Shown here: positions 1 to 64,000 of the stretch, piece by piece
Layout of the letters: each line of letters opens with the position of its first letter
Position numbering within the stretch: the stretch's first letter is position 1
IMG/VR virus record: IMGVR_UViG_3300042922_000923
Span: 1 to 64,000 of that record
Source of the DNA: a virus
Reading direction: 5' to 3' (one strand)
DNA length: 64,000 nt
Notes under the pieces: generated by a model
Told to the model about the DNA's origin: nothing
The model's input: the letters and a program-made list of their open reading frames with translations, nothing else
Database searches by the model: none
Made by a program: the position numbers and the translations under genes

Positions 1-815
1 TCATCGCAAGTTACTTGTTTATTAGGCATAGTCCCAATAACTCTAGTACCATTAATATAAGCTATAGTAGTTGCAAGAATCTGAGATGCTAAAGCATTGG
101 CATCAGCTGTGTCTACCACACTTGCTTTACCAGGAATAGAAAATATGCTTGTATTAGCTTTTATATTTGCAGAAATAAGCTTAGGATCACCAAGTATAAC
201 CTGGTCCTCACCTAGATACTGTTTAGCAGAAATACTCTGATTATACGTAGTTGGAGTATAAGTTTGTCCTAATTTTGTAGGTATTGTTCCAGTTATAGTT
301 GTTCCTGTATCTGTCGTAATTGTAAATGGACTTAGTACTTTATCAGCTGAAGCTGTTACAGTTCCTGAACCACCTCCTTTACCCAACAACTGAAAATTTG
401 TAGCACCTGAGTCGAATCTTAAATTTGCAATAAGGCCACTTCTAATATTAGCTATTCCGTTTCCAAAAAAATCAACAATATTATAAGGTCCTAAATTAGC
501 AGGTAAAATGGTTACAGTTACCGGACTTCCACTAGTACTAGCACTATTAAACTTTAATGTTAAAGGATACCCTTCAATAGACACAAGATCATCAATAGAT
601 TTTATAGTATCAATTTGAACAGAATAAGCATTACCTGCGTTTGTAGTAGGGTATGTTTTTATCATAGACATTAGACTTTCTACTTTTTCAATTTGGTCAT
701 CCAAAGTATCTGAAACAGTTCCTTTTTTATACTCAACACAGTCTGAACTAGTTTCATGATAAATTATATTTCCATTTGCATCTTGAAATTGACCTTTTAA
801 TTTTGATCTAGGCAT
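1..815 (-). CDS. Tail fibre-like protein (partial, runs off the window start)
   Basis: Not in ORF track; read manually: AAGGAGG RBS, ATG at 815, MPRSKLKGQFQDANGNIIYHETSSD...NFQLLGKGGGSG...DADANALASQILATTIAYINGTRVIGTM-type Thr/Gly-rich repeats typical of Firmicutes tail fibres. Confidence 0.7.
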   Translation of the reverse strand, partial: MPRSKLKGQFQDANGNIIYHETSSDCVEYKKGTVSDTLDDQIEKVESLMSMIKTYPTTNAGNAYSVQIDTIKSIDDLVSIEGYPLTLKFNSASTSGSPVTVTILPANLGPYNIVDFFGNGIANIRSGLIANLRFDSGATNFQLLGKGGGSGTVTASADKVLSPFTITTDTGTTITGTIPTKLGQTYTPTTYNQSISAKQYLGEDQVILGDPKLISANIKANTSIFSIPGKASVVDTADANALASQILATTIAYINGTRVIGTMPNKQVTCD

Positions 816-875
816 AGCATTCCCTCCTTTATAGACTATTAATAATATAAACTATGTATCATGTGTGCCTTTAAG

Positions 876-899
876 AAAAAAGAGGTGCAGCTGCACCTC
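876..899 (-). terminator. Rho-independent terminator (GAGGTGCAGCTGCACCTC)
   Basis: Perfect palindrome with U-tract on the minus strand, downstream of ORF 912..1295. Confidence 0.7.
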
Positions 900-911
900 C
901 TATATTTTTAG

Positions 912-1295
912 CTATTTAATTATTTCTATCTCTTGTCCATGATTTTTATATACTGCTTTAGCTCCAGCGAATTGATAAGCATAACACCAGTTTTTAGCAA
1001 CCTCTTCATTGTTATCTAAAATTCTATAATTTATTTTATCGTAGCTACATTTGTCTTCTATTTTATTAACTCTAAAATTAGATTGAGCAATGACATTCTG
1101 TTCTTTAAGTATCCAGTCTGGATCTTCCTCTGCAACTTGTTTTAATGCATCTTCTTCATCTTCAGCATACATTTCAAATGTTTCTTCCATAATAGTAATA
1201 CATTTAACCTGATACCTGTCTACAGTTCTCCTTCCCTTAACAGGAATGTTTTCATTAGATTTATATAAAATATTAAGATTGTTATAAAAAGTCAT
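912..1295 (-). CDS. Hypothetical phage protein
   Basis: 127-aa ORF with GGAGG RBS, in operon. Confidence 0.6.
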   Translation of the reverse strand: MTFYNNLNILYKSNENIPVKGRRTVDRYQVKCITIMEETFEMYAEDEEDALKQVAEEDPDWILKEQNVIAQSNFRVNKIEDKCSYDKINYRILDNNEEVAKNWCYAYQFAGAKAVYKNHGQEIEIIK

Positions 1296-1312
1296 ATAGA
1301 TCCTCCAATATA

Positions 1313-1600
1313 TTACTTATTAAATTTTTCTAATATTTTCAAATAGTCATCTGTAACTTCTATTCCATTGCAGCAAGCCTTGTCACTTGTTAATTCAATG
1401 TCATCTATCCACTCCTTAGATAGTTTGATCCCCTTAGAACATATACACATATCTAAATTCATTGCAATATACTCTTCTGTAGCTTCTGTTACTACTCCAG
1501 TAAAAACGTCACCGTTCCAGAAGCTAATTTTAATTTCTTGACCTTCTTTTACTTCATTTATATTCATAATTTTAGTTCTCCTTATCTGAAATTTTAGCAA
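1313..1600 (-). CDS. Hypothetical phage protein (probable start at MNINEV, 1567)
   Basis: ORF; AAGGAG RBS precedes the internal Met. Confidence 0.6.
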   Translation of the reverse strand: MLKFQIRRTKIMNINEVKEGQEIKISFWNGDVFTGVVTEATEEYIAMNLDMCICSKGIKLSKEWIDDIELTSDKACCNGIEVTDDYLKILEKFNK

Positions 1601-1883
1601 TAAATCTATTATCTGAAGCCTTAGTTATAGTAATAGAGTCACTTGTGGTTTTAACATCAAACTTGCTTAAAATAGAATACATACTATCCATTTCAGCTAA
1701 ATCATGATTAAGTAACTCATGAATCTTTGTAAATTCTTCTTCTCTATTTTGTCTAAATAATGTTCTAATACTATTAATCATAAAAAGTTCTAGTATATCG
1801 GCATGTTCAACTTCTACTGTTGTTAGTACTTTCATAATTTTAATTCTCCCCTTCATGCTTAATTTCTCTAAATGTGAGTCCAA
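1572..1883 (-). CDS. Hypothetical phage protein
   Basis: ORF tightly packed in operon. Confidence 0.55.
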   Translation of the reverse strand: MDSHLEKLSMKGRIKIMKVLTTVEVEHADILELFMINSIRTLFRQNREEEFTKIHELLNHDLAEMDSMYSILSKFDVKTTSDSITITKASDNRFIAKISDKEN

Positions 1884-2247
1884 ATCCCTGATTAATGAAT
1901 CTGTACTCTAAGTTATAACGTCTAAATAGTCTCCTTAATAGAGCATGGCACTTAATAAGGTCTTTAGCTTCTTTCTTAGAAACATCTCCATAGATATCGT
2001 ATATGGAATCAGGATCATTACGAAACATAGTATACGTATCTGCTTCGAGTATCATATTAAATTTATCATTCCACAGCACTTCGCTATTGCATCTATAGTT
2101 ACAGGGATCTTTTGGTGCTTGCCACCCATAGAGGCTACTATAATATTTATCTGGCAGCATTATTCCATAGTAGTCATAGATTCCAAATCTATTAAATATT
2201 TCTATAGTTTCACAAGCTAGATTAGTTAAATTTATATTTTCAAACAT
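1840..2247 (-). CDS. Hypothetical phage protein
   Basis: 135-aa ORF with AAGGAG RBS. Confidence 0.6.
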   Translation of the reverse strand: MFENINLTNLACETIEIFNRFGIYDYYGIMLPDKYYSSLYGWQAPKDPCNYRCNSEVLWNDKFNMILEADTYTMFRNDPDSIYDIYGDVSKKEAKDLIKCHALLRRLFRRYNLEYRFINQGFGLTFREIKHEGEN

Positions 2248-2360
2248 GTATAACTCCTTTTCTCATGTTCCCTCTTTAATTAATTATTTCTTATACCAAC
2301 ATAGTACGTAGAAAACCATAAAATGTTCATAAATTTCATGATATTTATTGAAATTTTGGG

Positions 2361-2391
2361 TAAAAAAATATAAGGTGCAGCTGCACCTTAT
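2361..2391 (-). terminator. Rho-independent terminator (ATAAGGTGCAGCTGCACCTTAT)
   Basis: Perfect palindrome followed by U-tract on the minus strand; same core as 882-899. Confidence 0.7.
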
Positions 2392-2448
2392 CTTAGTGTT
2401 ACGAATTAATCTTCAATTTTTTCATCATAAAATCTTATTCTCATTTAA

Positions 2449-2682
2449 CTAGTCTCCTTCTTTATTTTTTAAAGGACACCATCGAGGACTTGTTTTTAGA
2501 ACTAGAGGACTAAGGGTTGTATTAGTTCCAAACCCTACAAAATTATTTTGAGGAAGTCCATGTTTATCTTTTAACTTATATACTTTAGGCTGATTGCAGT
2601 AATAGTGCTTTCTTCCTATTCTTCCTCGTTGAGATTCCGAGCGACCTTGCACTTCACAAAAGTTGCATTCTTTACATTTCAT
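2449..2682 (-). CDS. Small Cys-rich (Zn-binding) phage protein
   Basis: CKEC...HYYC...KTSPRWCP; paralogous to the N-half of 3918..4331. Confidence 0.6.
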   Translation of the reverse strand: MKCKECNFCEVQGRSESQRGRIGRKHYYCNQPKVYKLKDKHGLPQNNFVGFGTNTTLSPLVLKTSPRWCPLKNKEGD

Positions 2683-3002
2683 TATTCTACCTCACTTTCT
2701 TTATGTTGTTCTGGCTTTACCCACTCAAACCCTTTATATAATTCTCCATATCTTTCTCTTGCAACTGGAAAAGCATCACCATCTGAATCTGTTATATAAT
2801 AATCACATACAATCCATTTAGGCCATGGGTATGGTAAACCTGTTCTATGCTTCATTCGTGGTACTGCATCAATTATTTGACCTTTAAAAAAATTACCAGC
2901 TTTTCCAGTGTATCTAACTTTTAAAACCTCGCCATTATATAAGGTGCTTGACCTTAATTTATCCATTTCTTTTTTATTCATATAATATAGTCTCCTTAGC
3001 AC
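2682..3002 (-). CDS. Hypothetical phage protein
   Basis: ORF overlapping the next start codon. Confidence 0.55.
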   Translation of the reverse strand: MLRRLYYMNKKEMDKLRSSTLYNGEVLKVRYTGKAGNFFKGQIIDAVPRMKHRTGLPYPWPKWIVCDYYITDSDGDAFPVARERYGELYKGFEWVKPEQHKESEVE

Positions 3003-3041
3003 AATGATACTTGTATGCTATATTTTAGTAAGATACTATTT

Positions 3042-3863
3042 CTATTCTATCTTATTTAATTTTGCATATTTACCATATAACTCTAACGCTTTTTGATTGT
3101 ATGCTATGCCAGCCTCTTTTTCAGTTTTAAATATCTCAGATTTATACTCTACACGTTGCTTTTGTATCCTTGCTACGTAGCCACCTTTAATCTTATAGAC
3201 ACCTACGTATTTCTTATTACTTTTCTTTACTCCTTGATTAACTTTAGACACTATCTCATGCATTTCTTCCCCATACTTGTCTAATACTTTGTTATATGCT
3301 TCTAGTTGTTCATCTAGTGTTCCAAGTTCATTTAGTATACCTTTGTACAGAGATATATCTGTTATATTTTCATATTTGATTTTTAACATATTATATATAA
3401 CCGCTGATTCGTAATCAAATTCTGTATATGCTGATATCTTTTTCCCTTTGGGGGTAGTATATTCCATTCGGAATTTTCTACCCTTTTTCTTATTTATAGT
3501 AACACCAGTGTATCCTGTTTGTGTTTTTGAGTATTGTATTTGTATATCTGACTGTCTCCCATTTATTAAATTTTCAAGGCGATAATCATATTCATCCATA
3601 TTTTTAAATACTATTAGTTTATAACCAAGTATTTTTGCTATATATGCTCTTACCGTTGTTGATTTATATTTTCCATCGGAGTCTTTAAATGTTAGGTGTA
3701 TCTCATTACGTGTGTCACCCTTATAAGGTTTTATAAGTAAGCTTATTGATTTATTTTCAAGTGCATTATTTATTTCTTCCGAATCTGTTTTTATAACTTT
3801 ATCAGTATTTTTTATTTTTATACTATACATACCTTCTAACCTCCATATTTTATAAGTGACCAC
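3042..3863 (-). CDS. AP2-domain protein with degenerate HNH module
   Basis: FKNMDEYDYRLENL (HNH-like), GYTGV and KYVGV...YVARI...FKTEKEAGIAYNQKALELYGKYAKLN (AP2). Confidence 0.75.
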   Translation of the reverse strand: MVTYKIWRLEGMYSIKIKNTDKVIKTDSEEINNALENKSISLLIKPYKGDTRNEIHLTFKDSDGKYKSTTVRAYIAKILGYKLIVFKNMDEYDYRLENLINGRQSDIQIQYSKTQTGYTGVTINKKKGRKFRMEYTTPKGKKISAYTEFDYESAVIYNMLKIKYENITDISLYKGILNELGTLDEQLEAYNKVLDKYGEEMHEIVSKVNQGVKKSNKKYVGVYKIKGGYVARIQKQRVEYKSEIFKTEKEAGIAYNQKALELYGKYAKLNKIE

Positions 3864-3917
3864 ATATTATTCTCTATAAAATCTTCACTTTACTACATAA
3901 TTTTTTAGTATTGCGCA

Positions 3918-4331
3918 TTATGCCTGTAGTTTAACTGCTCTAAATTTATAATTATTAAATTCCATTTCACTTGCTTTAAAAGCCTTTGATTGACTTGAAT
4001 AAACTTTTGCTTTTTTAATATCCGCATCTACAATAGCATATCTATTGCCTTGAAATATGAAACTTTTACCTATATAATATCCATCTGAAAATGGATTTGA
4101 AGTAGTTTCTTCCGCTTTTAATACGTATTGTTCTTTTTGTACATTCTCCGCAATATCTATATTCCTTTTAGGACACCATTGAGGGCTTGTTTTATATTCA
4201 CTTGATTTTATGAAACTTCCTATACTTAATTTTGATGGTTCATGGCAATAGTGTCTTTCCTTATCCCATCCTTTTTGACTTTTATATTTGTGATATTCAC
4301 ATTCTTTGCATTTAGGTATTTTACTGTTCAA
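3918..4331 (-). CDS. Cys-rich hypothetical phage protein
   Basis: CKECEYH...HYC...KTSPQWCP plus C-terminal domain. Confidence 0.6.
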   Translation of the reverse strand: MNSKIPKCKECEYHKYKSQKGWDKERHYCHEPSKLSIGSFIKSSEYKTSPQWCPKRNIDIAENVQKEQYVLKAEETTSNPFSDGYYIGKSFIFQGNRYAIVDADIKKAKVYSSQSKAFKASEMEFNNYKFRAVKLQA

Positions 4332-4376
4332 AATCCTCTCACCTCACTTTACTACGTCAAATCTACAGATTACCTA

Positions 4377-4745
4377 TCAATTATGACTTATGATTCTGTT
4401 TTCTGCTGTTTCACTCCATAGAGGAATAGCATTATCTTTATGGTTAGTTATAACCCAACAACCCTCTAGCATTTCAACTTCTCCAGTAAAGTCTGTGTCA
4501 TCACCTGTAACTGTTCCTATTTGATGGACTGTCATTCCTTCAAATATTTTCTCACCAGCAACGGTTTTAGAGTCTGTAAGCTGTCCTATGCTATCTTCAT
4601 CGACTTCTATATAAACAGGATTATCTACACTGATTCTTGGGTTTATATAGTATCTAGTCTTTTCATAAAGTGAGTCCACATGTAGAGATCCTAGTCTCCA
4701 TATACCTAGTTCTTTATCTTTTCCTCTAAATAATATTTCTCTCAT
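4377..4745 (-). CDS. YopX family protein
   Basis: MREILFRGK...W..G.L...V..DSIGQLT...G.KIFEG signature. Confidence 0.85.
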   Translation of the reverse strand: MREILFRGKDKELGIWRLGSLHVDSLYEKTRYYINPRISVDNPVYIEVDEDSIGQLTDSKTVAGEKIFEGMTVHQIGTVTGDDTDFTGEVEMLEGCWVITNHKDNAIPLWSETAENRIISHN

Positions 4746-4782
4746 TTAAAACACCCTTTCTATTATATCTTAGTATTGTGAA

Positions 4783-5064
4783 CTATTTCCTTTCTTCTGG
4801 TTTTCCACAATATCTACAATGATCTTCATCATAACTTCCATCTTCTTGTTCATAATCACATTCTCGTGTTGGTGATGTTGGACAATACCAATCAAATTCT
4901 TTATTGCAAATTTTGCACTTAGCAGTACCCCACGAGTTAACTGTAATATTCTCATGACCACATGCTGACTGAATAACTTCAATTTTATTTTTAGCATCTG
5001 CAATAGTTTTATAAGCATCGTCAATAGACTTTCTCAATAACTTTATATGTTCTTTTATTTCCAT
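4783..5064 (-). CDS. Cys-rich hypothetical phage protein
   Basis: CKIC...WYCPTSP...C.Y...CRYCGKPEERK; RBS present. Confidence 0.65.
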   Translation of the reverse strand: MEIKEHIKLLRKSIDDAYKTIADAKNKIEVIQSACGHENITVNSWGTAKCKICNKEFDWYCPTSPTRECDYEQEDGSYDEDHCRYCGKPEERK

Positions 5065-5085
5065 TTAAAACACCCTTTCTATTTT

Positions 5086-5184
5086 TCATTTAGCTAAACT
5101 TAAGATAATTAAGGTTCCCATAGTATATATACTTACCATTATTAGTGAACTTATTACAATGTATTGTTTAGTATCCCTCTGCAT
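5086..5184 (-). CDS. 32-aa hydrophobic peptide
   Basis: MQRDTKQYIVISSLMVSIYTMGTLIILSLAK, with GGGGTG RBS; below ORF-track cutoff. Confidence 0.45.
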   Translation of the reverse strand: MQRDTKQYIVISSLIMVSIYTMGTLIILSLAK

Positions 5185-5206
5185 AAATTCCACCCCTATA
5201 AATTTA

Positions 5207-6013
5207 TTATTTAACCTTGTATCTACCTGCTTCTTTCTTTCCTTTTCCTTTTACAAAGCTGTCTATCCATCTAATTAAACCACTAGCATAAAATCTATAA
5301 TGCCCTGCTACTCCCCAGGATTCTGTATGTCTCATATAAGAGATAAAAGACTTTATATTAGTAGTTGAAGCTGTAAAAACATAAACAACTTTGTCATCAT
5401 TTATAACCTGTACCTTTTTAGTTCTAGAAGCAATTTTCTTCTTATTAGGATCTACCTTATACTTCATACCACCAGCTTCCTTGTATACTGTTTCTCTATC
5501 CATTTGAATTAAGGATATGTACATTAATGAAAATAATGCCAAACAACTTAATCTAGTTGATAAGGATTTAGCTACTTTTTGTCTATATTCATCTAGCATA
5601 GTTCCAATAACAGGGTTTTTAGTTTCTTCAGTATATACTAAAGGTTTGACAGCAGGCTTATATTTTGAGATATCAATATTTGCTGCGCAAAGTCCTACCG
5701 TTGTACCTATAGCATCTACGTTCATAGTAGCTTCTATATGAAACTTTGGAAATTCCCCTGTGTCATCTACTTTAAAATAAATATAATTCTTACATGTACC
5801 AGAAAACATAAAACTAGGTAATTCTATATTATCCATCATGTCTTCCCTTAAAATTAATACACCTTCCTTAATAGGAAAATTAAATGAATCTACAAGAACA
5901 TCTTTTTTTGAATCCACGTAGTCTTGTATATCTTGTATACTCTTACTTGTTAGGTCAATAGTTGAATAACCCCTAAGTTCTGCTAATGATTTAAACTTTC
6001 CATCAAATTTCAT
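5207..6013 (-). CDS. Hypothetical phage protein with C-terminal W-x-V-x-GH-x-R motif
   Basis: 268 aa; WGVAGHYR...WIDSFVKG; has its own sigma-A-like promoter. Confidence 0.6.
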   Translation of the reverse strand: MKFDGKFKSLAELRGYSTIDLTSKSIQDIQDYVDSKKDVLVDSFNFPIKEGVLILREDMMDNIELPSFMFSGTCKNYIYFKVDDTGEFPKFHIEATMNVDAIGTTVGLCAANIDISKYKPAVKPLVYTEETKNPVIGTMLDEYRQKVAKSLSTRLSCLALFSLMYISLIQMDRETVYKEAGGMKYKVDPNKKKIASRTKKVQVINDDKVVYVFTASTTNIKSFISYMRHTESWGVAGHYRFYASGLIRWIDSFVKGKGKKEAGRYKVK

Positions 6014-6043
6014 TTATTTATCACTCTCTCTTTCATTAACTAT

Positions 6044-6072
6044 ATTATACCCAAAGTTACACGTAAGTGCAA
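6044..6072 (-). promoter_or_regulatory. Sigma-A-like promoter TTGCAC-N17-TATAAT containing a 16-bp operator
   Basis: Minus strand TTGCACttacgtgtaactttgggTATAAT. Confidence 0.65.
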
Positions 6073-6222
6073 TACCTTTTTATAAACTTTTTTAATAAAT
6101 TTTGGAATTTTTTAATAGTATCTTGAATCAAGCACAATCTTAATCTTAGCATAGTTTAGTTTACATAACTTTTACTATGTATAGACCTTTAGAAAAGAAT
6201 AAAGAGGTTGTACCTCTTTAAT

Positions 6223-8664
6223 TCATTTAGTATTGCTTTCTACCTCCTTAGCATTTTTAATAACCAGAGCTTTAGCTTCTTTGCTTTTGTTACGCTCAAC
6301 AGTATCTAAATATTTTGGTGGAAGTTTTGTAATAAACCTAGCAAATCCATCATTACACTTTATTAGGTTTAAACTGCTATATCTAGGCAATGTAAGTAGA
6401 TCCTCTAGTTCAAATGGTGCTAGTTCCTCTTTTAATTCATCATAGTTTGCCTTATCACAGCCACTTACCATGACGTAGCTTGTGTTAGCATTTTTAAGCT
6501 CTGGTCTAATATACTTAATTTGTTCTAAGCTGTGGCATGAGATAATAGGCTTACAAGTCTTCTTAGCAATTCTATTAATATGCTTCTTGAGAAGTGATTG
6601 ACAATCAGGTATTTGATATAATTCATCAAAAATTATATTAACTTTAGTTCTTTCATGCTCTGGAATATTAACATGTCTTATTTGTAGTGCACCAAGTATC
6701 TTTGTTAACCAGTAAGTGCAATAAACATCACGCTCTGGATCTGTAGGGAACATTTCCTCTGGCATACGTAAACAGATTAGTTGAGGCTTTTGCATTTCTA
6801 TAACTAAATCTATATTATTAGTACAATCCTTTTTAAGCATTAATTCTGTATAAGTGTTGTCTTTAATAGCATCAATTCTATTTAGAATACCTTGTATTTT
6901 AGTACCCTGAGTTCCTATAATTTGTGGAGGATTATCTTTAGTTCCATTAGACCATTTATCTAATTCTTCTAGATATCCAAGGTATTCCTCCAAATTCTCT
7001 AGCTGATTCTGTGGAACTTTTTCAATATAGTCATGTCTTTTTACATGATTCTCTAGAACTCCAAATACATCTTTAATTGGACCATTATTAATAAAAACTA
7101 CATAAGAGGCTGCTTTTAAGTACCTCTTCATTTGTGGTTCTAATTTAGTATCTGCATTTATAGAATCAATAAATGTTACTAACTGTTGAGCTTTCATTTT
7201 GGTACATTTATATACCTCAAACATGCTATCATTCTTAGGCTTAATTTCATTATATCCTAACCCTTGTAACTGCTCATATTTAGAACAATCTATGCTAAGA
7301 ACTTTATTTTTTGGGACATGCTTTGAAATTTCATCAGATACTTCACAATTACCACAAAAATCAAAGTTTATTACTGTCTCATTTGCTAATACTGCATCCT
7401 CAACTAAATGACAGATTAGATTAGTTTTTCCTGCTCTAGTTGGCCCTATGATACACAAAGTTAAATTTCTATAGTCAAAGTCAGTAGATAAATAAGCTTT
7501 AGTTGGAAATCCATGATATACATTGGTTCCAATACACATAACTCCCTCTTTAAGTTCATCTGGAACCTGTGTTTCTGTATTATTTATTGCAGTTATTTTA
7601 CCGTATTCAGATAGAATACTTCTTCCCGGGATCTGTAAAAACTCTGCTGCTTCATTTATACTCATAGTGTTCATTTGAATGTTAGGCCAAATATCTTCTA
7701 CAAATAATTTTTTCATCTTTTTTCTTGAATATATAAGCTCATTATTAGCTTCTTGTCCCATTACTCCAAAACCATGACAAGCACTTATAGCATTGTCTCT
7801 ACGTCTGTCTCTATCTTTAGAATCAGAAATCACTGCAATTTGAGTATTTATAACATCTAAATCTTTTTTATCTGTCGTAGCCTTTTGTAGCTTTTTACGC
7901 TCTTCACATAAGCTATTTATATCGGCCCATAGCGAATCAGCTGCTTTTTCCTGACTTCCTCCTGTGAAGTCATCAAGTACCTTTAGAAAATCTGAAAAAA
8001 GTTTTGCTGAAGTTAATACTGTAGATTTTGCTATATATTCTAGTGAAGTTTGTTTCTTATCAACAACTTTGAGATCATCTATTTTTCTCATTGTCCTATT
8101 GTACGTAGTTTGCCAACCAAATTGGCTACGAGGTATAAAATTATACACAATAGCAACTCTATCATCTTCTTTCATAATATCTATTACACTTAATATACTT
8201 CTAAGTGGTTCTATGGTCCTTTGGTCTGTATGAAGAGAAAGTGCATCCTCCTTTTTGTAAGCCATTTGATATACTTCAATGTCATTTGAAAAAGGTTTTA
8301 TTTTTTCATCTAATATTTTAACTGTAGCTCTAGGCCAGATTAATTTAACTTTATCCTCTAGCTGTTTTTCAAACCGTTCTGGAACAATAAAATAAAAGCT
8401 TGCATTACCATTTTGTATATCCATCATAAATGATATTTTATAGCTAGTTTCAAATTTTATCTTCTTTCGTTCTCTTTGAATACGCTTATCTAAGGATCTA
8501 TAAGTGTGAGCTATAGCCTTTGCAAGTGGTATACTATTAAATTCGCCTATAGACTTATGAGTTATAATTTGAAGATACTTATAGTTTGGATTAACTAGTT
8601 CAAAATAGTCTGATAACTTTATAGAACGCTCTTTTTTAAATATAGCTGCTGGAGAGAAATTCAT
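6223..8664 (-). CDS. VirB4/VirD4(TraG)/HerA-class P-loop ATPase
   Basis: 813 aa; Walker A IIGPTRAGKT, Walker B IIFDE, SCHSLEQ motif, C-terminal LPRY...FITKLPP. Confidence 0.75.
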   Translation of the reverse strand: MNFSPAAIFKKERSIKLSDYFELVNPNYKYLQIITHKSIGEFNSIPLAKAIAHTYRSLDKRIQRERKKIKFETSYKISFMMDIQNGNASFYFIVPERFEKQLEDKVKLIWPRATVKILDEKIKPFSNDIEVYQMAYKKEDALSLHTDQRTIEPLRSILSVIDIMKEDDRVAIVYNFIPRSQFGWQTTYNRTMRKIDDLKVVDKKQTSLEYIAKSTVLTSAKLFSDFLKVLDDFTGGSQEKAADSLWADINSLCEERKKLQKATTDKKDLDVINTQIAVISDSKDRDRRRDNAISACHGFGVMGQEANNELIYSRKKMKKLFVEDIWPNIQMNTMSINEAAEFLQIPGRSILSEYGKITAINNTETQVPDELKEGVMCIGTNVYHGFPTKAYLSTDFDYRNLTLCIIGPTRAGKTNLICHLVEDAVLANETVINFDFCGNCEVSDEISKHVPKNKVLSIDCSKYEQLQGLGYNEIKPKNDSMFEVYKCTKMKAQQLVTFIDSINADTKLEPQMKRYLKAASYVVFINNGPIKDVFGVLENHVKRHDYIEKVPQNQLENLEEYLGYLEELDKWSNGTKDNPPQIIGTQGTKIQGILNRIDAIKDNTYTELMLKKDCTNNIDLVIEMQKPQLICLRMPEEMFPTDPERDVYCTYWLTKILGALQIRHVNIPEHERTKVNIIFDELYQIPDCQSLLKKHINRIAKKTCKPIISCHSLEQIKYIRPELKNANTSYVMVSGCDKANYDELKEELAPFELEDLLTLPRYSSLNLIKCNDGFARFITKLPPKYLDTVERNKSKEAKALVIKNAKEVESNTK

Positions 8665-8921
8665 TATAAAACCTCCTTTATAGCTCTTAATATAAAGAAT
8701 ATTGCTACAGATAACGTTGAATACTTAGCAGCCTTTTTCTGGCCACACATGTAGCATAGAAGGGATATTAAACAAACTAGTAAGCATATCCAATAAGAAT
8801 TATCTATAACACCTATTAGGATTCCCCTAAGCACATCTCCTATGACACCTTGTATCCAGCTTACAACTCGTTCCTTACTTGCCTCTAATGCCTCTGATGC
8901 TGTTTTTACTACAACTTCCAT
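8664..8921 (-). CDS. Small membrane protein (VirB3-like position)
   Basis: Two hydrophobic helices; overlaps ATPase start. Confidence 0.55.
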   Translation of the reverse strand: MEVVVKTASEALEASKERVVSWIQGVIGDVLRGILIGVIDNSYWICLLVCLISLLCYMCGQKKAAKYSTLSVAIFFILRAIKEVL

Positions 8922-8932
8922 ATCTGCACCTC

Positions 8933-9370
8933 CTAAAATGTTTCATCTATAAGATTAAATAGCCAAGGAATTAATTTAACAACTAAATAAGCAATCAAAT
9001 ATTTCATACCTATTTGTGGAATTTCTTCTCTTCTCTTAGCAATTAGGCTTTTTCCAATCTCTAGGATACATGCTATTATACAAATCTTACCTATACTGAA
9101 TTGGAGAATAGTAATTATTTTTGAACTAGCAGCACCGACTCTTCCCATTGCCTCAGCTGCACTTTTATCTTCTGCAAAAGCCTGAACACACATCATTGAT
9201 AATGCTAAGGAGAAAACACACACTTTTCTAAGATTCTCATTCTTTAATATTTTACCTGCAATATCCTCATACTTCTTAACATTTTTATCTCTTATTATTT
9301 CATTAAGGGTAACATTTCCTCTTTCCATTTCAAAAAATTCATTGAAGCTCATTGTTAATGCTGTACTCAT
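8933..9370 (-). CDS. VirB2/TrbC pilin-like membrane protein
   Basis: Leader motif, hydrophobic segment ending AFA, two further helices (KYLIAYLVVKLIPWLF). Confidence 0.55.
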   Translation of the reverse strand: MSTALTMSFNEFFEMERGNVTLNEIIRDKNVKKYEDIAGKILKNENLRKVCVFSLALSMMCVQAFAEDKSAAEAMGRVGAASSKIITILQFSIGKICIIACILEIGKSLIAKRREEIPQIGMKYLIAYLVVKLIPWLFNLIDETF

Positions 9371-9385
9371 AATTTCAAACTCCCC

Positions 9386-9718
9386 CTATAATATTGCTGT
9401 AAACAGCTTATATCCAAATTTTATAGTTTCAGTTGTTAATTTATAAAGAAGATCAAAACCTTCTTTTAATAATTCCTTTTGAGCTTCAGGTGAACTATCT
9501 CTAGCAAAAACCTGTGCTGTTTCAGATGGTGTAATCAAGTAATAACTTGATATAGTTCCTGCTATAATGGTAATAGCTACAAGTTTACTTGCTTGCTCTG
9601 GAGTAAGGTGTGGTACATTGTCTAGAAAACTTCCTGAATCCTTTAAATCACTATACTTAATTTCGTTCCTTTGAACTTTCATAAAATCATGAATACTCAT
9701 TGTAATCTCTTTTTTCAT
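9386..9718 (-). CDS. Membrane protein with shared TMSxxxF..RG leader
   Basis: Paralogous N-terminus, one TM helix, VFA motif. Confidence 0.6.
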   Translation of the reverse strand: MKKEITMSIHDFMKVQRNEIKYSDLKDSGSFLDNVPHLTPEQASKLVAITIIAGTISSYYLITPSETAQVFARDSSPEAQKELLKEGFDLLYKLTTETIKFGYKLFTAIL

Positions 9719-9730
9719 AACTTCTTCTCC

Positions 9731-10027
9731 TTATAAAATTGATGCTGTTGATGTGATAACCTCATAGGCTACCTCTAGTAATACTGCTGTTGTGATATAT
9801 AAAACTTCTATTGCACTTACTGTATTATTTGTATCTAGTGCCATAGCTTTTACTGGTAGAGGTAAAGACATAGGCATGAAACAAACTAAAGATATTAGTA
9901 GTAACCTTGTTTTTAAATTTAATTCTGAAGGAACCTTTAAGTCTGTTACTGATAAATTTCCTCTGTTTATTTCCATAAATTCGTGAATTGACATTGTAAT
10001 TTCCTTTCTCATTTTAATAGCCTCCAT
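9731..10027 (-). CDS. Membrane protein with shared TMSxxxF..RG leader
   Basis: Paralogous N-terminus, hydrophobic segment, AMA motif. Confidence 0.6.
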   Translation of the reverse strand: MEAIKMRKEITMSIHEFMEINRGNLSVTDLKVPSELNLKTRLLLISLVCFMPMSLPLPVKAMALDTNNTVSAIEVLYITTAVLLEVAYEVITSTASIL

Positions 10028-10066
10028 GCATAATATTTATTTTAATTGACATACTAAGTTTATAAA

Positions 10067-10609
10067 TTAAATTTGACGTAGAATATCTAAACTATTAGAA
10101 TAAGCTACTTGTTCCATCATTGAGCTAAAAGCTAAAGTAACATCAGGCATATGAAGATTTGGAATAGTTTCTAGTATTAACTTAAAGAAGTCATCTGCAA
10201 AGTAGACTGTACAAAAAGCTAGTCCATATTTTAAAACTTCAGATGGTATGCTTTTCCAGAATCTATTTTTTATAGCAGCTCTAACTTCATGTATGCCTGC
10301 AAATGCACAAGTTCCATAGGTTATATTTTTAATAACATTTAATAGAATCTCAGGTTTTGGTACAGTTACTATCTGCTCAGTGGATAATGAAGAAGCTGGA
10401 ATTGCAGTAGTAGCAAATGTAACTGTTGGGTTAGCTATAGCACATACTGTAGCTAATATAGCAACTGAGACAGCATATTTAAAATCGTCATTATTTACTA
10501 TTTTTTCAAAAGGAGTTTCTAATCCATTCTCCTTAATTATTTCATTTACTGTTAAATTTCCACGTTCCATTTCCATAAATTGACTTATTGACATTGTTAC
10601 TTTTTTCAT
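10067..10609 (-). CDS. Pilin-like membrane protein with shared leader
   Basis: Full-length similarity to 8933..9370 (IP..(V/G).KY..A(F/Y)), TFA motif. Confidence 0.6.
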   Translation of the reverse strand: MKKVTMSISQFMEMERGNLTVNEIIKENGLETPFEKIVNNDDFKYAVSVAILATVCAIANPTVTFATTAIPASSLSTEQIVTVPKPEILLNVIKNITYGTCAFAGIHEVRAAIKNRFWKSIPSEVLKYGLAFCTVYFADDFFKLILETIPNLHMPDVTLAFSSMMEQVAYSNSLDILRQI

Positions 10610-10708
10610 TTTTATTCCTCCAGAATTAAATTATTTTTTTTGAATTTACGAATAATTAAAATTAAAATGGTTAAACTAATATCATAAAATTAAAGCGAGG
10701 TGATTATT

Positions 10709-10777
10709 ATGTTCTCTTTCGTAGTTGGCGCAAGTTTCATGTATGCCTTAGCAGAAGCTGCTTGTAGATTTTTCTAA
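10709..10777 (+). CDS. 22-aa hydrophobic peptide
   Basis: GAGGTGA RBS then MFSFVVGASFMYALAEAACRFF; plus-strand terminator downstream. Confidence 0.55.
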   Translation: MFSFVVGASFMYALAEAACRFF

Positions 10778-10892
10778 TTCTTAATATTTTCTTAAGATTT
10801 ATATAGATATACACAAAACTGGAACCTTTCGCTTTTGCCCTGCATATGCTAACGTGTAGCGTAACGCAGTGAGCAGAGCGAGTTAGCTTACT

Positions 10893-10930
10893 GGCCTAAG
10901 TCTGCATATGTGGATTTAGGCTTATTTTTT
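10893..10930 (+). terminator. Plus-strand terminator
   Basis: CCTAAGTCTGCAT/ATGTGGATTTAGG stem whose mismatches are G·U only on the plus strand, followed by a T-run. Confidence 0.55.
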
Positions 10931-11012
10931 ACCAAAAATGCTTTTTTTAAGCATATTTTTATGGAAATATATGGTTTTCGTTAGACCTTAACTGACTTTA
11001 AAATTACATAAA

Positions 11013-11207
11013 TTATTCTGTACTTTGTTCTTTAGTATTATTAGAATGTTTGTGTTTTTCCATATCTTCTCTTATTAAGCCTTTAACATAGTAGCTAAAA
11101 TCTTTCCCTTCTAGATACTTCAGCATGTCATCTTCTGTCTTTTTAAAGCTCACCGTTTTTGCTGGTGGCCTGTCTTTCTTTTTCCCCTGAGTTGTCTTAG
11201 TATTCAT
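11013..11207 (-). CDS. Ribbon-helix-helix DNA-binding protein
   Basis: KTVSFK...FSYYVKGLIREDM pattern. Confidence 0.65.
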   Translation of the reverse strand: MNTKTTQGKKKDRPPAKTVSFKKTEDDMLKYLEGKDFSYYVKGLIREDMEKHKHSNNTKEQSTE

Positions 11208-11346
11208 TGTTTGTCCTCCTAATGTCTTTTGATAATATATCTTATACAGAAGTTCACTGAAATGTGCAGTAATTTCATGAAATTTTTTGAAATTTCAATA
11301 AAAATTTGTATAAAAAAAGGTGCTGCCTTTGCAACACCTTTAAAAA

Positions 11347-11571
11347 TCAGGTTCCTATAATTTCATCAATAGAAGTCAGTACCTTTTCATTCTTTACTTT
11401 TTGTTCGTTTTCCTCTTTTTTAGGTTCTATTTGAACACTTTTGCAGTTGTCTAAGTCATTATTTATCAAATAATTGATGTAATTACTGAAGTCAAAGCCA
11501 CGTTCTTTAGCTTTGGTTTCTGCTTTTTGCAAAATATTAGTATCTAAACTGATATTTTTACTTTTTTTCAA
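11347..11571 (-). CDS. ParR-like RHH partition adaptor
   Basis: SKNISLD...FSNYINYLINND RHH with acidic/hydrophobic tail; coupled to parM. Confidence 0.7.
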   Translation of the reverse strand: MKKSKNISLDTNILQKAETKAKERGFDFSNYINYLINNDLDNCKSVQIEPKKEENEQKVKNEKVLTSIDEIIGT

Positions 11572-12460
11572 ACTTGCTCACTCCTACCTGATAGAACGCT
11601 TTAGCGTTTAGGTATATATCATCCTTTTTAACTGGTTCCGGTAAGTATTTCTTTAGATCCCATGAACCACCACCCATAAAGTTTCTTATAGATGTATGAT
11701 ATTCCTTAAATCTATTAACAACATTCATAATAATTTCATCTGTGTGATCCTGAAGTATTTTATCTATGAGATTAGTTACATCAATATCTTTACCATCAAC
11801 AATAATTTTATTATCCTTTATAATTTTTACAGCTCTTAAAGTATCATAGGATACTCTATGCTTTGCTTTAATAGCTTGTACAACTTTATCATAGAGCTTT
11901 AACATGCCTAGTTCAAATGTTCCAGTCTTAACTAGTGTAAGGTCATTAAATAAGCTTACATCAACAGTAAGACCTCCAATATCTATAACAATGTTATCAG
12001 TTCCTTCAAAGTCTTGAGGGTTTAAAATAAATAATCCTGCTGACTGTGGAAATACAATACACTTTCTAATTGTAAAACGTTTTGGTACATTATTGATTAC
12101 AATAGTCTCAGTAATATCCTCTAAGCTCTCCATTAGCTCTTGTTTCTGATCCTGAAAGTACTCAGCTGGAAGACCAGTAATAAGATAAATATCAGCTACA
12201 GTATCATTTTTCATTTGTCTTGCTATTGCTGTAAATAAGCATAGCCTAAAAATTGGATCTTGAATCTTATTAAGTGCAGTACTAAATTTTCCTGACCTTT
12301 CTCCAATAGTATAGCTCTTTCCATTGTGTTCTATTTTTATAGCTTTTTTATTTACCTCATTTGTACCTTCTACAAGTGTACTTAAAAATATGTCTGTTCC
12401 CTTTGCTCCACATACTTTTGTATGTAGATATCCTACATCAATACCTAAAATATAGCTCAT
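11558..12460 (-). CDS. parM: ParM/StbA actin-like partition ATPase
   Basis: GIDVGYLHTK, TGLP, PQSAG, IDIGGLTVD, GGGS actin-fold motifs. Confidence 0.9.
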   Translation of the reverse strand: MSYILGIDVGYLHTKVCGAKGTDIFLSTLVEGTNEVNKKAIKIEHNGKSYTIGERSGKFSTALNKIQDPIFRLCLFTAIARQMKNDTVADIYLITGLPAEYFQDQKQELMESLEDITETIVINNVPKRFTIRKCIVFPQSAGLFILNPQDFEGTDNIVIDIGGLTVDVSLFNDLTLVKTGTFELGMLKLYDKVVQAIKAKHRVSYDTLRAVKIIKDNKIIVDGKDIDVTNLIDKILQDHTDEIIMNVVNRFKEYHTSIRNFMGGGSWDLKKYLPEPVKKDDIYLNAKAFYQVGVSKFEKK

Positions 12461-12481
12461 TCTAAAAATTCCTCCCTTAAA

Positions 12482-12577
12482 TTATGTGTATGTTATGCTC
12501 ATGTTATACACACATGTTTCATTATTTTATACTTCTCAAGAACATTATATGTAAATTATGCGCATGTTGTCAACATT
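12482..12577 (-). promoter_or_regulatory. parC-like centromere iterons overlapping the parM promoter
   Basis: 11-bp-period repeats TTATGTGTATG/TTATGCTCATG/TTATACACACA and TTATATGTAAA/TTATGCGCATG; minus-strand TTGACA-N18-TATAAT at 12573-12544. Confidence 0.65.
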
Positions 12578-12846
12578 TTCTGCATTAAATGCTAAAAAAA
12601 TAAGGAATAACGTAAAAGTTACACGCTATTCCTTAGAAAATAATATTTTAGTAGAACGTCTGTCTAAATATAACATATATGCTAAACTATTTCAATTTGT
12701 TACAGAAAAATTTTTATATTTCATATTTCCTTTTATAGTAAGCTGTGCTATAATAATCCTAATGAATGTACTAATTCATAAATTAATTTCTCATTTGCCC
12801 TCATGCAAAAAACAGTAGTTGGTAGGCTACTGTTTTTTATTTGCTG

Positions 12847-13182
12847 CTAATACATATTGTAGTTCTTTACCAATTTAGCATTAATAAGAGCTACTAGTGC
12901 TTCCATTTGAACTAAAGTTAAACTAGATGCTAGATTAGGAGATAAATAATATCCATTCGTATAGACTGGGATGCACTGTGTCTTTTCTGATAACCAGATT
13001 ATTGGACTAGTACTCAAAGGCATTTCAGCATTAATTATGTTTTTAGGTTTGTTATAGATCCTTATTAGGCATTCCACGTGACTAGGCTGTGCGTATTCTA
13101 CTTCTCCTGTAGGATGAACTATTGCTTCACAATAGTTAATATGCTTATGCTCCTTTATAAACTCTTTAAAATTACGTTTCAT
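12847..13182 (-). CDS. Hypothetical phage protein
   Basis: 111 aa, YCEAIV.P.G.VEYA.PSH motif. Confidence 0.6.
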   Translation of the reverse strand: MKRNFKEFIKEHKHINYCEAIVHPTGEVEYAQPSHVECLIRIYNKPKNIINAEMPLSTSPIIWLSEKTQCIPVYTNGYYLSPNLASSLTLVQMEALVALINAKLVKNYNMY

Positions 13183-13232
13183 TACTGCTCTTCTCCCTCT
13201 TATTCTGACTTTTGATTATACTATTTTAATTA

Positions 13233-13463
13233 CTAAGCTTCCAAATGAGTGCAACCATCTACATATCTGTTAAAGCTATAGTCAACATGATACGCTCCAA
13301 ACCATTCTGATTTTTCATTCATACACATATTTGAAGATGCAGGATAAGAATATTGTTTACTATGCTTACATTCCTTACATTTTCCATTATATACACAGTC
13401 TTCATGTTTATCTTTTATAATAATTTTCTTTTCCAGTGCTTCTTTAAATGTCAAATAAATCAA
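13233..13463 (-). CDS. Small Cys-rich protein
   Basis: CKECKHS...MC..EKSEW; RBS present. Confidence 0.55.
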   Translation of the reverse strand: MIYLTFKEALEKKIIIKDKHEDCVYNGKCKECKHSKQYSYPASSNMCMNEKSEWFGAYHVDYSFNRYVDGCTHLEA

Positions 13464-13491
13464 CTCCTTCCTAATATATTAGTATTGCGAA

Positions 13492-13689
13492 CTACTGATT
13501 TAATAATTCTTCATAAGTAAGTTCTTTAATTTGCTTAACCTCATAAATTAATACGCTATTAATAACATCGTTTTTAAATCTTTCACTTTTTAATGTATTT
13601 CTCATTGATTCTGTAAGTTTTTCCTCTGTATCACTTTCAAATGTAACATTTTCATTTTTATTTAAACTAACTTTTGCTTGATATAACAT
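13492..13689 (-). CDS. Hypothetical protein
   Basis: AGGAGG RBS, 65 aa. Confidence 0.55.
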   Translation of the reverse strand: MLYQAKVSLNKNENVTFESDTEEKLTESMRNTLKSERFKNDVINSVLIYEVKQIKELTYEELLNQ

Positions 13690-13834
13690 TTTTAATTCCT
13701 CCTTTTATTTTCAAAATACATTTGCTATAATTAAATATAGTGAATGTATTTTGAAGTTGGGTTTTGCCCTCAAACAGTGGTTTGGTAGACTACTGTTTTT
13801 TTATTTTTGCTACGCCATTTTTACAAACTGTAAA

Positions 13835-14044
13835 TTATTCTATGAATCCTCGTATTTGTGTACTATTAAACAGTGTAGGTTTCCCTTCACATGCTGCCAT
13901 TAAGTCTGAATACTGGTCGGGTATTGTTAATACACATTCATTTTCATATTTTTCTAAGACTGTGTACTCAACTAATTGCTTCTTTGGAACTACATCTTGT
14001 GTAAAAATTTCTATTAGTACCTTCATGAAGAATACCTCCTTCAA
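13835..14044 (-). CDS. Hypothetical protein
   Basis: AGGAGG RBS before the internal Met. Confidence 0.5.
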   Translation of the reverse strand: MKEVFFMKVLIEIFTQDVVPKKQLVEYTVLEKYENECVLTIPDQYSDLMAACEGKPTLFNSTQIRGFIE

Positions 14045-14249
14045 TGTTAATTAAAGTTGATCTATAAGCCACAGTCCCACTCTTATTTCTAGATTCTTTA
14101 TAGCTTTAGCAAAGTTCTCAAGGATTTCTGTTTCATTATACGCCTTAGTAAATTCAACACCTATGTTACTAGGCTTATGCACTAGTAGTTCCTGCTTTTT
14201 ATAAATCACTAAGTCTTCATGGTCAAATAATCCAATTTTCACTTTTACA

Positions 14250-14582
14250 TCACTCCTTTTTTGTTTTTTCCTTAGATAAACTTCCTTGTGGTACATCTTC
14301 TAAAAATTCTGGTTTTGAAATTTTAAATACTTCACAGTATCTTGATAAACATTGGTATATATAATATTGCTTTTCATTAGCTTTAGAAGTTTTACTTGCA
14401 GTATCTAAAAGGTTGCTTATTTCATCTAGTAATTTCACGAATGGATCATTGTTAAATTTTTCTTTTTTCATAGTTTCGATGCTTTTAATCTTCTTAAATA
14501 GCTCTTCATATTCCTTATTTTTATCTAGTATTTCCTGAAAGTCTTTATATGGTAGTGTAACTGTTGCAGTTTGTAGTAACAT
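14250..14582 (-). CDS. Hypothetical protein
   Basis: 110 aa, GGAGG RBS. Confidence 0.55.
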   Translation of the reverse strand: MLLQTATVTLPYKDFQEILDKNKEYEELFKKIKSIETMKKEKFNNDPFVKLLDEISNLLDTASKTSKANEKQYYIYQCLSRYCEVFKISKPEFLEDVPQGSLSKEKTKKE

Positions 14583-14596
14583 GATTTTTCCCTCCT

Positions 14597-14902
14597 TTAT
14601 TCTTTTATTATAGAAATTTTATAGTTCTCTATTAGACCACTTATTAAAACAGGTTCAGTATTCCATTCTATAAAATCATATTCTCCTAGTTTCACTTTCT
14701 GTCTACGTTTCATTTCTTCAGGAGTCATAGGGTACCCTCTTTCAACCCACGTTGCGTACCCTGGTCCATAGTTTCTATGAGGCTTATTTACAAATACTTC
14801 AACAGAACCTATTTGGTTCCTAACAATGTAATTAAAACCATTTAAATGTAGCCACATTAATTCAGTTATTTCTGTATTATTCATATTAACACCTTCTCTC
14901 AA
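14597..14902 (-). CDS. Hypothetical phage protein
   Basis: GFNYIVRNQIG..EVF..KP...FIEW.TEP pattern common in Firmicutes phage proteins. Confidence 0.6.
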   Translation of the reverse strand: MREGVNMNNTEITELMWLHLNGFNYIVRNQIGSVEVFVNKPHRNYGPGYATWVERGYPMTPEEMKRRQKVKLGEYDFIEWNTEPVLISGLIENYKISIIKE

Positions 14903-14910
14903 AATTTTAT

Positions 14911-15978
14911 TTATTTTATATAAGCTATATGCTTGTCTATATTTAAAACTCCATATAAATAGTTAAGTACAAATCTATAACCATATCCAGCATCACTAGG
15001 AACCCAGTATAGATTACTCCAAATTGGAATAGATCCTGGTCTAAACTTTACCCATCTATATCGCTTTTTGCGAATCCATTCTCCACCACGCATCATTTCT
15101 CTATAAATACCTGGTTTCTTTTCTTTTAATCTGTCAAATCTGTCTTCATCGCGTATTATACCAAATCCACAGGTATCACAGCCAGTCCTTTGTTCTCCCA
15201 TTAGCATAAATGTACCATCAATTCTTTTAACTATATAACCATAATCTGGTGGGTACTCTATCATATTATAGAATATACATGCTAATTTATCCTGCTCTGT
15301 CCAAGCTCCTAAAGGAGTACATTTAGGAACATTTCTACTATTCATAATGCATCCTTCTTTTAAGTAATTCTTTTTTCTTTCCCTGCTTTCCTCAGCACGT
15401 TCTCCTGTTATTGGTTTCTTATGAGATGTTTTCTCCCACTTTGCTAATGGTCCCTCTTTTGTTTTAATGCAGCACTTTTCAGATATTTCATAAGGTGCAT
15501 ATATAAATTCTTGATATTTCTTAGGAATAGTCCCTTCATAAACGTGTTTGCCATTTCTACCTTCGTATCCATGAAGTCTTCTTTCCTTTACCCAGTCAAA
15601 TTTAGTTCTGTTATACCTGCATATAGACATTGCTACTATTTTACTAAGTACAGGGTATCCCCATTCTTTTATTACTTTCTTTTTAGAAACACCAGATTTT
15701 ATCAAAGTATCTCCATGTTCCTTATTAAATTTTATATTACCTGTAGGTTCAACTGAAGCAACGCATACACATTCAATGTTTTTTGTTTCTCCTGATTGTT
15801 TTGCTAACCATCTTACTAAAGCAGAATCTATTCCACTGGTGCTAAGATAAACGTCACCTTCATTTTGCCTATAAAATATTTCTAATGTTCTTATTCCTTT
15901 TATTACCTTGCATTGCCAAGGTAAGCTTTGTCGTTGATAAAATTCTCCTATATTCAATTCAATCACCTTATAAATCAA
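14911..15978 (-). CDS. PAPS-reductase-family (adenine nucleotide alpha-hydrolase) protein, phage type
   Basis: PP-loop-like STSGIDS, CCxxxKExP, TGERAEESxxR, RTGCDTCGFG. Confidence 0.8.
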   Translation of the reverse strand: MIYKVIELNIGEFYQRQSLPWQCKVIKGIRTLEIFYRQNEGDVYLSTSGIDSALVRWLAKQSGETKNIECVCVASVEPTGNIKFNKEHGDTLIKSGVSKKKVIKEWGYPVLSKIVAMSICRYNRTKFDWVKERRLHGYEGRNGKHVYEGTIPKKYQEFIYAPYEISEKCCIKTKEGPLAKWEKTSHKKPITGERAEESRERKKNYLKEGCIMNSRNVPKCTPLGAWTEQDKLACIFYNMIEYPPDYGYIVKRIDGTFMLMGEQRTGCDTCGFGIIRDEDRFDRLKEKKPGIYREMMRGGEWIRKKRYRWVKFRPGSIPIWSNLYWVPSDAGYGYRFVLNYLYGVLNIDKHIAYIK

Positions 15979-16161
15979 ATTGCCTCGATTTATAAGGAAA
16001 TGGTTATTAAGGCTTGCCTGTATTCAGGGAGTTCCTTTTCATACATATATGACGAGTGCATTTTACGCTTTAACTCATGACTTTTCGCAATAATTATTAG
16101 TGGCTAACCAATAATTATCTATGCAACCTGGTTCACCAGGATTAATTGAATTGAATTACAC

Positions 16162-16461
16162 TTAAAGCTCAACTTCTATTGCTCTAGTTGATTTGTTGTC
16201 AAAAATGCCTAGAATTTTTACATTAGACATTGTTCTTACTGTCTTCGCCCATTCTTTAAATGCTTGTAATGCAGAATCTTCGTTTAAATGTTCTATAGAT
16301 CTTTGCTGAGTCTTATAGTGACCTTTTCTAGTATCATAAGTAAAATGTATAAGATACTTATGAACTTCTACTTGAATTTTAACTGGTATCCTTTTAGTTT
16401 CCTCCATTACACTCACCTTTCTTAGTTTCTCTATAGTATAGTATATGTTATAAATTCCCAT
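16162..16461 (-). CDS. Hypothetical protein
   Basis: ORF; likely start at MEETK. Confidence 0.5.
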   Translation of the reverse strand: MGIYNIYYTIEKLRKVSVMEETKRIPVKIQVEVHKYLIHFTYDTRKGHYKTQQRSIEHLNEDSALQAFKEWAKTVRTMSNVKILGIFDNKSTRAIEVEL

Positions 16462-16520
16462 ATATACACGTAGTATTAATAAATTTTATTTTTATATTTT
16501 ATCTTTTGTACTCTTAAAAC

Positions 16521-18719
16521 TTATCTCATATCATTAATTAAATCTGCATCTGTAGGTTCACTAGAGTCCCTTTTAACTCTTTCTTTAGTAGAAATATCAA
16601 CTGGTTTCATACCACGTGCTCTAGCCTTATTTTCAAGCATTTCTCTAACTAGAGCTAACATGTTTATAGTATCATCTTCTCCATTGTCTATAGCAGCATT
16701 AATGCTGTCCATCTTATTAGTTAATGTTGCTGTAAATAATTCATCCATGTCTGCACCTTCTGCATACATATAAAAAATGTCACAGCACTCAGCTATTTGA
16801 CCCGGCCTTGAAACTCTGTCTTCCATTTGAAGTAAATCTCCAGGATTCCAGCAGTAATCATTTATGATTACTATCTTACCTTTTGTAAGTGTAAGGCCAA
16901 CGCCTGCCGCTGTAATATTGCCTATAAATACTTTCTTTTCTCCACTTTGGAATGCAGTAACAGATGCATCTTTTTGAGCATCTGACATGCCTCCTACAAC
17001 AAAAACTGCCTTGTCTCCATAATGACTTCTACAGGCATTGACTACATAGTTATAATTTGTAGCTATTATTACTTGCTCACCTTGTTCTAGTAATTCATCT
17101 GCAAATTTAATAGTCTTAGGAGCTTTCTTACTAGCTAGAATAACTCTTGCTTTAGAAAGTCTAGCTAGTTGTTCAGCAGCTGTACTCTCTCTATTTCTAA
17201 GGTATTCTTCTATTTCTGCCTCATATTCCTTAAGGTCAACATCATTTGGTATAAATGTTCTCTGCTTCTTGAGGTCTGGAAGGACCTCGGATTTTAAATG
17301 TCTTATCATAAAATCTTTTATATTTAAATATAGAGCATGATTGTTTGAACTTCCAGAACCTGAGCAATAAGTCTCTCTAAAGTTACTCCATGCATTATTT
17401 CTGGTTGTTAATGGATGCCTTATAAGTTTTAATAGATTCCATATATCCCTATTTCTATTGCTAATTGGAGTTCCTGTTACAGGATACACGTATTCAGCTG
17501 TAGCACTCACTCTTAAGACAGCATATGCTCTTATGCTATCAGGATTCCCATAGGCATCAACAGCTTTAATGAAATGAGCTTCATCAATAAAGATACATTG
17601 AAAATACTGGCATTCTAGTAAAAATTGAAAATTTGGAACTGTATTATAACTTACTATAGTCCAATCTTTACCTGTATGAAATTCATCTGAGGATCTAAGA
17701 ACAACTATATCAGCATCTGGATTAACCATTTTAATTTCTTTTTTCCAGTTTAACCTTAATGATGCAGGACATATAACTAATTTAGGTGTATCTGCTAGAC
17801 TTTCACCAGTCATTACACACTCAAAAGTTTTACCACACCCCATTTGATTAGCATTTATAAAAGCTTTTTCTTTTAGCATTATCCTAACATCATCAATTTG
17901 ATAAGGATAAGGTTCTCTTTTTAAAAAAGTATAATCTTTAACCTCAGATGTATCTAGGTGCGCCATTTGACATACCCAAAAGTCAAGGTCAGATGTTTTA
18001 ACACCATATTCTTCAAGTTTGTCAGCTAATTTACATACCTCAGTTAATGAAATTGTAAAAAAGCTTCCTATTTTATGAAATTCACTAGTAGCTAAGGTAT
18101 CTAAAGCTGCAATAACAGTTTTACTTACAGAATTGTTAGAATCAAAGCGTATAGAAAGATTGTGTGTACCTTCTCTTCCAACACTAAGCTTAATAACACC
18201 TTTTGGAAGTGATTGTATAGTAGACTCTGAATCATTTAAAGCTTGAGCTATTAAAAATGAATTATTAGTTATAGCTGTTTCAAGGTCTTCTACATCATAG
18301 TTTAATCTTTTAATATCTTTATAGAAGGATTTTACAATTACAAAGCTTATACGACATTTCCATCCATCTAAATCCTTATACCATTTATAGTATTTACTAT
18401 TGTAACTATCTAGTATTTGTTTTACTTTAGGTGAATATGTCCATTTACACCAGATTCCTGAATTATCTACTGAGTCTATATATACTATTGGTCTATTCAA
18501 GGATCTATCATAAACATATAAAGACTTTTGCATTTTTTCTATATCAATAGCTATATGATTGCTATATTTAAGTAGTATTCTAGAAATTTTAGCAGCATCT
18601 TTATCAGATTCTACTATGCTGATTGTTTTTCCAACAGCATTATCAAATGCATTATAGCCACCATTTACTAAACTGCTATTAAATATAGTAAGCTCAATCT
18701 TAGAATATATTTCATTCAT
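16521..18719 (-). CDS. SNF2-family helicase (HARP/SMARCAL1-like)
   Basis: MGCGKT, ICPASL..NW..E, DEAH, TGTP, GVGLTLT, QMEDRVSRPGQ. Confidence 0.9.
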   Translation of the reverse strand: MNEIYSKIELTIFNSSLVNGGYNAFDNAVGKTISIVESDKDAAKISRILLKYSNHIAIDIEKMQKSLYVYDRSLNRPIVYIDSVDNSGIWCKWTYSPKVKQILDSYNSKYYKWYKDLDGWKCRISFVIVKSFYKDIKRLNYDVEDLETAITNNSFLIAQALNDSESTIQSLPKGVIKLSVGREGTHNLSIRFDSNNSVSKTVIAALDTLATSEFHKIGSFFTISLTEVCKLADKLEEYGVKTSDLDFWVCQMAHLDTSEVKDYTFLKREPYPYQIDDVRIMLKEKAFINANQMGCGKTFECVMTGESLADTPKLVICPASLRLNWKKEIKMVNPDADIVVLRSSDEFHTGKDWTIVSYNTVPNFQFLLECQYFQCIFIDEAHFIKAVDAYGNPDSIRAYAVLRVSATAEYVYPVTGTPISNRNRDIWNLLKLIRHPLTTRNNAWSNFRETYCSGSGSSNNHALYLNIKDFMIRHLKSEVLPDLKKQRTFIPNDVDLKEYEAEIEEYLRNRESTAAEQLARLSKARVILASKKAPKTIKFADELLEQGEQVIIATNYNYVVNACRSHYGDKAVFVVGGMSDAQKDASVTAFQSGEKKVFIGNITAAGVGLTLTKGKIVIINDYCWNPGDLLQMEDRVSRPGQIAECCDIFYMYAEGADMDELFTATLTNKMDSINAAIDNGEDDTINMLALVREMLENKARARGMKPVDISTKERVKRDSSEPTDADLINDMR

Positions 18720-18875
18720 TCTTAATCACTTCCTTTCTGTAATTACATTATACCCAAAATTACACGTAAAATAAATATCCAAATATGCTTGTTTTCTGGT
18801 ATTAACTTCAAATTTTATTTTGTTTACTTTGTTTTACTCCTGTTTTCTTTATTTTCCTAAATATTAACGTAGTTC

Positions 18876-19175
18876 TTATTTTATTCCATGTTTTCTTTTA
18901 TAATACTTACATTCAGTAAATTTCCCTTTGCATTTATTCTTAACATAGCTGTCCCTAGCATGTGTTATATCGCCTCCATTATAAGTATTAATAATAAAGG
19001 CATTATAAGTTTTAGAACTTAACCAGTACTTGTTAAAATAGCCACTGAACCCTATTGTGAATGAACATGCCCTACAGATAATACATTTATAATCAGGTGC
19101 TCTATCATTATTTCTATAATAGTAAGGACATGCCTCTTTAGTTTTTTCTCTCTTTTTTCTTGGCATCTGAATCAT
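18876..19175 (-). CDS. Cys-rich hypothetical protein
   Basis: CPYY...C...C.YY pattern. Confidence 0.55.
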   Translation of the reverse strand: MIQMPRKKREKTKEACPYYYRNNDRAPDYKCIICRACSFTIGFSGYFNKYWLSSKTYNAFIINTYNGGDITHARDSYVKNKCKGKFTECKYYKRKHGIK

Positions 19176-19237
19176 CTCCTTTTAAAAATAAATGGACCTA
19201 ACTAACCTATTTAGCTAAATCCACTTAATTACTATTA

Positions 19238-19846
19238 TTACTTATCATAATTAACAAACTTTTCTGGAATTTTCCCATTATGCCACGCACAGTACTCTTC
19301 CATCTCTTGACTATGAACATATAACTTCTCACATAGAAAATGTAGTCTTAATCTAACTACCTTTATATCTATTTTCTCCTTTTTTGCTATATCTTCTAAG
19401 GATTTTTTGTTAATAAGTACATCGTAAAGTAAATTACGTTGTTTTTCTCCTAGCTCTAAATTCTTGTCTAGTGAAGCTAAAGCTTCAGCTCTGAGAAAAT
19501 CTATGTCCTCATTAAACTCTGCAATTCTATTTTGTTCTTCATCTATTCCATAAATATTCTCGCAAGGTGACTCTCTATTCTTTAAGTTAACACAGTTAGT
19601 AACGTAGTGATAGACTCTAATATTGAGCATCTTCTTTAGATAATATGGAATGTCTACTCCTTTTCGTGGATCATATTCATCAAGTAACTTTAAAAATTCT
19701 AAAATAATTTGACTATATAGATCCTCTCTTTCTTCATTGGTAGAAAAATAACCACAAAACTTTTTTGATACTGCCATAATTAATGGATGATAACTTTTTA
19801 GCAATTCCTCTGGATCATATATATTTTTATTTTTTTTATTGCTCAT
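19238..19846 (-). CDS. Phage sigma-70 family sigma factor
   Basis: Region 2 (EDLYSQ..L.FL.L..EYDP.KG) and region 4 HTH (KSLEDIAKKEKI). Confidence 0.75.
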   Translation of the reverse strand: MSNKKNKNIYDPEELLKSYHPLIMAVSKKFCGYFSTNEEREDLYSQIILEFLKLLDEYDPRKGVDIPYYLKKMLNIRVYHYVTNCVNLKNRESPCENIYGIDEEQNRIAEFNEDIDFLRAEALASLDKNLELGEKQRNLLYDVLINKKSLEDIAKKEKIDIKVVRLRLHFLCEKLYVHSQEMEEYCAWHNGKIPEKFVNYDK

Positions 19847-20144
19847 TAATAACCACCAACTTTACATCGCCACATATAAATGCAGCTAAACTCACAGAAA
19901 TTGAAATATTCCCTCTAGGTAGCGCATCTTTTGTATATAAAGTTTCCTCTAATAGTATTAAATTTTCATGAATTTCTTTTATAATGACTAATTTAGGATT
20001 TTCTTTCTTAGAATTACTTATATAAATAGCTGTCTTTCCTAGATATTCTTTGATACTAGTTTTCCAGGTTTCTTGCTGATAATAACTTAGTGAAGCAGGA
20101 GCAGCAGGCTTTCTATTAGTTAGCATTTTTAAAAACTCTTTCAT
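19836..20144 (-). CDS. Hypothetical protein (weak Veg-like C-terminus)
   Basis: SISVSLAAFICGDVKL ending; coupled to sigma gene. Confidence 0.45.
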   Translation of the reverse strand: MKEFLKMLTNRKPAAPASLSYYQQETWKTSIKEYLGKTAIYISNSKKENPKLVIIKEIHENLILLEETLYTKDALPRGNISISVSLAAFICGDVKLVVINEQ

Positions 20145-20287
20145 ACCACATTATTCCTTCCGTTACATAAAATGTATCTATATGTTATTATATGCAATAT
20201 GAAGTACATTCCTACATAGATAACCTATAAATTCCAGGCTAGGATCGCCATATAAGTTGGAGTGCTAGATAACATTTATATCCTAAA

Positions 20288-22303
20288 TTAAATTATAGTA
20301 ATGCTATCAATGTAACATTCGTAAGTTGAGATGTAATTTGTATTTGATAGAGTCACTTCTGTTAATGGTGTAATACCTAGATTTATAATTGATCCTGTCC
20401 AATTCAATATGTTACCACTTATATTAGCATTAATTCTCACTAGATATAAATTGCCACCAAAACTATAATAGAACGAACCAATTGACCTGCCACTGCCTCC
20501 TATAGGAACAATAATTGTACCATGTACAAAGTTTAATTTTACTATACTTCCTAGAGCAGGTGCGCCTACGTACATTGATAAATCAATATTAATATTAGGA
20601 AGACAAACATCACGCATATTATTTAATTGTGCAAGTCTTCCTTGTCCTGATGTCCCATAGTATCGTGCTGTAGTATTATTACTTTGAACACTATGACCAA
20701 AAGGTAACTGATATAGTCCACTATCGATTATTTTAACAGTACAGCCATTACCACTACATCTATTTATTAACATATTAGTATTAGCATCATACGTACAGTT
20801 AAAGTATATGTTTGCTAGTGTGTTAATAACCTGCACAGCATATCCCACTGACAATAAACTTGTTGCAGTATAACTAATACCATCTAATGAAAGGTTTACT
20901 ACACCATGATTACTATTTTGTACTCCAATTTTGCATATATCACTTGATGAACCTCCAGCAAGATTATATAAGTTATCACAATTTAAAATAACTCCTGTTA
21001 TATATAAACTACCATCATACATTTTTATACCACCACTAATTGTAGCATTACCACCTGTTATTCTAATTTCATAGGCATTAGTGTTTTCCATTATTAAAAA
21101 GTCAGGATACATTTTTCCTTGCAATAAAATATTATACCTACCAGTATTACAAGTTAAAATATAATTAAGTGCTTGTTGCATTCTTTTAAATGGATACATT
21201 ATTGTTCCATTAGGTTTTTTAGTTATCGTAGTAGAATCACAATAGATACTAACAATACCTGTCTTCCTGATAAAATTGTTATCTGTTGTAAAATCATTGA
21301 ATTTTCCTTCAATAACTAAAATATCATTATTTTGAACATTTCCTAACACATAGTTAGCTTTATTTACTGTTGCACTACCAAAATAAATTTTACCATTTAC
21401 AACACACATATCCTCTAATTCATCTATAACATAACAATTAGGTACAAAAGCACCTATTTCATATATATATTGTAAAGTTCCATTATGTTTGTAGAACAAT
21501 ACAACATTAGGATTAGAACGAACATAGTAAATAAAATTCTTATCTATTGCAATACCTTGAGTTGTTCCTGTTGTATTAGCCTCTAAAGTGCAATAGGTCG
21601 TATGTGTACCATCATTATTAATAGTATAAACATTATTATTGTTTGATACTGCATAAAGTTTATCGTCTAAAATTCCTATTCCTGTTATACTTGGTAAATC
21701 TGTTGTAATACGTGATATGAAACTCATATCTGAAGTATTAAACTTACTTATACTACCAATTAAAACTGAATTTCCTGTTGACTGGTCTATACAGTCAGCT
21801 GAATATAAAACACCTTTATCTACGCATAAACAGTTAGCATGATATATAACACCCTCATATATCCCAATTAATGAACCTGTTGCAATTTCGTATTTTAATA
21901 TTTTACCTAAATTATTGGTACTGCCACTTATTACAGCTATATAAAAATATGTTCCGTCTGAAGTTATCCCCTGCTGTGTAAATCCTGTATATAAGTCATC
22001 TAATAAAGCAATTTTTCCACTAAATTTATTATAATTTGTGATACTTGACAATTGTGTATTAACATTTTCAATAGCTTTAGTATTAGTCCCTATATTATAA
22101 GTATTTTCATTTACTGCATTAACCAAATCCTTATTAGTAGTATTTAACTTACTAACATCTCCAACTTCATTTTCGTATATATTTTCTAAAGTTTTTCCAT
22201 TATTTAAGATAACTGCATCTCCAGAAGTATATACATCAACGTCTTCTCCTATAGATCCATCAATATTTACAGAATGCAATCTTGCTTTATTGAGCTCAGA
22301 CAT
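20288..22303 (-). CDS. Receptor-binding/tail-spike-like protein
   Basis: N-terminal GDVSKLNTTNKDLVNAVNE anchor and coiled coil, QGI-type beta-propeller repeats, Asn/Gly/Ile-rich beta-helix-like C-half. Confidence 0.65.
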   Translation of the reverse strand: MSELNKARLHSVNIDGSIGEDVDVYTSGDAVILNNGKTLENIYENEVGDVSKLNTTNKDLVNAVNENTYNIGTNTKAIENVNTQLSSITNYNKFSGKIALLDDLYTGFTQQGITSDGTYFYIAVISGSTNNLGKILKYEIATGSLIGIYEGVIYHANCLCVDKGVLYSADCIDQSTGNSVLIGSISKFNTSDMSFISRITTDLPSITGIGILDDKLYAVSNNNNVYTINNDGTHTTYCTLEANTTGTTQGIAIDKNFIYYVRSNPNVVLFYKHNGTLQYIYEIGAFVPNCYVIDELEDMCVVNGKIYFGSATVNKANYVLGNVQNNDILVIEGKFNDFTTDNNFIRKTGIVSIYCDSTTITKKPNGTIMYPFKRMQQALNYILTCNTGRYNILLQGKMYPDFLIMENTNAYEIRITGGNATISGGIKMYDGSLYITGVILNCDNLYNLAGGSSSDICKIGVQNSNHGVVNLSLDGISYTATSLLSVGYAVQVINTLANIYFNCTYDANTNMLINRCSGNGCTVKIIDSGLYQLPFGHSVQSNNTTARYYGTSGQGRLAQLNNMRDVCLPNINIDLSMYVGAPALGSIVKLNFVHGTIIVPIGGSGRSIGSFYYSFGGNLYLVRINANISGNILNWTGSIINLGITPLTEVTLSNTNYISTYECYIDSITII

Positions 22304-22701
22304 AAAATTATTCCTCCTTATACTTGTTTAATAATAATATAAGGAGGAATACAGTCATAAGTTTTAGTTGTAGCTACTTATTGTCTGGTAGTTCTACTAA
22401 TTCACTTGCAGTAACTTCATAGATACTATAATGTTCATCTAGTGCTTCTTCTACTATTCCTTGAGCAAAATTAGCATCTTCCAAGTCAACTACAGGAACT
22501 CTTATATTTAACTCAACAACTTTACCCATTCTTAATCCTCCAAGTTACAATGAAAACATTTCTTTTAGAAAATTGTTTACTCTACGAATAGCTTTTATTT
22601 TCTCAACTAATTTTGAATTTTCATCGTAATCTTGAGTTACAATTTCCTGTACTTTTTCATCTATTTGCATTAATGCAGCTTCAATCTTGCTAATATCCTC
22701 T

Positions 22702-23016
22702 TCATCTAGCTCTATTTTTCTTATTTTTTTCATCTTTCTCCCATCCTTTTTTAATATCTTTTACGTCATTTAAATTAAGTTGCCTACCATAGGTACATCT
22801 GTAAGGCCTAACACTGCATCTATAGCAAGGTATATTAAAAGTGGAATCCGATGTTAAGGCCCAACCACCAGTCCTTTTGCTTACAAATCCATAAGGTTCT
22901 AATTTACCTCGATATGTAACCTTAACTGGTGCATAAAAACCTGCTATAGTTTCTACAAGAACTGTTATCTTTTCTCCTGGTTGTAATTTTTCAAATTTCT
23001 CATATAATGCTTTCAT
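22702..23016 (-). CDS. Hypothetical protein
   Basis: 104-aa ORF in operon. Confidence 0.5.
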   Translation of the reverse strand: MKALYEKFEKLQPGEKITVLVETIAGFYAPVKVTYRGKLEPYGFVSKRTGGWALTSDSTFNIPCYRCSVRPYRCTYGRQLNLNDVKDIKKGWEKDEKNKKNRAR

Positions 23017-23029
23017 ACTAATCCTCTAG

Positions 23030-23482
23030 CTACTCTTCTTTATTTGGTATTGTTCTTAGTGCTACTAATATCGCAACGCGATAATATGCTTTAAACATAT
23101 CTTTTCCAAGTTCCTTGAATACAGAATAATCATTTGTATCATTATAAACATGAGCAACATACTCTCCAGTAGTAGAATCAATGGTCATTTCTATGCTTTT
23201 GCATTCTAACTTTTCTAAAATGTATTTTATTAGAAAATCATAAGTTAATAAAGGAATTGGACCTAAGGCTTTATCTACTCCATTCCAGATATTATACTTA
23301 AAGGTATTGTTTAATCCAAAAAGTGTAGTATCCTTATCACATGTGTCTATAACTACATCTATTTCATCATAAATTTTTCTAGTAGTAAAGATATCTCCTG
23401 CTTCAGGCTTCCACTGTTCAATAAAAGAATTTTGTATAGATATATCAAGATTAAAAAAATCTTCAGGATCTACATACTGCAT
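23030..23482 (-). CDS. Hypothetical phage protein
   Basis: WKPEAGD...PIPLLT...LI pattern. Confidence 0.55.
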   Translation of the reverse strand: MQYVDPEDFFNLDISIQNSFIEQWKPEAGDIFTTRKIYDEIDVVIDTCDKDTTLFGLNNTFKYNIWNGVDKALGPIPLLTYDFLIKYILEKLECKSIEMTIDSTTGEYVAHVYNDTNDYSVFKELGKDMFKAYYRVAILVALRTIPNKEE

Positions 23483-23807
23483 TTGAAAGCTCTCCTTTTC
23501 TGCTTAATGGTTCATAATACTCAATAGGAATACCTTTTACTGTTGCATAGCCTATTTCCTCATAAGTTCCCCTACCCATATACCCATGAACGTTCATTAC
23601 TAAGCATTTACCAGACATATCAATTTTTTCTTTATGGAGCTGCATTAATTCTTCAGAAAATGCATCCTCGTTATATGCATTACTGAATCCTTCCATATCA
23701 TTAACATCTACCGGAAGGAGTACTATGTGCCCTTGCAAAGATAATTTTACGTATTCATGCATTATTTCTTTTTTGAATCTTAATGGAGCTATTATTGCTA
23801 TAATCAT
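23463..23807 (-). CDS. Nucleoside 2-deoxyribosyltransferase-like (DUF4406-like) protein
   Basis: H.EKIDMS...VMN..GY.G.GT.EEI.YA...G.PI. Confidence 0.65.
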   Translation of the reverse strand: MIIAIIAPLRFKKEIMHEYVKLSLQGHIVLLPVDVNDMEGFSNAYNEDAFSEELMQLHKEKIDMSGKCLVMNVHGYMGRGTYEEIGYATVKGIPIEYYEPLSRKGELSNAVCRS

Positions 23808-24052
23808 CTAATCGAGTCTCCTTTCTAACATATTGGTGTTAAACATCTATCACAATCAGTACAATCAGGTTCTTCCGTATCTTTCAGCACTATCTTAATC
23901 CCTACATCTTTCCACATGTCTCTAATAACAGAAAATGGAACTACGTTACTTTCATTTTTAAACTCAATGATTACTTGATTTTTATTTCTAGTTACTTCAC
24001 ATTCTTCAATCTCATTATTTTCTAATATAACTACTGCTTTCATATAAACCTC

Positions 24053-24622
24053 CTACCATGATTTTGTACTATTATTTCTACCGTTCATTACCCACTGCAT
24101 AAACCAGCCACCCTCTTTATTTTTCTTCCACATGATCTGATTTTCGCTAGCCAAAAAGCTACCAGCAGGTGTTTTTCTAGTTTCGTCATAGAATCCTGTT
24201 TTAACATAGTCTAGTTGCTCCAGAATGCCTCTAGGAACGTCTGATATGTCTCTATAGGTATAAATACATGTCTTCTTATCTGTTCGTAGCTTAATGTCCA
24301 CTAGAAGGGATTCTGTTAGGTATTCACCCATAGAATCTATAGGATCACCACCTAATAATGTAATTACATATGCCTTTTCTGCCTTGTTTATGGTTTTTAT
24401 TAGTTGTTCCCAACTCTTATTAGGTTGTATAAACTTCCAAAGTTCTTCATTGTGGCATCCAGAACAGTGTCCTTCAGGCCTCAGGCATCCATAGAAAAAT
24501 ATATCTAAGGATATTCCATCAAGATTTGAGTTACCTGAAGGATATTCAGCTGATTTAATGGAGAACACACTAGGATTCATTTTTCTTGCACAAACTTGTT
24601 GAGCAAATTTTAAATTGTCCAT
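24053..24622 (-). CDS. nrdG: Anaerobic RNR activating radical-SAM protein
   Basis: FYGC...HCSGCHN, LLGGDP, YVKTGFY, SENQ. Confidence 0.85.
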   Translation of the reverse strand: MDNLKFAQQVCARKMNPSVFSIKSAEYPSGNSNLDGISLDIFFYGCLRPEGHCSGCHNEELWKFIQPNKSWEQLIKTINKAEKAYVITLLGGDPIDSMGEYLTESLLVDIKLRTDKKTCIYTYRDISDVPRGILEQLDYVKTGFYDETRKTPAGSFLASENQIMWKKNKEGGWFMQWVMNGRNNSTKSW

Positions 24623-24832
24623 ATAATCATCTCCTAAAATAATCTATTTACTAAGACTCCTGATTTTTTACCAAGAGAACTTTCTAATTTTAATAATGGA
24701 AAGCATCCATCCATAGCGTATAGTACTCCATTAATACACTTAGTTTTAAGTTCTGAATTTATAGGATATATTCTTTCATTAGTTACTAATTCTTTAGTTA
24801 ATTTATACTTTTTAATCATTTAAAGCTCACCT

Positions 24833-25789
24833 CTAAAATAATTTATCTACTATTTGTGCTACATAGTTACTTTCAACTTCAAATGTTGTATTTTCTTTCC
24901 TCATACGCTTTAATTCTTCAATTAACTGTCCAAAATAGAGACTATCTACACCTACTAACTGATCTTCAAGAACATTAATATTTGATAAATCTAAGTCATT
25001 TAGCTGCATAAGCATTTTTAGATATTGACCTGCATTTATGGTCCAGCCACGTTGTATAAACTTTCTAGTTCTTATTACAGAACATAAAGGATATTTACTG
25101 CCTACGTATATAAGTTCTTTATTTATAATAGCTTCTAAAGCACGTTCATTCAAAATTACGCTCCTACTCATACTGGTCCAGTAGTTAGTGCAATGTACAA
25201 AGTCATAATTTTCGTGAATTTGATTTGGCATTCCATAAAATCTTATAACTAATTGTATCTTTCCTGATAGAGATATGGCATTAGAAGTTAAGAATTTAGG
25301 TATAAATTCTGGTGTTTCTTCAAGTTCTTTTTCTATATCAGTCTCTGGATTAATATTAGTTTGCATTTCATCATTTGGATTAGAATCTTCAGAGTCCTCA
25401 AGAGCCTCACCTGCTACACCTTCACTTTTTATAAATACTTTTATTCTAGGTAAAAGACCTTGCATTATCTGCTCTTGTGCAATTTCAGGACATATCCACT
25501 TTTGAAGAATTTTTTCATCTGCATTTTGTATTAAAACACGTGCAGTTCTATTATCTTTTATAGAGTTCCATTGCTCTACATAGTAGCAAGCTACTTTAAA
25601 TGCTGTGTTAAAATCCTTAAAGTATAAATCAAAGTCATGAGGTTCCTCACCTTGAAGAAGGCTTACTAAAGCACCTCCTGTAATAATAGTTCCTTGCTCA
25701 ACTAAATTTCTTACATCTTCATCCTTTATTGTTTTTAAAAATTTATCAAATACTCTGCATAATTGTGCGTTAATATGTCTCTTATTCAT
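24833..25789 (-). CDS. Pol-beta-superfamily nucleotidyltransferase
   Basis: ITGGALVSLL..EEPHDFDLYF (GG...DxD), YDFVHC, RTRKFIQRGW. Confidence 0.7.
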   Translation of the reverse strand: MNKRHINAQLCRVFDKFLKTIKDEDVRNLVEQGTIITGGALVSLLQGEEPHDFDLYFKDFNTAFKVACYYVEQWNSIKDNRTARVLIQNADEKILQKWICPEIAQEQIMQGLLPRIKVFIKSEGVAGEALEDSEDSNPNDEMQTNINPETDIEKELEETPEFIPKFLTSNAISLSGKIQLVIRFYGMPNQIHENYDFVHCTNYWTSMSRSVILNERALEAIINKELIYVGSKYPLCSVIRTRKFIQRGWTINAGQYLKMLMQLNDLDLSNINVLEDQLVGVDSLYFGQLIEELKRMRKENTTFEVESNYVAQIVDKLF

Positions 25790-26111
25790 TATCTAACTTC
25801 CTCTCAATTTTAATTTTATTTAATAACTCTTTTGGAATTTCTATATCTTTTACTGAATCATAATTTTTAATTTCAGTTATAGCTTTTACTAGAAAATCCT
25901 TACCATAAAATTCAGTAAGAATAAGTAATAACCAGTCTAAATCTATAGCTCTATAGTTTCCTTTTTCAAAATCTATAGAAATTACTTTATACTTAAATGT
26001 TTCAGGTGTAGACTCTGTTATAGCAAATGGTTTATTATCTTTATAAAAAATACTATTGTCTATAATAAATTGATCTTTGTTTACTTTTTTAATTGTGTCT
26101 TGTATCTTCAT
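25782..26111 (-). CDS. Hypothetical protein
   Basis: First gene after a phage promoter element. Confidence 0.55.
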   Translation of the reverse strand: MKIQDTIKKVNKDQFIIDNSIFYKDNKPFAITESTPETFKYKVISIDFEKGNYRAIDLDWLLLILTEFYGKDFLVKAITEIKNYDSVKDIEIPKELLNKIKIERKLDNE

Positions 26112-26130
26112 TTAATCATCCCCCTTAAAT

Positions 26131-26176
26131 ATAAAAAAGTGAGCTTAACCTAAATTATTAGATTAAACCCACTTAG
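26131..26176 (-). promoter_or_regulatory. Phage promoter-terminator element (CTAAGTGG-N9-AATAATTT inside a hairpin, then U-tract)
   Basis: 17-bp stem with three G·U pairs; nearly identical copy at 32650-32694. Confidence 0.7.
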
Positions 26177-26185
26177 AAACTTAAT

Positions 26186-28354
26186 TTATTCTAAAACATC
26201 TGAAGAACAGTAGAATTGTCTATGTCCAAACTCCCAGTCTCTACGTTCTTTAGTCCATGAAACAGTATCTGTATTAAAGCCAACAACTTTAATAGTATAC
26301 GTGTAAATTTTCCCTTGGCATACTGGACAGTTCTCATGAACACCTATGCTAGTATGACCATTTACACAAGTTGTAGTGCCTCTATTAACTGTAAAATGAA
26401 CTATTCCATATTCCTCTATAATCATTCTTAAGAAATCTTCATAGTTTTTATCAGTCATAGTTTCATTCATATTAAGATGAAGAATAGCACCTCCAGAAAC
26501 TCTATTCATTAGATCCCCTTCAATCTTTAAACGATCAAATATTGGTACATTAACATATAGAGGAACCATTTGATTAGAAAGTAGATGAACTGGTTTATAC
26601 CACTCTCTATCCTTATACATGAAGTTATCCATAGCTGCACATTTAGGACTAGCATTTTCAGCTGGAATTTCTTCTACGTTAAATGCATATCCTTCATTTC
26701 TTTTACTTGCTTCTTTAGAATAGTCTTCCATACAATTTATAACACTTTCACAAGTTGCAGTATATTCAGGTAGCCACTTAGTAGCATCTACATTAGATAA
26801 AGTTTCATACATTTCCCAAATACCAGTGTATCCTATAGTACTGAAGAACATTTCTAATCTTTCCCAACCAATATTGAAAAATTTTAAGAATCCATTTTCT
26901 ACTCTTTCTTTCAATATTGCTTTGTGTGCAACTAGTGCAGCTTCAGCTAATACTAAGTGGTGTTGTAAAACATTTTTAAAGTCTCCAAAGGCACCCATGT
27001 CTCCAGAGTCTCTAGTTATGCAAGCTAGTCTGTGTAAATTCAATGCTACAACTCTATGTGAACCAATGGAAATTCCACCATTACCAAAGGAATCTGTCTT
27101 AATTTGATTCTTAAGTTCTACAAGGTCAGAAGTAAGTCTGCAACATGAAGCAATTTTTTCGCCTACATGAATATTAAAAGGCCCTCTCTTATGATTCTTC
27201 TTACACATATAAGAGAAAAATTCTTTATCTGCTATTTTTCCTATGTCTTCAGCCTTACATTTTCCTGATTCATAGTCACTTTGTGAGAATGTTTTTATAT
27301 TAACAGTAGCTACAGGGAACCTATAATTTTTTCCTGTGGTTGGAGCACCTAAGCTGAAAAATTCAATGAATACCTTTTGAATATGCATAATTTCACCTAT
27401 GTTATCACCTGCTGAAGTCATATCAGGATAAATTTCATCTCCAAACATATCTTTTAAGATAAATTCATCAAATATAGAAATATTGGTAAATGGAGAATCC
27501 CCACCTACTCTAAAAGTATTATGCATTACATGCACAAATTGTTGGAGTAGATTTTCTACATATTTATCATAAACTGTGTTTACAGCTTCTTTCAATATTT
27601 CTGTGCTGCTCATATTTTCATGTGTATATTTAAAAGCAAAAAACTGAATTAGCTTATTTTCTATTTTTTCAGGAGAATCCATATCTATATTAAATGCCTT
27701 TCCTGAGTAACCTAATGAACCTGCATACATAGCTATAGCTATTAATGCTTCCTTAGGATCTGTAAACTTCTCTATTAGTCTAAGCATTTCAGATCTCTCA
27801 TTTTTAGTATAGTATGCTAAATTTACTAGTATGTTTGCAATACCTATAGCTCCAGCATGAGCTTGAGACATATCCATAGCAACTTCAACTAATTGTCCCA
27901 TGAAGCTACTACTTCTCTTAGGAGCTTTAGATGGTAGCCAACCATAAGGTCTACCATAATTCATTAAAAATGAAGTATCAAAAGCAAAACAGTAAGGCAT
28001 ATCTATTTTAGTTATATCATGAAAATATAAGCTTCCATCTAGCATAGCTCTTAAAGCTGCATTCGCAATGTCTTTAGAATATATTTCAGTAATCTTTTTC
28101 CATAAAATATAAAAGCTTCTCAATTTTAGTTGAGGTTTTTCAATTTCACTTTGAAAATTAACTGGTTCCCTTCCATCTACATTTGCATTTACATCAATAG
28201 ATATATCTGCAACCCTTTCAGAATTTAAATATTTATCTGCTAAATCAAATAAGTCTAAGTTGTTTAGTCCTTGTATTGACAATACTTCTACTGGAATGCT
28301 TTCAATGATATCCCAAAATTCCTGCTCTACGTTTTTGCCTATTTTTAAATTCAT
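26186..28354 (-). CDS. nrdD: Class III anaerobic ribonucleoside-triphosphate reductase
   Basis: PYC, SPFTNISIFD, FPV.T, SCCRL, EEIPAEN, SGG.I.H, C..GH..CP.C, KVVGF glycyl loop; start placed at MNLKIG after AAGGAG. Confidence 0.9.
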   Translation of the reverse strand: MNLKIGKNVEQEFWDIIESIPVEVLSIQGLNNLDLFDLADKYLNSERVADISIDVNANVDGREPVNFQSEIEKPQLKLRSFYILWKKITEIYSKDIANAALRAMLDGSLYFHDITKIDMPYCFAFDTSFLMNYGRPYGWLPSKAPKRSSSFMGQLVEVAMDMSQAHAGAIGIANILVNLAYYTKNERSEMLRLIEKFTDPKEALIAIAMYAGSLGYSGKAFNIDMDSPEKIENKLIQFFAFKYTHENMSSTEILKEAVNTVYDKYVENLLQQFVHVMHNTFRVGGDSPFTNISIFDEFILKDMFGDEIYPDMTSAGDNIGEIMHIQKVFIEFFSLGAPTTGKNYRFPVATVNIKTFSQSDYESGKCKAEDIGKIADKEFFSYMCKKNHKRGPFNIHVGEKIASCCRLTSDLVELKNQIKTDSFGNGGISIGSHRVVALNLHRLACITRDSGDMGAFGDFKNVLQHHLVLAEAALVAHKAILKERVENGFLKFFNIGWERLEMFFSTIGYTGIWEMYETLSNVDATKWLPEYTATCESVINCMEDYSKEASKRNEGYAFNVEEIPAENASPKCAAMDNFMYKDREWYKPVHLLSNQMVPLYVNVPIFDRLKIEGDLMNRVSGGAILHLNMNETMTDKNYEDFLRMIIEEYGIVHFTVNRGTTTCVNGHTSIGVHENCPVCQGKIYTYTIKVVGFNTDTVSWTKERRDWEFGHRQFYCSSDVLE

Positions 28355-28468
28355 AACATTCACTCCTTCTAATAAAAACATTACCACTAGATATAGTGGT
28401 AATAATAGTATCGTTATTCTATATATAGTAATTTTAAGTTAGTATTTAACTATTTTCCTATTAAAACT

Positions 28469-29413
28469 CTATATTATCATTTGATGAATTTCCTGAAGTT
28501 CTAGTATTAAATTCTTTAAGTTATCCTTATTTACACTAAAGCCTCCATTAATAGACTTCAAAACTACTACATCACTTTTAATTTCATATACTCCAATACA
28601 ACCTTCAATACATTGTGATTCTTTAGTATCCTGTATATTTTCAGATGTTCCTTGTGCTTTTAATTCTTTTATTATTCCCATTGAAGACATGTCAAACTTT
28701 ACTGTTGCTGGTTTTAGACCATATTTTTCACCAATTATTATACAAGCTTCTTTGCTAGTTCCTAATCTTTTAGCTTCTACAAGTAACTGTTCTCTTGAAA
28801 GTTTAGCTTTTCCATTCAAGTATAAAACCTCTCTTCTTTTTTCTATATTTTTCTTTACCTTTGCTAGTATCTTTAAATACAATCTTGATACATATGACTG
28901 AGATATATGAAGTCTGTTAGCTATACTAAGTTGTGATTCATTCTTAAATGCTCTAGAAGTTAGTATGTCTTTATCCTTAGGATCTAGTGTCTCTATTACT
29001 TCTTTAAGTTCAAGCAGCTGAATATTTTTTATAGCATCTTCTTCGCAATCCATAGTGTCTGGAATAACTTCTTCTAGTTCTAATGTATTTCCTTCTTCAT
29101 TTGTATTTACAGGAGCATTTAGACTAGATACATCTAAGTGTTTCTTATTCTTTCTATGAAACATTAATAATTCGTTCATTACAAGCCTTGAAGCATAAGT
29201 TAGGAACAATATGTCTTTACTTATGTCATAGCTCTTATACGCTTTATGAAGTCCAATATATGCTACTTGAAATAAGTCTTCTCTCTCATATAAACCAAGC
29301 CAAGTAGAACAGGATTTATATAAAAAATTCTTAAATTGAATATATACTTCGTCAAGAGACATTTCCTTAGTTTCATTTTTTAATTTAATTAGCTTCTTAT
29401 CCATCAACTTCAT
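28469..29413 (-). CDS. Sporulation-type (SigF/G/K-like) sigma factor with C-terminal extension
   Basis: EDLFQVAYIGLHKAYKSYD, FLTYA, NELLMFHRK, SLNAPV..NEEG, SQ..IA..L.ISQSYVSRL. Confidence 0.85.
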   Translation of the reverse strand: MKLMDKKLIKLKNETKEMSLDEVYIQFKNFLYKSCSTWLGLYEREDLFQVAYIGLHKAYKSYDISKDILFLTYASRLVMNELLMFHRKNKKHLDVSSLNAPVNTNEEGNTLELEEVIPDTMDCEEDAIKNIQLLELKEVIETLDPKDKDILTSRAFKNESQLSIANRLHISQSYVSRLYLKILAKVKKNIEKRREVLYLNGKAKLSREQLLVEAKRLGTSKEACIIIGEKYGLKPATVKFDMSSMGIIKELKAQGTSENIQDTKESQCIEGCIGVYEIKSDVVVLKSINGGFSVNKDNLKNLILELQEIHQMII

Positions 29414-29443
29414 ATCCCCTTCATATGGTTTACTAATGGTTAA

Positions 29444-30421
29444 TTAAAGCTCTTCATATTTGGCATACTCTAAATCATTAAATACACTTAGAAACGATGA
29501 TAATTTAGACCAAATAGATGTAAACTGATTAACCATGATAATTCTCTTTACTTCTTTTTTATCCAAATGTACATCTGTAGCTATAAATTTTAATAGCTCT
29601 TCTTGAATAGGTGAGTAATCAATGTATTTAAAATCAATCATTTGTTGTGCTATAGAAATTGTTTCCTGAACATTTTTATCTAAAAATTGAGAAAGTACAG
29701 TGCTTTCCTGAAGCTTTTTAGTTTCAGCTACGCTCTTAGTTAACTCAGCTATAGATCCATATTGATTAATGTACTTAGCTGCTTTCTTTTCTCCAATTTT
29801 GTCTACACCAGGAATATTATCTGATTTATCACCGACTAGAACCTTATAATCTAGGAACCTATCCAAAGCTACACCAACAAAGCTTTCAAAGTTTTTTGGT
29901 GTTACAAGTACCTTTTTAACTGCACTGTATACAAAGCAATGAGAATCTATTAATTGTAAATAGTCTTCATCTGAAGTAATGAATACAAGATCTTCATCTG
30001 GATTTATCTTTCTATATTCACACTTTAAGTCGTAGGCTAAGTCATCAGCCTCTTCTCCATCAATTCGTAGAGATTTAACTCCTAAGGATCTTAAATTTTC
30101 ATGAAGATAGTCCATTTGTTCAAGTTGTTCATGTCTTCTTCTTTTTTGTTCCTCATTAGCTATCGGATCATCAAGTTCTTTATGCCTTTGAGCTTTATAT
30201 GCAGGCCAAAGCTTTTTTCTTCTAGGAGATTTTCCTTTATCCCAGACAAATATAATATCATCTACATCTAATTCAGTTTCTTCTTTTATAACATTAACAG
30301 TTGTAACTATTGACTCTAGCACACCATATATAGCAGAAGTTCGCTTTCCTTGACTGTTATATAGATCACTAACATAATCACATCTTAATGCTGTATTATT
30401 TCCATCAAAAATTATTTTCAA
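29444..30421 (-). CDS. 5'-3' exonuclease / flap endonuclease (T4 RNase H-like)
   Basis: FDGNN, WD, R...PAYKAQR, EADD, TSDED..QL, GDKSDNIPGV..IGEK.A. Confidence 0.9.
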   Translation of the reverse strand: MKIIFDGNNTALRCDYVSDLYNSQGKRTSAIYGVLESIVTTVNVIKEETELDVDDIIFVWDKGKSPRRKKLWPAYKAQRHKELDDPIANEEQKRRRHEQLEQMDYLHENLRSLGVKSLRIDGEEADDLAYDLKCEYRKINPDEDLVFITSDEDYLQLIDSHCFVYSAVKKVLVTPKNFESFVGVALDRFLDYKVLVGDKSDNIPGVDKIGEKKAAKYINQYGSIAELTKSVAETKKLQESTVLSQFLDKNVQETISIAQQMIDFKYIDYSPIQEELLKFIATDVHLDKKEVKRIIMVNQFTSIWSKLSSFLSVFNDLEYAKYEEL

Positions 30422-30461
30422 AAGTATACCCTCTTTCTATAAAAGTCTCTTTATACATAAA

Positions 30462-30503
30462 AAAGAAAGGATAAATGAAATTAATTCCATTTATCCCACA
30501 TAG
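30462..30503 (-). promoter_or_regulatory. Phage promoter-terminator element upstream of 5'-3' exonuclease
   Basis: CTATGTGG-N9-AATTAATTT with stem and U-tract. Confidence 0.6.
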
Positions 30504-30583
30504 AGGCAATTATTTATATTTATTTTTAGGAGGTGCATAAATATAACAACAGGATTTTAGTTATTTTTGCCTCTTAATCTATA

Positions 30584-30799
30584 TTAAAGTACAACAGATT
30601 CAATAGTTTCTTCGCTCAATTCAATTTGTTCAATTTCTATATCCAAAACTGAGCAACCACTTGAATCCTTTGTACCAATTAGCTTTGTACCATTACTTAT
30701 ATAAAGTTTGTTATCTTCAATAGGTTTTCCTGATTTTTCTATTAAGTTATCATGAGCAAAATCTTTCTTTAGTTCCTTACCAGTATAAACTTGTCTCAT
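30584..30799 (-). CDS. Hypothetical protein
   Basis: ORF in operon. Confidence 0.5.
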   Translation of the reverse strand: MRQVYTGKELKKDFAHDNLIEKSGKPIEDNKLYISNGTKLIGTKDSSGCSVLDIEIEQIELSEETIESVVL

Positions 30800-30825
30800 T
30801 ATATGTTCCTACCTTTCACATACAT

Positions 30826-31077
30826 TTAGTAAATATCTCTCTTTTTAAAACTGTCAGTCCATTCTGTGTTTTCAAACTTATCTAAAGCTTTAGAAGCAAA
30901 TAAATATTGTTCATATAAAAGAATAACAGTACCTCTTTTATCCTCACTTACTCCTTCTTTCCAGTTAGATCCACGTAAAGACTTTAGAGCAATTTCTATA
31001 TCCTTAACATCTTCCTGTAACTTTTTTTGATTAGAAATTATTTCTTTAGTTGTCATCCTCGACATTTGAATATTCAC
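30826..31077 (-). CDS. Hypothetical protein
   Basis: ORF in operon. Confidence 0.5.
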   Translation of the reverse strand: MNIQMSRMTTKEIISNQKKLQEDVKDIEIALKSLRGSNWKEGVSEDKRGTVILLYEQYLFASKALDKFENTEWTDSFKKRDIY

Positions 31078-31324
31078 CTTCTTCCTTCACTTCAGATAAG
31101 TCTGCATCATCAATGATGCAATGTACTTCATTATCCATTGTTATTAATGAACAAAATCTATTTAAAGTCCCACAAACGCATCTCATAGTAAATCTTGTAT
31201 ACTTTTGGCCTTTGTGTTCCACTATATTATAATCAGAAATTCGATAATCACGTTTTTTGCACTTACTGCAATATATCTTATTGTCAATTACCTCTGCATT
31301 AAGAATTTCTTCTTTCTTACTCAT
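31046..31324 (-). CDS. Zn-ribbon protein
   Basis: CSKC...CVCG. Confidence 0.55.
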   Translation of the reverse strand: MSKKEEILNAEVIDNKIYCSKCKKRDYRISDYNIVEHKGQKYTRFTMRCVCGTLNRFCSLITMDNEVHCIIDDADLSEVKEEGEYSNVEDDN

Positions 31325-31376
31325 ATCTATACCTAGAGTCTAAAGAATATTATTAGTATTCTTTAGAGCCTACACC

Positions 31377-32225
31377 TTACTTTTTACTTTTACTTTTACT
31401 TTTTTTCTGTTTTTCCATTTCTTCTCTTATACGTCTTTCAATTTCTGCTTCCATGTCATCACTAGCAGATGAATCAGAGCTTGTTTCATCATTATTATCA
31501 TCATCGTTTGTTTCAGATCCTGAGTTATCACCACTATTATCTTCATCATCAATGACAGTATCATCCTCGTCTTCACCAGCTAGTATAGCTGCAATCTCCT
31601 CTGGAGTTTTTTCTACAACTAATGTATCATAGTCTATTAAAGCTTCATCAAGTTCCTCTTCAGAAAGTTTTTCAGATGCCTTGCTTTCATTTCGTTTTGG
31701 AAGTACAGAATACTCAGTATCAATTCCTTTTCCTGTCTTTGTTAATGTCAAATCAAAGCCTTCATTGAAGTCTGTAACATCACCGTACTCAGGGTTACAT
31801 ATAATGTCAAGGATGCATTTAAGAACTGTAGGACCACAATTCATAATTTGAACTACATCAACCTTATCTTTATTGTCCCTTTCAAGTATATTTACGTATA
31901 CTCTATTTGAAGCTCTCATTTTCTTAGATAATGCTTGATCTTCTTTAGATTTAGATTTTTTAAGTCTTGCAATTTCATCACAAACAGGACAAGTTTTGTG
32001 ACCAAATTGTTTTAAACAAGCTACTGGAGCACTTCCAGCTCCACCAACATTAAAGTGTAATTGAACTTCCTTCCAAAATTCTTCATTGTCTCCTTTTGGT
32101 GGAAGAACTCTTATGTTCTGAGCACCTTTTTTAATCTCATAAAATTCGTAATCGCCATTACTAGCCATTCTTTCAGAAATTTCATCTCTTTTAGACTGCA
32201 TTTTGTCCATATTCAATTTTCCCAT
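31377..32225 (-). CDS. T4 gp32-like single-stranded DNA-binding protein
   Basis: IRVLPP, H..C...CPVC Zn site, D...G.D..L.K.G....T.Y, long acidic tail; start at MGKLN after AGAGGGA. Confidence 0.8.
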   Translation of the reverse strand: MGKLNMDKMQSKRDEISERMASNGDYEFYEIKKGAQNIRVLPPKGDNEEFWKEVQLHFNVGGAGSAPVACLKQFGHKTCPVCDEIARLKKSKSKEDQALSKKMRASNRVYVNILERDNKDKVDVVQIMNCGPTVLKCILDIICNPEYGDVTDFNEGFDLTLTKTGKGIDTEYSVLPKRNESKASEKLSEEELDEALIDYDTLVVEKTPEEIAAILAGEDEDDTVIDDEDNSGDNSGSETNDDDNNDETSSDSSASDDMEAEIERRIREEMEKQKKSKSKSKK

Positions 32226-32582
32226 GACTAAATCCCTCTTTTCTATTATTTTTAACGCGTGAGTACTCATTCTAAGTACTTAGATGACTAGTGAATTTGT
32301 AGAGTATAGCGTGAATATTTTATAAACATTATGCGTGAGGGAGAATGAGAAGTTTAATTCACTAGTCACCTAAATACTTAGTGCCAAAGCAGCAAAATTA
32401 ATAAATAAATTAATTAAAGGAGAATAACATATTATTGGCAAATACATTTAAACGCGATATTTGAAGAAAAAATTTGTAAAAGCTGCTTTGGCAAGAGTGC
32501 AAAGCACTCAATTAACTAACCAATATTTAGTTTTTTAATTCAATACTTTAACCCCTATATAAATATAAACAACTTAAAATTA

Positions 32583-32694
32583 AAATTATTTTTTAGTAGT
32601 CCACATAGAAACCTTTTTTTCTTTTTTTAAATTTTAGTTCCTATATAAATATAAAAGTGAGCTTAATCTAAATTATTAGATCAAACCCACTTAG
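32583..32694 (-). promoter_or_regulatory. Two tandem phage promoter elements upstream of the SSB leader
   Basis: CTAAGTGG site at 32670-32694 and CTATGTGG site at 32583-32608. Confidence 0.65.
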
Positions 32695-32714
32695 AAGAAT
32701 TATTTTGTACGTTA

Positions 32715-32969
32715 TTAGTTATGCTGCCTAGAGTATTCTTCTATAATACTTGTCACTTTAGCTTTAGCATCAAGCTCAGTTATGTTATAGTCATATTTTC
32801 TATCTTCTAGTACACATAAGGCTTCTATCCAGCTGAGTCCACCACGTTCAGCTAGTCGCTCTATGGTCTGTGCATGGTTTAGTATCGCCTGTTTTTCATG
32901 CAATTTTATTAAAGTTAATGGTATGTGTCCCTTTGTCCTTGAATCTAGTATTGGAAATCTATTTTCCAT
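32715..32969 (-). CDS. Hypothetical phage protein
   Basis: HE.QA..NH.QT.ERLAERGGL.W.E motif. Confidence 0.6.
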   Translation of the reverse strand: MENRFPILDSRTKGHIPLTLIKLHEKQAILNHAQTIERLAERGGLSWIEALCVLEDRKYDYNITELDAKAKVTSIIEEYSRQHN

Positions 32970-32998
32970 GTTACTTCCCCCCTTTTTAATATTGTGTA

Positions 32999-33169
32999 CT
33001 ATTCACTTTTTTCAGTTTCAAAAGAAATTATAGTTTTAAATTTTACTGCAAATTGTCTTTCACATTCTTCACAATCTGTTATAAATTCACCTTCCATGTC
33101 ATTTGGTTCAATATAATCTAACCCATCATGCTCATGTCCACACCAAGGGCATTTAATAGGAAAATCCAT
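32999..33169 (-). CDS. Small Zn-ribbon protein
   Basis: MDFPIKCPWCG...CEEC; GAGGTG RBS; read manually. Confidence 0.55.
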   Translation of the reverse strand: MDFPIKCPWCGHEHDGLDYIEPNDMEGEFITDCEECERQFAVKFKTIISFETEKSE

Positions 33170-33213
33170 TTCATATCACCTCACTTTTGTTCAAATTTTC
33201 TACATATGACGTA

Positions 33214-33354
33214 TTACTCTTCATCTTTACATCTGTCACAGATATGGTCCCCTTGAATGCCACAGTACTCACAATAAGTCTTCCCACAACATTCACAAGT
33301 ATCTAATTCCTCCATTTCATAGTCACAATATCCACAAAACATATTTTCTTCCAT
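33214..33354 (-). CDS. Small Cys-rich protein
   Basis: MEENMFCGYC...CECCG..YCEYC...ICDRC; read manually. Confidence 0.55.
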   Translation of the reverse strand: MEENMFCGYCDYEMEELDTCECCGKTYCEYCGIQGDHICDRCKDEE

Positions 33355-33542
33355 CTAAACCTCACCTCGAATTATAATTCACCTACTTTAATTTTATAGA
33401 AGATAGCTACTTTTCTATTATTAATTCCTTTATTCCATATCCTGTATGGTCTAAAATTACTATGCTTTTACCATCTTTGGTACATAATTCACACATAGGG
33501 AAGTCCTTAAGTATTTCTATTATGTCGCTTATAACCATTTCG

Positions 33543-33845
33543 CTACAATCTACAGTCTCCATCCAATTTTTCACCCCTTCCAGAGTATTCTTTCATTTTA
33601 TTATTCCTTAGAAAATCTCTTGCTTTTGTTAAATCATAAATTTCATAGCCTTGTTTTTCAAAGTATTCTAGTCCTATAAGCGAATCAAATCCTTGATAGA
33701 TATAATTACATTTAAACGTGCTGCCCTCAAAGGAGTATTCTTTTTTAATTATTAAATAGTTATGGTTCTGTTCAATAGCTTCTTTAACAATTCTTTCTGT
33801 ATTCTTCATTGTATCTAATGCAATTTGATGCATAATGCTCTCCAT
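33543..33845 (-). CDS. Hypothetical protein
   Basis: AAGGAGG RBS. Confidence 0.55.
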   Translation of the reverse strand: MESIMHQIALDTMKNTERIVKEAIEQNHNYLIIKKEYSFEGSTFKCNYIYQGFDSLIGLEYFEKQGYEIYDLTKARDFLRNNKMKEYSGRGEKLDGDCRL

Positions 33846-33875
33846 CTAATTTTCCTCCTTTTTTAGTATAATGAA

Positions 33876-34064
33876 CTAACCTTCTAAGTCATATTCTTTC
33901 TTTAGTTTCTCTATATCCAATTCAAAATCTGCATAATTATCGCACCAATCATTTTTACATTCAGGATAACCACATTCTCTATTACCATGTTTACATATCG
34001 AAGTACACGCTGTTTCATTTAATAATGCCTTAATTAATAATCGCTCTGTTGTCATATCATTCAT
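33876..34064 (-). CDS. Small Cys-rich protein
   Basis: 62 aa, several Cys. Confidence 0.5.
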   Translation of the reverse strand: MNDMTTERLLIKALLNETACTSICKHGNRECGYPECKNDWCDNYADFELDIEKLKKEYDLEG

Positions 34065-34147
34065 AATTTTTCTTCACCCTTTTTTCCATTATACTTAAAA
34101 TAACAATGTTAACTTTTTAGGATTTTCATGTAATTTTGTCAACCATC

Positions 34148-34363
34148 CTACAGGTTCCTTCTATGATAATGTCTGTAAATATCAGCTCTGCACTCTGTAC
34201 AAGGGTGCAATTTAGGATCATGATTTTTAGAGCTGCTTAAATGAAGTACTCTTGTGTTATATTCCTTACACACATGATTTTTACTATTATCTTTTAATTT
34301 TAGTTGTTCCTGTTCTGTCATATTAAGATTAATGCAGTTATTACAATCTATACCTTCACCCAT
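34148..34363 (-). CDS. Small Cys-rich protein
   Basis: CNNC...HVC...PCTEC. Confidence 0.55.
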   Translation of the reverse strand: MGEGIDCNNCINLNMTEQEQLKLKDNSKNHVCKEYNTRVLHLSSSKNHDPKLHPCTECRADIYRHYHRRNL

Positions 34364-34386
34364 TGTTTCACCTCAATTCTAATATA

Positions 34387-34590
34387 TTAAAAACACATCA
34401 TAGTTATTGTAATTACTTTTTTACTATTCTTTTTTTTATAGCATTCATAATAATTAAGGTAATCGTGTTCCTGATTTATCTTTCTAAAACCTGCAACGCG
34501 CAATTCATGTACCTTTTTTCTGAAATTTTTCCAAGCGTCTTGATCCCATTCTTTAAAAATAAAATCACCATAAACCATATTTATATGCAT
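34387..34590 (-). CDS. Hypothetical protein
   Basis: GAGGAGG RBS. Confidence 0.55.
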   Translation of the reverse strand: MHINMVYGDFIFKEWDQDAWKNFRKKVHELRVAGFRKINQEHDYLNYYECYKKKNSKKVITITMMCF

Positions 34591-34614
34591 AACATTGACC
34601 TCCTCAAATAAATA

Positions 34615-37359
34615 TTACCAACCTACCTCTTTTTTGTAGTTATCAATCATTTCTGGAGTATAATTTAATTTTTTCTTTAAATAAGAATATGCCTTTTCTT
34701 TCTTCTTTTCTTCTTGTTTCTTGCACCATGCTTTAAAATTAGCAACATTTGTTAAGCCTTGTAGATCCTCAAGCTCCACACCAGCAGCAGAACCATAATC
34801 TTTTCCAAGTTCTAACTCAGCAACTAAAGGTACTTCAACATCAAACCAACCATCAAAAGCAGCTTCCATTATTTCTTTACACTTTGTTGCAACTTCTAAT
34901 AATTCAGGAATATAAATATCAAATACAATAGAGTCATGTACAGTACAAACCATCATAGATTTTTTCTTAGTTTTCTTTAACCAATTAACTATATTAATAA
35001 TAGAAATTAAAGTACAATATGAACCAGTTCCTTGAATAGGAGAGTTCTTAGCTTGTCTTTCAGCATTAGCCTGAACGCCTCTATCTCTAGAATGAATGTT
35101 AGGTAATCTTCTCCTAAATCCAAACATATTTTCAACGTATCCCTTACGTTTACAGTCTGCAACTATATTCTCAAGCCACTTTGCAAGCTCAGGATGCGCC
35201 TTTTTAAAGTTTTCAAGTAGTTCATTTCCTGCTTTTAAAGCTTTCTTTAAAGGATAATTGTAGGGAGGTTTAGTGTATATTTCTCTTCCAAAAGTATTAC
35301 CACCCTTACCATATATACAACCAAATCCCACAGCCTTAGCAGCAGTTCTCATGTCTCCTGTAACTTCTTCTAATGGTACTTTCCATGTATCTGATGCAGT
35401 CTTAGTATGAGCATCCTCACCATTCTTATAAGCTTGTATATAGACCTTATCTCCTGATATAATTCCACCTATTCTTATCTCTAATTGAGAATAGTCCAGA
35501 TTCAGTATGCAGCCAAAGTCTCCAAATCTACTATTAAACATTCCTTTAGGTTCATATTTATACTGGAATAACGTAGGATTATCTACATGTCTAGGCAGTT
35601 GTTGAGCATTAGGATTTATACTTGCAAGTCTACATGTTTCAGTTCCTGTAAGTAGAAAACTAGGGTGTATACAGTCGTTCTTATCCTTCATATCTGGTAT
35701 CTTATCTATGAACATATCTTTAAGTATCTTTAGCTTTCTATACTCAACTAGCTTTTCTGGAATAGGGTGTTGTGTTGCTAATTCCTCTAGTGCCTCCTTA
35801 TTTGTTGATAATTCTCCTTCTTTAGTCTTTATCTCACATTCAAGGCCTAATACTTCATAGAATAGCTCTTTAAGCTGATTAGGAGAACTCCAGTTAAACT
35901 TATATTCTTTATACTTTTGAGTCTTCTTTATAAAGTCAACTTGCTCTTTATTCCTTTGTTTTGCTGGAACAGATTTAAGAAGGGCCTGTCTTTTTGCATA
36001 TAGTTCTCTTTTATCTCTTTCTATCCTAGCTATCTCAGGATAACTATTTAATTCATCAACAACTTTTCTTAATTCAATTTCGTATGCCTTTTGATATATA
36101 GCAACCTTTTCAAGATTCATGTGCATACCCCATTCTTCAACCTGAAGAAGTGCATAAGATGCAGGTATATATATTTCTTCCATGATTCTCTTCCATTTAG
36201 GATTAGCATCAATCTTAGGTTTAAATATGTGTAGTAATCTAAGTGCACAATCAGCATCGGCTGCACCATAAGGTGATAGTATACTCCAAGGAATAAGCTC
36301 ATAGTTACCTCTATCAGCCTCAGGAAGCGTTTCTTTGAATGCATCTAGATCATTATCATATCCTCCCATGTCTGTGAACTCCCAGGCCATATTTTTTAAA
36401 CCTTGAGTACCTTTTCTTTCAGAGATACATAAATAGTGAGCAAGCATTGGATCAAATAAGAAATTAACTACATGAATATCTAAAGTCACTTCCATGTACA
36501 TGATATCGAACATTCCATTTTGAGCTAACTTTTTGATAATAGGATTTTCTAAAAGCTTCTTTAATCGTGCTACTATTCTTAGTATATCTTTATGCTCTAT
36601 TGGAGATTCCCTATGGAATAATGGTATTATAGTTCCTGTCCTTTCTTTATTAGATAAAGATATACATATGACTTTAGCGTTATCTGCATAAGGATTATTA
36701 CCTGTAGATTCAATATCGAAAGATAACCATTCAAGCTCTGGATCTTCTGATGTGCATTCTGTTCCAAATCTATCAAGCTCTGAAAGTGCATCTTCTACAT
36801 TATCTATGACTTTGTATCCAACTTTTGATACCTTTGGCATTCCATTTTCATAGATATCTTTTAAATTATCTAAGTCACCTTGAATTAGAGGTCTGTTTGC
36901 AGGATTACGTGATATAGTAGATGGATGCAGTATTGGAAATACAATGATACCATCGCTCCTAGTAAATGCTTTTCCTCTAAACTTATTAATATTAACTTTT
37001 CCAAGTACATTTTTTAAAGCTGCATCCCCTAAAGGCACTATAATTTCAGGTTTAATAAGACTAATTTCAGTGTTTAAATGAGGCCTACATGCTGTCATAT
37101 TCTTTTGAGTTAATTTTTTATCTTTTATTTCAGGACATTTGATTGCGTATGTGCAATAAATATCATCTTCACTTATTCCTCTTTTTTCAAGTGCTTTTAT
37201 AAGGTTAATAGCTGCTTTTGTTCTAAAAACTACACCATTAACATTTTCGCTTCGCGCTGGTGTATCAGCAACTAGCATTACTTTTGCAGTATAACTTCCA
37301 CTGCCTAATTGACAAGGCATTGGAGCAAATGTTCCTAAGTTACATTTTTTACAGTCCAT
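34615..37359 (-). CDS. polA: Family A DNA polymerase with N-terminal family-4 UDG-like domain and 3'-5' exonuclease
   Basis: CKKC...KC...C...HPS (UDG fold); FDIES, QNGMFD, YGAADAD (Exo I-III); DYSQLEIR, R..AK...FG..YG, TVHDS (Pol A/B/C). Confidence 0.95.
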   Translation of the reverse strand: MDCKKCNLGTFAPMPCQLGSGSYTAKVMLVADTPARSENVNGVVFRTKAAINLIKALEKRGISEDDIYCTYAIKCPEIKDKKLTQKNMTACRPHLNTEISLIKPEIIVPLGDAALKNVLGKVNINKFRGKAFTRSDGIIVFPILHPSTISRNPANRPLIQGDLDNLKDIYENGMPKVSKVGYKVIDNVEDALSELDRFGTECTSEDPELEWLSFDIESTGNNPYADNAKVICISLSNKERTGTIIPLFHRESPIEHKDILRIVARLKKLLENPIIKKLAQNGMFDIMYMEVTLDIHVVNFLFDPMLAHYLCISERKGTQGLKNMAWEFTDMGGYDNDLDAFKETLPEADRGNYELIPWSILSPYGAADADCALRLLHIFKPKIDANPKWKRIMEEIYIPASYALLQVEEWGMHMNLEKVAIYQKAYEIELRKVVDELNSYPEIARIERDKRELYAKRQALLKSVPAKQRNKEQVDFIKKTQKYKEYKFNWSSPNQLKELFYEVLGLECEIKTKEGELSTNKEALEELATQHPIPEKLVEYRKLKILKDMFIDKIPDMKDKNDCIHPSFLLTGTETCRLASINPNAQQLPRHVDNPTLFQYKYEPKGMFNSRFGDFGCILNLDYSQLEIRIGGIISGDKVYIQAYKNGEDAHTKTASDTWKVPLEEVTGDMRTAAKAVGFGCIYGKGGNTFGREIYTKPPYNYPLKKALKAGNELLENFKKAHPELAKWLENIVADCKRKGYVENMFGFRRRLPNIHSRDRGVQANAERQAKNSPIQGTGSYCTLISIINIVNWLKKTKKKSMMVCTVHDSIVFDIYIPELLEVATKCKEIMEAAFDGWFDVEVPLVAELELGKDYGSAAGVELEDLQGLTNVANFKAWCKKQEEKKKEKAYSYLKKKLNYTPEMIDNYKKEVGW

Positions 37360-37400
37360 AATAAAATCCTCCTTATATATGTATAAAGAGGATTTAACAG

Positions 37401-37426
37401 AAATTATTTAAAATACTTCCACTTAG
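37401..37426 (-). promoter_or_regulatory. Phage promoter element upstream of polA
   Basis: CTAAGTGG-N10-AATAATTT. Confidence 0.65.
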
Positions 37427-37461
37427 AAAAATAAAGACCAACTAAAAGTCAGCCTTTATTT
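37427..37461 (-). terminator. Terminator after HU gene
   Basis: AAAATAAAGGCTGACT-TTT-AGTTGGTCTTTATTTT on the minus strand. Confidence 0.65.
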
Positions 37462-37505
37462 TAACTATAATTTTATTCAGTTAATTATATTAAGAAGTTT
37501 TTTCA

Positions 37506-37865
37506 CTATTCTTTTACTGGAACAGGCCTCCAAGCCTCAGGATCTAATTTAGAAGCTGCATTTTTAAGTTCAGTTCCACCTTTAATGGAAACACCAACAG
37601 TTTCTGGAATTAAATTTTTTTGCTTTTTAGAAATGTCGTTAGCTTCTCTTGCTGCTCTATAAATTGGTGTTGCTATAAAATAGCCTGTTAATTGCACAGC
37701 TTCTCCCTTGCCAATATGACTAGCTACAAATTCTTTCTCTGCATTCATAATAGCTTTAACAGTATCCTTTGGAAACTTAGTTTTCTCCATAATTTCTTTT
37801 ACTATTACCTCAGTAGTAACCTTTGGTGCAACTACTTTTTTTGTTTTAGTTTTTTCTGTTTTCAT
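37506..37865 (-). CDS. HU/IHF-like DNA-binding protein
   Basis: GE.VQL.GYF.....RAARE.......IPE...V.IK.G.ELK. Confidence 0.85.
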   Translation of the reverse strand: MKTEKTKTKKVVAPKVTTEVIVKEIMEKTKFPKDTVKAIMNAEKEFVASHIGKGEAVQLTGYFIATPIYRAAREANDISKKQKNLIPETVGVSIKGGTELKNAASKLDPEAWRPVPVKE

Positions 37866-38012
37866 GGTAATTCCTCCAATATCTATATTAAAACTTAGCT
37901 TAAGACGATTATCTTAGCTCTTTTTTATTATATACACTATTTTTTCCAGTTACTCCTATTATTTATATATTTTTTATTATTTTACCAAAATTCCAATGTG
38001 TAGTCAATGTTG

Positions 38013-38210
38013 CTAGTCATTTTCATAGGAGTATTCAATCAAAGCTAGTAAGTCATCTTTAGGTAATCCTAAGTCTTTGAACGATTTTATTGTAGAAACT
38101 AACATGTTAGATAAAGTATCTATAGTTTCTCCTTTAATATCTGCTTTTATAGTCCCATTTTTAGTAACATTTACTAAAATATGGTTCTTTGAATTAAATG
38201 TAGCTATCAT
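38013..38210 (-). CDS. Hypothetical protein
   Basis: 65-aa ORF with RBS. Confidence 0.5.
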   Translation of the reverse strand: MIATFNSKNHILVNVTKNGTIKADIKGETIDTLSNMLVSTIKSFKDLGLPKDDLLALIEYSYEND

Positions 38211-38258
38211 AGAGCACTTTCAACTCCCTTTACTATTTTATAATTATTAATCTTTATA

Positions 38259-38723
38259 CTACCATTTTATTAAGCCTTTCTCACCTGCTGATTCAAGTCC
38301 AGTTTTTGCAGGTCCAAATAGCTCCAATTTCTTAATTTCATCAGGATACATCCATACCCACCCACTCATTTCAGAAGGTTGAGGCTTAACTTCACCTGAG
38401 AAACTATGTGTTATAAACATAAATGATATCCACATCTTTTCCTCATTACCTGATCCTCCATTATTATACGCGCCTACGTGTACATCATAACAGTCTAAAT
38501 TTTTAACATCTAAGTTACATTCTTCCTTTACTTCTCTTATTGCCCCTTCAAGCACTGTTTCTTGTGTGTCCGTTTTCCCTCCAGGAGTTCCCCATGTTCT
38601 AGTATCAGTTCTAACGCCTACAAGTATTTGTCCTTGTTTATTTACAATAATGACTCCAGCTCCCCAGTTTTCACCTGCTTTTTTTCTTAGTTGTGTTATG
38701 GTCCTTTTGTCTATTTCGTTCAA
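38259..38723 (-). CDS. Nudix hydrolase
   Basis: Nudix box GKTDTQETVLEGAIREVKEECNL. Confidence 0.9.
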   Translation of the reverse strand: MNEIDKRTITQLRKKAGENWGAGVIIVNKQGQILVGVRTDTRTWGTPGGKTDTQETVLEGAIREVKEECNLDVKNLDCYDVHVGAYNNGGSGNEEKMWISFMFITHSFSGEVKPQPSEMSGWVWMYPDEIKKLELFGPAKTGLESAGEKGLIKW

Positions 38724-39126
38724 TATCTTCAGTCCCTTCCATTACTTCTTCAATGTAACCACATTTATCAGAGTATAGATATCTACTATTCTCTTTACCA
38801 GGTACTTCACCATACCAAGGAAACTCAGAACAAACTCTAGGCCTAGTCTCATGAACAGTACACAAATTTTTAGATTCATCAAATTTAGTACAAGTATAAT
38901 AAAATACTTTATCAGAATCATAAAAAGGCCAAGTTTTTAAATAAGGATTAATTTCTAAGGCTTTTTCCATAGTAATAGGTTTCCAAAATAAATAGGCAAA
39001 TTCCATATCTGTATAGTTATCTATGGATTTTGGAAAATCACCAGTCCATATTCTATTTGCAATATATTCAGGACTTAAGTTTATTCTTATTACTCTACAG
39101 CAATTTCCACACATCTTACAAGGCAT
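38671..39126 (-). CDS. YkgJ-family cysteine-cluster (Fe-S/Zn) protein
   Basis: CKMCGNCC...C......C.VHETRP.VC..FP. Confidence 0.85.
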   Translation of the reverse strand: MPCKMCGNCCRVIRINLSPEYIANRIWTGDFPKSIDNYTDMEFAYLFWKPITMEKALEINPYLKTWPFYDSDKVFYYTCTKFDESKNLCTVHETRPRVCSEFPWYGEVPGKENSRYLYSDKCGYIEEVMEGTEDIERNRQKDHNTTKKKSR

Positions 39127-39725
39127 TATGAAACTAAACCTTCTTTCATCATATAATTTCTTAGCTTCTTAACTGCCCTTGCATCAAGTCTGGAAACATA
39201 AGATTGTGTTAATCCTATAGCATTAGCCACTTGAACTTGAGTATAGTTTTTAAAATATCTATATTCAATAATTTCTCTTTCTTTTTCAGAAAGGGTTTTT
39301 AAGGCACATATAAGTAGCTCTTTATTTTCAATAGATTCGTATGAATCTTCATTATATTCAAGCATTTCTGATAGAGATACCTTGTCATTAGTAGTATAAT
39401 CCACAACTATAGGTGCATCTAAATATGCTAGATTTATACGTTGAAATTTTGTACTATTAATTCGTCCAGCATAAACAAATTTATCAGCATGTACATAGTT
39501 ATAAATATAACCAACAATAAATTTTGAAGCATAAGTAGAAAACTGAATATTCTTCTTAGGATCAAAACGTTTAGATGCACTTATTAGACCTAAAGTTCCT
39601 ATTTGAATTAGTTCATCTTGAGAGTATATATCCTTGAATTTTGGATATAATGTTTTGTGAACTAAGCTATAAACCAATTTTAAATTTTCCTCTATTCCAC
39701 TACCTCTTTCCTTTGTTTCATTCAT
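39126..39725 (-). CDS. Sporulation-type (SigF/G-like) sigma factor
   Basis: ENLKLV, ELIQIGTLGLI.A..RFDP....FSTYA, LSEKEREII..RYF...TQ.QVA..IG.TQSYVSRL. Confidence 0.9.
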   Translation of the reverse strand: MNETKERGSGIEENLKLVYSLVHKTLYPKFKDIYSQDELIQIGTLGLISASKRFDPKKNIQFSTYASKFIVGYIYNYVHADKFVYAGRINSTKFQRINLAYLDAPIVVDYTTNDKVSLSEMLEYNEDSYESIENKELLICALKTLSEKEREIIEYRYFKNYTQVQVANAIGLTQSYVSRLDARAVKKLRNYMMKEGLVS

Positions 39726-40614
39726 GTAAACTAAACACTCCTTTACTTGTTTTGGTAGCCTCTTTTAATTTAATTCCTCTACAATGACTACAATTTCCAC
39801 ATATAGATATATTGTCATTTTTAACTATATAGCTTATATCCTCTAATATAGCATCTTTATACCACTTAGCGCATTCCCACATGTTTGTAGATGAATTAAG
39901 CACAAAGTAATCTGAATCTAATCTTTCCGGTATTTTTAACTGTGAATTATTAAATGTTACATAATCTTTAGCATTCAATATTCTCGCAAGTTTAATAAAA
40001 TTTATAATAACATGATTATATGCTTTCTTTTCTGCAACTAATGTTGTTAAAATATCTTTTAATTGTGTCACTTGAGGTATTATAGGATCTATGCAAAGTA
40101 TAACATATAATCCATGCATTTTAGCTTTATACAGTAATTTTCTTAAGGCTTGTATTCTTTTATACTCAGTACTATTTATATAGTCAGACTGTACATTAGA
40201 AATCTGACTTAAATTACATTGCATAATATTAAAAGGATTGGTACTTAAGTCTTTAAGTATATCTGCTGAAAGGTCCCTGTCTGTTTCAATATACATTGGA
40301 GCATTGTAGCTGGATAATTTATTTACTATCCAGCTTACAAATTTCAAGTTGTTTAGGGTATTAACATTAATATAGAAATAAGGTGTCTTTACAGATTCTT
40401 TTAGATACTTTTCAATTATTCTTTTTGATACATTAGTAAATTTATTTACATATATAAACTTATTTCCTGTACAATCAGTAATATTGAATAATCTATCTTT
40501 TCCTTCTAGATTTTCATTTACTGGACACGATGAACTCCTTATGTTATAAATCTTTGAAGGTTGATGTATAGACTTTCTTATATTTATTATTGAAACTCTT
40601 TTCATATCATTCAC
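39718..40614 (-). CDS. Degenerate radical-SAM / spore-photoproduct-lyase-like protein
   Basis: R..AL.KL...A...G..V...IDPIIP barrel motif; no intact N-terminal CxxxCxxC; C-terminal CGNCSHC. Confidence 0.45.
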   Translation of the reverse strand: MNDMKRVSIINIRKSIHQPSKIYNIRSSSCPVNENLEGKDRLFNITDCTGNKFIYVNKFTNVSKRIIEKYLKESVKTPYFYINVNTLNNLKFVSWIVNKLSSYNAPMYIETDRDLSADILKDLSTNPFNIMQCNLSQISNVQSDYINSTEYKRIQALRKLLYKAKMHGLYVILCIDPIIPQVTQLKDILTTLVAEKKAYNHVIINFIKLARILNAKDYVTFNNSQLKIPERLDSDYFVLNSSTNMWECAKWYKDAILEDISYIVKNDNISICGNCSHCRGIKLKEATKTSKGVFSLHE

Positions 40615-40972
40615 CTTTGCTTACATATGTCTTCTTCAATGCCATTGTAAGTCTCATTCTTCTAATTCCTTGATTATTAAATCTTTGCCAAGAAGGATCT
40701 GCCTGTCTCTCATTAGCTAATTTTTCTAAGTCCTCCATAGACATATTCTTAAAATCTGGATATTGAACTGAATTTATTTTATCACTCTTAGTTTTATTAG
40801 AAAGTTCCTTAGAAACTTTATCTGCTAATGGTAATTCTGGTTTTAAAACTTTTCCTGAAGTAAGCGCTTTGCATTCTTTATTACAGAAACATAGCTTGCA
40901 TTCTTTAATATCTGCATCAAAAGCTTTCCCATAACATTGTGACTCTTTTTTTAATTGTTCTATTGTATTCAT
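40607..40972 (-). CDS. Cys-containing hypothetical DNA-binding protein
   Basis: CYG.AFD....ECKLC....EC plus helical C-terminal domain; start at MNTIEQ. Confidence 0.55.
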   Translation of the reverse strand: MNTIEQLKKESQCYGKAFDADIKECKLCFCNKECKALTSGKVLKPELPLADKVSKELSNKTKSDKINSVQYPDFKNMSMEDLEKLANERQADPSWQRFNNQGIRRMRLTMALKKTYVSKGE

Positions 40973-41024
40973 TTTAATATCACTCCAAATTACTTCTTTA
41001 ACTATTATAAAGATAATAAATTTC

Positions 41025-41051
41025 AAATTATTTTTTGATTAGTCCATATAG
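41025..41051 (-). promoter_or_regulatory. Phage promoter element
   Basis: CTATATGG-N11-AATAATTT. Confidence 0.55.
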
Positions 41052-41155
41052 ACACGAATTAACTCAATATGATATTATGTTATTTACGCATACACGCGTT
41101 TATCAAATCTTCTAAAGTATTAGCTATAACTTCACAAGATTTGATAAATCATTAG

Positions 41156-41791
41156 TTATTTGAATACATTGTAAGCTTGTTCTCTAATTTCCTTTAAACC
41201 TTTGTTTAAATCATTTATGGATATTCCTAGTGATCTTGCAATATGGTGCATTCTTAAATTCATGGATCTAGTTACTCTGACTTCGCTATGACCTTGATCG
41301 TGTAGCATTTTCTTTCTAGCTTTGTCCATATTAAGCTCCCAAATAGTTCTATCTGATGGTGATAATAGCTCTTCTAAAATTGCTGAAGCAACTATGTTTC
41401 CAGATAGAAGTTCTTGTAGCTGAAGCAAACCTTCTTGAACATAAATGTTATTTAAGTTATCATCTAGTTTTCCCTTAGAATCTTCATACTCAGAATCAGA
41501 AATCTCTCCATCATCTAGTTGTACTAAATTATTGTAAGACACTTGATTGGAATCTAAATTTCCTTTTTTAATTTTATTGCATAGTAACCTTTTTAAACTT
41601 ACAGAGAATATAGTCTTAAATTCTTCAATAGGCTTATCTCTATACCTATTCCAGCACTTATAAAGAACTATTAAACTATCTTGATAAAAGTCGTTTCTGT
41701 CATATGCCTGAGAGTTAGGTATATATTTTCTAGTTACAAAATGTATTAAATTTGAAAATTTACTTGTTGTTTCCTCAAATGTTAAATCCAT
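41156..41791 (-). CDS. Divergent phage sigma factor
   Basis: LIH....KY......DRNDFYQD..I.L..C (region 2), HIARSLGIS HTH. Confidence 0.65.
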   Translation of the reverse strand: MDLTFEETTSKFSNLIHFVTRKYIPNSQAYDRNDFYQDSLIVLYKCWNRYRDKPIEEFKTIFSVSLKRLLCNKIKKGNLDSNQVSYNNLVQLDDGEISDSEYEDSKGKLDDNLNNIYVQEGLLQLQELLSGNIVASAILEELLSPSDRTIWELNMDKARKKMLHDQGHSEVRVTRSMNLRMHHIARSLGISINDLNKGLKEIREQAYNVFK

Positions 41792-41979
41792 TATTTGTTT
41801 TCTCCCCTTTTTAAAATATTACTTAATCTACATAAATATATTATAGTTAAAACTTCCAGTAAAGGGAAATATTAAATAGACCTGTAGCACGTAATACAGG
41901 TCTATTTTTTTAATAAAATCTTAAGTTATCTTCATTTTTCTACTATTATTAATTATTGTAAACCTACTAGCACTTTGGA

Positions 41980-42468
41980 TTAACCACAATTAATCCTATT
42001 AAAAAAGGCATCCATATCATAGTAGTATCTTGATATTTTTTTATATCCTTTTATCTCAATTCCATTTTCTTTACACCAATCTATTGGAAATGATTTTCTT
42101 GAAGAAGTTAGCATGTACTTTTTTACTTCTTTAGCAGATAAGGCACAAGTAAAATTTTCATCTCTAAAATTAAATATGAAAAATGCTCTTACTTTTTCAT
42201 GATCTATTCTAGACATATCCTTAATCTGACTTTTCCTTATACCTTCAAATGGTATCCTTTTTCCAGAATAACTTTTTAACTCTAAAAAGAATAAATTTTT
42301 AAGAGTCATGACCAGACAATCACACATGTTCGATGCCTGAAATCTAACATTTTCATTTTTATCCCCTGCAAAATTTCCAGTACCATCCCTTAGTCTATAA
42401 TAAAAATAATTAGTATTCTTTAATATGGACTCCTTAACATCACCCTCAAATTTTTTCCCTACATTCAT
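41980..42468 (-). CDS. recU: Holliday junction resolvase, RecU-like
   Basis: GKKFE, YRLRD, N.CD, ELKS, Q, SFPIDW. Confidence 0.8.
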   Translation of the reverse strand: MNVGKKFEGDVKESILKNTNYFYYRLRDGTGNFAGDKNENVRFQASNMCDCLVMTLKNLFFLELKSYSGKRIPFEGIRKSQIKDMSRIDHEKVRAFFIFNFRDENFTCALSAKEVKKYMLTSSRKSFPIDWCKENGIEIKGYKKISRYYYDMDAFFNRINCG

Positions 42469-42711
42469 GTCTAAATCCCCCTTGTAGCTATTTAATTATC
42501 TTAAAATTTTCAAAGGTCCTTAACCATTCTACTCTGGTATCTTCATCAATATATTCTTCCTTATTTGTTTTAAAATCCACAACGTTATTATCATTATGCA
42601 GCTTCCAGTCTACTCTATATATTCTACCATTATGCCTTATATAGACTCCATGATGTAAGAATGATAGAGTTCTCATACACTTCATATACATCAACTCCTA
42701 GCATAAAGTTG

Positions 42712-43458
42712 TTAATTATCATGTTCTATAATCTTGACATCATCCTGAGGTATAACATCGTAATCTGGAACAATAAAATTAAATTTAATATTTTCACTAG
42801 AAATAGTTTTAAGTAATGCCTCAATATTATTTTCTAAGTTTTTTATAGCTTTGCTTCTTCTCTTAGGATCACTTTGAATTGTATTTCGTGCAGAGTCCTT
42901 TACTCTCCCATTAATATCATTTAATTCCTGAGGTTCAAATTTATCTGCAAATAAACCTGTGCTACTAGAAAGAGTAGTTTTACTTTCATCCAATTCACAT
43001 TGTAGTAAAGACAAATTATTTGGATTAATTATTATAGTTACAATATTATTTTTAACTTCAATATCATCAGAAATATTAGATAATTCATAAGCAAATGTAT
43101 ATTTAAATGTTGCATCAACAAATAACTCTCTTCCATTTAATTTCTTCTTAAGCCACGCAAACTTAGTATCTTCATCTGTAATACTATCATTTGCAAACTT
43201 TTGTTGAACTTCATCTTCTCCACCTAGACAATTCATAGAATTAACAGCACTTAATTTTTTTATTACTTCTTCTTTACTAATTAGCTTTAGATCCTGAGAT
43301 GTATTTTTTTCAGAATTTACTGAAGGTACTCTTTGATTAGTTTTAGAAACATACCTCTTGTAAGTTACAACTGATAGCTCAAGTAGTATACAAACTAAAA
43401 CTGTTGTTATTATATAAAATACTTTTTTACTCTTCATCGTCATTATCCTCCTGGTCAC
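42712..43458 (-). CDS. DUF4230-like membrane-anchored protein
   Basis: N-terminal TM helix, ATFKYTFAYEL, GLF, A..N....I..L. Confidence 0.6.
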   Translation of the reverse strand: MTRRIMTMKSKKVFYIITTVLVCILLELSVVTYKRYVSKTNQRVPSVNSEKNTSQDLKLISKEEVIKKLSAVNSMNCLGGEDEVQQKFANDSITDEDTKFAWLKKKLNGRELFVDATFKYTFAYELSNISDDIEVKNNIVTIIINPNNLSLLQCELDESKTTLSSSTGLFADKFEPQELNDINGRVKDSARNTIQSDPKRRSKAIKNLENNIEALLKTISSENIKFNFIVPDYDVIPQDDVKIIEHDN

Positions 43459-43714
43459 ATTCTTTTAGAGCTTTTAAAAATTCTTCTTTTTCATTATCAT
43501 TTAGAGAATCTATATAATCCTTTTGATACTTCAGAGTAAAAAGTGTATCAAAGAGTAATCCTAAGATTATTACTGGATAAAATAAAAAACCTAAAAATTT
43601 AAATAAATAATTCTTCAAGGATCTAGAAGAGAACTCTACATGTTTTTTTCCTAAAGTGTAAATTAGCATTCCAACAGCTGTATATATCATTAAAAAAAGC
43701 TCTAGAGAAGTCAT
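43427..43714 (-). CDS. Small membrane protein
   Basis: Two hydrophobic helices. Confidence 0.55.
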   Translation of the reverse strand: MTSLELFLMIYTAVGMLIYTLGKKHVEFSSRSLKNYLFKFLGFLFYPVIILGLLFDTLFTLKYQKDYIDSLNDNEKEEFLKALKECDQEDNDDEE

Positions 43715-43883
43715 ACTTTCTTCTCCTTGACATTGATTCTTTTTACATCTTTATAATAAAATGCTGACCTTTTTCCTTCCCAACTTACATTTACTGTGTC
43801 TCCATATATAGAAGCAACAATTCCTTTATAAGCCACTTTCTTATATGTTATTTCAACTTCTTCCTCTTTTTTAAAATCATTCA

Positions 43884-45245
43884 TTATAAATTATCACTCC
43901 CATCCATAACAATATCTTCTTCATCACCTAAATTTTCATCATCATCAGTAACAAATTTATCCACTGTAAGAACTTTTCTATCTCTATAGTCCTTTCCTTG
44001 AAGAGTCATGTGGTCCTTATTATCTCTGTTCTTAGCTATAAAGTATCTCATAATCTGTGCCTTTTGTTCTTTTACAGATTGACATAAAGCTATCATAGCA
44101 TCAGCTGAATTTGCTATTGCAAAGCATTCTGCAAGGTCTGCCATAGTTACAACTTTCTTACTTAATGCAGTTCTATTACACTGTGCTCCAGTCCATACAG
44201 CACAATCAAATTCATCAGCAATAGTTCTAATTTCAAGGTAAATAGCTTCAAATTCATCTCTTTTATCCTTGTATCCAACAGTGGACCTAAGTAGAGCACC
44301 ATAGTCAATTACTACAAGGTCAGGAGTAACGCCCTTAACATTTTGAAGTTGTTTTATATAGGCCTTAAGAGTATTAACAGTTGCACCTTTTACAGGGTAC
44401 TTCTTTATGAATAACTTTCCCTTTGAATATTTTTTACGGTTTAAGATAGCATTAATTACTCTAGATACGTTATCTTTAACATACTCAAATGGTTTCTTAA
44501 CAAACCTTAAGTCATAGTTTCTCGTAACTTGCTTTTCATTATTTTCAAAGAAAAAGTGAACAACGTTATATCCAGATTCAACAGCTGCTGCACCTAAATT
44601 TTGTAATTTTGTGGTTTTTCCACGACCTGGAGGTGCAATTATAATTCCCATTTCAGATCTACCTAGACCTCCATTGAAAATATTATCTAGCAATGGTTGC
44701 CCTGTAGTTATTCTCTCAATTACATCTGAAGATTCTCCATAGTTTGTTATTCTCTCATTTACATCTTCAAAGTACTCTACGCCTAAGTCATTTACTTGAC
44801 CTACTAGCATTGCCTCTTTTATCAAAGTTTCAATCTTTTCATATTTACCATTATTTTTAATAATTTCTGCACTTTCTAGAATTGCTTCAGTCAAAGCCTG
44901 ACTTCTTCCAAATTCAACTATTTTGTCCTTTGTGTACTCAGAAGAAGTTAGGTCATATGAAAATACGTGAGATATAGCCTCAATATAGTCTTCTTCTAGC
45001 TTCTCCTTTATCTTTGAGCCTTTAGTTAACGTACTTATTTCATTAATTAAGGCATCCATTGTAATGGATTTATTGTACTTTTTGTAATAATCCATTGTAA
45101 TTCTACAAATGTCATTGTGCACTTCTTTTTCAAAGTACCTAGGTTTAATGCACTCCTTGTATATCTCATAGGAGTTTTTATCTTTTATTAGTAAGGCAAG
45201 TATGTTTTCCTGCATAGTCTCTGTAAAATTATAACTGTCACTCAT
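43884..45245 (-). CDS. DnaB-like replicative helicase
   Basis: APPGRGKT, FFEN, VVIDY, WTGAQ.NR, AE, IAKNR; true start MSDSY after AAGGGGGA. Confidence 0.9.
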   Translation of the reverse strand: MSDSYNFTETMQENILALLIKDKNSYEIYKECIKPRYFEKEVHNDICRITMDYYKKYNKSITMDALINEISTLTKGSKIKEKLEEDYIEAISHVFSYDLTSSEYTKDKIVEFGRSQALTEAILESAEIIKNNGKYEKIETLIKEAMLVGQVNDLGVEYFEDVNERITNYGESSDVIERITTGQPLLDNIFNGGLGRSEMGIIIAPPGRGKTTKLQNLGAAAVESGYNVVHFFFENNEKQVTRNYDLRFVKKPFEYVKDNVSRVINAILNRKKYSKGKLFIKKYPVKGATVNTLKAYIKQLQNVKGVTPDLVVIDYGALLRSTVGYKDKRDEFEAIYLEIRTIADEFDCAVWTGAQCNRTALSKKVVTMADLAECFAIANSADAMIALCQSVKEQKAQIMRYFIAKNRDNKDHMTLQGKDYRDRKVLTVDKFVTDDDENLGDEEDIVMDGSDNL

Positions 45246-45308
45246 ATAGGTCCCCCTTAAGTTTATTAGTAATATCAAAATTTCTAATAAAATAGTCTTA
45301 CTAAATAT

Positions 45309-45354
45309 AAAAAAGATAGATTTGGAATAATTATTTCCAAACCTATCCACTTAG
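45309..45354 (-). promoter_or_regulatory. Phage promoter-terminator element upstream of DnaB-like helicase
   Basis: CTAAGTGG-N11-AATAATTA, 13-bp stem, U6 tract. Confidence 0.65.
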
Positions 45355-45356
45355 AG

Positions 45357-46181
45357 TTATGCATATGAGAGTAAAAGTTCCTGTTTAGATGGAGTTTCTG
45401 GTATCTCAAATTTATTTTCAATATTTCTAAGCATACTTTCTATAGCTTGCTTAGTCTTTTTATTTGAAAGTATTTTATTAACCTTTTCTAGCTGCTTTTT
45501 AGAATCAGAATCTGCAACTTCTTTACAGTATTCTTCAAGGGTTTCTATTAACCAATCACAGGTACTAATATAATACACGCTTAAGGATAACCAATTGTTA
45601 TATAATACAAAAATTTTCTTTTCGAGAGCTGTGCTATCCAGTGTAGAATATTTAATACCATTCTTTATAATTTTACAGTCATTTATTAATGCTTCTGATA
45701 TCTCTTCCCTCACTGTTTTTATTTTATTAGCAGTAAAAGCTGTACCATCTGCTTCATGCTCCTGAATTTTTCCTTTAATGTATCTATAGTAATGTGCTAT
45801 AGCTCTTTGAGAACATAGCTGTTGAGGATATATTCTACCATCTGAATTTTCCCAGTATTCGGCACGATCAAACTGAGAGTCTATATAGATAAAGGTATCC
45901 CAGTTACGCTTTATGCACAAGTTGCATACATTAGCAAAAAATTTCCAATTTTTATGATGTGTAGGATCTTTCCTACTAATTGCATTAAATCCATCTAGAT
46001 TTAAAAGTGTTCTAACTTTATATCCATAATAAGCTGCTACAGCTATAATATCTTCTTCCGTAGCATTTCCTAGTATCTTTAATGATTCTAATTTTTCCTT
46101 GCATTTTTCAAGCATACGTGCCTTAGGATCATAAATGGAAATTCTAAGTATACTTTTTGATTTAATAGCTTTTCTCTTCAT
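45357..46181 (-). CDS. Hypothetical replication-module protein
   Basis: 274 aa, located between the two helicases. Confidence 0.55.
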   Translation of the reverse strand: MKRKAIKSKSILRISIYDPKARMLEKCKEKLESLKILGNATEEDIIAVAAYYGYKVRTLLNLDGFNAISRKDPTHHKNWKFFANVCNLCIKRNWDTFIYIDSQFDRAEYWENSDGRIYPQQLCSQRAIAHYYRYIKGKIQEHEADGTAFTANKIKTVREEISEALINDCKIIKNGIKYSTLDSTALEKKIFVLYNNWLSLSVYYISTCDWLIETLEEYCKEVADSDSKKQLEKVNKILSNKKTKQAIESMLRNIENKFEIPETPSKQELLLSYA

Positions 46182-46185
46182 AGAA

Positions 46186-46395
46186 TCACACTTTCATATT
46201 ATTTACATCTTCTAGTAAGGAATATATAATATACGAGACACATACAGCTAAAGCTATAAGATATACAATCCGGAAGCTAAAAGGATCAGGGTATATCATA
46301 CCTATAATTATATTTGCTGTTCCAAATATAATGTAACACACATATATTTTACTTACCTTCCAACATTTTTTTATAAATTTATTAATCCTCAGCAT
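46186..46395 (-). CDS. Small membrane protein
   Basis: Two TM helices. Confidence 0.5.
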   Translation of the reverse strand: MLRINKFIKKCWKVSKIYVCYIIFGTANIIIGMIYPDPFSFRIVYLIALAVCVSYIIYSLLEDVNNMKV

Positions 46396-47872
46396 TTGAT
46401 ATTTCCTCCCAAGTTTCCTTTTTCATAGGATCTATCATTTTTATTTCAAATTTTTCCTCTTTTAAAACTGTATATCTATCTAAATTATGCTTCTTTAAGT
46501 TAGCTCCAGTAAAATCTAAGAAATCATAGAATCTAAGGCAACTTCCATCCTTTTTCTTTCTTAGTCCTCTTCCTAAGCCTTGAAGTAGTTTCCTGGGAGA
46601 CTTTTGACCTCTGGCATAGATAATTGCATTTATATTGTCAGTATCAATACCTTCATCTAGAACAGATGTTGCTATTAATACATTTATATTACCTGCTTTT
46701 AAATCTTCTAAAATTTGTTTTCTTACTTTAGTAGTTCTGCCTCCATGTGTAAATTCTATGGTACCTAGTGCACAACTATTTTCTAAGAGGTCCTTTAGGA
46801 GTTCTCCATGTTCTGTATGTTCTACAAGTATTAAAATATTACTATTGAGCAGCTTACGTTCTTTTTCAGCAATAATACGAATGAATTTATTTCTTAATGG
46901 ATTATTTGTTATGCACATGCTATATTCTTCAGCATAGTCAAGTATGTCATTAGGTTCTGGAGATTTTACTTCTATAAAATAGCACTTAGGTCTAGCTGAA
47001 GCATTTATGCTTATGAGGTATTCATTAGAAATATTTACGGTTGGTGTTCCAGTATATCCCATGACCATATGCTTTTCTATCTCTTTATCAGGAAGGGTAC
47101 CTGTTAAACCAATTCGTATTGGTGTAAGGTCTAATTGATTTAAAACTTTTTTATACGCTACTGAGGATGCATGTTGAACTTCATCAATAAAGATTGCTCT
47201 AATAGACCTAGCAAAATCTTTAAACTTTTTTTCTTTTATATGCTTTGATAGAGTAGGAATTAAACATACTGTTATTGTTCCTTCGCTCCATTTTCCAGCA
47301 CCTATTGTTCCAACGAATATACCTGGAAACGCTGTATTAAAATTTTGTATAGTTTGAAACAATAGTTCTTTAGTTGGAACAATAAATAGGATTCTTTCGT
47401 CTGTTTGTATCTTTTTTAGAATTTCATTCATAATAGCTTGTGCTGTAACAGTTTTACCTGCATTTGTAGCCATCTTTAAGATACCTCTATAAAAGTTCAT
47501 AGACCCTATTTTGTTATTTATAATAGAATTTACTGCATCCACCTGATAGTCTCTTAGACTTTTTTCACCAATAGAATAGCTGCTGTCTATTGCTTCTAAT
47601 TCTATTGCTGCTGGCCTCTTATCAATAATGCTGTAAGGTTCTTCATACTGTTCAAGAACCTCTATAAGTATAGGTAGTAAGCCAGTCATAAGCTCATTTC
47701 TTTCAAAAAAGTTTTTCTCTCCATTCCAATGACCAGCTCTGAAGGTAGGTGAAAAATAAGCTCCAGGAACTTTAAAAGTAAATCGTTGAGTAACTATTCT
47801 CCATAAAGCTGTTCCTATATCCTTAACTTCACATTTATCATTTCTTACTAAAATTTCTAGCAATTTACTCAC
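46382..47872 (-). CDS. SF2 DNA helicase (UvsW-like)
   Basis: LRDYQ, ATNAGKT, DEVQ, GLTGT, DEGID, QGLGRGLR. Confidence 0.9.
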   Translation of the reverse strand: MSKLLEILVRNDKCEVKDIGTALWRIVTQRFTFKVPGAYFSPTFRAGHWNGEKNFFERNELMTGLLPILIEVLEQYEEPYSIIDKRPAAIELEAIDSSYSIGEKSLRDYQVDAVNSIINNKIGSMNFYRGILKMATNAGKTVTAQAIMNEILKKIQTDERILFIVPTKELLFQTIQNFNTAFPGIFVGTIGAGKWSEGTITVCLIPTLSKHIKEKKFKDFARSIRAIFIDEVQHASSVAYKKVLNQLDLTPIRIGLTGTLPDKEIEKHMVMGYTGTPTVNISNEYLISINASARPKCYFIEVKSPEPNDILDYAEEYSMCITNNPLRNKFIRIIAEKERKLLNSNILILVEHTEHGELLKDLLENSCALGTIEFTHGGRTTKVRKQILEDLKAGNINVLIATSVLDEGIDTDNINAIIYARGQKSPRKLLQGLGRGLRKKKDGSCLRFYDFLDFTGANLKKHNLDRYTVLKEEKFEIKMIDPMKKETWEEISNAED

Positions 47873-47886
47873 TCCTTTATCTATAT

Positions 47887-47928
47887 AAAAGAAAAGAGAA
47901 CAGAAATTATTTTCTGCTCTCCAGTTAG
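47887..47928 (-). promoter_or_regulatory. Phage promoter-terminator element upstream of UvsW-like helicase
   Basis: CTAACTGG-N9-AATAATTT, 11-bp stem, U-tract. Confidence 0.6.
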
Positions 47929-47969
47929 AAGACTATTAATTATCATAGTATGTTTCAAAATTATTTGGT

Positions 47970-49163
47970 TTATTTATCAACAGTGTTACTAAAGGATATA
48001 TCAAGTTCTTTTAAAATTGTTAAATCATTGTATTTACCTTTAAAACAAATTCTAGGATTTATAGCTATAGCTCGTTTTCCTTTAAATCTAATTATTTTTA
48101 GTACAGGTTCTCCATAAACTGTCATAGCCAGAAACTTTCTTTTGAATCTTGTTATATTAGATTCATGTATTAACATAGATATTTCCATTAGTGTATAAGG
48201 TTCTATTCTTGATATATCTGGTTCAGAAGGGTTTTTACAACAGATATTTGTCTTAAAATGTAAATAAGGAATCATTCTATATAATAGTGATAGCTGTGCA
48301 TGTTCCCTTGGTGTAGAGTTATCATATAGCTCTTTTAATGCAGCACTAAAAATTCTAATTCCATTGTTATCATATTTAGTACAACTACCTTTTGAGGAAT
48401 ACTTTCTATTGATTCTAAATGTTTCATTAGCAGTAAAAGTAATTAATTTATAGTTTATAAGATTCTTTCTAAGTTTATAAGCATCTGTATTACTTAATTT
48501 AATAATATTTTTAAACTCTTTAGTTGTCACAAGTTTTTCTCTTTTAGTTGCTATATAATTTTTATAAGTCATATGGCAACATAAATAAAGAAACCTAGCT
48601 AGTAATGCAGAAGGAGCATCAGATAACAATTTTTCTTCGTAATTAAAGAAAAAGTAAGTGCCATAAACACAAGCTATTGAATCACTATATCTTTTAATGC
48701 TTTTGTAAGGTGCAGTAGTATTATTTAATAAATCTTGAACCAGAGTATCTTTCAAGTCTAGATCATTATTTTTTCTAAATAGAGAAATAATCCTTTTAAA
48801 CACCTTTCTATCTTCATCTAAGTCTTTTCCAATGGTCATATTTCCTAATAAATATTCTGTTAGTGTATCCTCAATGTTATACCCAGCCTCTAACGTGTTA
48901 TACTTTCTTATAAAAATGTCCTCACAAACAACTAGAACGTATTTATCTATAGGACTCTTAATGTCATCTCCTAAGACTTTTATAGCTTCAAATTTAAAAT
49001 TTTCTCCTCCATATTGCTTCCATTCACTCTGTAACATTTTATTTTTGTGCGTATAGTTATTTAACTGTCTTTTATGATCTGACCATCTTTTTTCTATGTC
49101 TAAAGTTTCACCAATATACATTTTATTATTAATTGTATTAGTTATTTTATAAATTCCCCTCAT
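47970..49163 (-). CDS. GIY-YIG endonuclease fused to a RepL-like/wHTH domain
   Basis: GIYKITN..NNKMYIGET..IEKRW..H...GYN; C-terminal part paralogous to 49185..50120. Confidence 0.8.
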   Translation of the reverse strand: MRGIYKITNTINNKMYIGETLDIEKRWSDHKRQLNNYTHKNKMLQSEWKQYGGENFKFEAIKVLGDDIKSPIDKYVLVVCEDIFIRKYNTLEAGYNIEDTLTEYLLGNMTIGKDLDEDRKVFKRIISLFRKNNDLDLKDTLVQDLLNNTTAPYKSIKRYSDSIACVYGTYFFFNYEEKLLSDAPSALLARFLYLCCHMTYKNYIATKREKLVTTKEFKNIIKLSNTDAYKLRKNLINYKLITFTANETFRINRKYSSKGSCTKYDNNGIRIFSAALKELYDNSTPREHAQLSLLYRMIPYLHFKTNICCKNPSEPDISRIEPYTLMEISMLIHESNITRFKRKFLAMTVYGEPVLKIIRFKGKRAIAINPRICFKGKYNDLTILKELDISFSNTVDK

Positions 49164-49184
49164 ATATTATCATCTCCACGTAGG

Positions 49185-50120
49185 CTATAGTAATTCTTCA
49201 TTATAACTACAAATTTGATTTTTAGCTGCATCAAATAGCAAACCTAATCCTTCCATTCTCTCAATATCTCCAAAGCTCCCTTTAAAATAGACTCTAGGAT
49301 TCACAACTACAATTTGATTTCCTTGAATTTCAGATATACATATAACAGGTTCACCTGCAACTGTCATGTCTAGCAACCTTCTTCTAAATCTAGTTATATT
49401 ACTTTGATGAAGTATTTTTGCAAGTTCCTTCAGTGTGTATGTTTCTAATTTGAGAGGATCACGCTCTGTAGGATTAGCACAACAGATATTCATACTAAAA
49501 TTTATATAGGGTAACAGTAAGTACAATAGAGCTAGTTGAACATGTTCTCTAGGTAAAGAGTTCATGTACAAGTCCTTTAAAGCATCTTCAAACACTCTTA
49601 CTTTTTCTTTACTTTTTGAAATTCCTTTTTTGCAATAGGATCTATTTACTCTAAGTTTTTCATCATCACCTAGTATTAGTAACCCATATTTAAACAAAGT
49701 AACTTTAGTTTTATAAAATTCTGAGTATTTCAAATTCAAAATTTCTCTTAAGTTATCTAGATTCATAGGTGTCTTATCACTATTTATTAATCTATTTTCA
49801 TAATCCATAAAGCAGCAAGTATACAGGAATCTAACTAGCATTTGAGGTGAAATTATGGATAAGGGTTTTGAATAAAAATTAAAATAAAAATTACCATAAG
49901 TATTAATCATATCTGAATTATTTTTCATTTTGCATTTTTCTTTCAATTTAAGTTCTGCGAGTTTATCTGATTTTCTATCATTATAGTTTATAACATTTGC
50001 TATAGTATTTAAAACTGCTGGAGAATTAACGTCCAATTCATTTCCGAATAGCTCTTTGTAAGTCTCAAACTCTTTAGAATATTTAGTATTTTTCATAGTA
50101 GCCTCCTTATTAATTATCAT
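49185..50120 (-). CDS. RepL-like/wHTH DNA-binding protein
   Basis: RFLY.C..M.Y.N, VN..Y..KG, LL..LPY, VNPRVYFKG. Confidence 0.55.
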   Translation of the reverse strand: MIINKEATMKNTKYSKEFETYKELFGNELDVNSPAVLNTIANVINYNDRKSDKLAELKLKEKCKMKNNSDMINTYGNFYFNFYSKPLSIISPQMLVRFLYTCCFMDYENRLINSDKTPMNLDNLREILNLKYSEFYKTKVTLFKYGLLILGDDEKLRVNRSYCKKGISKSKEKVRVFEDALKDLYMNSLPREHVQLALLYLLLPYINFSMNICCANPTERDPLKLETYTLKELAKILHQSNITRFRRRLLDMTVAGEPVICISEIQGNQIVVVNPRVYFKGSFGDIERMEGLGLLFDAAKNQICSYNEELL

Positions 50121-50665
50121 GTAGTAATATTTTACAATCTGTAACTTTTATAAAAAGTAAAATTACTATATAGTATTGTTATACCAGTAACATAGGATAG
50201 TTAAACATGTATATTTTATTTTTTATAAAAAAAATTTACTAGGTAGTAATAAAACTGTTATTCGTTACAATCTGTAACAAATAAAATTATTTGTAAATAA
50301 GTGTTTTATTGAAAGTATTCCTAGCTTTAGGTATAGAAATATAAAATAATACCATTACAATCTATGAAGACTTTTAAATAAGTTTTCAAGAGCTACTTGA
50401 TAAAATCATAAAAATTCGTTCTTTTATCTTGTACTACTTTTTAGTTAAAATGGTTGCGATTGAGCAACCAGATTTAATCTGAAAACCAACATAAGGTACC
50501 TAATGTAGAAAAGGAATCATTGCAATTTATTCTGCATAAACACATCAGGGTAATTGCCCTTCCAGGTTGGCTAGTGTTTGCTTCGCTGCACATATCCAAC
50601 ATTCCAGTTCAATTACCCTGATGAAAAAAATTTATTCTCTTTCTTTTTTAAGTAGAAGGGATTAA

Positions 50666-50893
50666 TTAGTCTCTATCTTTTTCAATTTTTCGCACCAAAA
50701 TTCCCTCTTCAGTAAACTGAACACTAATATATGGATCATCCTCAGTAATTCCTTGTGCCTTAAGCCAGCTATATGGAATACTTATCTTTGTGCTTATAGA
50801 TCCTGAACCTCCTTTTGGAAAAATAACTTTTCTAGTAACTGGTTCCTCAGTATCTATTTTCCCACTTCCTTTAGGTCTACCCACATTTAACAC
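50666..50893 (-). CDS. AbrB/MazE-type DNA-binding protein
   Basis: GGSGS...KISIP.SW....GI.......V.F.EEGI.VRK. Confidence 0.7.
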   Translation of the reverse strand: MLNVGRPKGSGKIDTEEPVTRKVIFPKGGSGSISTKISIPYSWLKAQGITEDDPYISVQFTEEGILVRKIEKDRD

Positions 50894-51164
50894 CTACTTT
50901 CCAATATTCATTGTCTGTGCCCTTTCCTATACAACCAATTTCAGTATATTCTTTACCATCAATTAACACTGTGTTGTATGCTGATGCTATAGTACTACGC
51001 ACATAAGTTTTACTTTTGTGTGCATAGATAGCAGCTTTCTTCTTTCTACCTTGTCCATCATAAATTACTGTAGCATTTCTTACTTTTTGCACTATTCCCA
51101 CTTCCCTTTTTTGTAGTCTATTACTATAAGTTTCCCTGCGTTTTCTATTGCAGCCTTTCCCCAC
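50877..51164 (-). CDS. Hypothetical protein
   Basis: ORF in operon; start uncertain. Confidence 0.45.
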   Translation of the reverse strand: MGKGCNRKRRETYSNRLQKREVGIVQKVRNATVIYDGQGRKKKAAIYAHKSKTYVRSTIASAYNTVLIDGKEYTEIGCIGKGTDNEYWKVGVKCG

Positions 51165-51421
51165 TTAGTATCTTCTTGAATAGATACTCTTACATGCTCA
51201 CAATTATTTTCATGTAAATATTCTATATATTTACTTAATGCGCTAGGCTTATGTGAATCATACTGTTCTATTAGATCATGAACTAACTCTAGTTTTCCTT
51301 GTTGTCTATAAAAATCATTTCCTTCGCATCCACTAAAATCCTCTAGATGTTCCTCAAGTTTCTTTAATTCATTAACATGGATTACACCATCATAATTTAC
51401 ATGTGTACCAAAATCTTTCAT
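51092..51421 (-). CDS. Hypothetical protein
   Basis: GGAGG RBS. Confidence 0.55.
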   Translation of the reverse strand: MKDFGTHVNYDGVIHVNELKKLEEHLEDFSGCEGNDFYRQQGKLELVHDLIEQYDSHKPSALSKYIEYLHENNCEHVRVSIQEDTKWGKAAIENAGKLIVIDYKKGKWE

Positions 51422-51738
51422 TACTTATCCTCCTTTGACAGTTCATATATAGAATATCCCCAAGCAAGTTCATCATTTAATACGCTTAAAACTATATAAT
51501 ATGTTACTCTATTTTTCCATATATTTTTGTAAACTCCATATTTTTCAGCGTTATTAATTAGTACAGCTGTGTCTCCTAGATTAAAGTTACCTGAAATTCC
51601 TATTTCCTCTTTCAATAGTTCTAGTGCTTCCTCTGACTCCATTACCTTATTAATTTTAGTTTCTGTTAATACTTTTATTTTTTCCATATAAAATACCTCC
51701 CTATGTATACTAAATTTTATGCAGTGCTTATGGTGCAC
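51421..51738 (-). CDS. Hypothetical protein
   Basis: GGAGG RBS before MEKIK. Confidence 0.55.
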   Translation of the reverse strand: MHHKHCIKFSIHREVFYMEKIKVLTETKINKVMESEEALELLKEEIGISGNFNLGDTAVLINNAEKYGVYKNIWKNRVTYYIVLSVLNDELAWGYSIYELSKEDK

Positions 51739-51748
51739 TGCAACCTAA

Positions 51749-52411
51749 TTAATGTGCATATACCAAAGTTCTTAGGTGTAACTTCTGTACATTGTATCCA
51801 CCTGCAAGTATAGTAGAAATATTTACAGATCCTTTATCTCCTTTAAATGATCCATCAAAACCTCTGTTTCCATTTGTTCTTAAGTGTGCTACAGATTCTA
51901 CATTTCCAATATTATCTTTTAATATAAACATAAGCTCTTTATACATGCAATCGTACATTTCATTGATTTGCTTTAAAGTTAATTTTATTGTTACAGACTT
52001 TCCTTTTGGACCAGCTACTAGTATTTCTCCACCTAACTTTATGAATTCTTGTTTGTTTTTATCTATTGCATCTAGTAAAACTTTAAGGTTTGGTTCATTA
52101 TCTTTACAATACTTTTTAAACATTGCTTCATCTAGTCCTTCTTTTTCCTTCTGTTCTAATATAGGTTTTAGAAGCGCTAAGTCTGCTAGATCATCTCTTA
52201 TGTCCTTTGTTCTGTCTTTAATTTTATTTCCTAATGCATATAATCTTTCACCATAATATTTATCATTTTCACTAAGTGATTTTAAATCTTCTATAGCTTT
52301 AGCTAAGTCTTCCTTGATATTTTCTAGCACCCTTTCTCTTTCTGATATATATCCTCTTAATTCTCCTAATGTTTTGCTTCCCCAGTATTTTTTAAATTCA
52401 GTCTTTGTCAT
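51749..52411 (-). CDS. Hypothetical phage protein (coiled coil plus TILAGGYNVQ.LH.R motif)
   Basis: 220 aa, conserved-looking C-terminus. Confidence 0.6.
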   Translation of the reverse strand: MTKTEFKKYWGSKTLGELRGYISERERVLENIKEDLAKAIEDLKSLSENDKYYGERLYALGNKIKDRTKDIRDDLADLALLKPILEQKEKEGLDEAMFKKYCKDNEPNLKVLLDAIDKNKQEFIKLGGEILVAGPKGKSVTIKLTLKQINEMYDCMYKELMFILKDNIGNVESVAHLRTNGNRGFDGSFKGDKGSVNISTILAGGYNVQKLHLRTLVYAH

Positions 52412-52474
52412 AGTTATTTCTCACCTCTCTACTTTAATTTGTAGTTTTAAGGTGAAACTACAAAACCTATTTAG

Positions 52475-52792
52475 TTAACCTATTAGAGAATCCAGTGTAT
52501 TTCTCTGATTTGCATACTTTTTAATTACTTCCACATATTTCCATTCAGCTTTATAGTTATAACAGCCTCTATCAGAAGTTACACTATCTAGAGCACCTTG
52601 TAGCTCTTCAAGTTGAGTTAGTACTTTGTCCTCTACCTCTTTATATTCTTCATACTTACCTTCCATAAACAAGTCATATAACTCAACTTCCTTTTTATAC
52701 ATGAGCTTTTCCCTCATTCTCTCTGCTTGTGCTATAACGTCATGCTTAATGTAGTATAGTTTAGCTTTCATATTCTCTATCTCCTTTCCCAT
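52475..52792 (-). CDS. Hypothetical protein
   Basis: First gene after a sigma-A-like promoter. Confidence 0.55.
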   Translation of the reverse strand: MGKEIENMKAKLYYIKHDVIAQAERMREKLMYKKEVELYDLFMEGKYEEYKEVEDKVLTQLEELQGALDSVTSDRGCYNYKAEWKYVEVIKKYANQRNTLDSLIG

Positions 52793-52813
52793 TCCGTTCC
52801 CTTTGATGATTTT

Positions 52814-52842
52814 ATTATATACCGTATCGGCATATTTGTAAA
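52814..52842 (-). promoter_or_regulatory. Sigma-A-like early promoter TTTACA-N17-TATAAT
   Basis: Minus strand TTTACAaatatgccgatacggtaTATAAT. Confidence 0.65.
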
Positions 52843-52885
52843 TACCTTTTTAGAAGATATTTCAATTAATTTTAAAGTACTAAAT

Positions 52886-52957
52886 AGAGCGTACACGCTC
52901 TTGAAACTATAAAGGATAAATTACACCTTAAACTAATTTCAAGAGCGTGTACGCTCT
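52886..52957. repeat. Perfect 21-bp inverted repeat with self-palindromic arms
   Basis: AGAGCGTACACGCTCTTGAAA ... TTTCAAGAGCGTGTACGCTCT. Confidence 0.9.
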
Positions 52958-53003
52958 GTCTGGTTATCTGTATTCAATATACAGCCTATAATTATTAACT
53001 ATT

Positions 53004-53279
53004 TTATTTAATAACTAGTTCCCTTCCACACTTAGGACACACTTTTACAGGATATATAAGTCTAACTCCCTTTCCTTTATCATCTATAGTATTACTTAGC
53101 TCAATAAACACTGTTCTTTGTTTCATTGTACCTTCTTTATCAAACCATAGCGTAGCTTCAATAGCCTGTTCGCCCTCCCATATATTGACCTTATCCGTTT
53201 TTCCTAATGACACTCCATTAGACTTATACTTCTTCATTCTTTCCTTTGCAGTATCTAAATCACAACATAAATTACACAT
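53004..53279 (-). CDS. Zn-ribbon hypothetical protein
   Basis: MCNLC...CPKCGREL. Confidence 0.6.
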   Translation of the reverse strand: MCNLCCDLDTAKERMKKYKSNGVSLGKTDKVNIWEGEQAIEATLWFDKEGTMKQRTVFIELSNTIDDKGKGVRLIYPVKVCPKCGRELVIK

Positions 53280-53296
53280 ATTATTTTCCTTTCTAT

Positions 53297-53623
53297 TTAT
53301 TCTAAATATTCTTTTAGTAGATCCTTTATCTTATCTAAATTTTCTTTACTTACATTTTCCCATTTATCAAATTTTCTAAGCTTTGTACATAAACTGTTAT
53401 ACTGTTGTTCACGATTATACTGGTCTATATCAAGTATTAAGAATGAAGAAAAGCCAACTCCCTCATGTTCACGTAAATTTTCTATTTCAAATCTAGCTCT
53501 ACTACCATCTACTGTTACATATTTTCTTCCAACTAAAGTAACTATAGTTTCGGTAATTCCACCTCTATATCTCCATAACCAAATTTTTTGGCCCTTTTTA
53601 ATAGTATTTTTCAATATGTTCAA
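53297..53623 (-). CDS. Hypothetical phage protein
   Basis: GQ.IW...V..VGRKYVTV...RF pattern. Confidence 0.6.
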   Translation of the reverse strand: MNILKNTIKKGQKIWLWRYRGGITETIVTLVGRKYVTVDGSRARFEIENLREHEGVGFSSFLILDIDQYNREQQYNSLCTKLRKFDKWENVSKENLDKIKDLLKEYLE

Positions 53624-53627
53624 CTCC

Positions 53628-53924
53628 TTATAAATAAACTAATACAAAACTTATTGCCGCTAAAATTAGAGCAAATACTAAATTATACCTAGCATCTCTG
53701 TCTTTAATTAGCATAGTTACATTATCAACTATACTTATTAGTGGTAATACTAGTATAGAAAGTACAAATACTAAGCCTTTATACTTGAAAATTCCACCTT
53801 CTCTTTTTAAGTACCTTTTATACTGGTCCTCAAAAGAATCAATTTCATGTCTAATATACAAATTTGATACCAGTAAATACATCATCATCAATATTGTTAT
53901 AATCAAATACTTAATGTTAATCAC
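53628..53924 (-). CDS. Membrane protein
   Basis: Three hydrophobic segments. Confidence 0.55.
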   Translation of the reverse strand: MINIKYLIITILMMMYLLVSNLYIRHEIDSFEDQYKRYLKREGGIFKYKGLVFVLSILVLPLISIVDNVTMLIKDRDARYNLVFALILAAISFVLVYL

Positions 53925-53939
53925 CTTCTTACTTTACTA

Positions 53940-54233
53940 CTAACCTTTATTTAATTTCTGATTATTTAGCTTATTTTCAAACATTTCTATGAAATGTCTT
54001 TGGCTATCTCCACCAGCAACTAAAAATAAACCATTGTTCTCATACATCATATAAAGCTTTTGACCAGTTATTTTATTTGTTAATGCGTATTCTTTTCCAT
54101 CTTTGCTAACACTATAGAGTTCTTCTGTATACCTTCCATTATTAGCAAAACATTTCTTGCCTTGATAGGTTTTTACATCTATTAATTTAATTTCATATCC
54201 CTGTCCTTCAAGAAACTTCTTAATTTTATTCAT
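53940..54233 (-). CDS. Hypothetical protein
   Basis: ORF with RBS. Confidence 0.55.
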   Translation of the reverse strand: MNKIKKFLEGQGYEIKLIDVKTYQGKKCFANNGRYTEELYSVSKDGKEYALTNKITGQKLYMMYENNGLFLVAGGDSQRHFIEMFENKLNNQKLNKG

Positions 54234-54248
54234 GTATTCACCTTCTCA

Positions 54249-54560
54249 CTAATTACTCGAGTGTAAATGCTTCTTTTTATACTTCAAAAATGCATTAAAT
54301 ACTTCAGGGCCAAGTTCTTCAAACATTAACTTTAAGCTGCAATGATAGTAGCTAGTAAATAATCCACTATACTTTGTATAGAGAATATCCATGCCTCTTA
54401 TATTTTTAAATATATCTTCTTCACATTTTCTAGGAAAAGAGTTTAAAAATACTGTTATTGCAAAAACTCTATTTTCCTTTACTTTCCAAAACCCATTAGG
54501 TACAGCTCTTCTTTTTCTTAGTGTTAGTTCATTAATAATTTTTAGTGCTTCTTCTTCCAT
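54249..54560 (-). CDS. Hypothetical protein
   Basis: VPNGFW...ENR..AI repeat-type motif. Confidence 0.5.
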   Translation of the reverse strand: MEEEALKIINELTLRKRRAVPNGFWKVKENRVFAITVFLNSFPRKCEEDIFKNIRGMDILYTKYSGLFTSYYHCSLKLMFEELGPEVFNAFLKYKKKHLHSSN

Positions 54561-54561
54561 T

Positions 54562-54762
54562 CTAATTCTCCTTTGACATGTTCATTAAAACAAGTATTAA
54601 TTGTCTTTCATCAGCTATTACTTCTTCTTTTACACCTTTTTCTGATTTATCTGCTTTTTCCTGTAGAAATTTTGTAGGTTTACTTTCCTTTCCAAAAAAT
54701 AGAGAGCTTAGTGCTATCCAATTTTCTAGTGTGCTATCTTGTCCTGTAGATAATTTTACCAC
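54562..54762 (-). CDS. Hypothetical protein
   Basis: ORF with GGGGGA RBS. Confidence 0.5.
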   Translation of the reverse strand: MVKLSTGQDSTLENWIALSSLFFGKESKPTKFLQEKADKSEKGVKEEVIADERQLILVLMNMSKEN

Positions 54763-54775
54763 TTTATATTCCCCC

Positions 54776-55699
54776 TTATATTAAACTCCAGATAACTCCA
54801 GTATTTTTAAGTTGTTCTAAGTAATCGTAGAATCCAATATCAAGCTTATTTCTTGAAATTGTAATTATAGCTACTTCAATTAAACTTATAGCTTGAGCTT
54901 CTGTTAGGTCTATTCCAGTTACAACAGACATTCTATCTATTTCTTCTTTAGTTGGAGTATACAATATATCACAGATATCTTCATTTAACATTTCAGAACA
55001 TTTTACATTTAATGTTAATGCAACAACTTTCTTTAGATCCTTGTGTTCCTCAATCTCAATATTTGTTAAATCTGTATATTCAGTGATTTCTTTAATAGAC
55101 TTTTGAAGTAAACTTCTCTTAAATTCATAGTAGTCAGGGTATGATGTAGGAGAAAATCCTAGTCTTTCCTTAAGTTCCTCTAATTTAAATTTTCTTCCTC
55201 CTTGTGCTACGCTATCTTTTAGTAGCTCATATAGCCTGAAAGAAGGTGTTTTCTTAAATTTTAGTACAGCATTATATCTGTATTTTCCATAAAGTTCCTT
55301 TAGTGCTAGTAAGTCTACTATAATATCTGGATTAAACATTATATCTATACATCTTTCCTTAGTGTTGTATTTAAATGCACCTATTCTAGTCTCTTTATAT
55401 AATCCATTATCTTGAAGTTTCAGTATCTCCTTAGAATCTAATGTACCTGCTGCATCCTTTAAAAGAATATAGAGGTTATTGCTGTTAACATTATATTGAT
55501 TTTTAAAATCAAGTACAGAGACTTTTACTACATCAAAATTGTGTTCTTTGTATGCATTCCTAATTTCAGACGTTTTTATATTTAATTTCATGTAGATAGG
55601 TCTGAGTCTACTACATGCTAAATAAATAATTCTTTGCTCAGTAAGTGATAAGCTATAATTGCTGTCTATAAGAGTATTTATTCTATTCATATATCTCAC
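54776..55699 (-). CDS. Rep_3 (RepB) plasmid replication initiator
   Basis: N.LI.S.Y.LSL.EQRII, Y..LK.A...L, S.RLYELLK, L.E.K..LG....Y..Y.EFKR..L.K...EI...TDL. Confidence 0.85.
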   Translation of the reverse strand: MRYMNRINTLIDSNYSLSLTEQRIIYLACSRLRPIYMKLNIKTSEIRNAYKEHNFDVVKVSVLDFKNQYNVNSNNLYILLKDAAGTLDSKEILKLQDNGLYKETRIGAFKYNTKERCIDIMFNPDIIVDLLALKELYGKYRYNAVLKFKKTPSFRLYELLKDSVAQGGRKFKLEELKERLGFSPTSYPDYYEFKRSLLQKSIKEITEYTDLTNIEIEEHKDLKKVVALTLNVKCSEMLNEDICDILYTPTKEEIDRMSVVTGIDLTEAQAISLIEVAIITISRNKLDIGFYDYLEQLKNTGVIWSLI

Positions 55700-55796
55700 T
55701 CCAATTTCTTAATAGGTTATTTCATAATTAAATATTAATACTTTATATTAACATTGTCAATACCAAAATTGCACGTAACTAATTCAAATTATATTT

Positions 55797-55822
55797 CTAT
55801 GTGGAATAATAAATAATAATTC
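55797..55822 (+). promoter_or_regulatory. Phage promoter element upstream of SLOG-sbcD operon
   Basis: CTATGTGG-N10-AATAATTC. Confidence 0.55.
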
Positions 55823-55864
55823 TAATTTTTTTAACTTATGCAATTATAGGGAGGTGATTTTATT

Positions 55865-56290
55865 ATGAGAAAAATTACCAACGTAATAATCGCTGGTACA
55901 AGAACATTTACAGACTACAAATTAGTATGCACTGTTATGAATGTTATTAGACAGAAGTATGGAGATATACAAATAATTGTAGGTGGTTGCAAGGGTGCAG
56001 ATAAATGTGGAGAACTTTATGCTATAGAAAATAAGATTCCTTACAAAGTTTATAATGCAGAATGGAAGAAATACGGAAAAAGAGCTGGACCACTTAGGAA
56101 TGAAAAAATGAGTAAAGTAGGAAATGTTTTAGTCTTATTCTGGGATTACGAATCAAGTGGATCAGAAGACATGTTGCATTTAGCTGTTAGAGAAGAATTG
56201 GATCTATATGTAATGCTTTATAGAACTAATGAATTTTATGCAGGAAAGAATGTTATAGACAAAGTTTATAATAATATACTTCCATTTTAG
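55865..56290 (+). CDS. SLOG-superfamily (DUF2493/YspA-like) protein
   Basis: IIAG.R.F.DY, GG..GAD..GE.YA, A.W..YGK.AGP.RN..M, FWD..S.GS. Confidence 0.85.
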   Translation: MRKITNVIIAGTRTFTDYKLVCTVMNVIRQKYGDIQIIVGGCKGADKCGELYAIENKIPYKVYNAEWKKYGKRAGPLRNEKMSKVGNVLVLFWDYESSGSEDMLHLAVREELDLYVMLYRTNEFYAGKNVIDKVYNNILPF

Positions 56291-56306
56291 AAAGGTATGA
56301 TCGTAC

Positions 56307-57029
56307 GTGTATAATAAAAATATTTTTAGTGACAACGAATGCTCTGTATCTGTGAATGGAGAGTATATAGGTAAGGCTACATTAAAAAGTTCTAAGATAA
56401 ATAATGAGTCAGCTTCAGATGATGATAAAGAAAATAAAATACAAAAAAGATGTGTTGGCTGTGCTTATCCAGCAAGTATTAAATTAACAGATATGCTAAT
56501 AGATCAGTTATCTGTGCCTAGTTATACTGAGAAACTAGCAGAAGTTAAGAATACCCTTAGGGTACTTACTGGTAAAGACTTTGAGATCTATTACACTAAC
56601 TTAGGTAAAATATTGCAGGAAATCACTAATTATGCTCATGAGCATAATCAAATTCCTAAAAATGAAATACTAGTAGCAGGTTTATGTGATAGTCCTGATG
56701 ATTCTAATAATATAATATTTTTTGGAAGAATGAACATGGATATCTTTAATGGTGTTGATATTTCAGGTAGTGATCCTCAATTTAGAGTTATTTCTAGAAT
56801 GCATAGTGCTTTAGGAGCTACTGAGTATTCTCCATTTAAAGGATCTTTTTCTATAGAATTTAAAAATACTGTAGACACCATAGAAGATTTGATAAAGGAG
56901 ACAATAATAGGTTCAGACTGTATTTCGTCATTTAAGGGAAACAAGCTAGACAACTCTGAGAAACGTGGTAAAAAAGGAAAAAAGATTAGGAACTGGGAAA
57001 AGAAGTGCTTTTGGCAGAAAGGGAGATAA
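56307..57029 (+). CDS. Hypothetical protein
   Basis: 240-aa ORF in operon. Confidence 0.55.
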   Translation: MYNKNIFSDNECSVSVNGEYIGKATLKSSKINNESASDDDKENKIQKRCVGCAYPASIKLTDMLIDQLSVPSYTEKLAEVKNTLRVLTGKDFEIYYTNLGKILQEITNYAHEHNQIPKNEILVAGLCDSPDDSNNIIFFGRMNMDIFNGVDISGSDPQFRVISRMHSALGATEYSPFKGSFSIEFKNTVDTIEDLIKETIIGSDCISSFKGNKLDNSEKRGKKGKKIRNWEKKCFWQKGR

Positions 57030-57031
57030 CA

Positions 57032-58162
57032 ATGGAAATAGGATTTTTAGGAGATATACATTTTGCAGAATATAAAGACTTTAGTACAGATGTACTTGTG
57101 GAATGGGATTCTGTTAACTTAAAATATATAAAATCAGATATTGGTAAAAAAATGAACTCAAGGCTTCTCGATATTGCTAACGCAATGATAGAAGCTAGAG
57201 ATTACTTTATTGCTAATGAAATTAAATTAGTTATTATAACTGGTGATATTTCTCATAATAGAGGTGCGGTACCTACTATTGTTCAGAATGTAGAGTACAA
57301 CATACTTGAGAGCTATAAGCATTCTGGAATTGAAGTTATAATTAATCCTGGTAATCATGACCAGGTATCAAATGAGGATTTTCCAGAAAATAGCTTAACT
57401 CCATTTAGAAATATTGCAACAATTATTGAGAAGCCTACAATACTGCTTAGAAATAACATTAATATTCTATTTGTTCCATTTTCAGCTAATAAAAGTATAG
57501 TAATGGATGCTATCAACGATTTTAATCCAAAATCTACTTTTGATTCAAATATTATAGTAGCTCATTTAGGTGTTTCTGGAGGTTTTACCGGAAAAAATTC
57601 ATATGTACTAACAGATCAATATGAACCTGAGGAACTAAGATACTTAGATGAAGACATTGATTTGATAGCTTTAGGCCATTATCATAAGCCTCAGTTAGTT
57701 GAGGGAACTTTGAATAAAGTAATATATACTGGTTCCCCTGTTCCAGTTAGCTTCAATGAAGAGGGAGAAGAACATGGATTATGGATATTTGATACAAGTA
57801 CTAAAGCAATGTATATGCATCCTCTTAAGTCTCCAAAGTTTATTACTCTAAATAAGGAAAACTATTCTGACTTTTCTACTGAGGATTTGAAAGGAAACTT
57901 TGTTAGGATTGTAGGTAACTTAGAAGAAGTTGCAGACATTAATGCAGCAGTTACTATAGATCCTGAAGATAAGAATATAGAAAATAATATGATTAGGATA
58001 GAGACTCAAAAGGAATATGAAGCTGAACATAGAAGTGATATAAATCCTGAAATGAGTTATGCAGAATCTGTATTTAAATATGCTGAGGAAAATGATTTTA
58101 CTGAGGAACAAGTAGCAACTGGAATTGAAATATTAAATTCTGTCTTAGAAAACTATAATTAA
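57032..58162 (+). CDS. sbcD: SbcD/Mre11-like nuclease
   Basis: GDIH, TGD, GNHD, AH, LGHYH, YTGSP. Confidence 0.9.
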   Translation: MEIGFLGDIHFAEYKDFSTDVLVEWDSVNLKYIKSDIGKKMNSRLLDIANAMIEARDYFIANEIKLVIITGDISHNRGAVPTIVQNVEYNILESYKHSGIEVIINPGNHDQVSNEDFPENSLTPFRNIATIIEKPTILLRNNINILFVPFSANKSIVMDAINDFNPKSTFDSNIIVAHLGVSGGFTGKNSYVLTDQYEPEELRYLDEDIDLIALGHYHKPQLVEGTLNKVIYTGSPVPVSFNEEGEEHGLWIFDTSTKAMYMHPLKSPKFITLNKENYSDFSTEDLKGNFVRIVGNLEEVADINAAVTIDPEDKNIENNMIRIETQKEYEAEHRSDINPEMSYAESVFKYAEENDFTEEQVATGIEILNSVLENYN

Positions 58163-58170
58163 AATAAGTA

Positions 58171-58218
58171 AAACTGTGGATAAGTCCAATGTTAGGACCA
58201 GTTATCCACAGTTTTTTT
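58171..58218 (+). terminator. Terminator hairpin whose arms carry two perfect DnaA boxes
   Basis: TGTGGATAA at 58175-58183 and TTATCCACA at 58202-58210, followed by a T-run. Confidence 0.65.
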
Positions 58219-58533
58219 AATAAAATTTAGAAAAACATTAAAATTATTCTTGAAAATTATTTAGTTTGAATGTAATATATAATTAAAAGTTGTACAAGAA
58301 TACTTAATAAAATAATATGTTTATTTTAAAATATAAAAAAGTCTATAAAAAAAAAGTAATAAGAATTTGTTAGTTTTGGCCGACTGCTCATTCTTATTAC
58401 TTCCAAGGAGATTTGCCAATCTCTTTATTAACTATACCCTTATTATAGAGTATAAAAGTATGTTTGTAAAGAGTTTTAATAATAAATCCTCCTTATTCCT
58501 AAATTTTTTTATGGATTTAAAGGAGGATTTTTC

Positions 58534-59382
58534 ATGCCAATTTATAAGCCACAATTTGAAGACAAGTTAAACGAGTATCAATTTAATAAATTAAATTTAA
58601 TTGATAACCTAGATCTTAGAGGTAGCTTAATATCTATTCTGTCATATATGATGATAATTAATGATCGTAAAAATGACCAGTATAATGAACATCAACTAGA
58701 CTTCCTTAAAAAAAATTCTAATGAATTAAAAATATCCTTTAGCGAATTTAGAAAGCTATACGTTAAAAATCATAAAAAACTAAGCCTGACTACAGTAAAG
58801 GAAAGAATCTATAAACTATCTGAACTAGGTTTACTAAAGATATCTAAAGTTAATAACATTAATAGCTACACATTTATTACTGAAAAGTCTGAAATTCCGA
58901 CTACTAAAAATTGCACTGCATCCACTGAAAATACTAGATTAGAGCTAAATGAAGATTTCTGTTCATTTGTGGATAATATTAATAAAGACTTAGACTCTAA
59001 TAATCCTGAAGGATTTGATTACGAAAATTATATTGATTCTGAGCAAAAGGTTAGTGACTGGGATCTAGTATGCAAAAAGACACAGGATATCTTTAAGATG
59101 CTTAAGGTTAAAAATGCGTGGATAAAAGAAACAGTCATAGCAAAATTATCTAAATACTACTCAAACGTGACATTTAAGCACTTAGATAAATATATATGTA
59201 CCATGATAACCAATGCCAGACAGCAATATTATAATAACTATAACAAACTTGTTAAGAATGCAGTTGCAGCTCCCCCACTTAATTTTGTTAATTTTGAGCC
59301 TAGAAATTATGATTACGATGCACTTGAAGAGCGCTTATTAGGCTGGAGTTCGGATAAAGACCTTGTGTTGCCTATAAAATAA
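58534..59382 (+). CDS. Putative replication initiator (wHTH; clostridial Rep-type C-terminus)
   Basis: HTH-like SLTTVKERIYKLSELGLLKI; terminal F.NFEPRNYDYDALEERLLGW motif seen on clostridial Rep/DnaD-type proteins. Confidence 0.6.
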   Translation: MPIYKPQFEDKLNEYQFNKLNLIDNLDLRGSLISILSYMMIINDRKNDQYNEHQLDFLKKNSNELKISFSEFRKLYVKNHKKLSLTTVKERIYKLSELGLLKISKVNNINSYTFITEKSEIPTTKNCTASTENTRLELNEDFCSFVDNINKDLDSNNPEGFDYENYIDSEQKVSDWDLVCKKTQDIFKMLKVKNAWIKETVIAKLSKYYSNVTFKHLDKYICTMITNARQQYYNNYNKLVKNAVAAPPLNFVNFEPRNYDYDALEERLLGWSSDKDLVLPIK

Positions 59383-59464
59383 AATACTTAATAAAAGTTA
59401 TGTAAACTAAACTATTGTTATGGACAGATTGTGGATGCTTCTAATTTGTTCTATAAATTAGTCT

Positions 59465-59490
59465 CTATGTGGAGATTCTTGAATTAATTA
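59465..59490 (+). promoter_or_regulatory. Phage promoter element upstream of sbcC
   Basis: CTATGTGG-N9-AATTAATTA. Confidence 0.55.
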
Positions 59491-59530
59491 TCGTGCAACA
59501 CTCTTTTTTAATATTAAAGGAGGCTTACGT

Positions 59531-61501
59531 ATGAAATTTAAGAACTTAGTTGCTGAAAACTTTTTGTCAATTTTAAATTTAGATATAAACCTTGATAACC
59601 AGGGACTTACCCTTATTCAAGGCGATAATCAAGATGATAATAACTTTGAATCCAACGGTGCAGGTAAAACTACTTTTATGGATTCAATTTCGTGGGTGCT
59701 TTATGGAAAAACCTTAAAAGGTTTAAAGGCTGATGAAGTACTGCACAATAAAGTTAAAAAAAATTGTATGGTATCATTGGAGATAGAAGACGATAATGGA
59801 GATAATTACAAGGTTGTTAGAGGCAGAAAACATAAAGAATATAAAAATAGTGTGCTTATTTTTAAAAATGAAACTAATATTACTGGAAAAAGTGATAAGG
59901 ATACTAATGACTTTATAGAAAGTTTGCTTCAAATGTCCTATGATGTTTTTGTTGCCACAATACTGTACAGCAGCAATTCATTCAAGTTTACATCTGCTAC
60001 AGATTCAGAAATGAAAAAATCATTAGATAACATGCTCAATATGGAATTTTGGAATCTATGCTTAGATGAAACTAAAAGGCGCATAGATGAAGTGAAGAAA
60101 GAAATAAAGGATATTGAAGTTTCCATAGACAAAGGTATTTTGAATCAGAATAACTTGATGGAGCAAAAGAAGTTATTAACTGGTAAGTCTATAGAGGCTA
60201 AGACTGCTGGTATCAAAAAGAAGCAGGAGCTTACAGACAGATTAGAAACTGCAAAAAAGGAGCTTAAAGGCCTAAAAGATAGCTCTGAAGACGAAACTGT
60301 TATTAGAAAAATGATTGATGTAGCTACTAAAAAAATATCTGAAATTACTAAAAAGCTTGATGAATTTGATGATGTATTTGATGATATAAATAAAAATAAG
60401 GCTATGATTTCAGAAATAGAAGGACTAATAAAAATAAATACTAATGCTATAAATGACTTAACAACTAAGGCTGATGCTATATTAAAAAAATTAGATGATA
60501 AAAAAGCTTTGATAGGCACAGAGTGCCCTGTTTGTGGTTCAGAAATTACTGAGAAGTCACTAGAGGGTGCAACGAAAGAAATGCTTATGGAGCTTCAAAG
60601 TATAATACAGGAGCGAAAAACAAAAAAGGCCTCAAAAGAAAAGCATGAAAAGCAAGCAGAATTTTTCAAAGAAAAGGTCAAAGAACTTCAAACTAAATAT
60701 GAGCAAAGAAAGCCTTTAACTGATGAAAAATCTAGCTATGAACAAGTATTAGCAAATAATAAGGCCAAATTAACTCAAAATTCTAAATTAAAAGAACTCT
60801 ATGAAAAATCCAAGAAGCAGTATACTTCTTTAATAGCTACTCTAGAAAAGGATATTGAAAATATTGAGAGTCCTAAAGAAGATACTTATGCTCCTGAGAT
60901 TGATAATATATCTGTTAAGATTGAGAATTGTCTTAAGGAGCTTCAGGAATCAAGAATACTTCTGGAGGAAAAAAATAAAAAGCTCTCAAATTTAGAAGTT
61001 TGGTTAGATCCTTATTCAAATAAAGGAATAAAAAGTAGGCTTTTAGATAGTGTAACACCTTTCTTAAATAAGCAATCTAATTACTATTTAGGAAAGTTGA
61101 CTTCAGGATCTATAGAAGTTGAGTTTAAAACACAGGATACAAATAAATCAGGAAATACCCATGATAAGCTTACTTTAAATATTACTAATAAAAATGGTGG
61201 AGATAAATATATATCTAATTCAGATGGAGAAAGAAGAAGAATTGATATATCTGTTAACTTAGCTCTCCAGGACCTTATTAGTAATAGAAGTACAAAGAGA
61301 ATAAACGTTGCATTCTATGACGAATGCTTTGATTCCTTAGATGGTGTAGGTTCTGAAAGAGTTATAGAAATTCTTAATGAAAATAAAAATAATAAGTCTT
61401 CTATTTTTGTAACTACGCATAAGGATGACTTAAAAGCATTTTTTGATAAATCTATTACTATGGTAAAAAAGAATGGATTTACAACCTTAAAAGAAAATTA
61501 A
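59531..61501 (+). CDS. sbcC: SbcC/Rad50-like ATPase
   Basis: NGAGKT, coiled coils, CPVC hook, SDGE signature, YDE, TH. Confidence 0.9.
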   Translation: MKFKNLVAENFLSILNLDINLDNQGLTLIQGDNQDDNNFESNGAGKTTFMDSISWVLYGKTLKGLKADEVLHNKVKKNCMVSLEIEDDNGDNYKVVRGRKHKEYKNSVLIFKNETNITGKSDKDTNDFIESLLQMSYDVFVATILYSSNSFKFTSATDSEMKKSLDNMLNMEFWNLCLDETKRRIDEVKKEIKDIEVSIDKGILNQNNLMEQKKLLTGKSIEAKTAGIKKKQELTDRLETAKKELKGLKDSSEDETVIRKMIDVATKKISEITKKLDEFDDVFDDINKNKAMISEIEGLIKINTNAINDLTTKADAILKKLDDKKALIGTECPVCGSEITEKSLEGATKEMLMELQSIIQERKTKKASKEKHEKQAEFFKEKVKELQTKYEQRKPLTDEKSSYEQVLANNKAKLTQNSKLKELYEKSKKQYTSLIATLEKDIENIESPKEDTYAPEIDNISVKIENCLKELQESRILLEEKNKKLSNLEVWLDPYSNKGIKSRLLDSVTPFLNKQSNYYLGKLTSGSIEVEFKTQDTNKSGNTHDKLTLNITNKNGGDKYISNSDGERRRIDISVNLALQDLISNRSTKRINVAFYDECFDSLDGVGSERVIEILNENKNNKSSIFVTTHKDDLKAFFDKSITMVKKNGFTTLKEN

Positions 61502-61630
61502 TGAGAGCGAGGAAGAATAAATGGAAAATAAAAAAGAACAACCTAAAGAAGTAAAGGAACCTTGTACACCAGCTAGAGATACTAGGGATGCAGACTTAAA
61601 GAAAATTGAGAAGTTGGAGCGAATAGATAT

Positions 61631-61933
61631 ATGAATGAAACAGAAACTGAGAAGAATTGTTATAACTGTGATTATGCTAGAAAATCAGGTGCTAAAGACA
61701 TGGTAGCTTGTGGTTTCTTCTTTCTAGAACATAGAATGGATTATGAAAAGACTATGAAGGAGCTAAGTTTAGAAAATATATATACTGGCTGGGGTTATAT
61801 GCATAAAGCAGTTGATGATATCAGAACTGGAGACGAAGTACCTTTAGGAGCAGGTATTATGACCAATAACGTGGTAGTATTTGATAAAAATTTTTGTTGT
61901 AATCATCATAAGTATAGGAAGGATAAAGTATGA
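61631..61933 (+). CDS. Cys-rich hypothetical protein
   Basis: CYNCDY...C...FCC..H. Confidence 0.55.
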   Translation: MNETETEKNCYNCDYARKSGAKDMVACGFFFLEHRMDYEKTMKELSLENIYTGWGYMHKAVDDIRTGDEVPLGAGIMTNNVVVFDKNFCCNHHKYRKDKV

Positions 61934-62505
61934 GTAAAAGTATAAGAGAATTATCAGAATTAGCTGCTTCATGGTGGGGAGAAACAGTGTGTAAGCCTGC
62001 ATTTAATAATGGTGATAATAGCTTAGATGGTGCAGTTACTCAGCTTTTAGCACATTTAGGTACCAAACAAATAGACTCTGATACTAAAGAAAAGTTTATA
62101 GCTGAATTAACAAATGAAATAGAACTAAAGTTAGCTAGTGCTAAAGGGAATATAATAGTGAGTGTAGATTATGGTCCAGATAAAATTCTTTCTGATGCTG
62201 CTACCAGTGTACACATGACTAAACTTAACTTTCCTTTGAAAACTACTATGTGGATAAACATGAATAGTATAATAGTAAGTTCTGGTTATAGGGCACCAAT
62301 AAAAGAACTATATGCTAATAAAGCATACTGGAGAGATAAAATAAGCTCTGCTGAAGAATCTATTGAGTCATATGAAAATGGAACCTATACATGTGATTGG
62401 ATTGAGGATGAAGAAGAGAGAAAGAAACAAGTAGCAGAAGATATTAAATTCTACAGAGAAAATCTTGAACTCTGTAAAAAATCAATGGAAAAGGCAGAGG
62501 ATTAA
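61930..62505 (+). CDS. Hypothetical phage protein
   Basis: AASWW...DYGPD.IL.DAA...FP.KT.M motif. Confidence 0.6.
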   Translation: MSKSIRELSELAASWWGETVCKPAFNNGDNSLDGAVTQLLAHLGTKQIDSDTKEKFIAELTNEIELKLASAKGNIIVSVDYGPDKILSDAATSVHMTKLNFPLKTTMWINMNSIIVSSGYRAPIKELYANKAYWRDKISSAEESIESYENGTYTCDWIEDEEERKKQVAEDIKFYRENLELCKKSMEKAED

Positions 62506-62506
62506 T

Positions 62507-62722
62507 ATGAAAACTGTAGTTACATTACCTGAAATAAATAAAAGAATAAGTAAATGCAATCAGAGAATAAATGCATTACAAGCAGCTATTTCAAGATTAA
62601 GTCCAGATAGAGACTATGTTCAGGAAAGAAAAGTCCTGGAAATTATGAAACAAGAGTATACTAAAGAACTGGATAATTATAATGCTTGTATTAAAAGTAT
62701 TGAAATAGAAATAGACGTATAA
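62507..62722 (+). CDS. Hypothetical coiled-coil protein
   Basis: GAGG RBS then MKTVVT. Confidence 0.5.
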   Translation: MKTVVTLPEINKRISKCNQRINALQAAISRLSPDRDYVQERKVLEIMKQEYTKELDNYNACIKSIEIEIDV

Positions 62723-62738
62723 AAAATGGAGGTAAGAC

Positions 62739-63653
62739 ATGAACAGATACAAACAATTTACACATACTGACTTTGATGGAGTTAGTTGCGCTATACTATC
62801 TCAGATTGCTTTTGATTCTGTAGAAGTAGAATACTGTGATTATGATAACGTAAATGAAAAAATACAGAAGTTTATAGAAAGTAAAGATTATTTAAATTAC
62901 AGTAGGATCTATATTACAGATATTTCAATAAATAAAGAACTTGCTGAAGTTATTAACAATTTAAAAGATGAAATAAATATTAAGCTTATAGATCATCATG
63001 AAACAGCGTTATACCTAAATAAGTATGACTGGTGTACAGTAACTACTTCTAATGACAGAGGACCTACATGTGGTACAACTTTATTTTATGATTACTTAAT
63101 TAATTTAAAAAATACTATGCTAGACAATGACTGGATAAGGGACTTTGTAGAAACTGTAAGACAATACGACACCTGGGAATGGAAAAATGTTTATCATAAC
63201 GACAAGCCTAAGTTGTGGAATAATTTATTGTATCTCTATGGAAGAGATTTATTTATAGATCATATCTGTGGAATGCTTATATATTGTAAAACATTTGCTT
63301 TTACAGATACTGATAACTTATTGCTTAAGCTTGAAGAAAAGAAAAAGGAAGAATATTTTAAGAAAAAGTCTGAAGAAATGGATGCAAACTATTATTTGCT
63401 AGGCTATCATGTAGGTGTAGTATTTGCAGAACAATACATTTCTGAATTAGGAAACTTCTTAGCTGAAGGAAATAAGCAACTTGATTTTATAGTCATTATT
63501 AGTGGAAAAACAATAAGTTATAGAACTATTAAAAAAGATATTAATTTAGGTAAAATAGCAGAAAAATTTGGTGGTGGTGGACACCCTGCATCAGCAGGTA
63601 GCCAGATTTCTTTAGATAAACAAGTTAAATACTGCTCTATCCTTTTTGAATAA
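62739..63653 (+). CDS. DHH-family phosphoesterase (NrnB/oligoribonuclease-like)
   Basis: THTDFDG, ITD, IDHH, GGGGHPASAG. Confidence 0.9.
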   Translation: MNRYKQFTHTDFDGVSCAILSQIAFDSVEVEYCDYDNVNEKIQKFIESKDYLNYSRIYITDISINKELAEVINNLKDEINIKLIDHHETALYLNKYDWCTVTTSNDRGPTCGTTLFYDYLINLKNTMLDNDWIRDFVETVRQYDTWEWKNVYHNDKPKLWNNLLYLYGRDLFIDHICGMLIYCKTFAFTDTDNLLLKLEEKKKEEYFKKKSEEMDANYYLLGYHVGVVFAEQYISELGNFLAEGNKQLDFIVIISGKTISYRTIKKDINLGKIAEKFGGGGHPASAGSQISLDKQVKYCSILFE

Positions 63654-63673
63654 TATTAATAAAATAAGATTCT

Positions 63674-63716
63674 CTAAGTGGACTAGTCTAAAATAATTTA
63701 GGCTAGTTTTTCTTTT
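63674..63716 (+). promoter_or_regulatory. Phage promoter-terminator element upstream of primase
   Basis: CTAAGTGG-N10-AATAATTT within an 11-bp stem, followed by a T-run. Confidence 0.65.
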
Positions 63717-63753
63717 ATATTTATATAGGGACTAAAAAGGAGTGAGAATTAAT

Positions 63754-64000
63754 ATGTTAATAGATATTCTTGCACAAGGTTTAGGAGAACCTGTATATAC
63801 AAATAGAGAATCTGAATACAGATTTGATTGTCCTCATTGTGGCGAAACTAAGCATAGGCTTTATGTATCTACTTCTAAGGGACTTTATAACTGTTATAAC
63901 TGTGGTGAGTTTAGTGGTCCTATAGTTGGACTTATAGCATATATACAAGGAATTAGTTATAAAGAAGCCTTTGAGTTATATAAGGAATATGCTAATGTTT
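63754..64000 (+). CDS. DNA primase, N-terminal Zn finger (partial)
   Basis: AAGGAG RBS; ...EYRFDCPHC...HRLYV....GLYNCYNCG...G; runs off the window end. Confidence 0.8.
   Translation, partial: MLIDILAQGLGEPVYTNRESEYRFDCPHCGETKHRLYVSTSKGLYNCYNCGEFSGPIVGLIAYIQGISYKEAFELYKEYANV

What the first reader, a model, noticed from the sequence alone, without database searches (positions are those of the whole stretch)
2393..33878. 16-bp motif that begins on the stop codon of small accessory genes: candidate cassette recombination site
Seen (minus strand): TAATTCGTAACACTAA (2393-2408), TAATGCGCAATACTAA (3905-3920), TAGTTCACAATACTAA (4770-4785), TAGTTCGCAATACTAA (13479-13494), TAGTACACAATATTAA (32986-33001), TAGTTCATTATACTAA (33863-33878) and a degenerate TAATACGTCATATGTA (33201-33216). 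In each case the first triplet is the stop codon of a short ORF, mostly Cys-rich, and in most cases the next RBS follows closely. I saw it only in the small-ORF clusters, not after core replication genes. It loosely resembles a Xer/tyrosine-recombinase binding arm; the 3905 copy is followed by TTATGTAG, similar to a XerD arm. Inference: an integron-like or dif-like gene-cassette shuffling system in phage accessory regions.
Basis: partly seen in the sequence, partly recalled or inferred. Interest (0 to 1): 0.7.

Follow-up and report, generated by a model that had tools for sequence, protein, structure and literature searches.

The report
Phage gene-junction motif anchored on stop codons
A 16-base signal that always starts exactly on the stop codon of a small gene recurs eight or nine times in one large soil phage; it is real and points the same way as the genes, but it has none of the hallmarks of an integron or dif site, and whether it joins gene cassettes or controls their expression is still open.

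Summary
All seven listed copies are at the stated coordinates. Six are strong and 33201 is doubtful. Two more strong copies lie outside the window in the same 131-kb phage record. The degenerate pattern gives 5 window hits against 0 in 100 shuffles. All 8 strong copies are co-oriented with the local genes. In 9 of 9 copies the first triplet is the in-frame TAA or TAG stop of an ORF of 12-137 aa.

The integron-like or dif-like reading is not supported:
- No tyrosine or serine recombinase was found in the record.
- There is no second arm, inverted partner or conserved structure.
- Nothing is conserved beyond the 16 nt.

The motif is absent from every related phage locus I could fetch. A 93-aa ORF that ends on the motif belongs to a family whose C-terminus is conserved down to 48% identity. 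In five other phages the same stop is followed at once by another gene, with no motif.

My best reading (about 0.3) is a lineage-specific head of small accessory-gene cassettes. It would be a short expression signal joined flush to resident stop codons, comparable to T4-type PeSL elements. Rivals are a termination-linked or processing signal in the mRNA, a promoter for one of the phage's sigma-like factors, and a stoperator-like roadblock. No transcript data or close relatives were reachable.

The parts
2393..2408 (-). Motif copy TAATTCGTAACACTAA. Its TAA is the stop of a 12-codon mini-ORF. A terminator-like hairpin starts 1 nt after it.
   Evidence: (PWM 19.6)
2406..2444 (-). 12-codon mini-ORF (MRIRFYDEKIED) with a strong Shine-Dalgarno sequence that lies in the end of the preceding gene. 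It ends on the motif.
2370..2391 (-). Intrinsic-terminator-like hairpin with a T run. It closes the accessory operon that holds copies 4770, 3905 and 2393.
3905..3920 (-). Motif copy TAATGCGCAATACTAA. It is the stop of the 137-aa ORF 3918-4331. A 74-nt leader and an HNH-endonuclease-family-like ORF (3042-3830) follow.
   Evidence: (22.1)
4770..4785 (-). Motif copy TAGTTCACAATACTAA. It is the stop of the 93-aa Cys-rich ORF 4783-5064. The next ORF (4377-4745, PHROG 98/8684) starts 24 nt later.
   Evidence: (23.9)
13479..13494 (-). Motif copy TAGTTCGCAATACTAA. It is the stop of the 65-aa ORF 13492-13689.
   Evidence: (24.6)
32986..33001 (-). Motif copy TAGTACACAATATTAA. It is the stop of the 56-aa zinc-ribbon-like ORF 32999-33169. 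The next start is 16 nt later.
   Evidence: (18.6)
33201..33216 (-). Doubtful, decayed copy TAATACGTCATATGTA. It is the stop of the 46-aa Cys-rich ORF 33214-33354. Its PWM score is below 9.
33863..33878 (-). Motif copy TAGTTCATTATACTAA. It is the stop of the 62-aa ORF 33876-34064. The next start is 17 nt later.
   Evidence: (19.4)
32655..32692 (-). Terminator-like hairpin that closes the accessory operon holding copies 33863, 33201 and 32986.
6200..6220 (-). Terminator-like hairpin behind the 813-aa gene. A sigma-A-like promoter follows it in the 5840-6222 spacer, at the head of the operon with copies 4770, 3905 and 2393.

Best explanation
The 16-mer TAR-TTC-RCA-ATA-CTA-A is a lineage-specific, strand-specific junction module in the small accessory-gene operons of an SPO1-like (Herelleviridae-like) soil phage. 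Its first triplet is used as the stop codon of the gene on its 5' side. The other 13 nt are untranslated and open the short leader of the gene or genes on its 3' side.

Most likely reading (about 0.3): it is the conserved head of moron-like cassettes, a short cis-acting expression signal for what follows. The same 16 nt, edged by TAA or TAG, stand at many junctions. They would therefore also be the place where cassettes are joined flush to a resident stop codon. The joining would be by short-homology recombination or nuclease-triggered repair between co-infecting relatives, as proposed for T4-type PeSL elements. A tyrosine recombinase is not involved.

Shown:
- the motif, its copy number and its orientation;
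- the obligatory overlap with the stop codon;
- its restriction to small-ORF operons;
- the absence of recombinase genes, of a second arm and of structure;
- an ancestral stop position at one junction.

Inferred:
- that it acts as an expression signal;
- that joining happens at it;
- the enzymes involved.
For: 1. Reality and orientation. The pattern gives 5 hits against 0 in 100 shuffles. There are 8 PWM sites scoring 14 or more in 131 kb, all co-oriented with the flanking genes.

2. Flush stop. In 9 of 9 copies the first triplet is the in-frame stop. There is never a gap, and the TAA at motif positions 14-16 is never the stop used. Position 3 varies only between A and G, the two letters seen that keep a stop, while other variable positions take three different bases.

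3. The stop is older than the motif. The nine members of the 93-aa ORF family (P0121-P0129), down to 48% identity, all end ...PEERK. In 5 of 5 IMG/VR loci holding a 50-53% homologue, that stop is followed by a few bases and the next gene, or by a promoter-like spacer, and by no motif. L257 keeps the order 93-aa family then Cys-module family, with different genes in between.

4. Clustering. Copies stand as 3 + 1 + 3 + 2, inside operons bounded by a promoter-like site and a terminator-like hairpin. Each copy heads 1-4 small ORFs with no or poor family matches.

5. One copy heads an HNH-endonuclease-family-like ORF, which is a mobile type of gene (phrog_99, E = 1.3e-9).

6. The copies share nothing beyond the 16 nt, so they are not duplications of gene ends.

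7. Precedent. PeSL elements of phages phi1 and RB49 start with the stop codon of the upstream gene, lie in hyperplastic regions and were shown to recombine into mini-circles (PMC2839356, passages read).
Against: - 16 nt is short for homologous recombination, and no RecA-family gene was found.
- No breakpoint at a motif was seen. Of 15 joints listed for related contigs in two soil runs, none ends within 100 nt of a copy. The joints that cross the 13479 copy end near 10.6-11.3 kb and 15.7-16.7 kb. No diverged contig was laid on any motif copy, so this is a weak test.
- The copy at 2393 heads no gene, only a terminator.
- The last gene of the 34-kb operon and the first genes of both operons fit a 5'-head model in one operon and a 3'-tail model in the other.
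- The motif is absent from all related DNA I could reach: 557 kb of PolA-linked loci gave 2 weak PWM hits. Two related records gave 0 hits at up to 3 mismatches. Five records sharing the 93-aa gene gave 14 hits at up to 2 mismatches, against 16 for the reversed control. Exchange between lineages is therefore not shown.
- What the 13 nt signal to the expression machinery is unknown.
Confidence: 0.3

Rival explanations
1. An RNA-level signal tied to translation termination or to processing between cistrons. The stop codon plus 13 nt is about the stretch of mRNA held by a ribosome with the stop in its A site (established knowledge of ribosome footprints). The untranslated 13 nt would be read in the transcript, either by a sequence-specific endoribonuclease or RNA-binding regulator that uncouples or shuts off the small accessory cistrons, or by the terminating ribosome itself to allow re-initiation.
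For: - Strand specificity: 8 of 8 strong copies are in the sense orientation.
- The 13 nt are never translated although two of three frames would allow a shorter junction. All 9 copies use frame 0, with naive odds of (1/3)^8 to (1/3)^9.
- The copy at 2393 sits in a 3' untranslated region just before a terminator, which suits an RNA element and not a promoter.
- The same genome cuts its transcripts at other gene junctions. Eight Pistol ribozymes score above the Rfam gathering threshold (53.8-68.3 bits), each within -13 to +21 nt of the upstream stop.
Against: - There is no conserved secondary structure (0 predicted pairs) and no Rfam match at the copies.
- No trans-encoded antisense partner does better than shuffled controls: the best non-self duplex is -14.5 kcal/mol, against -12.2 to -16.1 for six shuffles.
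- I know of no precedent for a 13-nt linear post-stop signal in phages.
- The last sense codons and C-terminal residues are not conserved.
- At the ribozymes the stop position varies, so flushness is not a general need of RNA elements here.
Confidence: 0.2
2. A promoter for host RNA polymerase carrying one of the phage's own sigma factors. The motif would hold a -10-like element plus an upstream specificity element, and transcription would start at or a few bases after the motif end.
For: - The phage encodes four sigma-70-family ORFs: 39126-39725, 28469-29413, 19238-19846 and 41156-41791. A fifth paralogue lies at 112746-113876.
- I could assign only about three other promoter-like classes by eye.
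- The motif ends 16-31 nt before the next start codon in 7 of 9 copies. By my reading of the spacers, this is similar to the distance for the other repeated promoter-like element.
- The motif is co-oriented with the genes.
- Short conserved oriented repeats in phages are often promoters (general knowledge).
Against: - The copy at 2393 would fire straight into a terminator 1 nt away.
- At 32986 and 33863 a start 5-7 nt after the motif would cut into the Shine-Dalgarno sequence.
- There is no -35-like partner. Nothing is conserved upstream, and the sigma-70-type scan flags only 1 of the 6 copies that lie in the two stretches it covered.
- A promoter gives no reason for the stop-codon rule.
- No single-subunit RNA polymerase was found. 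That search was not informative, because nothing matched in the control genomes either.
Confidence: 0.15
3. A stoperator-like DNA site. A phage-encoded protein would bind the asymmetric 16 bp inside operons and block elongating RNA polymerase in one orientation, switching off accessory genes.
For: - The site is asymmetric, has multiple copies, lies in short intergenic spaces and always has the same orientation relative to transcription. This is the pattern described for the 13-mer stoperators of mycobacteriophage L5 and relatives (PMC9283540, passages read).
- Similar unexplained 21-nt oriented repeats exist in phage TLS (PMC11447400, passages read).
Against: - No cognate repressor was identified.
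- The phage has no integrase and looks lytic, whereas stoperators serve lysogenic silencing.
- A DNA site gives no reason for the frame-0 stop rule.
- A roadblock directly before a terminator (2393) is redundant.
Confidence: 0.1
4. One reading: an attC-like or dif-like site cut and rejoined by a tyrosine recombinase (a phage integrase or host XerCD), giving integron-like cassette excision and insertion.
For: - The motif lies at the 3' end of small ORFs in arrays.
- The host's Xer system cannot be examined because the host is unknown.
Against: - There is no PF00589 or PF00239 in the record, while the controls gave matches.
- There is no inverted second arm or partner and no foldable bottom-strand structure.
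- Conservation stops at 16 nt.
- There are 8-9 copies, all in one orientation relative to the genes.
Confidence: 0.03
5. No function: leftovers of duplicated gene ends, or chance.
For: The two ORFs 2449-2682 and 3918-4331 are paralogues (E = 8e-7), and both lie just upstream of a copy.
Against: - 0 of 100 shuffles reach even 1 match of the degenerate pattern.
- The flanks of the copies share nothing beyond the motif.
- The upstream and downstream ORFs are otherwise not paralogues.
Confidence: 0.02

Closest known systems
PeSL (promoter-early stem-loop) cassettes of T4-type phages phi1 and RB49 (PMC2839356; passages read)
   Same: These are repeated intergenic elements in hyperplastic regions of small ORFans. 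They begin with the stop codon of the upstream gene and end at the start of the next gene. They are proposed, and shown by inverse PCR, to recombine and to move ORFan cassettes without a dedicated recombinase.
   Different: PeSLs are about 100 bp, carry a sigma-70 consensus promoter plus a stem-loop, and are degenerate composites. Here there is one sharp 16-mer with no stem-loop and no sigma-70 consensus. Recombination at it is not shown.
Stoperators of cluster A mycobacteriophages (PMC9283540; passages read)
   Same: They are short asymmetric sites present in many copies, lying in short intergenic spaces and strictly oriented with transcription.
   Different: Stoperators are 13-mers bound by the immunity repressor of temperate phages. 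No repressor or integrase is found here. In the passages I read, stoperators are not described as tied to stop codons.
21-nt oriented intergenic repeats of phage TLS and T1-like phages (PMC11447400; abstract and passages read)
   Same: They are direct repeats between genes, in the direction of transcription, in a lytic phage, and their function is unknown.
   Different: They lie about 76 nt upstream of start codons, there are 18-21 copies, and no relation to stop codons is reported.
Integron attC sites and Xer dif sites (recalled general knowledge, no call)
   Same: They are sites at the 3' end of promoterless cassette ORFs (attC), or short recombination sites (dif).
   Different: Both need a tyrosine recombinase and two inversely oriented binding arms, and attC also needs a folded bottom strand. 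None of these features is present here.
Self-cleaving ribozymes at gene junctions (Rfam Pistol, RF02679) in the same genome
   Same: They are RNA elements placed directly behind stop codons at junctions of small early-looking genes.
   Different: The ribozymes are structured elements of about 70 nt, and the stop lies at variable offsets from them. The 16-mer is unstructured, and its stop offset is fixed at zero.

Membership tests
Integron (attC / IntI) | Tyrosine recombinase (IntI) encoded beside the array | tested here: not met
   PF00589 gave 0 matches at E <= 1 in the 131-kb record, while 14 of 14 control genomes gave matches. The record is about 90% complete, so a gene in the missing part cannot be excluded.
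Integron (attC / IntI) | attC made of two pairs of inversely repeated binding sites that fold as a hairpin | tested here: not met
   The best inverted match of each copy within 160 nt is 9-11 of 16, equal to shuffled flanks, which have means of 9.0-10.6. RNAalifold predicts 0 pairs.
Integron (attC / IntI) | Excised circular cassettes with the junction at a fixed bond | not testable with these tools
   This needs inverse PCR or long reads from infected cells.
Xer / dif-like site | Site of about 28 bp with two arms in inverted orientation around a short spacer | tested here: not met
   Conservation ends after 16 nt (alignment A3). The octamer after copy 3905 is in 1 of 9 copies. There is no inverted partner.
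Xer / dif-like site | Host XerC/D (or XerS/XerH) acts on it | not testable with these tools
   The host is unknown. The record comes from a soil metagenome.
PeSL-type regulatory cassette | Begins at the upstream stop codon, in regions of small variable ORFs | tested here: met
   9 of 9 copies begin at the stop. 9 of 103 small ORFs carry the motif, against 0 of 88 larger ORFs.
PeSL-type regulatory cassette | Sigma-70 consensus promoter plus stem-loop inside the element | tested here: not met
   No structure is predicted. The sigma-70-type scan flags 1 of the 6 copies that lie in the two scanned stretches.
PeSL-type regulatory cassette | Gene gain or loss between close relatives has breakpoints in the element | tested here: inconclusive
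   No joint ends at a copy, but no diverged contig covers a copy. Closer relatives (P0122, P0123) could not be fetched.
Stoperator | Asymmetric site, many copies, one orientation relative to transcription, in intergenic spaces | tested here: met
   (8 of 8 strong copies).
Stoperator | Cognate immunity repressor in a temperate phage | tested here: not met
   No integrase was found, and no repressor was identified among the proteins scanned. Not all ORFs were scanned.
Phage-specific promoter | Cognate polymerase or sigma factor encoded | tested here: met
   Four sigma-70-family ORFs and a fifth paralogue. The search for a single-subunit RNA polymerase was uninformative.
Phage-specific promoter | Transcripts start at a fixed distance from the motif | not testable with these tools
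   No RNA data were available.
Known structured RNA families (Rfam 15) | Score at or above the family threshold | tested here: not met
   No match overlaps a copy in the gathering-threshold scan of the whole record. In the E <= 1 scan of 2200-5200, one sub-threshold match (26.3 bits against a threshold of 45) lies on the opposite strand over the terminator and ends at the last base of copy 2393.

The most novel reading that the evidence does not exclude
The stop codon is a working part of the signal. The motif would be a 'termination-anchored' element, consisting of the stop plus the 13 nt that lie in the mRNA channel of the terminating ribosome. Two versions are open. In one, it acts through the terminating ribosome to trigger cleavage, hand-over to the next cistron or decay. 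In the other, it is the target of a recombinase-independent system that inserts gene cassettes precisely at TAA/TAG stop codons. Either version would be a kind of gene-junction code not described for phages.
Probability: 0.15. Interest if true: 0.8.

Novelty: new variant of a known kind. Interest (0 to 1): 0.45.

Why it matters
Short oriented repeats between phage genes are common, and their function is mostly unknown. This one has an unusually strict and testable property: in every copy its first triplet is the stop codon in use.

If the motif is a cassette joint, it would show how large lytic phages of Gram-positive hosts swap small accessory genes, often host-takeover or anti-defence genes, without site-specific recombinases. 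If it acts with the terminating ribosome or as a processing site, it would add a new post-stop signal to bacterial gene expression.

The same genome also separates another block of small genes with self-cleaving ribozymes. That makes it a good model for how phages set off the units of their accessory genes.

Tried and rejected
- **Close relatives in public phage sets.** Megablast of 2000-14000 against INPHARED phages gave no match. Searching IMG/VR with single proteins (PolA, the 813-aa protein) gave none. Searching with a PolA alignment gave only relatives of 49% identity or less.
- **JGI metagenome scan.** It gave one 78% PolA relative, L106 (6 kb), which does not reach the motif region.
- **Exact-motif scans.** IMG/VR gave 81 stretches. 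None was a relative by tblastn, and one stretch had 2 hits. All listed stretches have a single hit and are taxonomically scattered. I read both results as chance.
- **Analogous stop-anchored motifs.** A look through 39 related loci found none.
- **Sequencing runs.** Four soil runs were listed. Two hold the stretch and may be its source, so they are not independent. No RNA holder was listed. In one search the main-strain contigs cover all four copies in 1-20000 without differences. Related contigs at 80-90% likeness did not lie on 905-6061 at all, apart from a 59-nt piece of the leader after copy 3905 (X2 record 8). This left nothing to compare at three of the copies.
- **Peptide reading of the motif.** In-frame read-through would give F/Y-x-I-L-K/R, but third codon positions are the best conserved. 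I rejected this reading (my own reading).
- **Fusion to the next ORF.** The frames differ between junctions, so read-through fusion is rejected.
- **Antisense guide RNA.** None is better than shuffled controls.
- **AP2 domains in ORF 3042-3830.** I recalled a resemblance to AP2 domains, but Pfam gives only E = 1.7, so I dropped it as a candidate binder.
- **ORF 20288-22303 (671 aa).** It has no Pfam or PHROG family and shares its first 85 aa or so with two other large ORFs of the record. It reads like a tail-fibre or spike-like protein (my reading). Nothing points to a polymerase.
- **Homologues of ORF 3918-4331.** None were found in the length range searched.
- **Literature.** A string search for the motif core found 14 papers, none on phage by title or abstract start. 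One five-term search on phage stop-codon and intergenic motifs found no description of such a motif. These two searches are all that lies behind my statement that it is not in print. Supplements were closed.

Full report
**What the window is.** The window is the first 64 kb of a 131,110-bp linear IMG/VR virus record that is about 90% complete. G+C is about 30%. Genes run on the - strand up to about 55.7 kb and on the + strand from there to about 68.5 kb. GC skew changes sign at the same place. For this motif, orientation relative to transcription therefore cannot be separated from orientation relative to a possible replication direction.

The DNA polymerase (34615-37359) is a family-A enzyme with an N-terminal UDG-family domain. 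Its best matches among deposited phages are Lysinibacillus and Bacillus myophages of the SPO1 group, at 37-42% identity. The record also holds an anaerobic ribonucleotide reductase, SNF2 and DnaB-type helicases and a GIY-YIG endonuclease. The two sequencing runs that hold the stretch are soil metagenomes.

**The observation.**
- The degenerate pattern has 5 matches in the window, against none in 100 shuffles.
- It has 6 matches in the whole record, against 0 for the reversed control.
- A PWM scan finds eight sites scoring 14 or more. Six are in the window on the - strand. Two are at 65726-65741 and 66045-66060 on the + strand, where the genes also run on +.
- The 33201 copy scores below 9 and is only a possible decayed copy.
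- In all nine copies the upstream open frame ends on the motif's first triplet, and each upstream ORF has a plausible ribosome-binding site.
- At 191 called stops, motif positions 4-16 score 13.6 or more at the copies and below 0 at every other stop listed. No copy lies a few bases behind a stop.
- Carriers are 9 of 103 ORFs of 140 aa or less, and 0 of 88 longer ORFs.
- Five of nine upstream ORFs have four or more cysteines.

**Anatomy.**
- The copies share nothing beyond the 16 nt.
- Position 3 is A or G only. Positions 5, 7, 8 and 9 vary more freely, and positions 4, 12 and 16 are invariant.
- The motif carries a second stop, TAA at positions 14-16, in the +1 frame, but no ORF ends there.
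- In seven copies the motif end lies 16-31 nt before the next start codon. One copy is followed by a 74-nt leader and an ORF that matches PHROG HNH-endonuclease families. One copy (2393) follows a 12-codon mini-ORF and is followed after 1 nt by a terminator-like hairpin.
- Three copies lie in one operon bounded by a sigma-A-like promoter near 6.0 kb and that terminator. Three more lie in an operon between a promoter-like site near 34.1 kb and a terminator-like hairpin at 32655-32692.

**Tests of the recombination-site reading.**
- The record has no tyrosine or serine recombinase domain, while the control genomes gave matches. It also has no RecA domain.
- No copy has an inverted partner within 160 nt better than shuffled flanks.
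- The alignment of the copies with their flanks has no predicted pair.
- The octamer that suggested a XerD arm follows one copy only.

The defining features of attC and dif sites are therefore not met.

**Relatives.** Nothing close is in the deposited phages or in IMG/VR.
- PolA proteins of 66-79% identity exist on Logan and JGI contigs. The only one I could fetch (L106, 6 kb) does not reach the motif region.
- The motif is absent from 557 kb of related loci, which gave two weak PWM hits.
- It is also absent from two related whole records at up to 3 mismatches.
- Exact-motif scans of IMG/VR and of the species genomes gave scattered hits with no relative among them, almost all single.
- Contigs of two soil runs carry the same arrangement. 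These runs may be the source of the record, so they are not independent.
- A related phage in those runs shows joints across the 10.6-16.7 kb region whose ends are far from the 13479 copy.

**One informative comparison.** The 93-aa ORF that ends on the 4770 copy has eight homologues in the protein collection with 48-74% identity. All nine proteins end with the same residues. The stop position is therefore older than the motif.

In five IMG/VR loci with 50-53% homologues, the same stop is followed within a few bases by another gene's start, or by a promoter-like spacer. None has the motif. In L257 a homologue of the Cys module of ORF 3918-4331 lies about 700 nt further on, with different genes in between. 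Those five records are not enriched for the motif: 14 hits at up to 2 mismatches, against 16 for the reversed control. In this lineage a motif-led segment thus stands exactly where other phages have other genes, joined flush to the old stop.

**What it is not.**
- It is not a known RNA family.
- It is not a structured RNA.
- It is not the target of an encoded antisense RNA.
- It is not a coding extension, because third codon positions are the best conserved.
- It is not a fusion signal, because the frames to the next ORF differ between junctions.

**Promoter question.** The phage encodes four sigma-70-family proteins and a fifth paralogue. It has at least three other repeated promoter-like classes. 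One is a roughly 55-nt composite element found at 8 distinct places in the window, against 0.42 pattern matches expected in shuffles.

A promoter reading therefore cannot be dismissed. However, it explains neither the stop-codon rule nor the copy that faces a terminator. At two copies, initiation a few bases downstream of the motif would cut into the ribosome-binding site.

**Weighing.** The one feature that separates the hypotheses is the flush, in-frame stop in 9 of 9 copies. A site that is read only as DNA, or only as a promoter, has no need of it.

Two readings make it natural:
- Junctions are formed at the stop codon, so the motif is the head of a cassette joined there. The PeSL elements are a precedent.
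- The terminating ribosome is part of the mechanism.

I put the first at about 0.3 and the RNA or termination reading at about 0.2. I put a sigma-dependent promoter at 0.15, a stoperator-like roadblock at 0.1 and the integron or Xer reading at 0.03. The rest is unassigned. None of the functional steps is shown.

**Novelty.** Oriented short intergenic repeats are a known kind of feature in phages. Examples are stoperators, the TLS repeats and PeSLs. The obligatory identity of the first triplet with the stop codon in use is, as far as my two literature searches go, not described. I class the finding as a new variant of a known kind, of moderate interest. It is held back by the lack of close relatives and of RNA data.

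Noticed in passing
outside the window: genome 119,996-125,654 (L130:1996-7654): A block of about 12 unrelated small, mostly acidic ORFs is separated at nearly every junction by a self-cleaving ribozyme. Eight Pistol ribozymes score above the Rfam threshold (53.8-68.3 bits against 34.5). Two spacers (119996-120086 and 122094-122188) have a hammerhead-like core by eye, and only one of them has a weak Rfam match (24.7 bits against 48.5). Each ribozyme starts within -13 to +21 nt of the upstream stop, and a conserved leader with a Shine-Dalgarno sequence follows. This ribozyme-separated operon in a phage may deserve a report of its own.
   Followed up: partly
window 26128-26177, 30450-30504, 32556-32609, 32642-32695, 37374-37427, 41004-41052, 45304-45355 (-), 63673-63727 (+); more copies outside the window: A composite element of about 55 nt. 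It starts with TCTAWRTGG, often continues with a hairpin and a T run, and ends with a TATATTTATATAGG-like box just before a start codon. It occurs at 8 distinct places in the window, against 0.42 pattern matches expected in shuffles. It is probably a terminator-plus-promoter unit for a phage sigma factor, standing in front of core replication genes.
   Followed up: partly
window 39126-39725, 28469-29413, 19238-19846, 41156-41791 (-); genome 112746-113876 (+): Four sigma-70-family ORFs were found by Pfam or NCBIfam, and a fifth paralogue by BLASTP. This is an unusually large set for one phage.
   Followed up: partly
window 5840-6222 and 18720-18875; genome 125125-125204: [quoted passage not shown]
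   Followed up: no
window 2248-2448 and 11208-11346; genome 116833-116946: A third repeated element (AAATTTCAATAAAT ... CATGAAATT) lies directly behind terminator hairpins.
   Followed up: no
window 20288-22303; genome 72453-73958 and 103414-106278: A 671-aa ORF with no Pfam or PHROG family lies among the replication genes. It shares its first 85 aa or so (64-66% identity) with two large ORFs in the structural region. This looks like a shared N-terminal anchor of tail fibres or spikes.
   Followed up: no
window 34615-37359 and proteins P0004, P0048, P0059, P0077-P0109: Many relatives of the UDG-PolA fusion are either about 675 aa long, ending at the same residue (after ...AAKAV), or carry intein or HNH domains. 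The polymerase gene is therefore often split or invaded at one site in this phage group. It is intact here.
   Followed up: no
window 2449-2682 and 3918-4331; L257:6956-7132: A small Cys module (CKEC ... SPxWCP) recurs as paralogues here (E = 8e-7) and as a 58-aa ORF in a distant large phage. In both phages it lies next to the 93-aa PEERK-ending family.
   Followed up: partly
window 3842-3900: The leader between motif copy 3905 and the HNH-like ORF also lies, with small indels, on a separate 413-nt contig of higher depth in run X2. It may be a mobile leader of homing-endonuclease genes.
   Followed up: no
outside the window: genome 118266-119428: A 1.16-kb stretch has no ORF and locally high G+C. 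It lies just before the ribozyme-separated block. It could be an origin, a packaging region or a non-coding RNA region.
   Followed up: no

What the first reader, a model, noticed from the sequence alone, without database searches (positions are those of the whole stretch)
6223..11207. Minimal ATPase plus four pilin-like paralogues sharing an undescribed N-terminal leader
Seen: an RHH gene, then four membrane proteins beginning MKKVTMSISQFMEMERGNLT, MRKEITMSIHEFMEINRGNLS, MKKEITMSIHDFMKVQRNEIK and MSTALTMSFNEFFEMERGNVT. Each continues into a hydrophobic segment ending in a signal-peptidase-like TFA, AMA, VFA or AFA, with divergent C-termini. These are followed by a 2-TM protein and an 813-aa ATPase (GPTRAGKT, IIFDE) whose own N-terminus (SIKLSDYFEL) faintly echoes the leader. 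Known: VirB2-VirB3-VirB4 is the canonical T4SS order, but no relaxase, VirB6, VirB8 or VirB1 was recognised in this window. Inference: a stripped-down phage-encoded pilus, secretion or DNA-translocation machine, perhaps moving phage DNA into the forespore, in which the conserved leader is a targeting or processing signal and the paralogues are variable subunits.
Basis: partly seen in the sequence, partly recalled or inferred. Interest (0 to 1): 0.8.

Follow-up and report, generated by a model that had tools for sequence, protein, structure and literature searches.

The report
Phage VirB4 cassette with leader-tagged paralogues
A large soil phage carries a cut-down piece of bacterial conjugation machinery (four small leader-bearing membrane proteins, a tiny membrane protein and a VirB4-type motor). 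The cassette is already known, with its function untested, from the model phages SPP1 and SPO1; new here are the shared leader and its four-fold gene expansion.

Summary
On the minus strand of 6223-11207 lie an RHH gene, four tandem genes with a shared N-terminal leader, a small membrane protein and an 813-aa P-loop ATPase, tightly spaced and ending at a terminator-like hairpin.

The ATPase is VirB4-class by fold. The full model's best PDB matches are R388 TrwK/VirB4. Its N-terminal domain alone matches TrwK at Z 14.5; the next match is 8.6.

A pilin-like gene precedes the ATPase in 95 of 95 non-redundant related loci. It has a long leader, an AxA site and a two-helix mature part.

The leader core (MSIxEF) recurs in distant relatives and, weakly, in SPP1 gp31.1. 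It is therefore ancestral and tied to this cassette. Only this phage and a few close metagenomic relatives carry several leader-bearing paralogues.

No relaxase, VirD4, VirB6 or M23 gene was found in the 131-kb myophage genome.

The cassette matches SPP1 genes 31-32 (Godinho 2018) and the "DNA translocation operon" of SPO1 and 0305phi8-36 (Pathria 2012). It is dispensable in the laboratory there, and its function is unknown. This scan has already noted the cassette in at least 18 other genomes.

The forespore idea is untested. No sporulation-type promoter match was found here.

The parts
12478..12584 (.). parC-like iterated repeats overlapping a consensus sigma-70-type promoter (12573-12544, minus strand) in front of parM
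   Evidence: family D1, 3 copies of 33 nt, spacings 63 and 11. TTGACA-18-TATAAT, 12 of 12. The parC reading is inference.
11558..12460 (-). ParM/Alp-type actin-like partition protein (300 aa)
   Evidence: Pfam ALP_N 1.5e-20 and MreB-like_C 2.8e-13; phrog_691 'partition protein' 1.6e-51.
11347..11571 (-). RHH protein in the ParR position (74 aa); its start overlaps the end of parM by 14 nt
   Evidence: weak RHH-type hits (MatP_C, CopG_antitoxin, E about 0.02); overlap; terminator-like hairpin 11341-11316 directly after it. The ParR role is inferred from position.
11013..11207 (-). Second RHH protein (64 aa), counterpart of SPP1 gp31
   Evidence: BLASTP against SPP1 gp31, 9e-8, 43% identity over 47 aa; phrog_14312 7.5e-9. 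Small ORFs with the same pattern sit before the pilin-like gene in relatives (by eye).
10610..11012 (-). 403-nt untranslated spacer before the first paralogue, with a locally GC-rich stretch
   Evidence: sequence; no Rfam match inside it; fold z-score -1.44; no sigma-70-like site of 9/12 or better on the coding strand inside it.
10067..10609 (-). Leader paralogue p180: 66-aa leader ending TFA, 114-aa mature part, pilin-like with a C-terminal extension
   Evidence: jackhmmer from p145, 7.4e-30; orthologues P0277, P0279 and P0289 at 64, 57 and 46% identity by BLASTP.
9731..10012 (-). Leader paralogue p93: 58-aa leader ending AMA, 35-aa hydrophobic mature peptide
   Evidence: orthologues P0285 and P0290 keep the C-terminal peptide.
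9386..9718 (-). Leader paralogue p110: 72-aa leader ending VFA, 38-aa amphipathic mature peptide
   Evidence: orthologue P0288.
8933..9370 (-). Leader paralogue p145: the orthologue of the family-wide pilin-like gene; 66-aa leader ending AFA, 79-aa two-helix mature part
   Evidence: Pfam TrbC/VirB2 1.9e-4, 22 bits, below the cut-off of 27.9; nearest named Atlas clusters are T4SS_pilin, TrbC and Maff2 (0.86-0.89); TM 0.53 to a TrbC/T4SS_pilin cluster; a homologue lies upstream of the ATPase in 95 of 95 loci.
8664..8921 (-). Small membrane protein (85 aa) in the VirB3 position, translationally coupled to the ATPase
   Evidence: 1-nt overlap; homologue directly upstream of the ATPase in 73 of 95 loci, fused to an M23 peptidase in 32; 0 of 37 members hit Pfam VirB3 or PrgI, so the VirB3 likeness is positional only.
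6223..8664 (-). VirB4-class ATPase (813 aa): N-terminal VirB4-type domain (about 1-360) plus C-terminal P-loop domain; no transmembrane segment
   Evidence: phrog_5156 1.8e-85, full length. Foldseek ranks 1-11 are all TrwK/VirB4. N-terminal domain, Z 14.5. C-terminal domain, Z about 26; invariant G412, K413, D680, E681 in 50 homologues; no hydrophobic segment.
6200..6220 (-). Terminator-like hairpin that ends the operon
   Evidence: 9-bp stem, 3 GC pairs, T-rich tail on the minus strand.

Best explanation
This is one more copy of a cassette that is widespread in phages, phage-plasmids and prophages of Bacillota: an RHH regulator, a pilin-like prepilin, a small membrane protein and a VirB4-class ATPase. 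The same cassette is SPP1 genes 31/31.1/31.2/32 and part of the 'DNA translocation operon' of SPO1 and 0305phi8-36. Here, as in about 4 of 10 relatives, it sits beside a ParM/ParR partition pair.

Likely working:
1. The small proteins are made with a long leader. The leader has a conserved cytoplasmic N-extension (core MSIxEF, here ITMSIxxFMEMERGNLTL), a basic stretch, a hydrophobic core and an AxA signal-peptidase-I site.
2. After insertion and cleavage, a 79-aa two-helix subunit (p145), a longer variant (p180) and two short peptides (p93, p110) remain in or at the membrane.
3. The small membrane protein docks the soluble hexameric ATPase at the membrane.
4. As VirB4 does in type IV secretion, the ATPase extracts or assembles these subunits into an envelope-spanning conduit. 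In relatives, an M23 peptidase fused to the membrane protein opens the wall.
5. The cargo is unknown. I rate phage DNA, positioned by ParMR, as the most likely.

Shown: gene order, family membership, the VirB4-type fold, the linkage of leader, pilin-like gene and ATPase, and the absence of relaxase, T4CP and VirB6 matches in this genome.

Inferred: cleavage, docking, assembly and cargo.
For: - Fold of the full ATPase: Foldseek ranks 1-11 are R388 TrwK/VirB4 chains aligned over about 840-900 columns (E 3.8e-13 to 8.1e-10). HerA, TrwB and the VirB4 C-terminal domain follow at 1e-9 to 1e-8.
- N-terminal domain folded alone (pLDDT 88.8): TrwK 7o42_A at Z 14.5, rmsd 3.4, 238 residues aligned. The next match is Z 8.6, then about 7, among 48,161 chains. 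Foldseek ranks 1-9 are all TrwK.
- Walker A and B residues are invariant in 50 homologues.
- Among 95 non-redundant loci with at least 2.5 kb upstream, a pilin-like gene is present in 95, a small membrane gene in 73 (32 fused to M23), ParM in 39 and ParA in 7 (110 loci before de-duplication).
- p145 gives a weak Pfam TrbC hit. Its nearest named Atlas clusters are all T4SS-pilin-type families.
- The loose leader motif occurs near the N-terminus in 40 of 150 family representatives, against 241 of 14,451 background ORFs. It is seen in Paenibacillus/Bacillus-type relatives.
- In SPP1, the pilin profile hits gp31.1 at 9.2e-7, the ATPase profile hits gp32 at 2.6e-39, and RHH2 matches gp31 at 9e-8.
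- Orthologues of all four paralogue types, with the leader better conserved than the mature parts, lie on other metagenomic contigs. Three types share a longest contig of 7,214 bp and three share one of 10,054 bp.
- Operon signals.
- Print: Godinho 2018, section 3.4 passages, proposes that gp32 with gp31.1/31.2 could form a translocon. Pathria 2012, passages and section 9.
Against: - No Pfam T4SS model recognises the ATPase. The best hit is AAA_14 at 24.6 bits, below its cut-off. AAA_10 and T4SS-DNA_transf searches of the genome are blank. PDB sequence searches are also blank.
- Only 1 of 45 pilin-like members hits TrbC at E<=0.01, and that hit is below the cut-off. The profile hits no solved pilin by sequence. 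Atlas scores are under 0.9, the tool's own 'lead only' range.
- 0 of 37 small membrane proteins hit VirB3 or PrgI.
- For the C-terminal domain alone, TrwB (Z 26.5), DndH-C (26.1), VirB4 (26.0) and HerA (23.4) are effectively tied.
- A working T4SS normally also needs VirB6- and VirB8-type parts. None was found, and no ORF in the genome has more than 3 hydrophobic segments.
- p93 and p110 have mature parts too short for a two-helix pilin.
- Cleavage sites were read by eye.
- The cassette is dispensable for laboratory growth in SPP1 (31.2, 32) and 0305phi8-36, so no phenotype anchors any function.
Confidence: 0.55

Rival explanations
1. Particle-independent, conjugation-like transfer of the phage or plasmid-prophage genome between cells. 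This is the 'DNA translocation operon' reading of Pathria et al. 2012, with the ATPase acting as a coupling protein.
For: - Pathria 2012 (passages): in 0305phi8-36 and SPO1 the ATPase gene adjoins a CloDF13-MobC-type relaxase-family gene.
- SPO1 gp27.3 is annotated 'replication initiation by nicking'.
- The C-terminal domain matches the coupling protein TrwB at Z 26.5.
- Some records annotate homologues as TraD/T4SS DNA-binding proteins.
- Many carriers are phage-plasmids.
Against: - No relaxase family (PF13814, PF03432, PF01076, PF02486) and no T4SS-DNA_transf match in this 131-kb genome.
- SPO1 gp27.3 found no homologue in any of the 136 loci searched.
- The downstream 268-aa gene is unrelated to gp27.3: best BLASTP E 0.19, with Atlas neighbours that are AcrVA2-like.
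- The ATPase has no membrane anchor and has a VirB4-type rather than VirD4-type N-terminal domain.
- 33 of 34 plasmid records carrying a homologue are typed non-mobilizable.
Confidence: 0.15
2. A sporulation-linked device that works with ParMR to place or move phage DNA into the forespore (virospore formation).
For: - Every named carrier is, as far as I recall, from an endospore-forming lineage. Phage records: Bacillus 42, Geobacillus 3, deep-sea Geobacillus-type phage 2, Clostridium 1, Terrisporobacter 1, of 49. Plasmids: Clostridium 31, Bacillus 2, Alicyclobacillus 1, of 34. Also 47 Bacillota genome loci. None comes from Staphylococcus, Streptococcus, Enterococcus, Listeria or lactobacilli, although these are well represented in such collections (recalled).
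- Linkage to ParM or ParA in 46 of 95 loci.
- Dispensable on vegetative lawns.
- SPO1 forms virospores, and its ParM gene 27.9 is discussed in that context (PMC12991052, passages).
Against: - There is no direct evidence.
- 0 matches to sigma-F/G/E/K consensus patterns (recalled from memory) in 10610-11346.
- VirB4 proteins are not known DNA pumps (established knowledge, recalled).
- The host restriction may simply reflect phage lineage.
- My taxon-blind test could not address it.
Confidence: 0.12
3. A HerA/FtsK-type ATPase module used for defence, superinfection exclusion or DNA processing, with the small proteins as unrelated secreted or holin-like peptides.
For: - HerA chains match the C-terminal domain at Z 18-23.
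- Weak PADLOC hit to mad8: 1.6e-6, 25.8 bits, P-loop part only.
- p93 and p110 are short, secreted-peptide-like.
Against: - The N-terminal domain's only strong match is VirB4.
- No nuclease, Sir2 or other HerA partner is adjacent, and there are no other PADLOC hits for 8 proteins.
- The pilin-like gene is present in 95 of 95 loci and is translationally linked, which argues for one machine.
Confidence: 0.08

Closest known systems
Bacillus phage SPP1 genes 31, 31.1, 31.2 and 32 (Godinho et al. 2018, PMC6316719; passages read)
   Same: Same four-gene order and homologous products:
- RHH2 against gp31, 9e-8.
- Pilin profile against gp31.1, 9.2e-7.
- Leader HMM hits gp31.1 residues 12-31 at 10.3 bits, which is weak.
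- ATPase profile against gp32, 2.6e-39.

The paper proposes a translocon built by gp32 with gp31.1/31.2, and reports that 31.2 and 32 are non-essential.
   Different: SPP1 has one leader-bearing gene, not four, and no adjacent ParMR. The paper does not use the word 'pilin' (0 occurrences). It relates only the C-terminus of gp32 to TrwB, VirB4 and FtsK.
'DNA translocation operon' of Bacillus phages 0305phi8-36 (orf200-207) and SPO1 (gp27.3-27.9) (Pathria et al. 2012, PMC3357382; passages and section 9 read)
   Same: - An actin-like gene, then small membrane proteins, then a large ATPase without a transmembrane segment (SPO1 locus).
- SPO1 gp27.4 is a homologue: tblastn 3e-6 over residues 9-550.
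- Deletion gives no laboratory phenotype.
   Different: Those phages add a relaxase-family gene and, in 0305phi8-36, a VirB6-like gene. Neither was found here. The paper reads the ATPase as a VirD4-like coupling protein, whereas the fold found here is VirB4-class.
VirB2-VirB3-VirB4 core of conjugative type IV secretion systems (R388 TrwL-TrwM-TrwK, PDB 7o42/8rtd)
   Same: Same gene order. A two-domain soluble ATPase whose N- and C-terminal domains both superpose on TrwK. The small protein has a long leader and a two-helix mature part of about 79 aa. Sizes of known pilins are recalled, not tested.
   Different: About 8-12% sequence identity. No Pfam T4SS model is passed. No VirB6, VirB8, VirB1, VirD4 or relaxase in this genome. 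Carried by a tailed phage.
Monoderm conjugation systems with T4SS_pilin/Maff2-type small proteins, a PrgI-type VirB3 and an AAA_10 VirB4 (knowledge of these systems is recalled)
   Same: The nearest named Atlas clusters of p145 are these small-protein families in Bacillota. In relatives, a wall hydrolase (M23) is fused next to the ATPase gene.
   Different: The ATPase is not an AAA_10 member. The other conjugation genes are absent.
Archaeal Ced/Ted DNA-import systems (small pilin-like and membrane proteins plus a VirB4-like ATPase; recalled, not tested here)
   Same: An example of a strongly reduced VirB2/VirB4-based machine that moves DNA without a relaxase.
   Different: No comparison was run. 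Two Thermoproteus loci matched only about 110-140 residues around the P-loop at 2e-4, which I do not count as evidence.

Membership tests
VirB4 ATPases of type IV secretion | Two-domain soluble protein: a VirB4-type N-terminal domain plus a C-terminal RecA-like P-loop domain | tested here: met
   - Full model: Foldseek ranks 1-11 are TrwK/VirB4.
- N-terminal domain alone: Z 14.5, rmsd 3.4, 238 aligned; next match 8.6.
- C-terminal domain: Z 26.0 to Thermoanaerobacter VirB4.
- No hydrophobic segment.
VirB4 ATPases of type IV secretion | Intact Walker A and Walker B motifs | tested here: met
   GPTRAGKT and IIFDE. G412, K413, D680 and E681 are invariant in 50 homologues.
VirB4 ATPases of type IV secretion | Recognised by curated sequence models (Pfam CagE_TrbE_VirB, AAA_10) | tested here: not met
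   Pfam scan at E<=1 gives only AAA_14, below its cut-off. The AAA_10 search of the genome is blank. Among the 120 homologues listed, precomputed Pfam shows PF10412 in 3, PF13173 in 2, PF01935 in 1 and none in 114.
VirB4 ATPases of type IV secretion | Encoded with other mating-pair-formation genes (VirB6, VirB8, T4CP) and a relaxase | tested here: not met
   PF04610, PF02534, PF13814, PF03432, PF01076 and PF02486 are all blank in the 131-kb genome, which is about 90% complete. No polytopic ORF.
VirB2/TrbC-type pilins | Long leader with a signal-peptidase site, and a mature part of about 70-80 aa with two hydrophobic helices | tested here: met
   Met for p145 (66-aa leader, 79-aa mature part) and for the family alignment. 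p180 is a longer variant. p93 and p110 do not fit, with mature parts of 35 and 38 aa. Read by eye, without a predictor.
VirB2/TrbC-type pilins | Sequence membership (Pfam TrbC or T4SS_pilin above the cut-off) | tested here: not met
   p145 scores 22 bits against a cut-off of 27.9. 1 of 45 members hits at E<=0.01. No solved pilin is hit by the profile. Atlas neighbours at 0.86-0.89 are leads only.
VirB2/TrbC-type pilins | Polymerises into a pilus or conduit | not testable with these tools
   Needs microscopy or biochemistry.
VirB3 / PrgI small membrane partners of VirB4 | Small membrane protein encoded directly before VirB4 and coupled to it | tested here: met
   1-nt overlap with the ATPase start. 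A homologue is directly upstream in 73 of 95 loci.
VirB3 / PrgI small membrane partners of VirB4 | Sequence membership (Pfam VirB3, PrgI) | tested here: not met
   0 of 37 members hit.
Phage cassette SPP1 31-32 / SPO1 27.x ('DNA translocation operon') | ATPase homologous to SPP1 gp32 and SPO1 gp27.4, preceded by small membrane proteins | tested here: met
   Profile against gp32, 2.6e-39; against gp31.1, 9.2e-7. tblastn to SPO1 gp27.4, 3e-6. phrog_5156, 1.8e-85.
Phage cassette SPP1 31-32 / SPO1 27.x ('DNA translocation operon') | Adjacent actin-like (ParM/MreB-like) gene, as in SPO1 and 0305phi8-36 | tested here: met
   ALP_N 1.5e-20. SPO1 synteny.
Phage cassette SPP1 31-32 / SPO1 27.x ('DNA translocation operon') | Adjacent CloDF13-MobC/Replic_Relax-type relaxase gene (SPO1 gp27.3, orf200) | tested here: not met
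   PF13814 blank. The 268-aa neighbour against gp27.3 gives E 0.19. gp27.3 has no homologue in the 136 loci.
VirD4/TraG coupling proteins | N-terminal membrane anchor and T4SS-DNA_transf/TraG signature | tested here: not met
   No hydrophobic segment. PF02534 blank. TIGR03743 TraD scores only 17.5 bits against a cut-off of 366. The C-terminal fold match to TrwB (Z 26.5) is shared with VirB4 and HerA.
HerA/FtsK translocases | HerA-type N-terminal barrel, or FtsK alpha/beta/gamma domains, with a nuclease or membrane partner | tested here: inconclusive
   C-terminal matches at Z 16-23. The best match of the N-terminal domain is VirB4, not HerA. No partner gene was seen. PADLOC gives only a weak mad8 hit.

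The most novel reading that the evidence does not exclude
The conserved N-terminal extension (core MSIxEF) is a sorting tag read on the cytoplasmic side by the VirB4-type ATPase or its small membrane partner. The cassette would then be a leader-directed export and assembly system. This phage clade has diversified it into four or five different cargo subunits. The machine works with ParMR to carry the phage genome across the sporulation septum or forespore membrane, which would explain why it is seen only in viruses and plasmids of endospore-forming bacteria.
Probability: 0.1. Interest if true: 0.85.

Novelty: new variant of a known kind. Interest (0 to 1): 0.5.

Why it matters
The only universal component of type IV secretion, VirB4, turns up with pilin-like and VirB3-like partners in hundreds of phages and prophages of Bacillota. 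These include the strictly lytic model phages SPO1 and SPP1, where the genes are dispensable in the laboratory and unexplained since 2012 and 2018.

This window adds two handles for experiments. The first is a short conserved leader motif that can be mutated or swapped. The second is a natural expansion into four leader-bearing products, which suggests that the leader, not the mature part, is what the machine recognises.

If the function is particle-independent movement of phage DNA, between cells or into spores, it would change how phage persistence and spread are understood. If not, it remains a well-defined orphan machine in tractable phages.

Tried and rejected
- **Leader echo in the ATPase N-terminus.** No ATPase ORF was hit by either leader HMM at E<=10. 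Rejected.
- **The 268-aa gene 5207-6013 as the relaxase counterpart of SPO1 gp27.3.** BLASTP best E is 0.19. There is no Pfam hit and no homologue in the 136 loci. Its Atlas neighbours are viral clusters, one with AcrVA2-like on 14% of members. A terminator-like hairpin separates it from the operon. Not part of the cassette.
- **Complex prediction of the ATPase with p145.** No verdict (scores 0.03 and 0.04; the mark is 0.32). This is evidence neither for nor against binding.
- **Expression.** No RNA holder is listed. Two soil-metagenome DNA runs hold the stretch and may be its source.
- **RNA element in the 403-nt spacer.** No Rfam match lies in it; the one weak hit of the 8-kb scan, sR52 at E 0.015, lies at 11364-11415, inside the ParR-like gene. 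The fold z-score is -1.44.
- **Host-range test with unnamed genomes.** 10 of 401 genomes of one class matched at E<=1e-20. No taxon names were shown, so this says nothing about spore-formers.
- **Sporulation promoters.** 0 matches in 10610-11346, using consensus patterns recalled from memory. This is a weak negative.
- **PDB by sequence.** Blank for the ATPase and for the pilin profile.
- **Metagenome scan.** It gave only a 2.7-kb contig for the closest relative (79% identity), with no upstream genes.
- **Papers.** I saw passages only of PMC3357382 (plus section 9), PMC6316719, PMC12991052, PMC10210947 and PMC5786514. PMC8026635 gave 0 occurrences of my terms. The papers I read name the SPP1/SPO1 cassette but describe no leader motif and no 'pilin' (0 occurrences of 'pilin' in PMC6316719). 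None of the searches was aimed at the leader. Supplements were not consulted and may hold gene tables that bear on this.

Full report
**What is there.**
All features lie on the minus strand. The order is:

- a consensus promoter (12 of 12) overlapping short iterated repeats;
- a ParM/Alp actin-like gene, 11558-12460 (Pfam ALP_N 1.5e-20; phrog_691 1.6e-51);
- an overlapping RHH gene in the ParR position, 11347-11571, followed by a terminator-like hairpin;
- a second RHH gene, 11013-11207;
- a 403-nt spacer;
- six tightly packed genes, each with a Shine-Dalgarno site and gaps of -1 to 54 nt: p180, p93, p110, p145, an 85-aa membrane protein and the 813-aa ATPase;
- a terminator-like hairpin at 6220-6200.

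The 268-aa gene downstream is a separate unit and unrelated to the cassette.

The window is the first 64 kb of a 131,110-bp viral contig from soil, estimated at about 90% complete. The contig is a myophage. It has a tail sheath (6.5e-80), portal (3.8e-72), large terminase (4.8e-152), major head protein (3.3e-132) and baseplate.

**The observation.**
The four paralogues share about 25 N-terminal residues. In single-sequence searches against 14,451 ORFs they find one another (4.7e-9 to 0.11). A leader HMM finds only these four at E<0.01.

Each leader continues into a basic stretch, a hydrophobic core and an AxA-type site. Cleavage there would leave mature parts of 114, 35, 38 and 79 aa (read by eye). 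The supposed echo of the leader at the ATPase N-terminus is not supported.

**The ATPase.**
Sequence libraries say little:

- PHROG 5156, of unknown function, matches full length at 1.8e-85.
- No Pfam or NCBIfam family is passed.
- There is no sequence match in the PDB.

An AlphaFold model built from 50 homologues (pLDDT 86.2) says more. Its eleven best Foldseek matches in the PDB are all R388 TrwK/VirB4 chains aligned over the whole length (E 3.8e-13 to 8.1e-10).

The C-terminal P-loop domain does not discriminate. TrwB scores Z 26.5, DndH-C 26.1, Thermoanaerobacter VirB4 26.0 and HerA 23.4.

The N-terminal 360 residues were therefore folded alone (pLDDT 88.8) and aligned to 48,161 representative chains. 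TrwK/VirB4 is first at Z 14.5 (rmsd 3.4, 238 residues aligned). The next match is 8.6, and the rest are about 7 or lower. Foldseek ranks 1-9 are again all TrwK.

The protein has no hydrophobic segment. Its Walker residues are invariant in the family. It is a VirB4-class ATPase by architecture and fold, but it fails the curated sequence models.

**The family and its context.**
More than 510 homologues exist.

| Collection | Records with a homologue | Breakdown |
|---|---|---|
| Named phage records | 49 | Bacillus 42, Geobacillus 3, deep-sea Geobacillus-type phage 2, Clostridium 1, Terrisporobacter 1 |
| Plasmids | 34 | Clostridium 31, Bacillus 2, Alicyclobacillus 1; 33 typed non-mobilizable |
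| Bacterial genome loci | 47 | all Bacillota |

I fetched 80 viral, 3 metagenomic and 49 genomic loci. Neighbours were scored with jackhmmer profiles. Among the 95 non-redundant loci with a full ATPase and at least 2.5 kb upstream:

- a homologue of p145 lies upstream in 95;
- a homologue of the small membrane protein lies directly before the ATPase in 73, and in 32 of these it is fused to an M23 peptidase (Pfam 9.7e-25);
- ParM is within the locus in 39 and ParA in 7;
- more than one pilin-like gene is found only in this genome.

pCBI of C. botulinum 202F and phage phiCp-D show the same order inside phage or phage-plasmid genomes.

**The small proteins.**
The family alignment shows, in order: an optional N-terminal extension, a basic patch, a signal-peptide core, an AxA site, and a mature part of about 75 aa. 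The mature part has two hydrophobic helices around a charged loop. This is the build of T-type pilins; my knowledge of VirB2, TrbC and TraA sizes is recalled.

Direct evidence of homology is thin:

- p145 hits Pfam TrbC at 1.9e-4, below the cut-off.
- Only 1 of 45 members does so.
- No solved pilin is hit by the profile.
- The nearest named clusters in the ESM Atlas are T4SS_pilin, TrbC, Maff2, DUF4134 and DUF3852, at scores of 0.86-0.89 (a lead by the tool's own standard). One TrbC/T4SS_pilin cluster matches the Atlas model at TM 0.53.

The small membrane protein resembles VirB3 only in size and position (0 of 37 Pfam hits).

**The leader.**
The core MS(I/V/F)x(E/D/Q)F(L/M) sits at residues 4-13 of the single pilin-like protein in many distant relatives, including Paenibacillus- and Bacillus-type prophages. 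A loose pattern is met by 40 of 150 family representatives, against 241 of 14,451 background ORFs. A strict pattern is met by 11 of 150, against 31 of 14,451. Other members have only the basic patch or a plain signal peptide.

SPP1 gp31.1 carries the core. The leader HMM scores 10.3 bits at residues 12-31, which is weak but at the right place. The leader is therefore an ancestral, optional part of this family's signal sequence. It is linked to the cassette and absent from the Pfam and NCBIfam hits.

Within the close clade the leader is long and strongly conserved (ITMSIxxFMEMERGNLTL; M6 and R16 invariant). It is shared by at least five product types. Orthologues of p180, p145, p93 and p110, plus a fifth 80-aa type, occur on other metagenomic contigs. 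Three types share a longest-contig length of 7,214 bp, and three share 10,054 bp. The paralogues are thus maintained genes, and the leader is under stronger constraint than the mature parts.

**What is missing.**
Searches of the whole 131-kb genome found none of the following:

- four relaxase families (PF13814, PF03432, PF01076, PF02486);
- T4SS-DNA_transf (PF02534);
- TrbL/VirB6 (PF04610);
- AAA_10 (PF12846);
- Peptidase_M23 (PF01551).

No ORF has more than three hydrophobic segments.

**What is known.**
Pathria et al. 2012 (PMC3357382; passages and section 9 read) described a "DNA translocation operon" in 0305phi8-36. It comprises a relaxase-family orf200, a VirD4-like orf201 without a membrane domain, a VirB6-like orf203 and an MreB-like orf207. 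They described its counterpart in SPO1 (gp27.3, 27.4, 27.9), and deletion had no laboratory phenotype. The SPO1 locus shows ParM-like 27.9, small membrane proteins 27.7-27.5, the ATPase 27.4 and 27.3.

Godinho et al. 2018 (PMC6316719, passages) noted that SPP1 gp32 resembles TrwB, VirB4 and FtsK in its C-terminus. They suggested it may form a translocon with the membrane proteins gp31.1 and gp31.2, and reported that 31.2 and 32 are non-essential. I confirmed the correspondence: gp31 matches RHH2 at 9e-8, gp31.1 matches the pilin profile at 9.2e-7, and gp32 matches the ATPase profile at 2.6e-39.

Earlier notes of this scan describe the same cassette in at least 18 other genomes. One of them gave me the lead to the 2018 paper.

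**Mechanism and rivals.**
I read the cassette as a reduced T4SS-type inner-membrane core. Signal-peptidase-processed pilin-like subunits would be handled by a VirB4-class ATPase that the small membrane protein docks at the membrane. In relatives a fused M23 hydrolase deals with the wall. The cargo is unknown.

- The conjugation-like reading is weakened by the lack of a relaxase and coupling protein here and in the 136 loci.
- The spore-linked reading fits the host range, the ParM linkage and dispensability on vegetative lawns. SPO1 does form virospores (PMC12991052). But it has no direct support, and no sporulation-type promoter pattern was found upstream (patterns recalled).
- A defence or HerA-type reading is weak.

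**Verdict.**
The finding is real. It is a VirB2/VirB3/VirB4-like phage cassette already noted in print and repeatedly in this scan, with function unknown. This window adds three things:

- the VirB4-type N-terminal domain;
- the conserved leader core;
- a clade-specific expansion into four leader-bearing products.

It is a new variant of a known kind, of moderate interest.

Noticed in passing
window 12478-12584: Three copies of a 33-nt unit containing ATTATG..ATGTT motifs (spacings 63 and 11 nt). They overlap a perfect TTGACA-18-TATAAT promoter in front of parM. This looks like a parC centromere with an autoregulated promoter of a ParMRC locus.
   Followed up: partly
window 5207-6013 (minus strand): A 268-aa protein just after the operon terminator. 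It matches phrog_10678. Its Atlas neighbours are viral clusters, one carrying Pfam AcrVA2-like on 14% of members, so it is a possible anti-CRISPR-type gene. It has one hydrophobic segment at about residue 151.
   Followed up: partly
window 10610-11012 (minus strand): A 403-nt spacer before the first paralogue, with a locally GC-rich stretch (about 10820-10930) in a 30% GC genome. It contains an inverted repeat that reads as a terminator only on the plus strand. It has no Rfam match, no significant fold and no sigma-70-like site on the coding strand. How the operon is transcribed is unexplained.
   Followed up: partly
window 11242-11313: Overlapping palindromes (37-nt arms, 73% complementary) just upstream of the second RHH gene. 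This is a candidate operator.
   Followed up: no
L015, L016, L019, L025, L026, L029 and others (about 6000-7000 in each locus): In 32 of 95 related loci the small membrane protein is fused to an N-terminal M23 peptidase. This gives the cassette its own wall hydrolase. The phage studied here has no M23 gene at all.
   Followed up: partly
L084 (NC_012654.1, 8534-11334 of the locus): Large Clostridium botulinum and C. sporogenes plasmids carry a distant homologue of the ATPase (about 25% identity over 88% of the query). It is preceded by an overlapping 133-aa ORF, with no other conjugation genes annotated within 9 kb.
   Followed up: no
model m4dda30b7b140 (ATPase residues 23-334): The second-best structural match of the VirB4-type N-terminal domain is a chain of the mycobacterial ESX-3 type VII secretion complex (6lar_G, Z 8.6, 153 residues aligned). 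An ESX-5 chain scores Z 6.6.
   Followed up: no
L135, L136 (Thermoproteus contigs): Two archaeal loci matched only 110-140 residues around the P-loop at E 2e-4. This is probably generic P-loop similarity. They were not checked for Ced/Ted-type neighbours.
   Followed up: no
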